Source: Strigamia acuminata (Eukaryota). From it: a stretch of 64,000 bases of DNA. Within the stretch, counting starts at the first letter, position 1. The number at the start of each line of letters is the position of its first letter. Positions 1-64,000 of this stretch are shown piece after piece. The position numbers and the translations under genes were made by a program. The notes beneath the pieces were generated by a model. The model was given only the letters and a program-made list of their open reading frames with translations, had not been told where the DNA came from and made no database searches. The stretch covers positions 26,660,001 to 26,724,000 of the forward strand of contig OX442314.1 of the NCBI GenBank assembly GCA_949358305.1, given 5' to 3'.

Positions 1-9977
<9,977 letters not shown>

Positions 9978-10419
9978 CTAAAACGAGGCCTAAAAAACAT
10001 TCGTTTTGTACCGTTTTCTATACTCACATTTTTTTCGTCCGATTTCAAACGTTCGAGTTAATCAAACAGGCTGACTGTTTGATAATGATATTAAAATGAC
10101 CTTCAATTACATAATTTCTTCAAAGATTCGATCAGAATTACTTGCAATTTTCTACTCGTTTCTCTCTTGTGTTTTGGAACAGAATGAAATGCTGAAGGTC
10201 ATTCGGTAATGACAAGGGCGTCTGCTACCAAGGTACAAGCGCTAGAGAAGATTTTTATATAATTTTATTTTTGCGTTAATGTAAATTTTTTCTAAGTTAT
10301 AAAATTTTTATTTGATTTTTTGGGTGGTATTATTATTTTTATTATTATTAGTTCCAAATTCGTTCTTTTATTTAGGTCAGAGAAGTGGGATTTACAATAC
10401 AGGTAGTTGAGTATTAAAA

Positions 10420-10433
10420 CACTAGATGTCGCG
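10420..10433 (+). promoter_or_regulatory. CTCF-like motif in the AGL/PKMYT1 divergent intergenic region
   Basis: CACTAGATGTCGCG resembles the CTCF core CCACTAGRTGGCGC. Confidence 0.45.
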
Positions 10434-10795
10434 CCGTGATGTAAATAATGCGAGCCGAATGCGGAAGTCTACTTGTTTATACAAAAATAAAAAGATTCAG
10501 TGGCTAAATTTAAAATTTAAAATAGGAAAAATGCGGTTTCAGAGTCATTGAAGCGAAGAAACCATCAAGTGCCGTTTCTAAATCATTTCTTCAAAATGCA
10601 GTTTTATAAATCACTTTCGAAATCACGGACTCATAAATCAAAATCACTTTTTAAATCTTTTAAATCAAGTTTCTTAATCATCAAATAAAGTTGAAAAATC
10701 ATTAAATTCAATTTTTCGTCATTAATTTACTCATTAAAAACAAAATTAAAATTTCAAAAATAAAAACCAAGCTAAATTAGAAGTTATTTAATTTT

Positions 10796-10810
10796 GCCAC
10801 TAGATGGCAT
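10796..10810 (+). promoter_or_regulatory. CTCF-like motif upstream of PKMYT1
   Basis: GCCACTAGATGGCAT; the 17-mer tttgccactagatggca recurs at 61557. Confidence 0.55.
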
Positions 10811-10981
10811 CCCCAAAAAATGACGTATTTGGCGCGAACACCAACAGATTTGCACCAACGTCACATGGCGCCATAACGAAAACGTACTGTGAGCCGGAAT
10901 CCAACAACACGTCGCGAACCAGCCCAAAACACCACTTTCCAATCACCTAACAACTCGCGTCAAAATTGTCAACTCCATCCA

Positions 10982-13127
10982 ATGGCTTCAACTCCTTCCT
11001 ACGAGCACTTACCGAAACCCCAGCAATTCACCGACCCACGAACATTATCCACAAAAAAGGTAAAAAACAAAAACAAAAACAAAAAAACCTCATTAATTAA
11101 CACGCAATTCTACTATTCTAGGCACGAGGAACTCCCAGCAACCGGCTGCCATATTGTCCAACCGTGAAAAACAGCCAGTCGATGACCAGAACCCGCCTAT
11201 TCACCAAACCACCGTCAGTGACTAGAAACAGCAATAATTCATTTTCCAGCATTCCAGGAACACGTATCCTTAACAAACGATTAAAATACATAATAATTCA
11301 CACTTAAATGTCTAACTTTAATTAATTTAAGCATCCATTATGGTAATTAAGCCTTCCGAAGGCGATCCATTTAACGACAAAGAATCATACTTCGATTTAG
11401 GTTTTGTTAATTTGGGCAGAATCGGTCAAGGGTCATTTGGAGAGGTGAATTAATCGTTTATTTATTTTAAAATGTAAATTAATTAAATGTAATTGGTTAA
11501 TTTCAGGTTTTTAAGATGAAAAGCAAGGAAGACGGTAAATTTTACGCGATTAAAAGAACTGTGGAGAGATGTGGGCGCCGTGGCACGAGGTTGTGGTATT
11601 TATATTTTTTAGATTTTTTACGGTTAATTCGATTTAAAAAAAGTGTGTTTTTATTGAAAACGTTTAAATTGTAGGTCCGCTAAAGAGGTGAATCAGTTCC
11701 AGAAGCTGCCGGACCATCCGAACGTGATAAAATTCTATAAATCGTGGAAAAGCAGCGAGCACACGTTCATCCAGATGGAATTGTGCGAGACGACTTTGAG
11801 TTATTTGTGCGAGGAAAACCACGAGATTCCCGAGTCGTTGGTGTGGAAATATTTGATCGATTTATTGCTGGCGCTTAAGCACCTCCACGACCACGATTTA
11901 GTGCACATGGACATCAAGCCGGCCAACATTTTTATTTCTAAATTCAATATATGCAAACTGGGCGATTTTGGCCTCGTTTTGGATTTGAAATCGGACGCGA
12001 TGCACGAAGCGTCGGAAGGCGATGCGAAATACGTGTCGGCCGAAGCGATGAAAGGGATTTACTCGAAAGCGGCCGACATTTTTAGGTTTTTATGTCGAAT
12101 AAACAATGTTTATGCCGATTTATCTGTAATTTTTATATATATATATTTTTTTTATAGTTTAGGGATCACCATTTTGGAATTGGCGTGCGATTTGGATTTG
12201 CCGGATAAAGATGTCGTGTGGCAGGATCTGAGAAAGGGGAAACTTCCTCGCGATTTGATGGGACGTATTTCGCCGCAGTTAATCGCGATTATCGAGTCGA
12301 TGATGATGCCAAATTATTTGAAGCGACCTAGTGTGGATGATCTTTTGGCGTTACCGGAAGTAGTGGACGTGTGGCAAAAGAGGAAAAGGATTTATTCCAC
12401 CGCTAATATGGTAAAAAGAGCAAAAAAGGATCGAGATATTGAGTTTTTCTAGTTTTTAAGTCGTTTTTTCCATCAAAAATTGAATTTCTTCAGTTTTTTA
12501 TTCGTTTTAACACCAAAAATTGAATTTTTTCAGCATTTTTTTTTTGTTTTATCACCAAAAATTGAATTTCATCAGTTTTTTATTCGTTTTACCACCAAAA
12601 ATTGAATTATTTATTTGTTTTTAACGTTTATTTTTCCTTTTTAGTTGAATTCGTTGCTCGATGTTGTCCATTCCTGCTTGCACCGCGTTTCCAAGTTCTT
12701 CGATTTCATCTTGAAGCCATTTAAATGTTTTACATCCGACAGCGGCAAATATGTCACGCCAAAACAATCGCCAAAAACAATCGTCCTGCCGTCCTTCCCG
12801 AGCTACGAATGCGGCGCTGGTGATTGATTTAATTAATAATTTTGAAGTTATAATTACAATAAGTTGTTTTTCCAGATGAATGTTTCGAAGATTTGATGGA
12901 TTTTAGTCCCGATAGGCCGCTGAACGTCGTCGGAGTACTTTTCTCGACGCCGAAATCGCACAGACGACCTCATAAAGATTTAAGGTTACCTGAGGTATCG
13001 GTTCATCATACGCCAATTCAACCAAAGATTCTGTTCACCGAGGTTGTTTTGCTGATTTTGTGCGATTTTATTTATTTTATTTTATTTGTGTTTTTCATTT
13101 TAGTTGAATTATTCGGATGAAGACTGA
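10982..13127 (+). CDS. PKMYT1: Membrane-associated tyrosine/threonine Cdk1-inhibitory kinase Myt1 (Wee1 family), multi-exon
   Basis: MASTPS...TLSTKK N-terminus; ESYFDLGF...GQGSFGEVF, YAIK, HMDIKPANIF, KLGDFG, EGDAKY and LELACDLDLP...WQDLRKG (Myt1-type); last exon 13104-13127 encodes LNYSDED*. Confidence 0.88.
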
Positions 13128-13280
13128 TTTTGTTTAAATTTATTATTTACTCGTCATATTATTGAAATTTTAAATTTATAAAAAAAAAATTCGTTTTGTT
13201 CTTGGATATTATTATTATATATTTATATTTGTAAATTTAAATTGATTTTTTTTGTCACAAATACAATTTTTTTTTTCTAT

Positions 13281-13301
13281 TCATAATTTCGGTGTTAGTC
13301 A
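13281..13301 (-). other. Stop-codon readthrough signal (UGA-CUA) and cryptic PTS1-like extension X-L-T-P-K-L*
   Basis: The minus strand reads ATG TGA CTA ACA CCG AAA TTA TGA. Confidence 0.75.
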
Positions 13302-15692
13302 CATCAGTTTGAGTTTGAGATTGTCGGCCAGTTTGTCCATGAATTCGAAAGTGTTCAGATAATCTTTACGAGTAACACTAAAAATAAATTTTTTAATAAA
13401 ATTAAAAAAAAGTTTTAGAATTATACAATTATTTAAATTACCCGCTCATTCCTTTGATGCAAATGGCCAAATCTTTAGTCATGTATCCAGCTTCGATCGT
13501 CTCGACGCAAACTTTTTCCAAATTCTCAGCAAAATTCTTCAATTCGGTGTTGTTGTCCAATTTGGCCCGATGAAGCATTCCACGCGTCCAAGCAAATATA
13601 GAAGCTAAAAAGAATTTTAAACATATAAAATTTATTTTTAATATTTAATAATTTTATTTTTTATTTCAATTTATTATCTACCAATGGGATTAGTCGAGGT
13701 TTCTTTGCCCTGCTCATGCATTCGAAAATGGCGCGTTACTGTTCCGTGCGCGGCTTCCGATTCAACGGTTTTACCGTCCGGACAGATTAAAACACTCGTC
13801 ATCATTCCCAATGATCCAAATCCTAAGAAAAATAAATAAAAATATATTAAAAATGTATTCATTGTATTTTTGTAGTATTTAGAATTGTTGTACCTTGCGC
13901 TACTGAATCCGATTGAACATCGCCATCGTAGTTCTTACAGGCCCAAACAAAGCCACCTTCGCTTTTCATGGCCTGCGCTACCATGTCATCAATGAGTCGA
14001 TGTTCGTACCAAATCCCGACTTTTTCGTACTTTTGCTTATATTCTTTATCATAAATAGCTTGGAAAATATCTTTAAATCTTCCATCGTAATGTTTGAGTA
14101 TTGTATTCTTCGTACTTAAAAGAAAAAAAATTAAATTTCAAGAAAATTAAAAAAAATTTCAAAGGATTTAAAAATTCGCATCGCCGAACCTTAAATACAG
14201 CGGCAATTTCTTCTGCAACGAAAACTCCATCGAACAATAAGCGAAATCTTTAATACTGTCATCGGTATTGAACATCCCCAAAGCAATCCCCGGCGCCTTG
14301 AAGTCATTTATGCAACACGCAATGACATGCCCGTCGCCTTTCGGCGTGAATTTCAATTCCAATCGTCCAGCGGATGGAACCACGAAATCCACAGCCTTGT
14401 ATTGATCGGCATGAGCGTGTCTGCCTATAATAATCGGCTTGGTCCACCCGGTCACCAATCTCGGGATGTTTTTGCAAATAATCGCTTCCCTGAACACCGT
14501 TCCGCCCAGAATGTTCCGAATTGTGCCGTTAGGGGACTTCCACATTTGCTTCAACTTGAATTCTAAATTAATTTTTATATTAGTCACATTAAAATTAAAT
14601 TATAAACAATTAATTGTTCACCTTCGACTCTATTTTCGTCGGGCGTTATGGTTGCGCACTTCACTCCCACGTTGTATTTTTTGATCGCATTTGCGCAGTC
14701 AATGGTAACTGCAAACAAATATAAACACAATTAGACGACTAAATGACATCATTAAGTCAGCGGGGGGTTTTTAGGGGGATAATGAGGTGTTGGGGGGTCG
14801 TGAGGGACGTCTGGGAGAGCCGGGTTTGGGGAATTTCAACATTTTCGCATTTTTATATCGCAATAATCATCGCGTGGTAATTCGAACGTGATAAATCGTT
14901 TCGAAAGACGTTGAGTAATTATTTTTATGTTGTTTTATGTCTGGTTTTGAACTTGTCCTATTCAACTACTGGAGCAAGGACGTATAACGATTCGTTAAAT
15001 GTTGCGAAAACGGTTCGTTGTATCGGGGTTTTTGTGTTAATCGGTGAAGGTCACGTTGGATAACACAAAAAAAGGTCATCGAGGGTCATACAACCCAAAA
15101 AAATCCAAAAAAATTAAAATAATTGTTTTGATTAACCAAAAGTCAAATTTAAAGCAAAAATCGGATTTTTTTTTTTTTAATTTAATTTTTGTACTTTGGT
15201 CATTTGTAGCGTCACGTGACTGGATACTCAGGTCGTAGGAGTGAAGTTCGATGTCCACGAATGGAAAAATTAATTTGTCTTTGATGATTTCCCAGATTAT
15301 TCTAGAATAAAACAAAAAAAATCGAATAAATTTTCAAAAAATAAAAATAAAACATAAAACATAAAAATAAAAATAAAATAAATTTAAAAAAAATAAAAAA
15401 TAATAATTTCGAAGCAGGAAACAGACCAGGAAATAAACCGAAAGAAAATTTACCTGTATATTTTTACCGATCAAGATTTCATTTAAAACTCACAAAAATA
15501 TTTCGCAATCTTTTTTTCAATTTATCAATTTTCGATCAAACTCGAACTCACCTCGTCATCTCATCCCCTTGAACCTCGACAATCGGCCCGCCTAAAGAAA
15601 AACAAAAACAACGACAAAAATTGAAATAAAAACATCAAAAATGGATGCCAAACATCGACATTCGATCGCATCTTACAACTAATTTTGCCCAT
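13299..15692 (-). CDS. IDH1: Cytosolic NADP-dependent isocitrate dehydrogenase, multi-exon
   Basis: Starts [19 protein letters not shown] with no mitochondrial presequence; contains [26 protein letters not shown] and [10 protein letters not shown]; ends [21 protein letters not shown] (TGA at 13301-13299). Confidence 0.97.
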
Positions 15693-16531
15693 GTTATCGA
15701 AATTAATGTTTCGCGAGGAAAACAAGCCGCATCAAACCAATTTTTGATACTGTTAAGTACCGCCCGCTTTTCCCTGTTTATATCAGGGCGAAAACACAGC
15801 TGAAATGTCACTTCCGGTTAGGTTAGCGGGAGGACGGAGCCTCGTGTGTTTTTCTAGGTTGCGAGCCGTACCGCGTTGTAAAGATATGGGTCAATCGCTA
15901 ATATCTGATCATGCGAGTAGTAAAAGTCTATTTATTTGAACGACTTGTTTAATGTTAATAATTTATGAGTAATAAAATTCCAACCAAGATATTTCAGTTT
16001 AGTCCAAGCCATTTTGATCTTGTTGACTTTAGTTACGAAGGCGGAAGTAAACCGAATCGATTTTCTATTGATTTTCTGGGGTTTCGTTTAAAAACGAGAA
16101 TTCAGAGGACAAAAAATTGCTGAAAAGGTGAAAGGAAAGGTGAAAGACAACTAAGATTTATAAAAATAATAAAATTATGCAATCCGCCCTAGATAAATTC
16201 ATGATGTTGTTATCTCTCGCAAGATGGAGCGAGCAACTCATTTATATAGATTATTAAATTAAAGAAACGACTAATAACATATTTATTAAGAAAAAGAACA
16301 TTATAATTAATTTAAACGTATTCATTTTTTTTATTGTAGATAATTTTATAAAACACAACTTTTAAAAGCTTGGTTCACACTTGCGGATATGCTGCGGAAT
16401 TGTTGCATCCGGGGTTTGCTACAATGAGCTGTGATTGGCTGCGGGAAAAACGTATCCGCGGCGTATCCGCAAGTGTGAACCAGGCTTTATAGAAGTGAAT
16501 TCACAACTGCACTGGAATTGTATATCTCAAA
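15693..16531. promoter_or_regulatory. Probable bidirectional promoter region IDH1/MFAP1
   Basis: Divergent ATGs about 840 bp apart; oppositely oriented ETS-like motifs cacttccggt (~15809) and ggcggaagta (~16040). Confidence 0.5.
16366..16487. mobile_element. Small MITE (~120 bp, Harbinger-like ends) just upstream of the MFAP1 start codon
   Basis: AAGCTTGGTTCACACTTGCGGATATGCTGCGGA matches the reverse complement of TCCGCGGCGTATCCGCAAGTGTGAACCAGGCTT with 3 mismatches; the TSD is imperfect. Confidence 0.75.
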
Positions 16532-18208
16532 ATGGCGTCTACGGTGATTCCAATCCAGTCAACTGCTGGAGCGATTCCAGTATTAAATGAGAAGGGTAAA
16601 CGCACGAAATGATAAAAAAATAATGTTATATGTTTAAAACTTTTGTCCTGTTTAGGTGAGGTGTCTATGCGCAAGGTGAAGGTGCACAGATATGTATCTG
16701 GCAAGCGACCCGAATATGCGCCACACAGTTCGAGTGGAGAAGACAGCGACGATGAGTTTCCATTCGAGAAGAAAAACAGACAGAATCAAGAACAAGTTGA
16801 GATTGCGACGATCGAACAGGACGAAAGAGACGACCCCAGGCTGAGACGATTGCAAAACAGGGATTATGAAACGAATACCGAAGAAAGAGTTGAAAGACAT
16901 CGACATATTCATGCGCCGGAAGTTCTCGTAACTGGAGAAGAGGAATTGAAGGAAGCCGACAAGAAGAGGAAACGTGAAGAAGAAGCTGAAAGCAGCGAAG
17001 AAGAGGATTTAGATGACGATGTAATTGACATTTCTTTTATTGTTTCTTATTTTTGCTCGATAAATGCAGATTTTTGGGTTGAAACATGTTTTTTTACACC
17101 AAAAAATGCAGATTTTAGTCAGAAAAAGTCAGTTTTGCTCTTAATTGTGCGTTTTATTGGAAAAAAAATTAAGTTTTATCATAAAAATGCAGTTTCTTTG
17201 TCGAAAAATTAGTTTTTCTGTATAAAAATATTAAAAATGTATCTTTTTTTTAGGAAATCGAAAAACGGCGTTTGTTGTTGCGAAAAAAACAACTGGACGC
17301 GCGTGAAGTCGAGTTAGAAATACTCGATGTTGAAGAAGAGGAGAAACCGGAGCCGGAAACCGAGGAATCGGCATCGGAATACGAAGAATACACCGAAAGC
17401 GAAGAAGAAATTGGTCCCAGATTGAAACCCGTTTTCGTTAAAAAACGTGATCGTATAACCGTTCAAGAGCGGGAGAGAGTCGAGTTGCAGCAACAGGAAC
17501 TGGAAGTCGAAGCGAAGAAAATGGCGGAAGATCGGCGGAGAGAGACGCTCAAAATAATCGAGGAGGAAAATAAAAAGGATCTGATCGAGAAGGAAGGAAT
17601 AACGGATCCGAGCAACGCGGTTGTGAGCGACGATGAAAACGACGAGGCGGAGTACGAGGGATGGAAGTTGAGGGAGTTGAAGAGGATTAAGCGCGACAGA
17701 GATGAGAGAGAATCCCGGGAAAAGGAACGACTAGAAATCGAACGATACCACGGCCTAACCGACGAAGAACGTCGCGCCGAACAACGCCTCAACCCCAAAC
17801 TCGTGACCAACAAATCCGTCAAAGGAAAATACAAGTTCCTTCAGAAATACTACCACCGCGGTGCGTTCTTCATGGACGAAGACGACGAAGTCTTCCAAAG
17901 AGACTTCTCCCAACCAACCCTCGAAGACCATTTCGACAAAACCATTCTACCCAAAGTCATGCAGGTAAATAAAACACATCCGCCATTTTTAAAACCGATT
18001 TTTAAACCGTTTTTTATCTTTTCAGGTCAAAAACTTTGGTCGATCGGGACGAACCAAATACACGCATTTGGTTGACCAAGACACGACTCAATTCGACTCC
18101 CCCTGGGTCCAGGAAACCGCTCAGAATTTGAAATTCCACGCCAACCAATCGGGAGGAATGAAACAAACATTCGATCGACCGACCGTGAAAAAGCGAAAAA
18201 CTAAATAA
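16532..18208 (+). CDS. MFAP1: Microfibrillar-associated protein 1 (spliceosomal B-complex protein), 4 coding exons
   Basis: [66 protein letters not shown] and [21 protein letters not shown] motifs. Confidence 0.97.
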
Positions 18209-18459
18209 AATATTTTTTTTTTTGTTATTGTGAATGGAAAATCGTTTTGGAAGTTGTGTAAATATTTTTTTTTTTCGTAATTTTGAAATAAAATAGTTGA
18301 TAGTGACGCGCAGATTGTTTATCGCCGTTTGTTTTGTGTCAAGCACAGCTTGCGGCGTCGTGAAGTGACGTCAGAGTTGTAGAGGTCACACGACTGGAGC
18401 TGTTAAGGTGTCAGTTGGTGTTGGAATTTGGTTGTTGTTAGTGGATCTTTTGTGTGAGA

Positions 18460-20256
18460 ATGTTTTCTCGGTTTACACTCTCTGTCGTCTTGTTTCAGGT
18501 GAGTATTTCTATTTTAACATTCGTGTAACGTTATTGCAACATTAAAAATACAAAAAAAATATTAATTTTTTTTTTTTTACATCTGGTTTTACAATAATTG
18601 GAAATAATAACAAAATTGTGAAAGGAAATATGTTTTATTCAACAACAGAAAGCAAAAATTCGTCCATTTTGATACAATTTGAAAATATTATGTAATAATC
18701 AATTTTAATATTTCTAAAAAACATTTTTTTATATTTTATGCTTTTAAATTGATTTTTTTTTTATATATAAAAAACGGGTATCAGATAAACGCATTTAATG
18801 ATCATTTAAAGACAATTAAATGTTAAAAATTAATATATCCTCATGGTGTGACTGAAGTCCACTTTTCCAGTCAATGATTTAATCTCATTCCAATACAATA
18901 ACAAAAGACACGACAGCAATGCCTATACTGAGCTGCCACAAGTGGCAACTCTCTGAACTTTCGTAACCGGGATGAAATGGACACGGCAAATTATCTGCGT
19001 AATTTGCGTGTCAGTTACGATATACGTGTTGTTCAAGGTTTTACAATATCCAGTTTTAATTACCCGATCATTTTATCTATGTTTTTATGCGTTTTGTTTC
19101 AGTATTTGATGATTTTGCGCGATACGCCGCACGGCCTAGGGATCCCGTCGTCGAGCCAAGCGGTCCAGCTCGATGTTTATTACGAATCTTTGTGTCCGGA
19201 TAGTGTGAGGTTTATTACCCAACAGCTGTGGCCAGCTTACCAGAAGTTATCCAGTATTATTAGCTTGCAACTAGTGCCTTATGGCAAAGCTTCCGTGAGT
19301 TACTGTCGCCGAAATGGCAACACGTGATTGAATGTATTCATATTAATTTTTGTTTGTGTTTTGAAGTATCAAAGACATGGTGACGATTGGGTTTTCACGT
19401 GTCAGCATGGACCACCTGAATGTAAAGGAAATTTAGTACAGGTATAAAATGTGTTGGATTTGTTGATTTTTATGGGTTTTTGCGTACAATTGGAACAGCT
19501 CCAATTGTACGTAGGATTTGAATGTAATTGATTATTTTATTTTTGAGGCAAAAATTGAATTTTTGTGGGAAAAAAATTGAATTTTTGAGGGAGAAAAATT
19601 GAATTTTTGAGGCAAAAAATTGAATTTTTGAGGGAAAAAAATTGAATTTTTGAGGAAAAAAGCATTTTAAACGTAAAAAAAAATAGGATAAAATAAAAAG
19701 TTCCTGGCTCCACAATATCTTCCATATTTCACAACAAAGCCGAAATCTTCCATCCGAATTCTAACTATTTGAAAACAATTTCCAGGCATGCGCTATTCAT
19801 CTACACCCACAAACAGATAAAAACCTCCAATTTGTCAACTGTGCCATGAGTTCCACTTACCCACCCAATGCCGGACAAACCGTAAGATTTAATTAATTAA
19901 TCAACCAATACAACTAAAAAAAAAAAAACATTTTAGTGCGCAGAAACGTCTGAACTAAACTGGAATCAGATATCGGAATGTATCGACAGTCGAGACGGAA
20001 ATGAAATTCTGCACGACATGGGTGTTAAGACGGAGAATCTAAACCCACCGCTAACGTTCATACCGTGGATCGTTGTTAACGGGGTAAAAATTATATATAT
20101 TTATATACATATATATAATTTAATTAAAAATTCATCAAATTTTATTCATTTCTCTAGAAATCTTCCTCCGAAATCCTCGATGCTGCTCTAACTAATCTTC
20201 AAGGATTGATTTGCAAGAGTTACTCAGGACCGGAAGTACCTCCAGCTTGCACTTAA
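18460..20256 (+). CDS. Gamma-interferon-inducible lysosomal thiol reductase (GILT)-like protein, CxxS type
   Basis: Hydrophobic exon 1 MFSRFTLSVVLFQ (18460-18498); VYYESLCPDS, LVPYGKA, the GILT signature CQHGPPECKGN, and FIPWIVVNG; ends ICKSYSGPEVPPACT*. Confidence 0.9.
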
Positions 20257-20310
20257 AAAAAGAAAAGACAAATTGTTGGATTTGTTACAAAATGATTTTT
20301 ATTTCTTTTT

Positions 20311-22107
20311 TTAAACGATTTTATCTTCAATTTTTATTTTCTTGGAATAATGTTCAATTCTTTCGTCTAAACTGTTGCACGTCTGTCTGCTTAAAAGCGG
20401 CTTGTAAATTTTCGATTTTATTTGCGACGTTAAGTTGTCCGTTTGATGGTTGTTTTGTGAGTCTTCCACTTTTTCTAATAATTTCCTGGTGATTGTTGCC
20501 CTGTTTTTATCGTTTGTTTATTTATAAACAAAAAAAAAGACAATGATTACGTGAATAAATAAAGGTTACGGATAATTTAATGTTTTGTTTTTGTTATTTC
20601 TAATCTACTATTTACTTTATCGCTTCGTTGCTCCATTCCCGTTGATAATTCTGAATGACTTGAGTTTTTGCTTCTAAAAAAACAAATATACAAAGTAAAA
20701 TATATTAAATACATTTTCAACACTGGCAGCCATTTGCAAAAATGGCGGACTGTTAAAAAAATGTATTTATAAAGAAAAATGTATTAAATTTACATTTTCA
20801 ATAACGGCAGCCATTTGCAAAAATGGCGACCTGTTTAAACAAAACAAAATCACCTTCGTCAACCGTCCACTCGACGTTGAAATCGCATTCAAACAAAACC
20901 AACGGTAATTCCGACGCCATATCGTATTGCGGTTTCCTCGGACATTTCTCTACGTTAAATAAGTCTTCGATCACAGTTGGCGGTTCGACTGTTTGTCCAA
21001 CAAGGAAAAGAATGGCCACAATACACCGCACTTGATGCCACAAAAACCCCGTACTCGAAATGACAAATTCGTATAATTGGTACCCATCATCGTCACTAAA
21101 AAATCCAAAAAGAAATATCTATAAAAATTAATAAGTTAAAAAATATATATATATACTTATTAACGGGATTAATTTCCGCCCTCGTGATGGTCCTGATGAA
21201 TTTAGTGACGCCATTCCCGACGTCCATTTTGCACAAATTCCTAAAATCGTGCTCGCCCATCAAATAGTCGCATCCTGTCCTCATTTTCTCAACGTCCAAC
21301 CCAGATTTGGGGAAATAATATTTATAAGTTCGTTGAAAACACGAAAACCTAAAAAATAAACTCCCCAAAAAAATTAAAAAATTAAAAAATCCAAATTTCT
21401 GTGATCAAACTGCACCTGGCGCTAAAATCAACATCGACAGGCGCCCAAGCCAAAACTCGGATTTCTTTCGGTAAAACCTTATTCAGAATAAACGTGTATC
21501 GAATTTCCTCCTCGCAATTTCGACCACTGTTTCCACAATCGATGACTCCGAGTCCGGAATTGAGATTCGACCGTAAATCGATCGAAATAACCTGCGAAAA
21601 CGCGCTCACTCCTTTATCGGTTCGACCACACCGATGATAATTCGAATTTTCCCTGCATTCGATTAACCGCGTTATAATCAGAGCATTGAACAGCGAATTT
21701 TCTATAGTTTTCATTTCGTCTTCTTGGACAGTGAATCCGTGATAATTCCAACCCAAATACGCCACTTTTAAGGCCACGTGTCGTTTATTATACCTAAAAA
21801 AAACAATTTATTACATTAAAAGATGCCCAATTTGTCGTTTAAAAGCATTTTACTTGCTAAAATCAAATTTTTTGAGTTTACAAGATTTCTTGTCCTCCAT
21901 TTTGTTTGATTTTTTAGCGAGGACGTTCCGTAATTGTTTAACGTGGGATTCCAATCGACGAATTCTGTTTATCAAATCCTAAAAAAAATGTTTATAAATT
22001 ATTAACACGACATCTAATTTATACAAAGATCAATTTACAGTCTTTGACCATGAAATTAAATCCTCTTCCTTCTCATTTTCCTGCTTTTTATGCTCCCTGG
22101 ACTCCAT
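20311..22107 (-). CDS. PUS3: tRNA pseudouridine(38/39) synthase, multi-exon
   Basis: RHVALKVAYLGWNYHGF, YHRCGRTDKGVSA, GEHDFRNLCKMDV, GFLWHQVRCIVAIL and PRKPQYDMA; C-terminal YKPLLSRQTCNSLDERIEHY; TAA at 20313-20311. Confidence 0.95.
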
Positions 22108-22519
22108 TTTGATTTTTCAATCACCCGTGTCTGGCAAACCGGTACCTAGCAAATTGAATAATTTTACCATTACAATTTTTTAAAATTAATTATTATTTTA
22201 ATCGAGCAAAAGAGCCAATGCGCCTTTAAAAAATATATATTCTCACGAAGATTAATATATTTTTTAAAACGTTTTTATTCATATCGCATAATTATGGTAA
22301 ACTTCCTGTTATCGGTTAAGCGTTTCACGTTCCGTTGTGAATAGAGCTTGATGTTCTAATCAGGTTCAGTTTCGTGAGTCGTTGGCTGTTAATTTGGTTC
22401 GTGTCTGATTGAATTTATTTTGTGTAGGAGTCGTTTTTGGCGTTGCAGCAGCGAAACAGGTTTCCGATGGGCAGCTGACATTTTAACATTGGATTTCGCA
22501 CACCATATTTACTGTAAAA

Positions 22520-25500
22520 ATGGGGGAAGATGTCCGTGTCGCTTTACGGTAAGTTAAACATCAACAACAAAAATTGTTTTTATATTTTAATACACACAAA
22601 ATAAAAATAAAAAACACAAATAGAAATACCCTGTTTAAAAAAAAAAAAATTTCAAGCATGAAAAACAATTGTGCAATTGCAATATGCGTTAATTCCACAA
22701 CTTTATCTTTGTGTATTATCAATGGATTTCTACAGTTTTTATTTTTAAATTTACACGAAATTTTGGTGTAAATTTAATTATTTTCACATCAAAATCAAGT
22801 TTTAATCGCCCATAAATCACTCAAAATTGATTTTAATCCGTTTTGACATCTAATTTCTATTTTTAAAATTTTTAAAAATCTTTTCTTCCATAAATTTCAA
22901 TAATTTCTGTGTATTAAATTTCTAAAATATTTTAATTAGGCCTAAAATAGGCTTAAATTAAAAATGCGTTTTGATGCCTATTTTGCACCACAAAGTTATG
23001 CAATTCTTTATTTAATCAAAAAACAGGTTTAAATGTGTTAATTATTGCTCAATTTGACCCTTTTTCCATTTGATGCATTCATTTTTGATGTTATTCCATC
23101 ATTTTTTGATTTGTAACCTAATTTAATTCCTTTATATAGTAAAATAGAGAATCTAGGGTAAAAAACGATCTTGATTTGATGTGTGATTACAGTTGAGGGT
23201 TTTTTTTTATTTTTATTTTTATCAGTCATGACTTGTGCATTAATCAGATCAAGTGTGGCACTTGGAGATCTTCGAAAGAGTTTAAAAACTGGAATTATAT
23301 ATTTATTTATTTATGTTTATTCTGTGGAGAAATGATTTTTTAACTAACTGACCCTGTGCACAAGGAAATCATTCAAAAATCCTTGACATTTAACCAGAAA
23401 AAAAGAAAAAAATTAAAATTAATTAAATTCATGACCATTGAGAATTGAAATTTTGGATTACAATTTATTTTTTTATTTTTTTATTTTTTTGTTTTTAGAA
23501 GGTTATGTAAGTTTTTTTAGGCTTGGTTTATAACCAATCTCAAGGTAATTTTATTTAATTTACAAAAAAAAAATTATTTTTAAAAAAATTTCTAAATTTC
23601 TTGATATATTTAGAAAAATAATGTTCAATAGAAATCAATTAGTGACACATGATATGTGATGCAACTAATAATAACAACAGAAACAAAAGATTTGTGTGTG
23701 TGTGATTTGAGGCAGTGATTTTTTTTTTTATTTAAAAAAAGGAAGTTGCAATTAGTTACACCACCCATGCAGGATATATGGGTGTTTGAAAATAATAATT
23801 TTTTATTTTTTAAATTGACACCGATGAAATATTCAGGTATATAGACGGATAATCGTCTGGCCTTTCAAGTGTGGAGGTGGATCAGTGTCTGGTTTTACAA
23901 TTTCATCCCAACTTGGTGTGAAAACTATAAAATTAAACAAAAAAATTCATAAAATTGTTCTCTAAAACAATAAATACATCATAAAACAAAAAAAAAAAAT
24001 ATTGCCCCCCCTGCCCCCCCACTCACACCTCATAAAACTTCAATTAACAAATTAATTTCCGTCTTTTTTGTCAAAAGGAATTTGTAACTTATTTCTATTA
24101 TGTGATGTCTGTTCCTCTTTGACCTTAAAAGGGCCCACCTGTAGGAATTGCAATAAAGAAATTTAAAAAAAAGTTGTTTTTCTTTATATGGAATTGGCCC
24201 ACTTAGCATTCATGTAACATGTTTTAGCACCCAAATTAACAACACTAAATAATAATTTTCTGTTTGGTTTTTCTATATTTGAAGCATTTTTTTTTTGTTT
24301 TTTGGTGTCATTAGGCTGGAGTAGGTTAATGAGTGGAAAAAAATGGGGAGAAAAATGGAGTTTTATTTTGTTGGTGTTGGAAGTAATAAATTATTTTTGG
24401 GAATGATAAATATTGTGATTGAGGATAACAGTTTTCGATTGCACTATATTTGTATAAATAAGGCAAAATGTGATGCGAGTTGTTTATTGATGTCATTTTC
24501 GAGTTTATGTAACAAGTGTCATTTGTGTGGGCACCTACGTGGAAATTCTTTGCATTTGACTCAAGGATTTCTGGTTCATTCTATTCATTTGAGTTGGAAG
24601 TGGTCAATAAAGATGGTAAAATGATAAATTAGGGTTTGTTAGATTGCTAGTTTTATTGTTTCATTGGATCAAGAATGTTTAAAAACGCATACATAATTTT
24701 TAACGGTTTAACGAAGTGTAATATTTTAAGCCTAATGTTGAAGTTGCTAGACGAATCGAGAATGTGCGAGACAAAATCCAGATCAACGCGAGAGTAAATC
24801 GAGGTTAAAACGAGATTAAAGCGAGAATTTACGAGATTAAAGCGAGAATTTGCGAGATTAAAGCGAGAATTTGCGAGATTAAAGCGAGAATTTGCGAGAT
24901 TAAAGCGAGAATTTACGAAATCAAAGCGAATATTTACGAATAAAAGCGAGAATTTATGAATCTAAGAGAGAATTAATGAAACGAACGTAGAGCATCAAGA
25001 AAAATCATAAAATTATTATTGTGCGACTCTTAATCGAGTACAATCTGGTAAATTAGTTTGATGACTAAATTTGGATACATTTTGTTTCGTTGTCCACCCA
25101 CTAAGAATATCACCTGGGGGAGAGATTTATGTTAATGCAAGTTGGGTTGGTACTTGGTACATGAGGGTGGGACCTTGTTTATTAGAATTATTAAAATTCT
25201 GATTGTTTTATGGGTAAATTATCTAACACCTGGCAAACAAAGCGAAGGGAAGTTCTGGAATTGGCACGGAATTGATGATGTTTAAAATGTATACCTATTT
25301 TGATTGTTACTAACTTTATCAGTCATTATTAGGTCATTACATTATTAACAATTATCTATGAGTAATTGACCTTGTGCTTTTAGTAAATAAGGTCGTAAGA
25401 TGTAGGTAGTAATTACAGTGGTATATCTTGCTGTTGGGTAACTCAATATATTGCAACATTAACCTGCAGCTTTTACGGAAAGTCAGCTGACAAACTTTGA

Positions 25501-27149
25501 CCATTTCCATTTGAACATTTCTTTATAAAAATAATCAAAATTATATCAACTTAAATGGTAATAGCAATCACAAAACAAAATAAAAATAAAAACTACTTCT
25601 CCTATTCGTAGTAATATAGACTGGAGTTAGGAGTAATGCGGTTCGGCCAATGGGAGAAGGCCACCCTTTTGAGTCGAACAAGAGTATAATTACTTTATGA
25701 ATGTGGTGTAGTTACACCAGGGGGTACGACAATCAGAATCTGCGTTTCAGATTCGAATCTTTCATAGGATTCGGATGATTTAGATGATTATTTTAATAAA
25801 AAAGTGGAAAATATTTTAAATTTTGTCCAATTTTCGACAAAAAATTCAAAATTTTTATATAATGTAAAGATTCGGGATTCGGGGATTCGGAACGGGATTC
25901 GATAGCCCATGTCAGAGATTTGGTCGAATGTCATATCCACTGATTAACACCATGAGTGCAAAAGAAACATCGATAACTGTTTTTGCAGCAGGAATATTCA
26001 TTAAGATAATATCCCGAGTCTGATTTGTCGAGCCAGCCGATGGACCTTTGGAAAAATGAAGTCAGGCGATACAATCATGTGATCATAACCATGGTTGCCC
26101 ACCCTCCCCCCTCTATGAGAAAACACATTGCAAAATAACATTGTTAATTTATAGTTTTCTTATTGTGGGTGGAGCCAAACTGCATTACACTATAGCTTCC
26201 CAATGGTCTGTTGGCTACTTCGGTGCTTCCCTTAAGTCGAGAACCAACAAGTGATATCTGTATTCAATGAAGCAAGTGGTGTGGATTTAATGATCTGCTG
26301 AAATGCTGTATAATGTGGTTTCAATTCAGTATGCAAAACCAAACCAGTAATGTCCAATAGATCATGGCAAACCTGTTTATTTTATTTTTTTATTTAGTAT
26401 TTACAGTAAGACAGGTAGACAAGTTATAAATCATGGATTACAAGCTTTACCTCAAAATATTAAGTATTAGAGCAGTTAATCCTATTCAGTTGGCATAACA
26501 GCTGAGATAATTCTACCCATGTTGCTGTGCACTGCTCAATTCCTGACAAATTGTGCGATCAGCTCAGCAGGAAAGCCAATTTTCCTGTGTTTATACTGAA
26601 TATGAAAGTTAGCAAATAAGGAAATGGATTCTCAAGGTCATTCTTTATTCCTTCTACTTTTATAGTGTTTGGGGAAGTCATTAAAAGTGATCAAAAGAGA
26701 CAGAAGTTGTTTTAATTTGCATATGGAAGTCCTGTGGACAGATGTTGCTGTCAAGATAGTCTTCTGACCACAATAGAGCCCCAATTTTGAATGTTTTTGG
26801 GGCCCCAGTTATACAGGGTTCCAAGAATATTAAAATTGAATTTATAGTTTAAGTTTTGGAGTGGATTTGAATAAATTTTGACTGAATTTGTTGTGATTTT
26901 TTTGTTTATTTTTAGAATCCGTCCACAATTTCCACGCGAAATCATTGATAAATATCGAGTGTGCACATCGGTTGCTGCTGGAGAGCCACAAGTGTGGCTT
27001 GGCAACGATAAAGCCTTCACGTTCGACTATGTTTTCGACCAGAATTCAACGCAGGATGAAGTATTTGAAAACTGTGTCAAGAGTTTGATCGATGGGTGCT
27101 TTGATGGGCTTAACGCGACAGTTCTTGCCTATGGGCAAGTAAGAATTTT

Positions 27150-27190
<41 letters not shown>

Positions 27191-30100
27191 TTTTTTAGAA
27201 AATTATTTTCAAACTCATTCAACCACGACCCAATAGAAAGACACAATAGATGCATTCAGAGTTTGTTTTTATGTGCTTTTTGGTGTTTCTATAAACGGCA
27301 AAACGTGCTTAACTACGAATGTGCGAGATTATTTCGTTTTTGTCTGTTTATAGTTTATAGGTTTTACGAGTAAATGCCGATTAATCCTTTCACTGCCCTA
27401 ACTCTAAAAACCAACAGTGAAAGGGTTAAAATTCCTTTATTTTTATCCGACAAATCTGTGACTGTTTGGTGGATAGCGGTCATTGCTCCACCTGCTTTAC
27501 AGCTCCATCCCAGAAGTTGTCTCTGGATTCATGGGAAGAGGGGAAGGCAGTTTAAAAACAACGCAACGTAGATGCGGGACAGTTCTTCTGGAAGCAACAG
27601 TGTGGATGGTCGCTAGACGACCATTTCCGCTGCCCTTTGCCAAGGTTGCGAACCACGGCGAAAGCCACAGGTTCGGCTACACTGAGCTCAGTGACCTGAA
27701 CGGTCAAATAGGCTGTGCATAGACGCACCGTTGGATAAATAGCATAACAATACCAAGTGGTCAGCGGTTGAACTGTAGCAATGCAAAATAAAAGCACAAA
27801 CACCTAAAACACTTAAAACATAGCTTTTTGAATGCAACTACCCCGAATATAATAGAATGGTGTTGTGTTCGAATAGAGCATAGTGGTGTTCTAATTAATT
27901 TTTTTCAAAAACTTTTGAAATTGCGAGTGTTTAAAGAAATGCGAATACAATAGAATTCTGTTATTTTTGGGGTAAAGCTTAGTACAGTACTCGTAAGATC
28001 ATCTGCTAACAGAAGTGTAAGCCCACAGACTTTTCTGTGTGTATAGACTTGACAGAAAAGCCTATCAGAATCGTCTGGTAGCAGAACAGTCTGTCACACC
28101 ATACTTTTTGTGGTACTCGCAGCTCTATGCAACAGAAAAGAAATGGTGAATGGCTATGAAAAAGAAACAAGATGGATGCCAATAAAAAAAATTTTAAGGC
28201 TACTTTTGGAGTTAATATGAATAGGATTGCTAGTTTATTTTTAATTGTTAATTTTATTTATAAACTAATGATCTATTTTTATAAATAAAATATACAGTTG
28301 TTTGCATTTGTTGGCAGAGCTGAATGATGCCATATTTGAGACCGGTTAAAAAAAATTACGACTGGTCAAGACCGATCGCTACTTTCTGCGCCACAGAAGT
28401 TTCTATGCCTGGAAACGTAGATCAGCTTTCTGTTGCGTCGAAATGGCAGAAAGTTAATTTTTTATGTGACGGAACACATCTCGCAGACATTCCAAGACTG
28501 GAATAAAATTTGTGAGCACCAGTGTTTTCTGTAGGCAAAATTTCTGTGGGCAGACTGGTTTCCTACGTAGGAAACTGCTTACGAGCACTAAGCTTTAGAC
28601 GGTAGTGTGTGTTGAGTCATTTCTTAAGTGTTATGACACTCCCCAAGTCATATCGTACTTATCTGTCCACACTTGCATGTTTATATAAATACTAAACACG
28701 GAAGCTTTAAATGCATCTACCGGTATTGTCCAATAGCGATAGCAAATGGCCCAAACCAAAATCTTTGTTTATTGGGCCTGGAATTTGAGTAACGGAAGAT
28801 TATTTTTTAAGATTTTGTTTAAAACTTGATGTACCGTGGGTTGAGTTGGATATTTAATTGTTGATTAAAATGTTGCAGACTGGCTCAGGTAAAACATACA
28901 CTATGGGAACAGGATTTGACATGAATCTGCATTACGAAGAACATGGAATCATTCCACGCGCCGTCGACCACTTGTTCCGGGGAATCGTGGAACGGCAGCA
29001 ATGGGCGAGGGATAATGGCGAAAGCCCACCAGAGTTTAAGATTAATTGCCAGTTTATGGAATTATACAATGAAGAAGTGATCGATTTATTCGACACAACT
29101 CGCGACGGATTTGTCAAAGTACGTGCGAAACAAAAGCCGAGCTTCGTTAAAACGAATCGCAAGAGATCTAAAAAAAACATTTCATTATAACGAAGTTTGT
29201 TATATCAAATTTCGTTATAACGAAGTTCGTTATATCAAATTTTGTTATAACGAAGTTCGTTGTATCAAAGTTTGTTTTTACAAAGTTCGTTATATCAAAA
29301 TTCGTTATATCGAAGTTCGTTATATCGAAGTTTGTTATATCGAAGTTCGTTATATCGAAGTTCGTTATATCGAAGTTCGTTATATCAAAAAAATTTAACA
29401 TCATGTTTTATGGCCAACCAACCAATTGAGCCATTTTTGAGTCTTCGTTATAACAAAAAATTCGTTATATCGCGGTTCGTTATAACGAGGTTTGACCGTA
29501 GTTAATCTAAACGACGGCGTTTCTTTCAGGGAAAGAGATCCGGAATCAGAATACACGAAGATTCTCAACGATCAATATACACAGTTGGCTTAACCACCAG
29601 AAGCGTGACGTCCAAAGCAGAAACCATCGAGTGCTTGAAATCCGGAGCTTTGTCGCGGACTACGGCGAGCACCCAGATGAACGTACAGTCGTCCAGATCC
29701 CACGCCGTTTTCACCATCCACATGAAACAACATCGAATAATCAACTGCAATGTAATAAATCTCCACTTTTACAAAATATTTAACAAATGATTTGTTATTA
29801 AAAAAATAGGATCCGGAGAGCGAAGCGAACGATATGAACGACTTCGAGACTTTGTCGGCAAAATTCCACTTTGTCGATTTGGCGGGAAGCGAGCGGCTAA
29901 AACGGACCGGTGCGACCGGAGAAAGAGCCCGCGAAGGGATATCCATAAATTGTGGACTGGTATTTATTATTTTGTCATTTAATTCGTTTAATTAATTAAT
30001 TGAATTCATTCAGCTCGCGCTCGGTAACGTGATATCGGCTTTGGGCGACAAGGCCAAGCACAGCAGCAAGCACGTTCCTTACCGCGATTCCAAACTGACC

Positions 30101-33100
30101 CGACTGCTGCAAGATTCGTTAGGTGGGAATAGGTAAGTTGCAAAATGACCCTCTTTGATTTTGCGAATTATTTTCTGCATGTAAACGCAACAATTCGATT
30201 TTCGAATTATTCGGTGCGTGTAAACGTAGTACTAGTGTTTTAAAGGCGGGAATTTAATTTTTCCAGTCGGACGATCATGATAGCGTGCATTTCGCCTTCC
30301 GATCGGGATTTCATGGAGACGCTAAACACGCTGAAATACGCCAACAGGGCGAGGAACATCAAGAATAAAATTGTTGTCAATCAAGATAAAGCGAGTAAGA
30401 CTATCTCGACACTGCGCATGGAGATACAACAACTCCAACTGGAGTTAATGGAATACAAACAAGTACAAAATCCGAATCAAACAATTAGAATTTGCTTTAA
30501 CTTCCTTATAAACACGCAAAACACCGATTTGCTTCTTTTATTTTTATTTTTATTATAATTTCTCTTTCCTGCAGCATGTGGATCCTCCCTTAACCCTTTC
30601 CAGTTCTGTTTCCGTTTCCGAAACTGCTCTTTGCTTAGCTAACGATGGTGATGGAGAGTTTCTGGTAATTGCACTAACTAGGCTTAAAATTCATTAATTT
30701 TAAAATCCGGCTTGAAATAATTAAGTTTTTATTGTTATTTTTGTTTTGGGGGGGCGGTGGGCCCCCCTTATGGTTTGGGTATATAACTTAGTTGATGTGA
30801 ATTGTTTTTTGTAGGGGAAGCGGCTTATGGTTGATGGCGTGGAGAGCATTAATGATATGTACCACGAAAACACGATGTTGCAGTCGGAGAACAATACGTT
30901 GAGGACTCGGATTAAAGCCATGCAGGAGACGATCGAACAGTTGACGGTGCGGAATACTCAAATGCTGTCTGAAAAGGCTTGTGGGGGTTGGATATCTGCG
31001 GAAGGGTCTGAGCCGTCGGATATGATTCAGATGGTGCAGGGATATTTGAAGGAAATCGAGGAATTTAGGTTTGTTTTTTTATTTTTTAATTTATTGGCTT
31101 AAGTTGATTTTTAATTGTGAATTTTAGGGCTAAGTTGTTGGAGTCTGAAAATACTTGTCAGGTTTTGAGGAGGACGGCTTCACGTTCGCAGTCTAGGATG
31201 CTGAGTCCGCCTGAAATGACCATGAGTAGGAAATAATTTGGGTTTTTTTTTTTTTTTTTTTTTAAATGGTTTGTTTATTTTTAGGTGCGTTTGAGCTGGG
31301 GGTGGAAGTGGATGATGCGATGTCCGTAGATGATATTTTGGGCGAAGCTAAAATGGATGTTATAAAATTAAAGCGGAAAGGGAAGAAAGCGAGATTAAAA
31401 GTCGCTTCCGAGAAGTACGATATCGTATTGTATTGTGTATATTTTTTTTAATTTTTTTAAAATTGTTTTTTAGTGGGAAAGATGAAGTGGCGGAAATTGA
31501 CAAAGACAAATCTGATGATGATACCGAGGTATTACATTACTAAAAGTTGGCTTTTTCATTTTTTTTGTTTAAAAAATCTATTTCTGTGCTATAAAATTGC
31601 ATTTTTGTCCCTAAAAAATGCATTTTTATACTTTCAATTGCATATTTTGTTTAAAAATGCATTTAAGCGCCCAATAAATGCCTTTCAGCACAAAATAAAT
31701 GCATTTTTGCGCAAAATAAATGCATTTTTGCGCAAAATAAATGCATTTTTGCGCAAAATAAATGCATTTTTGCACAAAATAAAGGCATTTAAGCACTCAT
31801 AAATGCAATTAAGCACTCATAAATGCATTTAAGCACTCATAAATGCATTTTTGCGCAAAATAAATGCATGTTTGCGCAAAATAAATGCATGTTTGCACAA
31901 AATAAATGCATTTTTACACAAAATAAATGCATTTTTGCACAAAATAAATGCATTTTGCAAAAATAAATGCACTTTTGGACAAGATAAAGGCGTTCAAGCA
32001 CCTTATAAATGCATTTTTATGCCTTAAAATGCATATTTTGCTTAATAGTAGTATTTAAGCACCTGGAAAAAGCTTTTTTTTATCTATGAACTTAGAATCA
32101 CAAAGAATCACTTTAATTCTAGACCGAAGACGACAACACGCTGGATAACGACGTCAGCAGCGAATCAGATTCCGAGGATAAAGAGAACATCAAAGACGAG
32201 GAAGATTTAGCCGATTTAACGTGCGAAATCTCGATCAAACAGAAATTGATCGAAGAACTAGAAAAGAGTCAGCGGCGTCTGCACCTCATGAAGTCGCAGT
32301 ACGAAGAGAAAGTCGTCCAACTGCAGAACCAAATCAAAGCCACGCAAGAAGAACGCGACAAAGTTTTGTCCAACTTCAGTAAATCAAATTAAAAATTAAA
32401 TTAAAATTAGAAAAAAAAAATTATAATATTTATTTGTATTTTTAATTAGGTACTCAACAACCGACCGATAAAGTGAAGAAGGTGAAGGAAGAGTACGAAA
32501 AGAAACTGAATAACCTGCAGAACGAAATGAAGAAATTGCAAGAAGCGAAGAAACGTCACGCGCAGTTGGTGAAGAGCCAGTCGCAATACGAGCAGCAATT
32601 GAAGACGCTGCGCTCGGATTTGACGGAGATGAAGAGGAGTAAAGTGCGGTTGCTCAACAAGATGAAGGAGGAAGCCAGCAAGCATAAGGACTCGGAGGTT
32701 AAGAGGAATAGGGAGATCGCGCAGTTGAAGAAGGATTCGCGGGTGAAGGCCAATCAGATTCGGTCGTTGGAGGCCGAGAAGAAGTTGAAGGAAGGGATGT
32801 TGAGGCGGAAGAAGGAGGAGGTTTTTGCGTTGAAGAAGTTGGCGAGGCCGATGTCGGATAAAGTTGCGGGGAGGGTCATCCAACCGAAGTTTAATAGGAA
32901 TTTACGTAGGGGTTTTTTTTGGTGGTGAATTAATTTTTTTTTTTTTAATTTTTTTTTTTTTTTTTTTTTGGTTTAGCATTTGTTAAGAAACCGTTTTCGC
33001 CGAAATTGGCCAAGCATAAGTGGCAAACAGTGGAGAAAGAGGTATGGAATGGGTTAAGGGGTAAGAATGTAATTCTGATTTGGATGAATCAATTAATTGG

Positions 33101-36100
33101 GGTTAATTTTAGAATATTTTGTTTAAAATTGGCAAATTTCTGATAATTTTTGATGAAATTTTGAAATCTTTTGAGAAAAATTGGCAAATTTCTGATAATT
33201 TTTGATGAAATTTTGAAATTTTTTGAGAAAAATGTACAAATTTTGATGAAATATTGAAATCTTTTGAGAAAAATGTAGAAATTTTGATAAAATTTGGACA
33301 TTTTTGATAAAATTTGGACATTTTGATAAAATTTGGACATTTTTGATAAAATTTGGACATTTTTGATAAAATTTGGACATTTTTGATAAAATTTGGACAT
33401 TTTTGAGAAAAATCTAAAACTTTTGACGAAATTTTGAAATTTTTTGAGAAAAATTTAAAAATTTTGACGAAATTTTGAATTTTTTTTAGAGAAATCTAAA
33501 AAATTGATCAAATTCGGCAATTTCTTGATAATTTTATCACAAAACTTCGACGGAATTCGAATATTTTTCGCTAATTTTGATGAATTTTAACATACATTTG
33601 ATAAATACAGTACACACAATAAAATTTTCATTACAACCGACAAATTTCTAATAAATATAAACAAAAATCTAGATTTCCAAGGCGATCTTAAATCGACAAA
33701 CAATAGCCAGTTTAGAGAAGGACATGGAACGATGGTTGGAAGAGCGTCACAACTTAAGCCACGATCTGGATCGTTGTGTTCGGAAACGCGACAAGGCGAT
33801 TCTCGAACGAAAAGTACGACAAAACAAAATGGCGCCGCGATCACCAAATTTGATTTCTCCAAACATTATTTGTCTATTTAAAGGACGACACGACAGTGAG
33901 GGATTTCGAGGACCAAATCGAGAACTTAAAAGCAAATATCGATTACATTCAAGAAAACATAACCGAATGCCAGGCAAACATAATGCAGATGGAAGACCCG
34001 AAAACTGTAAACAAATAAATAAATTCCAACACCTAAAACTCCGTATTTATTAAATTAAATTTGATTTCTAGGAAGGCGGAAGCGACGCCTTGGATTCCGC
34101 GGTGGTCTTGTCGGGTCTCGGTTTGGAGGAAACCAAGTATTTGTTGGAGAAATTGTTTTTATTTACCTTAAACCAGGTGAGTTTTGACCCGAAAAGTGAT
34201 TATTTTTGTTCGTTTGGTTGATTTTGTTTGATTTAGGGCGTTTTGGCGAGTCAAAAAGAGGGAAAATTGAAAGAAGCGGAGGCTAAAATGGAACAACTAA
34301 CTCAAAACAACGTTGTTCAGCATCAATTACTTGATTACCTCTATGCTCAACACGGATTGGAGAATTTTGGTTTTTATGCAATAAATGGCAATGGTGGCGA
34401 GGATAGCAGTGCGAGCTCGCGGTCGCAATCTCCTCTGGATGGGACCGCTATGGGTGATTTGCAGCAGATACCTCAAGTGTCTTACAGTTCCGATTCCCTC
34501 GGACGAAGAGGTCTGAGAGATAAGGTGACGTTTTTTAAATTTAAATTTTTTTTTTTTGAATTGGAATTAGGGTTTTTGGTGTTTAAAACTAGAAAATAAT
34601 GAATTTTTAGTGTTTAAAACTAGAAAATAATGAATTTTCAGTGTTTAAAACTAGAAAATAATGAATTTTCAGCGTTTAAAACTAGAAAAAAATGAATTTT
34701 CAGTGTTTAAAACTAGAAAATAATGAATTTTCAGCGTTTAAAACTAGAAAAATGAATTTTCAGTGTTTAAAACTAGAAAAAAATGAATTTTCAGTGTTTA
34801 AAACTAGAAATTTATGAATTTTCATGGTTAAAACGAGAAATTTATGGTTTTTCTATGTTTAAAACGAGAAAATAATGAATTTCTACGTTTAAAAACGAGA
34901 AAATAGGGAATTTCTACGTTTAATCTCGACAAAATAATGAATTTCTACGTTTAAAAACAAGAAAATGACGAAAATCTACGTTTAAAAACGAGAAAATAAT
35001 GAATTTCCACGTTTCAAAACGAGAAAATAATGAATTTCCACGTTTCAAAACGAGAAAATAATGAATTTCCACGTTTCAAAACGAGAAAATAATGAATTTC
35101 CACGTTTAAAAACGAGAAAATAATGAATTTCCACGTTTAAACCCGACAAAATAATGAATTTCTATGTTTAAAAACAAGAAAATGACGAATATCTACGTTT
35201 AAAAACGAGAAAATAATGAATTTCCACGTTTAAAAACGAGAAAATAATGAATTTCCACGTTTAAAAACGAGAAAATAATGAATTTCCACGTTTAAAAACG
35301 AGAAAATAATGAATTTCTACGTTTCAAAACGAGAAAATAATGAATTTCCACGTTTCAAAACGAGAAAATAATGAATTTCCACGTTTAAAAACGAGAAAAT
35401 GACGAATCTCCACGATTAAAACCGACAAAATACCATTTTTATTATTCAAAAACGACGTGTTTAAAACTCAAATAAAAAAAATAAAATCTGTTTATTACCT
35501 CCAGATACGGAGACGAACAGCAACGACCGAAGAATTGTTGTTTTACAAGACTGGATCGGGTGAAGCACCAGCCATGCCTATTACGGGTATCCTCGAAGAG
35601 GACAATTTGCCTCCGACCAACATCATGCAACGCAGTTTAGGAGCGCTGTCCGCTTCCGCCACTTCCAACATTCCTCTACCCAGAGTTCCAAGTGCTCCCG
35701 GCTCCCTAAAGTAAACATTTACCCGAAAATTGACACTTCTCTCTGCATTTGCATGATTGCAGCATGTACATTTCTATTAATCACTTTGAATTAATTTGCA
35801 AATTTAACACGCAAACAACAGAGGCTTAATGAGCAGCCGCGGTGAGGGAAGTTGCCCGTCGTCGCCCCTAATAATGCGGAAATCTCACGACCGATTAAAC
35901 ACTGATCTTTCCTCGCCCCGTCCGCACCGTAAGAGAGACTACCACCTTAATTCTCCCAGTCTAAACAGGCAGGTTTCCATGTAAGACGCCATTGAGGGAC
36001 GTTTTGTCGGTTTGAATTTGAATTTATGAATATTTTTCAGTGAGAGTAATGTTGACGTGTCCCCTCCTTCTTCTCCTACAACTTCCCGAAAGAATAAAGA

Positions 36101-38995
36101 TGATAATGTTTTCTCGCGATTAACTAGTCGTACCTGTTTGTGTAATGATACTAATCCGGACAGGTAACTAATGGCTCGCTTTGCTATTAATTTTTTTTTG
36201 TTTTTTGTTTTTGAGTTGTTTTAAGCGTTTTTTGGATTGGTAAAGGAGGACTGCAAATAAAAGGCTTTTTTGTGGAAAATTTTGGTTTAAAAATTTTTAT
36301 TTTTAGGTGAAAAGAATTTAGTTTTATAAATGAAAATTGATTTGGTGACTTTTGTGAGTTTGTAACTAAAACAGTCGATTTTAATCATAAAACGTCAGTT
36401 CGTGCTCAAAAATCGTAAATTTTCTACGTATTTGCACCATAAAATTCAATTTTTTTGTGAAATTTGAATTTTTAATTAAACAACTGAATTTTTCTTTATA
36501 AAATTTAATTTACACTTAAATAAATTTAATTTTTACTGAAATAAATTAAATTTTTACTGAAATAAATTAAATTTTTACTGAAATAAATTAAATTTTTACT
36601 GAAATAAATTGATTTACACTTAAAAAAATTGATTTACACTAATAATTGTTGATTTACACTAATAATTGTTAATTTACACTAATAATTGTTAATTTACACT
36701 AATAATTGTTACTTTACACTAATAATTTTTAATTTGCACTAAAAAAAACTTATTTACAGTAAAAAAAAAATTCATTTACAGTAAAAAAAATTTATTTACA
36801 GTAAAAAAATTTAATTTACAATAATAACTTTTAATTTACATTTTAAAAAAATATTTAAAGCGCAATTTGCAGTATTTCTTTCCACTTCGTTCGATGTTTA
36901 ATGAAAATCTAATCTCGATAATAAATAATATTCTGTTAAATTCAAATAGAGGAATAATATCAGCCTACACTGGCAAAATGAGATCTGGTCCATTGGTTTG
37001 TACACACGTTGCTGAAGGACACAGCAAAGCTGTTTTATCAGTGGCAGCTACAGAAGACCTACTCTTCAGCTCTTCAAAAGGTAATTAAAACATTATTTAC
37101 CCGTATACATAAAATCCATTCTAACATTTAACATAATCGTGTCCCTAGATCGAACCGTCAAAGTGTGGGATCTCCAAAGCGGCCTGGAAGTCCAATCACT
37201 CGACAACCACCCGAGCAACGTCGTGGTCGTCAAATATTCCCCGCAATCTCAACTCGTGTTCAGCGTATCAGCATCCTACATCAAAGTATGGGATTTGAGA
37301 GAAAACCCATCAAAATGCGTCAAAACTTTAAGGTTCACCCAAAAAATCCAATTTTTGTTCCAAAAAAATTTTTTTTTTTAAATTTTTTTAATTAAAATTT
37401 TTTTTTTTTAGTTCTTCCGGTCTGAGTTCGGCAGGGTCATTTTTATCGACCAACTCCTTGCGATCGCAGCACAATTCGGCGAAAGAAACGCAAATCAACG
37501 ACATAGCGCTCACCCAAAGCGGCGTAACGCTCTTCTCGGCTTCTAGCAACACCGTGCGGATATGGGATCTGAGAAAGTAAAAATGTTTAAAATATTAACT
37601 TATTTTATTGGCGTTAAATTTATTTTAATCTCTTAGGTTCAACTGCGTGGGCAAATTGGGCGGCAGTCATCAGGCCGCGGTCATGTGTCTGACGGTGGAA
37701 CACGCGGCGAAAGATACGTGCATGGTTGTGACCGGTTCGAAAGATCATTACATCAAGGTTTTCTCCATCACGGAGGGAATTGGCGGCATGCACACGCCCA
37801 AATATAATCTCGAGCCGCCGCACTACGACGGGATTGAATCCCTAACTATGTGTGGAAAATATTTATTCTCAGGGTCACGTGATATGTGCATTAAGAAGTG
37901 GGATTTGGGTGAAAGTGGATTGAAGCAGGTGAGGTTGATTAGCGGGGCTGTGTGGTGGCAAGACGACCAAACGGATGAATATTTGTGTACACGATATTTT
38001 TGTCATTTTATTCATGAAATAAGGCCCATTTACAGGTCAAAATGTGTCATTTGAGTGTAAAAAAGCTTAATTTACATGTAAAATGTGTCATTTAAGTTTA
38101 AAAAAGCTTAATTTACATGTAAATTGTGTCATTTAAGTGTAAAAAAGCTTAATTTACATGTAAAATGTGTCATTTAAGTGTAAAAAAGCTTAATTTACAT
38201 GTAAAAAGGCTTTATTTACGTGTAAAATGGCTCCTTTGATTCATAAAAAGCCCATTTACATGCAATAAGTTTATTTTTGTTGCTATAATTGGATTTTCGT
38301 GCATAAAGATCCATTTTCTGGTTAGATGGTCTATTTTTGCGCCTAGAAAGTGCATTTTAGTCCGTTTCGGGCGTCATAATGTTTGCGCATAGTCCCTATT
38401 TGATAAAATTTAAAGGGATGTTAATGATTTATTTATTTATTTAGTCGATTAATCAAGCGCACAAGGACTGGGTGTGCGGTTTGTGCATTCTACCTGGCAA
38501 TCAAGTGTTGCTGAGCGGTTGTCGAGGCGGCTTTGTCAAGTTGTGGTCGGTGGAAAGCTGCGCTCAGATTTGCGAGATCAAGGCTCACGCCAGTCCTATA
38601 AATTCGGTTACTTCGAATTCCACGTCCGTGTTTACGGCATCCAGGTGAGTTTCACTCGCGATTTCAAGCGGTTAATAATGGCCATTTGTTTTGTAGTTTT
38701 GGTGAAGTCAAGATTTGGAGAATTTTACCCAAAATTGGCTCTGATACATTTTTTGAATTGAATTTATAGACATTTTGCACCAATTTACAAGATTTTAGAC
38801 AGATTTTAGTCAGATTTTAGACAGATTTTATTTTAATTTTTATTGTTTTTATTTATATTTTTGTTATTTTTATTGTTTTTATTATTTTTATTATTTATTT
38901 TATTTTATTTATTTATTTTTAGTGATGGTACAATTGGAGTATGGAAAATGAAAGGAAATATTTCAGAGTGTGGTGACTTCAATGATGTCAACTAA
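22520..38995 (+). CDS. KIF21: Kinesin-4 family KIF21A/B-like protein (N-terminal motor, coiled coil, C-terminal WD40), many exons
   Basis: [14 protein letters not shown] start; [46 protein letters not shown] and [26 protein letters not shown]40 blades with EPPHYDGIE and AHKDWVCGL. Distal last exon 38923-38995; alternative last exon 38697-38769. Confidence 0.95.
24800..24965. repeat. 21-bp tandem repeat (gcgagattaaagcgagaattt)
   Basis: About 6-7 visible copies in KIF21 intron 1. Confidence 0.85.
25718..25942. mobile_element. Decayed hAT-like MITE in KIF21 intron 1
   Basis: Ends CAGGGGGTACGACA / TGTCATATCCACTG (11/14 inverted match); flanking 8-mers agttacac / attaacac (6/8); subterminal GATTCG repeats. 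Confidence 0.55.
27385..27425. mobile_element. Minimal 41-bp piggyBac-like element
   Basis: TTAA-TCCTTTCACTG...CAGTGAAAGGG-TTAA. Confidence 0.65.
27976..28594. mobile_element. Harbinger-like non-autonomous element (~620 bp) in KIF21 intron 2
   Basis: Left end AGCTTAGT(ACAGT)ACTCGTAAG, right end CTTACGAGCACTAAGCT; flanks TAA/TTA; internal ACAGAA/TTCTGT motifs in inverted orientation. Confidence 0.6.
29140..29500. mobile_element. pogo/Tigger-like transposon end with an internally expanded 15-bp tandem repeat (cgaagttcgttatat)
   Basis: Right end ttcgttataacgaggtttgaccgta (reverse complement TA-CGGTCAAACCTCGTTATAACGAA); about 14 copies of the 15-mer at 29181-29390. Confidence 0.6.
31620..32030. 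repeat. 21-bp intronic minisatellite (aaataaatgcatttttgcgca)
   Basis: Tandem copies visible. Confidence 0.9.
33130..33500. repeat. Intronic minisatellite (tttgataaaatttggacattt-type)
   Basis: Tandem copies visible; source of the [13 protein letters not shown]s. Confidence 0.9.
34575..35430. repeat. ~31-bp intronic minisatellite (gtttaaaactagaaaataatgaattttcagt grading into gtttaaaaacgagaaaataatgaatttccac)
   Basis: More than 25 tandem units visible, with a sequence gradient along the array. Confidence 0.92.
36500..36840. repeat. 20-21-bp intronic minisatellite (aatttacactaataattgtt-type)
   Basis: Tandem copies visible. Confidence 0.85.
38035..38225. repeat. 41-bp intronic tandem repeat (aaaatgtgtcatttaagtgtaaaaaagcttaatttacatgt)
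   Basis: About 4 copies visible. Confidence 0.85.
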
Positions 38996-40470
38996 TATTT
39001 TAATTATTTTGTTTTATTTAATTTAATTATTGTTATTATTATTATTATTATTATTATCATTATTATTATTATTATTACTATTTCTATTTTGCTTATTTTT
39101 TAACAAACTAAAGAATCTTGAGTCTGTGATTTGTGAAATTAATATGTGAAAAAATAGGACTCCATTTTTGTATTAATTTTTATTTTTTAGTTTATATGGT
39201 TGTGATTGTATTAATATTAATTTAGATTGCTTAAATTATTAATTCAGCAGCTCTCAGTCAATCAAAAGATGTTATTTACTAAACAAAATCATCTTCCAGT
39301 TCAAATATTTTGATGTATAAATAGAAAACTATCAACTTGTTAGGAATTTTTTACGGTATTGAGATGAAAATAGACTATTTTGTCATTTTTTTTTTGAGGA
39401 ATAATAATTGTAAATATTTGTGTGTGGTTTATCTATATATTATATATAAATATATATATATATATCGTTAACCGTTTCTCTTTCTCTTTTTTTTTTTTTT
39501 ACTAATGTTAGAATTGTTGAAGTAAAAGTGTATAAGAAAGTGAAATTGTGATCTCAAATGTAATCACTATTTTAGTGGTCCAGTTGTTAAGAGAGTTGTT
39601 ATTGTGAAAGTAAAGTACATTCCAGTGTTGAATTAGTTGTTTATTTATTTACAGAGCTTTCAATTAGTTAAAATTTGGTTTTTATTTATCCGGACAACTG
39701 TGTGCGTTTACATGTCCCCAGTTTTCTGGTAAACATGACGCCACAAGTGAATTACCCATAATGCATTTTGATTATCTGGAACAACAAAATACGTCTATTT
39801 CAGCCCTTAAACAAATCAAATTTAGCTCGTGTAACTTCTCCCAAAAGCAAGAAGCATTAAAATTTGTTATACAACAAAGAAATATATCATTTTTGTTTAA
39901 AATTGATGCCATTTTTAATATGGGGTACGAAATGTTATGGTCAGTATGCACAGGTGTTTACTTGTAGTTTGCAATGCACAAAACGCCCAAAGTCTATTTC
40001 GTGCAACTGAAATTTCGTTTTCCGAAGAAGTCTGTCTTTACTGGTTGTAATACTAGGATTTTCACTAAAAATTAATTGCCATTTGTGGTATAAAAAAGCT
40101 AAAGCGCGATAATCTGCATCCCATCAAACTCCACTTATTAAAGCGTCGTGTCGCATGGATGCTTCACGGCATTACGCTGCTTTTCCAGAAGCGGCCCTAC
40201 AGCGCTTCACCACACGACAAAACGGTTTACACTTTCTGATGCTGGAGCTGGACGTCGGCAGTTTCTACACACAAGCATAATATTGTCGAATCCCATTACA
40301 AATACAGTAAAAAATTTAAAGTAAGTTATTAGTTATGCAGAATAAAGGATTTTTATTTACTTTTCGACGAATAAATACGACTTTTATTACAAAACATTCA
40401 GTAAAAACTCTTGAAAATGCATTAAAGTGTAGAGCGCCGTTGCTTCGATTAATTTTATTTCGTTACTTCA

Positions 40471-40534
40471 TCGCTAGATGTCGCTTGTAGTCAAAATGCA
40501 AGTTCCATGATGCACTTGTTGCAACTATAGCTAC
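40471..40534 (+). promoter_or_regulatory. Putative promoter module of leader-family gene 1: CTCF-like site + CCATGATGC + degenerate X-box
   Basis: TCGCTAGATGTCGCT (40471), CCATGATGC (40505) and GCAACTATAGCTAC (40521); same order and near-identical spacing as at 61560-61622. Confidence 0.5.
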
Positions 40535-40800
40535 CGGAACGATCAAAAAAAATGTTCCGGGCCTTTCGAAAACTCAAAATTTATTAGAAGTAGTTTTATT
40601 TTTCAGTTAAAAAAAAATGATACAAACACGGTGTCTTTATATTTTTTGGCTCAGCAAAATTGAATAATGTGACTCATTGACTTTGGTTTGAAATTGTAAA
40701 AACTAGGCGAGGAGCGAATTTTGGTTAGAAAATAGGCTTGCACAAAAAAAGCAAATTACAATGCCAGGAAATCAAGTGTAAACAAGGCCTTCTCTGAAAC

Positions 40801-43800
40801 ATGATTGGTGTTGTGCTCGCTCTAACGCATATTTTGTTCAGAATATTGGATCCAATATCGGCAGTATGGCGCAAAAGCTCGATAAGTAAGTTGGAAAATG
40901 GAGGGTTAGGCTTAGCTCAAAGTTAATGGGACAATTGTTATTTTTAAGCAAAATGGCTTTGTGAAATAGCTTTTCGTATGGATTGGTTTTGATTTTTGTG
41001 CACATGATTCAATTATCAATTACCGGTAATAAACAATCGATTATTAGGTGTAAAAAATTTATTTCTGCATGAAGTTAATTTTTACCCAAAAAGTGCAATT
41101 TTGTCAACAAAAAGTTCATTTTGAACACAAACACAAAGTTCAATTTTGACCACAAAGTTCAATTTTCACCCGCAAATTTTAATTTTTACTTAAAGATTTC
41201 AATGTTTACCGAAGAAATCAATTTTAGACCCAAAACAAAGTACCGATTTTAATTATTTCTCTTATTTTAATCTATAAATTTCAATTTTAATCCACAAAAT
41301 TCAATTTTAATCCACAAAATTCAATTTTAATCCACAAAATTCAATTTTAATTCTAAAAATTCAATTTTAACTCGTAAAGTCACATTTTAATCCACAAATT
41401 TCAATTTCAATCCACATATTTTAATTTTAATCCACATATTTTAATTTTACTTTACAAATTTCAATTTCAATCCACAAATTTCAATTTTAATCTCCAAAAA
41501 ACAAATTTTTTCCAAAAACATCCAATTTCTACCAAAAAAATTCAATTTTAAATAAGAAATAGTGCCATTTTAACCAAAAAATTACAATCTGGGCTCAAAA
41601 TAATTTAATTTCCGCCTTAAACTTCCAGTATTTGTTGTATTTTCAAGCTTCTAATTTCTAATATATCTTTTTAATTTATGCAGCTTCCAGCGACATCACG
41701 GCAGAAGGGGTTGGTGACATAATCAACACAACAAATGTTACTCAACCGGACCTTCAATCCCCAGAAGCTTCTCTCCTAGGAGTGAAACAGCCCTTAGGAG
41801 ATGAGGCGTCACAATCTCTTGGTCCAGTGACGACTGCCCCCAGATTTGAGGCACAAAGTCGGGCAACCGCACGATCTCATCTGACTCAACCCGTCATCAC
41901 AATAAATCCCTCTGGAATTACTCCGTCCGCTTATGCTGATACAAACATGAATTGGCCCGCTGCGCCATTTGTAGATCCGTGCGAGAACTTTGGACCCGGA
42001 CCGTGGCGAGAGATGGTCGCTGCCCGTGTGGCTTCTCTGCCAGCTCTCATGGGCTACGGTTGTTCGATGCAAGGTTATCCGGGAGGAAGTGCTTATGGAC
42101 CGGGCTACGGCGCTGTAACTGCCTTCGCTCCACCAGGTACACTTTAGCATTTTTCGGTGGCAAAATTGAATAAAAATTTGAATTTTAGGCGATAACAATT
42201 GCATCACTTGTGTTTTTGTGTACATAAGTATAAAATAAAAACGCATGTCTGTGTAAATCTAACATTTTAATGGATCATTTAGCAATCAATTAACATTTTT
42301 CTGTGTAAACTCGTGTAAAATTGCAATTATTTTAGCATTTTTGTGAAAATATGTGTAAAATTGCAATTATTTTAGCATTTTTGTGAAAATAGTGTAAAAT
42401 TGCAATTATTTTCGCTTTTTTGTGTAAAAATGTGTAAAAATGGAATTATTTTCGCATTTTTGTGTAAAAATGTTTAAAAATGGAATTATTTTAGCATTTT
42501 TGTGAAAATATGTGTAAAATTGCAATTATTTTAGCATTTTTGTGAAAATATGTGTAAAATTGCAATTATTTTCGCATTTTTGTGTAAAAATATGTAAAAA
42601 TGGAATTATTTTCGCATTTTTGTGTAAAAATGTTTAAAATTGCAATTATTTTAGCATTTTCATGTGTAAAATTGCATCATTTAAGCATTTTCATGTGTAA
42701 AAATGTAAAAAATTGCAATTATTTTAGCATTTTCATGTGTAAAAATGTAAAAAATTGCAACTATTTAAGCATTTTCATGGGTAAAAATGTAAAAAATTGC
42801 AATTATTTTAGTATTTTCATGTGTAAAAATGTAAAAAATTGCAACTATTTTAGCATTTTTATGTGTTAAAATGTTTAAAATTGCAATCATTTTAGCATTT
42901 TCTTGTGTAAAAATGTGTAAAATTGCATCATTTAAGCATTTTCATGTGTAAAAATGTGTAAAATAGCAATCAATCAAAACTATCATGCGTAAACGCACGT
43001 AAAATTGCAATTATTTTTTCGTTTTTACCCGTAAAAATGTGTAAAATATTAACCGATCAGCATTATCATGTTTATAACAACCTCAAATTCGCTTCTCACA
43101 AAATTCTATATTCCAGGACTGATCACAAACGGCTACCCTACACAACCACCAATGGGTTACGCAGCCGGCATGCCAATGGCAAGCATGGGTCCTCCAATGG
43201 GATGTTACTCAGGCTTAAACACACCACCATACACCACCCAAGCAATGGGACTCCCAAGTACACGTCCATTATCTCCAACCAGGATGCATCCACCTACCAC
43301 CTGCACACCAGCACCCCGAACCATCGTTCCATCCCAACATCTATCATGCTACGCCCCTGGAGCGATGTCCATGGCCCCGACGATGGCCCCGACGATGGCT
43401 CCGACGATGTCCCCGACGATGACTCACACCATGGGCGGCACGACTGCCGGCACCAAAACGGTCGCGGCGTCGTTCGTACCGCACGACTCTTCGCCACCCC
43501 CGATCGCCAAAAGCCACTACACCACGAACCAGAAGAAAAGCAAATACGAATCGGAACACGTGAGCACCATCACGAAGACGACGAAGAAATCGCCGACGCG
43601 CTCCACCTCCATCATACCCGCGCACCGGTGCGGCAAGTTGACGGGCTTCGAGGAATCGACGCCGCGCACCGACGGCAAGAACAACGGCAAGCGGTCCGTG
43701 ACGCCGACGCCGCGGACGTCGCGCGCGCCCACGCCGGTGTCGGGCTACTTCTCGACGCAGGACGGCTCGCACACGTCGACGCACATCGGACAGAAGAGCC

Positions 43801-44378
43801 AGATGGGCGGGAAAACTGCGGCGACGTCTTTCGCACCAACCACGATGGCGCGAACGCTGCACTCGCCGTCGCCCCCGCAGTCCGGCTACCACTCGCCGAC
43901 CCACTCGCCGACCCACTCGCCGACCCACTCCCCGCAGTCCGGCTACCACTCGCCGACCCACTCGCCGACGCACATAAGCAGCCCACAAGGCGCGAGTGTT
44001 TCGCAGTACGGGCCACGGAGCGGCTACCAGTCGCCCCCGATCCCGATGTCGAACATGCCGCACCCGAATATTGCGACTCCGGGGATGATGAACTCGGGCA
44101 TGTGCTCCCCCGGCGGAGCGTCGCCCGTGATGGGGCAGCAGTCGGGCATGGGAATGATGCAACCGATGATGCAACCGATGATGCATTCGTCTATGGCGGC
44201 GAGACCTATAGGAGCCACTATGGGAAGCCACATGGGGGCCCCTATGGCGAGCGCTATGGGGTGTCCTACGGGGTCGATGATGGGACAGTCGCCGCAGATG
44301 TCTCAGTGGATGAACTGCACGAATTTTGACGAGGGGTATGAGCAGTATCCCATAAGGTTGCCACTAAGAAATTGTTAA
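40801..44378 (+). CDS. Unassigned leader-family gene 1: ~599-aa Pro/Ser/Thr/Met/Gly-rich low-complexity protein; exons 40801-40885, 41684-42136, 43117-44378
   Basis: Exon 1 encodes MIGVVLALTHILFRILDPISAVWRKSSI then A|gtaagt; both introns are GT-AG phase 1 and join in frame (1800 nt); MAPT and HSPT repeats in exon 3. Confidence 0.75.
41270..41495. repeat. 20-bp intronic minisatellite (tcaattttaatccacaaaat)
   Basis: Tandem copies visible. Confidence 0.85.
42300..43050. repeat. ~41-bp intronic minisatellite (tgtgtaaaattgcaattattttagcattttt...)
   Basis: Tandem copies fill intron 2 of gene 1. Confidence 0.9.
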
Positions 44379-44744
44379 TAATTAATAATTGGAAATACCA
44401 CTTGGATCGAGATGTTTGGATGTGTTGAGGGAAGGGAGTCTAAATTGGTTAATTATTGCCTGGTAGGTTTTTCTGTTTAAATGGTCATTTTAAGATTGGG
44501 TTAATTGGGTTGGAAAGAAAGTAAGAGTTGTATGTTTTTGGGTTGGTTGATGGATATATCTTAGGATGAATTTGTTAATGTGTTCATTACAATTGAAATA
44601 TGTATAAATATATTTTAAATCCTACCGAAGGAAATAAAAGTGATTCAGTGGAGGTTTGTTTGTTTGTTTGTTTGTTTGGACATTTTCTGAGGAAAAATTT
44701 TTTTTGTTGTTTTTATTTACAACTATCAGTTGCTGATTTATCAA

Positions 44745-44965
44745 ATTTGCTGGATTTTTACTTGATTTACCAAGATTTTCATCTGATTTACCAGATTTAC
44801 CAAGATTTTCATCTAATTTATTAAAAGTTTTATCTGATTTATGAAAATTTTCATCCGATTTACAAATATTTGTTGGATTTTCGTCAGATTTACTAAGATT
44901 TTTTGGATTTTCGTCAGATTTACTAAGATTTTCTGGATTTTTATCATTTGATTTATCAGATTTTC
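44745..44965. repeat. Intergenic degenerate tandem repeat (gatttaccaagattttc-type)
   Basis: Tandem units visible. Confidence 0.75.
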
Positions 44966-45288
44966 TCGATTAACAAATCTCAAATCTTGTGGCACGTTCA
45001 AAAAATACGCCACAAACGCCTAAAAATCCCCTGTTGACGTAACAAACAAACAAAAAACAATCCCAGAATTCAATAGAAAAATAAACAGTCATTTGGTGAT
45101 TTTGTCTGTAATGGGACGCAAAATTTTAGAGTGAGTTTACAGAACTAGTATTCATTTAACAGACAACCAAGCGACATGAAACAGAAAATGATTGGAATGA
45201 CCTTGATTGCAAATGACACATTTCAAGAAAAGAAATGGAGATACACTATCGCGAAACGCATCACGAAGTTAAGCCTAACATCGACATA

Positions 45289-48200
45289 ATGATTGGAACT
45301 GCCCTTGTAGTCACCCAGATTGCTTTACGAATGATCTCCTTATTCACAGACACCGACGGACGCCTCGGACGTAAGCCCAACGATCCAACAAACGCAAAAT
45401 GCCACTATACGCAATTCTTTATTTGCAGGGCGGTATTTACCAGCGACCGAATTGCGACTGCGACAAGCGCAATCCAAAATTCTTGCCAGTACACAGACAT
45501 CATGTTCCCAATCAGACAGCGATGATTCACAATTAGTTTACCCCGAATCCATGTCAGATGGCGTAGTGAATAAAGCGCTCGATGCCATCGACGTGCTACG
45601 GAAAAGGGAAAAGGAGGACGATCCGGAAGAATTGCTTTCGTGTCAGCGAATAGAAGCTGGTTACGGCAGAGATATTGTGCGGAAACCAATAAAGAGAGAC
45701 GTTCCGACTGCAAATTATGCGCGCTTTAATACCAGACAACGAGTCCAAGCGACACGTAATCAAAGATCGGTTTCGGTTAGACCTGGTGGGTTCTTGAAAG
45801 TCAGTTAACCCTTTCACTGTCAAACCCGTAAATACACTTTGTGTCTGACACTGAGAGTCTGTGCATGCAAAAAATACCCGGCACTGAATGGGTTAAAAGT
45901 AAAAGATGTTATTAGGTGCAGGGTAGGTGCGACATATTTCTACCTGAGGCGAGCAAGGCATACGCCGCCCTTTTGAACAGTAAAAAAATTTTTTGTTGAA
46001 AAAATCGGTTTGTGCGCCCACAGATGCCGCCCCTAGAAATATGTCGCCTGAGGCGGCTGCCTGACCCCTCACTTTTACAAGTGAACGCAAAAAACGAACT
46101 TATACTCTGGCCATGCATAACTTGAGCCTAAATCCGAGCCTCATTACTCACTCTGTGCCACAGTCTCTATACTGTGCTCTGTGCTGCCACCAGGGAAAAT
46201 AGTTCAGAGTTTAATGCTTGCTTCTGGTGTTTGGATCTATTTTCTTGTATCACTACACCAGAGAAAAGGCTCGGATTTAGGCTCAAGTTATGCATGGCCA
46301 GAGTATAGTTCACTTTAAGAGTGAACTTGAACGAAGTTTGCGTTCACCATGTTTGACGATGAAAACGTAACTTTTTGTTGGGGCTCGACTGAGAGCAAAT
46401 TTAGTAGCAGGAAATTTCGATAGGTCGGGCCGTGGGAACAAATTTATACAGGGAAATCTGGATAGGTCGGACCGTGGTAATAAAAAAAAATTCAAAACGT
46501 TCCGGACCAGTCCACTAGAGCTTTTATGGCATGGCACTGTGTATTGTTCTATACTGTACGTATTTGTTCTGAATTAAGCGTGGTAGTAATCGTAATCTAT
46601 TTTGAATTTGCAGCATTAGCAAGAACAGCAGTGGCTGGTCCAAGTAGCAGAAGAGATGACTTTAAACCTGGTTCGCGAATTACGCTCAGTGCTGCCAAAT
46701 CTCGTTTTGGAACTTTAGCAACTTTTGGAAGTAAAGCCGACAAGTCTCGTAGAAAACACGGCATTCCCCCAGTAAAAACAATAGGAGCTGTTCGGATGGT
46801 TCGAAGCATAATGGAAAATCCATCCACAGACGACGACGACGACATGGAAACAGCATCAGTACATTATTTGAAAGCTGCAAAGTCCTCATCAACTGGTCGT
46901 TTGGTAGCTGCTTCAGTGGCTGCTGTAGCTGCCAGAATCACAGCGGCTCGATCGGTCAACGCCAGCTTTACAACATTACCAATGTCTTCCAGCGACACAG
47001 ATTCGTTGCACAAACTTACTTTGGGTCACAATTCGATGCCCTGGCTTTATCCATCGTTAAGGAGAAGAATTTCAACAACACCTGAATCAGAAGAGCAAAA
47101 GCCATACCAAAATGCAGGACCCTCTTGGAGAAAAGATAATGTTGGCAGGACCAATAATGTTGGCAGGACCAATAATGTTGGCAGGACTAATAAAGTCGAC
47201 AGGACTAACTTAAAAGACAAAGGGAATGTGGATGACAAAATGAGTAGTCAAGATTTCTCTATTCCCACAACTTCAATAGGAATAGGTGTGAAGAATGGCA
47301 ATAAACTCTATCCTTCTCCGGTAACGTCAGTGTCTAGTGAACAACGCTTGCGAAAGCTAGAAATCGGTTTTGTTGGGGAGAACGACAATTCAGACAATTC
47401 TCTGACAAAAAAGGTAACCGTAGACCAAACGAATAGCACATGCTCAGTGATTGAAAATGATTCGGTAAATAGTTACAAGCCGTTGGAAATCTATGCCAGT
47501 AAAGATCAGGAGGAACAACGATTGCTTCCTGAAAACAAAATCCCGCATATTAGAGATTCCATAGAAACTGCAAAAAGTTTTCTGAAAAGGCCAAAATCCA
47601 ATCAATGCTTCATGGACAAAAGTGGCCAGAAGAATGTGGATAATGGATTGCTGACAATGGCCCAAAGCAGTGGCAGACTGTTAGATCAAACCATCCGGAC
47701 CAGATGTCAGTTACCATTCTCCTCGCAGAGTGATAAAAACCTCGCTATGGTTGATGAAGATGTGGAGGAAAGACAACAGCATTATCCCACTCCACTGCTA
47801 AGCCGCGAGTCTTCGCAAGTGAACAGTTCTTTTGCATCTGTTGAAGAAACTTCGCATCCAAAGGCCGGCGGAGGAAATGCGTTGCTGACGGATGGCATAC
47901 CGCACCACAAATATGGGGCTGCATCATCAACGGTTAAGCAAAAGAATAGGACTTTCTACAATCGGTTGTTTTCGGCAAACAACGAACCGGCTTTGACCAC
48001 TTCAGTACCAAGCAGAGAGAGCGTAGTATCGTCTCCTTTGGATGCGGATAGAAGTACCATCACACTGACCCAAAGCGCCAAAAGTTCATTAACTATTTCC
48101 AATACTGGGAATAATGCATTGAAGTTTAATCAAACCGGTGAAAGTTTGTTGTCTTTTGAAGGAGGTTTCAATCGTTATTTCTCTATGAGAGAAAGTGAAA

Positions 48201-51200
48201 ACAGTTTTTTGTATGCAGATCAGAGTGGTTTAAGCTCTGAAAGAAACGACAATAGATCACTTTCCATAGGAGACAGCAGTGGAAGTGTCTACTTCAGAAG
48301 TAGTCCACTAAAGGGTAGTGAAGGATCAAAAGAGTCAGCTGAGAATAAAAACACATTCACTGTAGAAAATACAAACAATAACCTGAAGGGGAAGTGGGTT
48401 ACCATAACCACAGCAAAAACACAGAAAATCAAAACTGTCGTGAGTGATAAAGCAAGCGGTTTAGATAATGAAGAAAGTCAACCTGACAGCAGTGGCAAAC
48501 AAGAGAGTGGTATTGCAGATTCTCCTGAGCAACAATCTGAAAATGGGTTTCACTTTTCAAGAGAAAGCAGTAGAGATCTTTCACTTGTTGTGGGAAATGA
48601 TAAATACATACAATCTGCAAGAAAAACAGAAGAAGTTGGACAGAAGAGTGGAAATGAAAGACGTTCTGTTCCTGCAACTGCTTCAGGCTCTGGCAGAGGT
48701 GAACAGCCTAAAAAAGCTCCCAAAAGAAAAGATTGTGGAGTAGTTGGATATCAAAGTAATTTTCCCTCATCAATTCTTGGGATACCAAATGGAAGCGTGC
48801 TTTTACCTGGATTAAGGTCTTCAATGCGTAGTAGTGAAATAAGCTCACCCACAAGAACACTGGGCAGTGGTACCACAAATAGCACTTTAAGTACCTACTC
48901 CACAAATACACCAGGAATGGATAGTAGAAGACAAAGCGGTACAGGATCAACAACAGGATTTACAAGAACACCAAGTTCATTTAGCACTGGGATGACGTTT
49001 GATGATTCAGGAAGCAGTAGCTCGAGGTATCAAGTGTTGCCTGGAACAAAGAGTGGTAGACATTCTTATCCTGAATCATTACCTATAAATTTTGATGGTA
49101 AAAGTGGAAGAAGTTCTCTTCCACTAACATCATCTAAAACTCCGTATGGTGGTGCTCCCTTAATTGGAATTGGAGCTAAATTTGAAAGGTATAGAGCTCC
49201 GTATCGTGGTGCTCCAGCAATGGGATCTAAGATGGAAAAGTATAAAGACCCATTTCCTAGATCAAGTTTAGGTAATGTGATTGCTAATAAAGGGGGTTTT
49301 GTCGAGCCAGACACCAGAAGTGATTCAGTCACAAGCATTTCACCAGGATTTAGTAGAATTAATGTAAGACCATTTTCTTGGATGCAAACCACAGCAAAAA
49401 ACGGTGGTTCAGGATTGCAGTCGGATGGCACATCGGATGTTAGAGTGGAACCTGTAAGTAGCAGTCGGCATCTAATCGTTGTAGGATCAGACGGATTGAT
49501 TGTCGGTAACAAAAATTCAATTTTTGAAGCAAATGAGAATCAAATACAACCTGCAGCAACATTATCACCCAGAAGCAATGGAAGAGAAACTGAAACAGAT
49601 GCATCACAATCAACCGGTGTAGGATTAACATCGGAAAAAATGAGCACTTCTAAGCCGTTATCAGCAATGGGAGGGGTGATGAGTGATAATGAACCAATAG
49701 ATTCAAATCCAACTGGTAAAAGTATATCTCAACTAGTTAGTTCTATGGGATTTTTTGTTAGTTCAGCCAGTTTAGAAGAAGGTCAGCAGTCTGACAATGT
49801 TTTATTTCCAAGAACAGAAAATGATATTGACTTATTGTCAGAAAGAGAAAGGGATGCTGCTTATACTTCTGCTTCCGATCCCAAGAAAGCTAGTCCAATA
49901 TCTGGAAGTCTGCAAACTGGACCTCCAATAATTAATAGACAAATGTCTTCAGAAAATACGTTAAAAGACCAAATGATGAAATATACACCAATTTCAAATG
50001 TACCAGTTAGAACTGGAGCTTTATTCAACCTACACGATCAAAGACAAAGTAATGAATTCTCAAGTTCTAATGGATCATTCATTGACAGTATGCAACAAGA
50101 AGCAATACCTTTATTGGAATCAAGTACAGAATCTAGAGGAAGATTGCCACAAAGACAATATTTTTCTTCTTCAGATTCATCTTCCAATGGTTCAGAAGCA
50201 ATTAAGAATTCTTTGGAACCACAGATATTCACGAATTCAAATGAGAATAGAATAGAACAAACTGCTTCACTGTCAAAAACATCTGTCAGGAAAAGGAACT
50301 TGGATCATAATATCAATGGTCAGCCCATTTACGCTCAGCACATAGATGATACGACTGGTTTGACTATTGATAATGGAGTAGAACAAATTGCTCCAATGTC
50401 AGAAACATCTGCCAGGAAAACAGTTGAAGACTCAGGATCAATCTTAACTCAGAATAGTGAAGCTCATCTTGCATCAACAAGTGCGAAGTCATTAATTGGA
50501 AAGCCATTTGATAATAAAGCGACAGAACACCGGTTTGATGACAAAATAATTGAACACCGGCTTTTAAGTGCACAGATATTAGTGAAAGCAAATGAGAATG
50601 GAGTAGGACAGTCTGCTCCAATGTCAGAAACATCTGTCAGGAAAACATCGGAAGACTCTGGATCAATCTTGAGCCAAAATGGTGAAGCTCATCTTGCATC
50701 AACAAGTGCAAAGTCATTAATTGGAAAGCCATTTGGTAATAAAGCGACGGATTACCGGTTTGATGATAAAATAGTTGAACACCAGCTTTCAAGAACACAG
50801 ACATTTGTGAAAGCAAACGAGAATGGAGTAGGGCAGTCTGCTCCAAAGTCAGGAACATCTGTCACGAAAGCATTGGAAGACTCTGGATCACTCGTGAGCC
50901 AAAATGGTGAAACTCATCTTGCATCAACAAGTGCAAAGTCATTAATTGGAAAGCCATTTGATAATAAAGCGTCGGATCACCGGTTTGCTGATAAAATAGT
51001 TGAACACCAGCTTTCAAGAACACAGACATTTGTGAAAGCAAACGAGAATGGAGTAGGGCAGTCTGCTCCAATGTCAGGAACATCTGTCAGGAAAGCATTG
51101 GTAGACTCTGGATCAATCGTGAGCCAAAATGGTGAAACTCATCTTGCATCAACAAGTGCAAAGTCATTAATTGGAAAGCCATTTGATAATAAAGCGTCGG

Positions 51201-54200
51201 ATCACCGGTTTGATGATAAAATAGTTGAATACCAGCTTTCAAGAACACAGACATTTGTGAAAGCAAACGAGAATGGAGTAGGGCAGTCTGCTCCAATGTC
51301 AGGAACATCTGTCAGGAAAGCATTGGTAGACTCTGGATCAATCTTGAGCCAAAATTGTGAAGCTCATCTTACATCAACAAGTGCACAGATATTAGTGAAA
51401 GCAAATGAGAATGGAGTAGGACAGTCTGCTCCAATGTCAGGAACATCTGTCAGGAAAACATTGGAAGACTCTGGATCAATCTTGAGCCAAAATGGTGAAG
51501 CTCATCTTGCATCAACAAGTGCACAGATATTAGTGAAAGCAAATGAGAATAGAATTGGACAGTCTGTTCAAATGTCAGAAAAATCATTCATTCACAGTAT
51601 GCAACAAGAAGCAATACCTTTATTGGGGTCGATTAGTGAATTTGCTAACCTGTTCAATACAGGATCTAGAGGAAGATTGCCACAAAGACAATATTTTTCT
51701 TCTTCAGAATCATCTTCTAATGGTTCAGAAGGAATTAAGAATTCTTTGGAACCACAGATATTCATGAATTCAAATGAGAATAGAATAGAACAAACTGCTT
51801 CACTGTCAAAAACATCTGTCAGGAAAAGGAACTCTGATCGTATTGTCAATGGTCAACCCATTTACGCTCAGCACATAGATGATACGACTGGTTTGACTAT
51901 TGATAATGGAGTAGAACAAACTGCTCCAATGTCAGAAACATCTGCCAGGATATCAGTTGAAGACTCAGGTTCAATTTTAACTCAGAATGGTAAACCTCAT
52001 CTTGCATCAACAAGTGCAAAGCCATCATCTGGAAAGCCATTTGATAATAAAACGACGGTACATCGGTTTGATGACAAAGTTGTAGAAGACCAGCTTTCAA
52101 GAACACAGATATTTGTGAAAGCAAATGAGAATGGAGTAGGGCAGTCTGCTCCAATGTCAGGAACATCTGTCAGGAAAACATTGGAAGACTCCGGATCAAT
52201 CTTGAGCCAAAATGGTGAAGCTCATCTTGCATCAACAAGTGCACAGATGTTACTGAACGCAAATGAGAATGGAATAGTACAGTCTGCTCCAATATCAGGA
52301 ACATCTGTCAGGAAAACATTGGAAGACTCTGGATCAATCTTGAGCCAAAATGGTGAAGCTCATCTTGCATCAACAAGTGCAAAGTCATTAACTGGAAAGC
52401 CATTTGATAATAACGTGATGGAACACCGGTTTGATGATAAAATAGTTGAACACCGGCTTCAAAGTGCACAGATATTAGAGAAAGCAAATGAGAATGGAAT
52501 TGGACAGTCTGCTCCAATGTCAGGAACATCTGTCAGGAAAGCATTGGAAGACTCTGGATCAATCTTGGGCCAAAATGGTGAAGCTCATCTTACATCAACA
52601 AGTGCAAAGTCATTAACTGGAAAACCATTTGATAATAAAGCGATGGAACACCGGTTTAATGACAAAGTAGCAGAAGACCAGCTTTCAAGAACACAGATAT
52701 TTGTGAAAGCAAACGAGAATGGAGTAGGGCAGTCTGCTCCAATGTCAGGAACATCTGTCAGGAAAACATTGGAAGACTCTGGATCAATCTTGAGCCAAAA
52801 TGGTGAAGCTCATCTTGCATCAACAAGTGCAAAGTCATTAACTGGAAAGCCATTTGATAATAACGTGATGGAACACCGGTTTGATGATAAAATAGTTGAA
52901 CATGGACTTCTAAGTGCACAGATATTACTGAACGCAAATGAGAATGGAGTAGGACAGTCTGCTCCAATGTCAGGAACATCTGTCAGGAAAACATTAAAAG
53001 ACTCTGGATCAATCTTGAGCCAAAATGGTGAAGCTCATCTTGCATCAACAAGTGCACAGATATTAGTGAAAGCAAATGAGAGTGGAATTGGACAGTCTGC
53101 TCTAATGTCAGGAACATCTGTCAGGAAAACGTTGGAAGACTCTGGATCAATCTTGAGCCAAAATGGTGAAGCTCATCTTGCATCAACAAGTGCACAGATA
53201 TTAGTGAAAGCAAATGAGAATGGAGTAGGACAGACTGCTTCAATGTCAGCAAAATCATTCATTCACAGTATGCAACAAGAAGCAATATCTTTATTGGGGT
53301 CGATTAGTGAATTTGCTAACCTGTTCAATACAGGATCTAGAGGAAGATTGCCACAAAGACAACATTCTTCTTCTTCAGAATCATCTTCTAATGGTTCAGA
53401 AGCAATTAAGAATTCTTTGGAACCACAGATATTTATGAATTCAAATGAGAATAGAATAGAACAAACTGCTTCACTGTCAAACACATCTGTCAGGAAAACA
53501 TTGGAAGACTCTGGATCAATTTTGAGCCAAAATGGTGAAGCTCATCTTGCATCAACAAGTGCAAAGTCATTAACTGGAAAGCCATTTGATAATAAGGCAA
53601 TGGAACATTGGCTTGATCATAGAGCGGCAGAACACGACCTTCCAAATGCACAAATATTTTTGAAAGCAAACGTGAATGAAGTAGAACAAACAATGATGGA
53701 AACATCTGCCAGGAAATCAGTCGAAGACTCTCGGTCAATATTAAGCCAGAATGGTGAAAGTCATACATCAGTTAGAAAGCCATTTGATAATAAAGGTACG
53801 GAACACAGACTTGATGATGGAGTGGTAAAACACTGGTTTCCAAGTACACAAACACTTGCCAATGAAATTTCAAGTGCTGCTCTATTGGAACAAAAGGCTG
53901 AAGGGGCGTCGTACCAAGATAGTTTTGATGACCAAACATCTGGAGAAACAATTGTTTATAAAGTTGAGGATGATGCTTCACCCAATCATGGTGAGAGTGG
54001 ATCAAGCAAAAGTAGTTTAATACTCAAAGAATCACCGGTAAAGGTGGTACCGGGAGTTAGTAGAATTCACATAAGACCATTTTTTTGGATCCAACCCACA
54101 CCAAACAACGGAGGAGCAGGATTGCAGTCAGTTGGCACGTCAGATATTACAGCGGAACCTGTAAGTAATAGTCGACATCTAATTGCAGTAGGATCAGGTG

Positions 54201-57200
54201 GATTGATTATTGGTAACAAAAATTCAACTTTTGAAGCAAATGAAAATCAAACACTTCCTGAAGCAACATTACTACCCAGAAGCAGTGGAAGAGACGCATC
54301 ACAATCAACCAGTGTTGGGTTAGCGGCGTTGAGTGTAAGTAAATTGAAAAACATGAGCAGTGCTACACTATTATCAGTAAAGGAAAATGTGATGAGTGAC
54401 CATGACCCAGAAGATTCAAATCCAACTGGTAAAAGTTTATCTCGACTAGTTCAATCTATGGGATTTTTTGTTAGTACCACCAGTTTGCAGGAAGCTCAGC
54501 TGTCTGAGAATGTTTCATTTTTAAGTACAGAAAGTGATAATGACTTATTGCCAGAACTAAAAAGGAATGTTGGTTCTAACATCGTCTCTCATCTCAAGAA
54601 CATTGGTAGACAAATATCTTCAGAAAATCTTTTAAACGAGCAAATGACGGATTATACTCCAATTCCAAATGAATCAGTTGGTAATGAAACTTTATTCAAC
54701 CAGCAAGATCAAAGACAAACAGAAAAAATCAATGAATCCTCTACTCCGAATGGATCATTCATTCGCCGTAAACAACAGAAAGCAATGCCTTTATTGCGGT
54801 CAACTCGTAAGCTTGCTAACCAGTTCAATACAGAAGCTGGAGGAATATTGAGGCAAAGACAACATTCTTCTTCTTCAGATTCATCTTCTGTTGCTTCAGA
54901 AACAACAGAGAATATAGGAAGACAAATATCTTCAGAAAATCTTTTAAACGAGCAAATGACGGATTATACTCCAATTCCAAATGAATCAGTTGGTAATGAA
55001 ACTTTATTCAACCAACAAGATCAAAGACAAACAGAAGAAATCAATGAATCCTCTACTCCTAATGGATCATTCATTCGCCATAAACAACAGAAAGCAATGC
55101 CTTTATTGCGGTCAACTAGTAAGCTTGCTAACCAGTTCAATACAGAAGCTGGAGGAATATTGAGGCAAAGACATCATTCTTCTTCTTCAGATTCATCTTC
55201 TGATGCTTCAGAAACTTCAGAAACAACAGAGAATCCTATAGAAACACAGATATTACTCAAAACAAATGAGAATAGAATAGAAGAACCTGCTTCAATGTCC
55301 AAAAGATCTAACAAGAAAACAAAATCGCGTTTTAGGGCCAATGGTCAAACAGTCTACGGTCGGCACATTGATGATGTGCCTTATTTGAATATTGAGGATG
55401 AAGTAAAACCGGCTCCTCCAATGTCAGCATCATTAGCCACTAAACCAGTTAAAGACACGCCACCAGTTAAAGACACGCCACCAGTTAAAGACACGCCACC
55501 AGTTAAAGACACGCCACCAGTCTTTTCTCGGAAAGATATAGGAAATCTTGAATCAACAAGTAAGAAGAAATTAACTAGAAAGCCATTTGATAACAAAGAA
55601 ATAGAACACCGGCCCGATGATAAAGCGGTGGCACACCGACTTCCAAATGCTCAGATATTTGTGGAAGCAAATGAGAATGAAGTGGAACAAACAGCTACAA
55701 TGGACATATCTGCCAGGGAATCAGATAAAGACTCTCAGTCAAGCTTAGCCCAGAATAGAGAACCTCAACCAGCATCAACTAGTGTGAAGTTACCAACTGG
55801 AATGCCATTTCATAATAAACCTGTGGAACATGGGCTTGATGATACAGTGGTACAACACTGGCTTCCACAAACACTTGCCAATGAAATGTCAAGTGCCACT
55901 CTATTGGAACGAGACATTGTAGGGGCATCACACCGGGATAGTTCTGACAAAACATCTGGAGAAACCGATGTGGATAAACCGGAGGAGGATGCTGCATCCA
56001 GTCTTGGCGAAGATGAATCGACCAAAAGAAGTCTATCGCCCAAAGAATCAATGATAAAGATTGGATCAGGATTTAGTAGGATCAACATAAGACCATTTTC
56101 TCGGATACCATCCGCACGAAACAACAGTAGCACAGGATTACAGTCAGTTGGCACATCGGATGTCACGGAACCTGTAAGTAGCAGTCGGCATCTAATCGCA
56201 GTAGGATCGGACGGATTGATTGTCAGGAACAGAAATTCAACACCTGAAGCAAATGAAAATCAAATACGGTCTGAAGCAACATTAACACCCAGAATCAACG
56301 GAAGAGAAATTGAAATAGACTCATCACAATCAACCGGTGTTGGGTTAGCGTCCTTCGGTGGGAGTAAATTGAAAACATTGAGCAGTTCGGCGCCATTGTC
56401 AATAACAGAAGTTGTGATGAGTGACCATGGCCCAATAGATTTAAATGCAACGGGTAAAAGTTTATCTCAACTTGTTCAATCTATGGGATTTTTTGTTAGT
56501 TCAACTAGTTTGGAGGAAGGTCAGCAGTCTGACAATGTTTCATTTCCAAGAACAGATAATGATGTTGACTTGTTGTCGGAAATAGAAAGGAAAGTTGTTT
56601 CTACCTCGGACTCTGAGCAGAAGAAAACAAGTCCATTGTCGGGAAGTCTGCAATCTGGACTTTCCACAATTAATAGACAAATGTCTTCGGAAAATATATT
56701 AAAAGACCAAATGATGAAATATACACCAATTTCAAATGGACCAGTTAGAACTGGAGCTTTTTTCAACCTACAAGATCAAAGACAAACGGAAGAAATTAGT
56801 GAGTTGTCAATCTCTACTGGATTATTCAATAACAGTACGCCGGAAGAAGCAATATCTTCATTGGGGCCAAGTAGGCAACGTGCTTACAAGTCTAACTCAG
56901 GAGCAAGAAAAAGACGGAGTCAAATGTACTTTTCTCCTTCCGATTCATCTTCTGATGGGTCAGGAACAATAAACAATTATTTGGACACACACATTTTCAT
57001 TAACTCAACTGAGCAGGGAATAGAAGACAATGCTTCAATTTCAAAAACATCTGTCAGGAAAATGGACTCAGGATCGACATTAACTAAGGATACTAAATCT
57101 CAACTTTCATCAACAAGCATGGAGTCATCAACTGGAGATCCATTTGATAATAAAGCAACTGAACACCGACTTGATGATAAAGCGGTTGAACACCGGCTTA

Positions 57201-60200
57201 GAAATGTGAAGGCAAATGAGAATGAAGCAGAACGGACTCCTCTAATGACAGCTGGAGGAATATTGAGGCAAACACATCATCCTTCTTCTTCAGATTTATC
57301 TTCTAATGCTTCAGAAACATCAGAGAATCCTATAGAAACACAGATATTACTCAAATCAAATGAGAATAGAATAGAAGAAACTGCTTCAATGTCCAAAAGA
57401 TCTAACAAGAAAACAAAATCGCATCGTAGGGCGAATGGTCAAACAGTCTACGGTCAGCACATTGATGATGTGCCTTATTTGAATATTGAGGATAAAGTAA
57501 AACCGGCTCCTCTAATATCAGCAACATTAGCCACTAAACCAGTTAAAGACACGGAACCAGTTAAAGACCCGGAACCAATCTTTTTACGGAAAGTTAAAGG
57601 AGATCTTGAATCAACAAGTAAGAAGACATCAACTAGAAAGCCATTTGATAATAATGAAATAGAACACCGGATCGATGATGAAGCGGTGGCACACCGGCTT
57701 CCAAATGCACAGATATTTGTGGAAGCAAATGATAATGGAGTGGAACAAACTGCTACAATGACGGACATATCTGCCAGGAAATCAGTTGAAGACTCTCAGT
57801 CAAACTTAACCCTGAATAGAGAACGTCAACCAGCATCAACTAGTGTGAAGTTACCAAGTGGAATGCCATTTGATAATAAAACTGTGGAGCACCGGCTTCC
57901 AAATGCACAGATATTTGTGAAAGCAAATGAGAATGGGGTGGATCAAACTGCTACAATGATGGACACATCTGCCAGGAAATCAGTCGAAGACTCTCGGTCA
58001 ATCTTAACCCAGAATGGGGAAAGTCAGCCAGCTTCAACTAGTGTGAAGTCATTAACTGAAAAGCCATTTGATGATAAAACGATGGAACACCAGCTTTCAA
58101 ATGCACAGATATTTGTGAAAGCAAATGAGACTGCAGCAGAACAAACTTCTACAATGACAGAAACATCCGCCAGGAAATCAGTCGAAGACTCTCGGTCAAT
58201 CTTAAGCCAGAATAGTCCAACATCATCTAGTGAGAATTCATCAACTGAAAAGCCATTACATAATAAAGTGTTGGAACACCTGCTTGATAATAAAGGCATC
58301 CGTGAACAGATTCCAAGTGGACAGGTATCTGTGCAAGCAAATGAGAATGGAGTAGGTCAGGCTGCTCAAATGTCAGAAAAATCATTCATTCACAGTATGC
58401 AACAAGAAGCAATACCTTTATTGGGGTCGATTAGTGAATTTGCTAACCCGTTCAATACAGGATCTAGAGGAAGATTGCCACAAAGACAATATTTTTCTTC
58501 TTCAGATTCATCTTCTAATGGTTCAGAAGCAATTAAGAATTCTTTGGAACCACAGATATTCACGAATTCAAATGAGAATAGAATAGAACAAACTGCTTTA
58601 CTGTCAAAAACATCTATCAGGAAAAGGAACTCGGATCGTATTGTCAATGGTCAACCCATTTACGCTCAGCACATAGATGATACGACTGGTTTGACTATTG
58701 ATAATGGAGTAAAACAAACTGCTCCAATGTCAGAAACATCTGCCAGGATATCAGTTGAAGACTCAGGATCAATTTTAACTCAGAATGGTAAACCTCATCT
58801 TCCATCAACAAGTGCAAAGCCATCACCTGGAAAGCCATTTGATAATAAAACAATGGAACATCGGCTTGATGACAAAGTAGTAGAAACCCAGCTTTCAAGA
58901 ACACAGATATTTGTGAAAGCAAACGAGAATGGAGTAGGGCAGTCTGCTCCAATGTCAGGAACATCTGTCAGAAAAACATTGGAAGACTCTGGATCAATCT
59001 TGAGCCAAAATGGTGAAGCTCATCTTGCATCAACAAGTACGAAGTCATTAATTGGAAAGCCATTTGATAATAAAGCGACGGATCACCGGTTTGATGATAA
59101 AATAGTTGAACACCGGCTTCAAAGTGCACAGATATTAGAGAAAGCAAATGAGAATGGAATTGGACAGTCTGCTCCAATGTCAGGAACATCTGTCAGGAAA
59201 ACATTGGAAGACTCTGGATCAATCTCGAGCCAAAATAGTGAAGCTCATCTTGCATCAACAAGTGCAAAGTCATTAATTGGAAAGTCATTTGATAATAAAG
59301 CGACAGAACAGCGGTTTGATGAGAATGGAGCAGAACAAACCGCTCCAATGTCAGAAACGTCTGCCAGGAGAACAGTTGAAGAATCAGGATCAATTTTAAT
59401 TCAAAATGGTAAACTTCATCTTGCATCAACAAGTGCAAAGCCATCACCTGGAAAGCCATTTGATAATAAAAGGACGGAACATCGGTTTGATGACAAAGTA
59501 GTAGAAGACCAGCTTTCAAGAACACAAAAATTTGTGAAAGCAAACGAGAATGGAGTAGGGCAGTCTGCTCCAATGTCAGGAACATCTGTCAGGAAAACAT
59601 TGGAAGACTCTGGATCAATCTTGAGCCAAAATGGTGAAGCTCATCTTGCATCAACAACTGCGAAGTCTTTAATTGGAAAGACATTTGATAATAAAGCGAC
59701 AGATCACCGGTTTGATGAGAATGGAGCAGAACAAACCGCTCCAATGTCAGAAACGTCTGCCAGGATAACAGTTGAAGACTCAGGATCAATTTTAACTCAA
59801 AATGGTAAACTTCATCTTGCATCAACAAGTGCAAAACCATCACCTGGAAAGCCATTTGATAATAAAACGACGGAACATCAATTTGATGACGAAGTAGTAG
59901 AAGACCAGCTTTCAAGAACACAGATATTTCTGAAAGCAAACGAGAATGGAGTAAAACCGTCTCCTCCAATGCCAGAAACACAAACATCTGTCACGAAAAC
60001 ATTTGAACACTCTAAGTCAACCTTAATTCAAAACGGTGACAGGCACCCAGCATCAACCAGTGCAAATTCTTCACCTGGAAGGCCATTTGACAATAAAGCA
60101 ATAGAACTCCGGCTTGACGATAAAGTGGTTGGACACCAGCTTCCGAGTGAACAGATATTCGTGAAAACAAATGAGAATGAAGTGGAAAAACTTGCTTCAA

Positions 60201-60874
60201 TTTCAGAAACATCTGCCAGGGAAATAGTTGAAGACACCGGGTCAGTCTTTACCCAAAGTCAACCAACATCAACTAGCGTAAAGTCATCAACTGGAAAGCC
60301 AAGTACACAAACACTTGCCAAAGAAACCTCGAGAGCTACTCTGTTGGAAGAAGAGTTCGTAATGGGATCGTACCGAGATAGTTCTACCCAAACATCTGGA
60401 GAAACAGTTGCGTACAACGTGGAGGATGATGCAGCGTCTAGCTTCGGTGAGAGTGATTCAAGCATAAGTTATCGAAGGCACAAAGAATCGGCGGTGAAGA
60501 AATTTGAAGCAATAAGTAAAACAACTAAAGTTAATGCTCAAACTTCAACTTCGGAGAAAAAATCGGATTATAAAGTGCCAACGGAGGAAGAGAAACCTAG
60601 ACATCGTAAATCAGACTCCGACGGGTTTTTGAAAAGGAAATTCAGTAATGGTTTAGGACTTTTGATTGAATCGGCGTCGTTTTTTCCATCGGTGCAATCT
60701 GTGAGGACTTTAATTCGAGCACCAAGGATGTTTCTTTCCAGTCGGAGGTTGGATGACGCGAGAAATCGTCGATGTACCTCCTGCTCATCGGAACGGATGA
60801 AAAGTGCCGCCGAAGATGTTTCTGGTTTAAAATGGTGTAGTGATAGTTCAGAATCAGACGAGAGCTTGCACTGA
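45289..60874 (+). CDS. Unassigned leader-family gene 2: giant (~4899-aa) Ser/Thr/Glu/Lys/Asn-rich repeat protein; exons 45289-45370, 45429-45785, 46614-60874
   Basis: Exon 1 encodes MIGTALVVTQIALRMISLFTDTDGRLG then C|gtaagc; acceptor tttatttgcag (45428); donor G|gtgggt (45786); acceptor tttgcag (46613). Both introns are phase 1 and join in frame (14700 nt). The last exon is 14.26 kb without a stop. An in-frame upstream ATG at 45235 would add 18 aa. Confidence 0.85.
45809..45892. mobile_element. 84-bp piggyBac-like MITE in intron 2 of the giant gene
   Basis: TTAA-CCCTTTCACTGTC...GGCACTGAATGGG-TTAA; same terminus family as 27385-27425. Confidence 0.7.
46101..46307. mobile_element. TA-flanked MITE (~205 bp) with perfect 41-bp inverted ends
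   Basis: TATACTCTGGCCATGCATAACTTGAGCCTAAATCCGAGCCT (46101-46141) is the exact reverse complement of 46267-46307. Confidence 0.88.
50360..60240 (+). repeat. Coding repeat array of the giant gene: 225-nt (75-aa) unit, 138-nt (46-aa) deletion variant and higher-order modules
   Basis: The unit KANENGVGQSAPMSGTSVRKTLEDSGSILSQNGEAHLASTSAKSLIGKPFDNKATDHRFDDKIVEHQLSRTQTFV recurs at 225-nt spacing (e.g. 50586, 50811, 51036); the short unit is spaced 138 nt (51398, 51536). Confidence 0.95.
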
Positions 60875-61559
60875 AGCTGAATCTAAATCTGATTTTATTT
60901 TCAGTGTTTTTTTTTTTTTTTTTTTTTTTTATATATTGAAAAAAGAAAAGAAATTAAACACAATTTTGGAAATGATTATTCCAACGTGTTTTGATGTTTC
61001 AAAATACAAGTGGAGTAGTTGTTTTTTTTTTTTTAGCTTTATTTATTTTATTGCATTTTTATTAAGTTTATTATATAATTCGTGGCTGCAATTATATTAA
61101 TAATTTAATAAGTTTATATTTGTCATGAAATAATGTATAAATATTGTATTGATTAGCATTTATTAAGAGTTAAAAAGTCCCAACTATAAACAGACATAAA
61201 AATTTTTTGTTATTTATTTATATTAGTATGTTTTTTTCTGTTTATCATTAAATTCCATATGGGGGAGAAAAAATATTATTTTATTTCTTATTTTTAAATT
61301 GCGTTTTTATTTTATTTTATTTTTTAATTTTAAATAGTATGTTCAGTTTACAGATGATTTATTTATTTTATTATCACATTTTTGAAATTCAGTTTACAGT
61401 TGACTTTGTTATTACATTTTTGAAATTGTAAAATTTTGAATCCTGTGTAATAAATGTTTCTAATATTCTAAAATCGTGATTTATTTACAATTCGTTTCTT
61501 CCTGATGGTGTTATTTATTTATTCATTCGGAAACTGTACATTTCATTGTTTAAAACTTT

Positions 61560-61622
61560 GCCACTAGATGGCACGGTGGATAATTTCATTACCCATGATG
61601 CTAAATTTGTTTCCATAACAAC
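61560..61622 (+). promoter_or_regulatory. Putative promoter module of leader-family gene 3: CTCF-like site + CCATGATGC + RFX X-box
   Basis: GCCACTAGATGGCAC (61560), CCATGATGC (61593) and GTTTCCATAACAAC (61609-61622). Confidence 0.55.
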
Positions 61623-61921
61623 GAACGTTTAAAATTCTATTTTCTGGCAGACGTGTGGGAAGATGGACAAAATTTGTAGTTTATAATCTCAAAATATTGT
61701 AAAATTAATTAACTAATTAAATTAGTTAATTAATAAATTGTGATTTAAAATTTAGAATCCGAAAGACCAAATTAATGGAATAAGAATATTATCTCCCACA
61801 CAAATCGAAAAAGCCTAAAATTTCAGATAAATATGAATATTGAATTTCTTTGACAGTACGACCCAAGTTCTAAGTTATTATTTCTTCTAATATCTTCGTA
61901 AAAAACGGTAAATTTGCAACC

Positions 61922-63199
61922 ATGATTGGAACGTTTCTTGTGTTGTCACATTTCTTATTTCGTCGATTGGGATTGGCACCGCTCACACAATCGCTGGGTT
62001 GTGGTAAGTACAGACAAAAACAGACAAAACCCCCCCAAAAAAAACCTAAAAACGTCCAAACTGACCCAAAAACGCGCCAAGTTTCGTTTTCTAACGTTCA
62101 AATCGAAAATCCCGTCAAGATATTCCAATTCGCGCTCAAATCGAGAAAACGCGAGACTTCTCACAAGTGTAAACTAAATTATTCCAATTCGCACAATTCA
62201 AAATTGCCTTTTAGAATCGATTTGCCTAACCCATGAAGGCGGAGCAAGACCTCCTGGCGCACCGGGTGGACCGACGAGAACGACCCGACAACTCGGCGGA
62301 ACGGACGATCCCCCTCATTCAGCGAGCGGTCGAACACTAGTCGAAAGTCGAAGCACTTTGAACCGATCGGATGGTCCATGCAATCTGGGATTGGGGACGA
62401 CTACCGGCTTAGAGAATCATGAAACTAATGCGATGACCGCGTTTGACTTCCAACCATTACTAGAAACATCAGAAGCCATTCCATTGATCGGTTTCGATTT
62501 CGAGACCATTGTTGACTCTAGATCGACGCCGTCGGCCGATTTCGGCGCGGCCGTCTGCGAATATCTGGACGAAGAAAGGTTTGGCGAAGAACTTTGCCCC
62601 TTATCTTTATTCGGTGCATCTGTAGGAGGTGGTGGTGGGGTCTTTCAAGATTTAGCTCCTATGTCCAGCTCCGAGAACAGCCTCGTTTCAGTAGATACGC
62701 CTCTAGCGGCAGTGGACGACATCAAAACCAACGAAATTCATGTGATGGAATCTGACGATTTTCCGGCATCTGGTGACGGAACCAAAACATCTATCGACGT
62801 TCTCTTAACCCAAGAACAAGGAAAAGGTTTCATTTGTTTATTTTTATTACAATTTATTTATTTATTATTTATTTATTTCTTTAATTTTTAGAAATGCCAA
62901 CTAACGGTTTGGACGAAGTGATAGCCGCCATTTTGGGACTAGATGACATAATGGTGGGCGATTCAGAAGTGACGCAGGGATTGAAGACGGATTTTAATAG
63001 TCCTATTGACGATGCTCTTGGGAGGATGAAATGTTGCATGAAAAATGCTGTATCTAAAGTCGAACTGGAAGCATTGGCTGGTAGTAGGGGTGAAGGAAGA
63101 GTGCCTTTAATGGTCGTCGATGCACCCAAACAAGAATCTGCGTGTTCGGATCAAGACAATTTGCTGTTTTTGGATAATTGTTACAAAAACTCATTTTAG
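61922..63199 (+). CDS. Unassigned leader-family gene 3: ~333-aa acidic, probably disordered protein; exons 61922-62003, 62215-62826, 62892-63199
   Basis: Exon 1 encodes MIGTFLVLSHFLFRRLGLAPLTQSLGC then G|gtaagt; both introns are GT-AG phase 1 and join in frame (1002 nt). Confidence 0.75.
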
Positions 63200-63534
63200 A
63201 ACAAAATATCACTTTTATAAATATTTTATTTTTGTGAGAAATTTCGACATTTTTTTGTAAGAATAGAAATAATAAATTTGACGGAGCTAACTTTTCGTTT
63301 TATTTAAATTTATATTTAAGGTTGTCGCTATTTGACGCCAGTGGTCGCTTGATTTTTGATTCGGAAGTGGAAGAAATACTTTATATTCTTATTTTTATTT
63401 TACAGAAAACTATATTTTTATTTTTATTTTACATTAAAACTAATAGTAAATGGTTTTTTTTTTTATTAATTTAATGAAAACGAATATATTTTTGGTGTGC
63501 GTACAGCCCGCACCAAACCTGTCGCTGTTGGGCC

Positions 63535-63548
63535 GTTGCCACGGCAAC
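63535..63548. promoter_or_regulatory. RFX X-box-like palindrome upstream of leader-family gene 4
   Basis: GTTGCCACGGCAAC is one base from GTTGCCATGGCAAC and lies 312 bp before the ATG at 63847. Confidence 0.6.
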
Positions 63549-63846
63549 AACTAAAGGTTAATTTTGTAAAAAGAATGGCGAGGTTTTTGTGACACTTCTA
63601 ATCTGTACTCATTCACATCATCCACTCTATTTCGGCCCGAGTTGATTAAATTTACCGCGACCATTACTTGAAGGCGTACATCGTTTTCTAAAATGTTTAA
63701 ATCTTAAATGTTAAATTCGTAAAAAAAAAAATCTTAGTTTAATTACTTCGCCATGCCATTTTAAAATATGAAGTGGATTCATATCTACCGATTAATTTAA
63801 AACAACAAACTTAATTTATTTATATTTTCCCACGCATTAATTTAAA

Positions 63847-63916
63847 ATGATTGGAACCGTATTAACCTTGTCTCATTTAGTACTACGGCATCTGGGAATC
63901 GCTTACAATGACGAAG
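63847..63916 (+). CDS. Unassigned leader-family gene 4, first coding exon only (remainder beyond the window)
   Basis: MIGTVLTLSHLVLRHLGIAYNDE then G|gtaatt (phase 1); matches the leader of genes 1-3. Confidence 0.7.
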
Positions 63917-64000
63917 GTAATTTTCAATTAAATTTATACCAAAATTTACACTCAAATTTTGACATTTATACTCAACCTTTTACATTTACATTCAAATTTT

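What the first reader, a model, noticed from the sequence alone, without database searches (positions are those of the whole stretch)
40801..63916. Tandem cluster of four orphan genes sharing a conserved 16-aa 'MIG' leader exon joined to unrelated disordered bodies
Seen in sequence: four + strand ATGs encode MIGVVLALTHILFRIL (40801), MIGTALVVTQIALRMI (45289), MIGTFLVLSHFLFRRL (61922) and MIGTVLTLSHLVLRHL (63847). The consensus is M-I-G-[TV]-x-L-x-[LV]-[ST]-[HQ]-h-h-[FL]-R-x-[LI], with invariant M1, I2, G3, L6 and R14. Each leader sits in a short exon (85, 82, 82, 70 nt) ending in a phase-1 GT donor. The three complete genes all have 3 coding exons with phase 1/1 introns. Their bodies share no visible similarity: a 599-aa Pro/Met/HSPT protein, a ~4899-aa repeat protein and a 333-aa acidic protein. 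Two of the leader exons are absent from the ORF track, so the family is easy to miss. Inference: a rapidly evolving paralog family in which only a targeting or assembly tag is conserved. The tag lacks the basic n-region of a classical signal peptide and has fixed H/Q10 and R14, which suggests a membrane-anchor or docking helix that delivers varied disordered cargo to one structure. I do not recognise the motif from any known family.
Basis: partly seen in the sequence, partly recalled or inferred. Interest (0 to 1): 0.92.

Follow-up and report, generated by a model that had tools for sequence, protein, structure and literature searches.

The report
Centipede genes sharing one anchor exon
A soil centipede carries a row of undescribed genes (four in this window, likely five or more) whose proteins share a conserved 16-amino-acid starting helix, which likely anchors their very different and mostly floppy bodies to one membrane, though this is untested.

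Summary
Four + strand leader exons (85, 82, 82, 70 nt, phase-1 GT) encode the same 16-residue helix, far above chance. They are conserved as protein: codon position 2 is 72/90 identical, position 3 only 23/90. The window is from a Strigamia centipede (flanking MFAP1 is 96% identical to S. maritima). S. maritima holds the orthologous cluster, mis-annotated as one 3201-aa protein (T1J739) fusing genes 2, 3, 4 and a probable fifth. In gene 2, identity continues across the predicted leader-body junction. Corrections: the genes are not species orphans; I2 can be L; gene 2 has a conserved in-frame 18-aa upstream extension; its 4899-aa size is a lineage-specific repeat expansion (orthologue about 1540 aa); gene 1 shares a second IPAxxCG..[FW][DE][DE] motif with downstream members; gene 3 is 75% conserved. 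No Pfam, PDB, Atlas or literature match was found, and no RNA data were available. Best reading (0.45): an uncleaved N-terminal membrane-anchor helix tethering cytoplasmic disordered bodies, like mammalian SPEM proteins. A cleaved signal peptide, as in Drosophila glue genes, is a close rival (0.35). This is a new family of a known architecture.

The parts
40472..40483 (+). CTCF-like 12-mer 329 bp upstream of the gene-1 ATG (label recalled); probable promoter or boundary mark
   Evidence: 4 exact matches in the window, all near gene starts; pattern drawn up after seeing the sites
40801..40885 (+). Gene 1 exon 1, MIG leader, phase-1 donor
41684..42136 (+). Gene 1 exon 2 (phase 1-1)
   Evidence: predicted junctions
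43117..44378 (+). Gene 1 exon 3, Pro/Ser/Thr/Gly/Met-rich with HSPT repeats; protein 599 aa
   Evidence: 4 of 5 listed variants are synonymous
43608..43673 (+). Second shared motif IPAxxCG-x3-[GA][FW][DE][DE], also in the S. maritima gene-4 and gene-5 bodies
   Evidence: 4 of 500 and 0 of 500 local shuffles; g1 against S. maritima g4 directly 194 of 500
45235..45288 (+). In-frame 18-aa upstream extension of gene 2, from an ATG with A at -3 and G at +4
   Evidence: 14/18 identical in S. maritima; may be coding or conserved UTR
45289..45370 (+). Gene 2 exon 1, MIG leader, phase-1 donor
   Evidence: in the S. maritima model identity continues across this junction, but not along the unspliced read-through
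45429..45785 (+). Gene 2 exon 2 (phase 1-1)
   Evidence: 58/114 identical to S. maritima
46614..60874 (+). Gene 2 exon 3, 14.3-kb ORF; roughly 50200-60400 is a lineage-specific repeat expansion; protein 4899 aa
   Evidence: 20 KANEN-type units against 1 in S. maritima; 159 of 165 repeat pairs in frame
61562..61573 (+). CTCF-like 12-mer 360 bp upstream of the gene-3 ATG
61922..62003 (+). Gene 3 exon 1, MIG leader, phase-1 donor
   Evidence: this exon is absent from the fused S. maritima model
62215..62826 (+). Gene 3 exon 2 (phase 1-1)
62892..63199 (+). Gene 3 exon 3; protein 333 aa, acidic
   Evidence: body 218/292 identical to S. maritima, contiguous across this junction
63847..63916 (+). Gene 4 exon 1, MIG leader; the body lies beyond the window (in S. 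maritima about 550 aa, rich in Ser, Lys and Glu)
   Evidence: (18/23 identical to the S. maritima leader)

Best explanation
These are real, tandemly arranged centipede genes whose shared first exon encodes a 16-residue helix that likely stays on the protein as an N-terminal membrane anchor, and so would tether very different, largely disordered bodies to the cytoplasmic face of one membrane or structure. Shown: the leader exons, their protein-level conservation, orthology and synteny with S. maritima, and the repeat expansion of gene 2. Predicted: the splicing and the helix. Inferred: the family grew by tandem duplication of a three-exon gene; the bodies then diverged or were replaced while the anchor stayed fixed. 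The narrow polar stripe (G3, H/Q10, R14, residue 17) would give specificity, by packing against a partner or by setting topology. A single specialised cell type such as spermatids is a guess by analogy, with no expression data.
For: Specific residues are fixed across six leaders (M1, G3, L6, H/Q10, R14) although third codon positions are saturated (23/90 against 72/90 at position 2). That is more than a generic signal peptide needs (own knowledge). The hydrophobic core is broken by T/S9-H/Q10. There is no basic residue before the helix and R14 lies after the core, which by the positive-inside rule (established knowledge) favours a cytoplasmic C-terminus. Gene 2's conserved in-frame extension, if translated, would put the helix at residues 19-35. 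The bodies are charged and Ser-rich rather than mucin-like: D+E is 12-17% in g2, g3 and S. maritima g4, and g2 has 10 Cys in 4872 aa. Only 1 of 9 aligned N-glycosylation sequons is conserved, against 5.2 expected. In gene 3 the G-L-A site is followed by Pro, which would block cleavage there. The helix is predicted with pLDDT 88 and 74 in the first two blocks of ten.
Against: There is no localisation or expression evidence. The helix is short and polar for a membrane span (crude sums of 3.2-6.1 kcal/mol on a recalled scale), so it would have to lie in-plane or be shielded. Phase-1 introns at this position are typical of signal-peptide genes (PMC1626468, abstract). Small -3/-1 residues (G-I-A before Y) are conserved in g4 and in S. 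maritima g4 and g5. Cytoplasmic phospho-motifs are not conserved beyond chance (PKA-type 2 of 6, SP/TP 7 of 17, CK2-type 23 of 42). Sequon depletion is ambiguous, because cytosolic proteins should be neutral for sequons.
Confidence: 0.45

Rival explanations
1. The leader is an unusual cleaved signal peptide. The genes then encode secreted low-complexity structural proteins (glue, egg coat, spermatophore web or cuticle), organised like Drosophila Sgs glue genes.
For: Short first exon with a phase-1 intron (PMC1626468 abstract). Tandem cluster with repeat-driven length change, as in Sgs genes (PMC10835880 passages). Candidate -3/-1 sites: G-I-A in g4 and S. maritima g4 and g5, I-S-A in g1, T-x-G in g2 of both species. 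Centipede defensive secretions hold many unknown signal-peptide families (PMC11170834 passages).
Against: His/Gln and Arg are fixed within the helix. No single cleavage position is common to all members, and g3 has Pro at +1 of G-L-A. The bodies are highly charged and sequons are not conserved. Short exact family motifs gave no family hit in the held parts of two centipede venom or glue supplements. That is weak evidence: one file was cut, alignment gaps break exact motifs, and one study is of another order.
Confidence: 0.35
2. The helix is a soluble docking tag that binds a shared partner protein or other family members, with no membrane involved.
For: Residue-specific conservation on one helical face. 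Poor membrane-span score. M-I/M-L starts are substrates of the NatC acetylase, and such acetylated helices dock into protein pockets (recalled).
Against: Most of the helix surface is hydrophobic (mean Eisenberg 0.40-0.54, moment only 0.26-0.38). Gene 2's extension, if translated, would remove the free M-I-G terminus.
Confidence: 0.13
3. The exons are alternative first exons or modules of one large transcription unit, or are not spliced to the bodies as modelled.
For: All junctions are phase 1, so any leader can splice in frame to any downstream body exon. S. maritima's automatic model fuses four genes and lacks the gene-3 leader. No RNA run was available to confirm junctions.
Against: Each body ends in its own stop followed by AATAAA/ATTAAA sites. 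Each leader sits directly before its own body. Identity with S. maritima continues across the gene-2 junction but not along the unspliced read-through. Promoter-like 12-mers precede genes 1 and 3.
Confidence: 0.07

Closest known systems
Strigamia maritima T1J739 (UniRef, uncharacterized, 3201 aa; P0121)
   Same: Orthologous locus: holds the gene-2 leader and body, gene-3 body, gene-4 leader and body, and a probable fifth gene (RLGIAY remnant at 2488). Its accession number is close to that of the MFAP1 model T1J742.
   Different: It is one fused automatic model with no name or function, so the family is not recognised there. Its gene-2 part is about 1540 aa, not 4899. Gene 1's orthologue is not in it.
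Mammalian SPEM1/SPEM2/SPEM3 and TEX50 (sperm posterior-ring proteins)
   Same: Works-like analogue: a small family with an N-terminal membrane segment (SPEM3 residues 26-48), no known domains, a three-exon SPEM2 gene, and members found at one sperm structure (PMC13711846 and PMC10904452, passages).
   Different: No sequence match (Pfam blank). The MIG helix is shorter and carries H/Q and R. Testis expression is untested here.
Drosophila Sgs1/3/7/8 glue gene family
   Same: Clustered genes, a tiny first exon with a conserved phase-1 intron, large repeat-rich bodies of very variable length, and a short Cys-containing shared motif (PMC10835880, passages).
   Different: Sgs genes have two exons, the intron at codon 10, a canonical signal peptide and a C-terminal IRXC[L/V]C motif. 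The MIG genes have three exons, the intron at codon 24-29, and charged Ser-rich bodies.
Conserved-signal, hypervariable-body families (e.g. mussel MgCRP-I; conotoxins, recalled)
   Same: A strongly conserved N-terminal region joined to divergent mature parts (PMC4558851, start of abstract only).
   Different: Those are short, secreted, Cys-rich peptides. These are 333-4899-aa, Cys-poor, low-complexity proteins.
Hexokinase-1/2 N-terminal mitochondrial anchor exon (recalled, not tested)
   Same: About 15-residue hydrophobic N-terminal helix starting Met-Ile, encoded by its own first exon, uncleaved.
   Different: No PDB sequence or fold match; it is attached to an enzyme rather than to disordered bodies.

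Membership tests
Any Pfam family | Profile match | tested here: not met
   10 pieces of the four genes, only one sub-threshold hit (E 0.23) at E<=1. P0121 and two further pieces, 0 families at E<=10.
SPEM/TEX50 family | Sequence homology to SPEM proteins | tested here: not met
   No Pfam hit (that Pfam holds a Spem1 model is recalled). The leader profile against 1.84 billion proteins gave 3 hits, none a SPEM.
SPEM/TEX50 family | N-terminal membrane-spanning segment | tested here: inconclusive
   Helix at residues 2-17; best 19-mer Kyte-Doolittle means 1.3-1.8, but polar H/Q10 and R14. No dedicated predictor was available.
SPEM/TEX50 family | Testis-specific expression | not testable with these tools
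   No RNA holder listed.
Sgs1/3/7/8 glue family | Two exons, phase-1 intron at codon 10 | tested here: not met
   Three exons; first intron is phase 1 but at codon 24-29.
Sgs1/3/7/8 glue family | C-terminal IRXC[L/V]C motif | tested here: not met
   The last 25 residues of g1-g3 printed lack it.
Classical cleaved signal peptide | Uninterrupted h-region and a -3/-1 cleavage site | tested here: inconclusive
   Best 8-mer hydropathy 2.05-2.98, with T/S and H/Q inside the core. Candidate sites differ in position between members. SignalP was not available.
Described centipede venom or telopodal glue families | Sequence present in venom or secretion data sets | tested here: inconclusive
   No family hit for short exact motifs in the held, cut supplement of PMC6878950 (the passages shown for MIGT/MLGT/MIGV were internal matches in other proteins, 6 of 13 shown) or in 7 files of PMC11170834.
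CPR cuticular proteins | Rebers-Riddiford consensus | tested here: not met
   No Pfam chitin-binding hit.

The most novel reading that the evidence does not exclude
The 70-85-nt phase-1 leader exon is a portable address module. It was copied in front of unrelated, possibly newly born, disordered ORFs (genes 2 and 3 share nothing else with genes 1, 4 and 5). It is a new class of targeting signal, read through its G3/H10/R14 face by a dedicated receptor, and it builds one centipede-specific structure such as a sperm sheath from several unrelated disordered proteins.
Probability: 0.2. Interest if true: 0.75.

Novelty: new variant of a known kind. Interest (0 to 1): 0.47.

Why it matters
It uncovers a gene family that the only annotated Strigamia entry found hides inside one fused 3201-aa model. 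It is a clean natural case of a short targeting exon kept under strong selection while bodies diverge, get replaced or expand threefold between two congeners. That makes it testable how new disordered proteins gain an address. If the leader is an anchor or docking tag rather than a signal peptide, it defines a new minimal localisation motif. The general architecture is known from glue genes and SPEM-type sperm proteins, and the family was found in one genus only, which limits the reach.

Tried and rejected
No whole genome was held, so copies elsewhere in this genome could not be counted. No RNA holder was listed. The two listed runs cover introns and intergenic DNA at even depth and show no splice joints, so they behave as DNA. 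No read data were obtained for genes 3 and 4. The leader profile against 5.8 billion proteins of 75-2000 aa gave 0 of 189 candidates at E<=10. The gene-3 body plus gene-4 leader of P0121 against proteins under 1760 aa gave 0 of 7992 candidates; this is a word-based search, so it is weak for distant relatives. Two of the three hits of the exhaustive profile search (P0122, P0123) are repetitive unnamed ORFs and were rejected. A single leader may score below that search's cut-off, so relatives in other centipedes are not excluded. The degenerate leader pattern in metagenome contigs gave 13 loci; all 13 were an internal helix of one GC-rich membrane protein, and were rejected as chance. PDB sequence searches, Foldseek, ESM Atlas and Rfam gave nothing useful. 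A single-sequence fold of gene-3 exon 2 gave pLDDT 33, which is uninformative without an alignment. Gene conversion or very recent duplication as the cause of leader similarity was rejected because third positions are saturated. The out-of-frame ATGATTGG at 45188 did not rank in the top four of any leave-one-out scan and is not counted as a fifth leader. No shared upstream 9-mer was found in three or more promoters. A likeness of the IPAxxC motif to the insect vitelline-membrane domain (recalled) was not supported by Pfam. Earlier scan findings: nothing relevant.
Full report
Observation. The first exons are 85, 82, 82 and 70 nt and end in phase-1 GT donors. Three-exon models with GT-AG introns, all phase 1, give uninterrupted proteins of 599, 4899 and 333 aa. 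Unspliced, the leaders of genes 1-3 stop after 41, 78 and 104 codons. The similarity is not chance. In a leave-one-out scan of all 1042 ATG-started open 16-mers, the left-out leader always ranked first (35-44, next best 15-17). The weakest pair of the quartet scores 33, against 15-20 for the best quartet found by a greedy search in each of 30 shuffled windows. A degenerate pattern built from the four finds only them, even with 3 mismatches; that pattern is circular by design.

The leader is conserved as protein. Over the six leader pairs, nucleotide identity is 46, 72 and 23 of 90 at codon positions 1, 2 and 3, and 28 of 44 shared residues use different codons. This excludes gene conversion or a very recent copy. 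AlphaFold on the four-leader alignment gives one helix, residues 2-17. G3, residue 7, H/Q10, R14 and residue 17 fall in a 160-240 degree arc of the wheel, and the rest is mostly hydrophobic.

Organism and orthologues. By their translations, the left part of the window holds glycogen debranching enzyme, a Myt1/Wee-like kinase, IDH, MFAP1, a GILT-like gene, a PUS3-like gene and a KIF21-like kinesin (kinase and MFAP1 by Pfam, the other names recalled). MFAP1 is 96% identical to Strigamia maritima and 77% or less to the other 119 listed hits. The window is therefore from a geophilomorph centipede, very likely a Strigamia congener. The leader profile against 1.84 billion proteins gave 3 hits. The best (E 1.2e-9) is S. 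maritima T1J739, 3201 aa, uncharacterized; the other two are repeat ORFs. T1J739 is a fusion: residues 19-1560 match gene 2, 1617-1913 match gene 3's body (70% by BLAST), 1916-1938 match gene 4's leader and are followed by a body of about 550 aa, and an RLGIAY remnant at 2488 points to a fifth gene. Its accession is close to that of the MFAP1 model T1J742, which fits synteny. The S. maritima models were generated automatically (PMC4244043, passages), so they are independent prediction, not proof. Still, identity continues across the predicted gene-2 junction and collapses along the unspliced read-through. Gene 1's orthologue was not found: it is not in T1J739, and I did not search with gene 1's body.

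Coding evidence. Two DNA-like runs cover 40500-47500. Of the 40 substitution rows shown (2 more not shown), 13 lie in coding exons. Eight of the 13 are synonymous (p=0.006 against 25%, 0.018 against 30%), and the one coding indel listed is a 9-nt deletion. In gene 2, 159 of 165 internal repeat pairs are in frame. No RNA run was listed, so splicing and expression are untested.

The leaders are more conserved than the gene-2 body (27/32 for g2 and g4 together, p=5e-5) but not significantly more than gene 3's body (218/292, p=0.28). I2 is L in S. maritima gene 4. Gene 2 is 4899 aa here but about 1540 aa in S. maritima (20 against 1 KANEN-type units), so its size is a lineage-specific expansion. 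Gene 2 has an in-frame upstream ATG at 45235 in strong context. The 18 extra residues are 14/18 identical in S. maritima, and the other three leaders have no open in-frame upstream ATG within 150 nt. This may be coding or conserved UTR. The three window bodies are unrelated to each other, but gene 1 shares IPAxxCG-x3-[GA][FW][DE][DE] with the S. maritima gene-5 region (4 of 500 shuffles). That region shares the motif with gene 4 (0 of 500); gene 1 against gene 4 directly is not significant for the 16-mer (194 of 500; whole-body score 7 of 300). Genes 1, 4 and 5 therefore look like whole-gene paralogues, while genes 2 and 3 share only the leader. Disorder by FoldIndex is high for g2 (64% of windows) and S. 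maritima g4 (92%), and lower for g1 (35%) and g3 (25%).

Mechanism. I favour an uncleaved N-terminal anchor (0.45). The reasons are the residue-specific fixed polar stripe, no basic residue before the helix and Arg after its core, the possible extension in gene 2, charged Cys-poor bodies, unconserved sequons (1 of 9 against 5.2 expected) and Pro after gene 3's G-L-A. Against it: the helix is short and polar for a membrane span (recalled scale), and cytoplasmic phospho-motifs are not conserved beyond chance. A cleaved signal peptide is a close rival (0.35). Phase-1 introns cluster near signal-peptide cleavage sites (PMC1626468, abstract only). Drosophila glue genes combine a phase-1 first intron, clustering and repeat expansion (PMC10835880, passages), and G-I-A before Y is conserved in three leaders. 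A soluble docking tag (0.13) and a single complex transcription unit (0.07) are less likely. The sperm idea rests only on analogy with SPEM1-3/TEX50 (PMC13711846 and PMC10904452, passages).

Comparison with what is known. No significant match was found in Pfam, PDB sequences, Foldseek PDB, the ESM Atlas or Rfam. No homologue turned up in two word-based searches of 5.8 billion proteins, and the 13 metagenome pattern hits are an unrelated membrane protein. Ten literature searches (listings and abstract starts) found no description of this family, and T1J739 occurs in no searched full text. Short motifs gave no family hit in the held part of the supplement of PMC6878950 (cut when stored) or in 7 files of PMC11170834 (main text seen as passages). 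Subscription papers, the cut part of that supplement and bioRxiv supplements were not seen and could bear on this. The locus is not a member of the SPEM, Sgs or CPR families by the features tested. It probably works like one of the first two.

Verdict. This is a real, undescribed, genus-level tandem family with a strongly selected leader exon, hidden by a fused annotation. The architecture is of a known kind, but the leader motif is new to the libraries searched. Function is inferred only. Interest 0.47.

Noticed in passing
window 10420-10431, 10798-10809, 40472-40483, 61562-61573: One CTCF-like 12-mer (label recalled) occurs four times exactly: twice between the divergent starts of the debranching-enzyme and kinase genes, and once each 330-360 bp upstream of MIG genes 1 and 3.
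   Followed up: partly
window 45176-45213: Four out-of-frame ATGs lie just upstream of gene 2, one beginning ATGATTGG like the leaders (45188); possible uORFs or a decayed copy.
   Followed up: partly
window 43880-43980: YHSPT-HSPT-HSPT repeats in gene 1 resemble proline-directed kinase repeats; S/T-P is mildly enriched (26 against 18 expected, z 2.2).
   Followed up: partly
window 45830-46470: High-copy interspersed repeats fill gene 2's second intron (depth up to about 97,000 against about 300 for unique DNA in X1), including a probable inverted-repeat element around 46100-46320.
   Followed up: no
P0001 (S. maritima T1J742); window 16616-20200: The S. maritima MFAP1 entry is also a fused model (MFAP1 plus a GILT-like protein), so gene fusion errors recur in this annotated region.
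   Followed up: no
P0121 residues 2393-2400: An RKVSF sequence fitting the PP1-docking RVxF consensus (recalled) in the S. maritima gene-4 body; single instance, and its orthologue lies outside the window.
   Followed up: no
window about 60590-60780 (gene 2 C-terminus): A strongly conserved block near the end of gene 2 (from SDSDGFLKRKFS to RAPR) survives beyond the repeat expansion and may be a second functional element.
   Followed up: partly
L001-L013: All 13 metagenome pattern hits are the same internal helix of one GC-rich multi-pass membrane protein family.
   Followed up: partly
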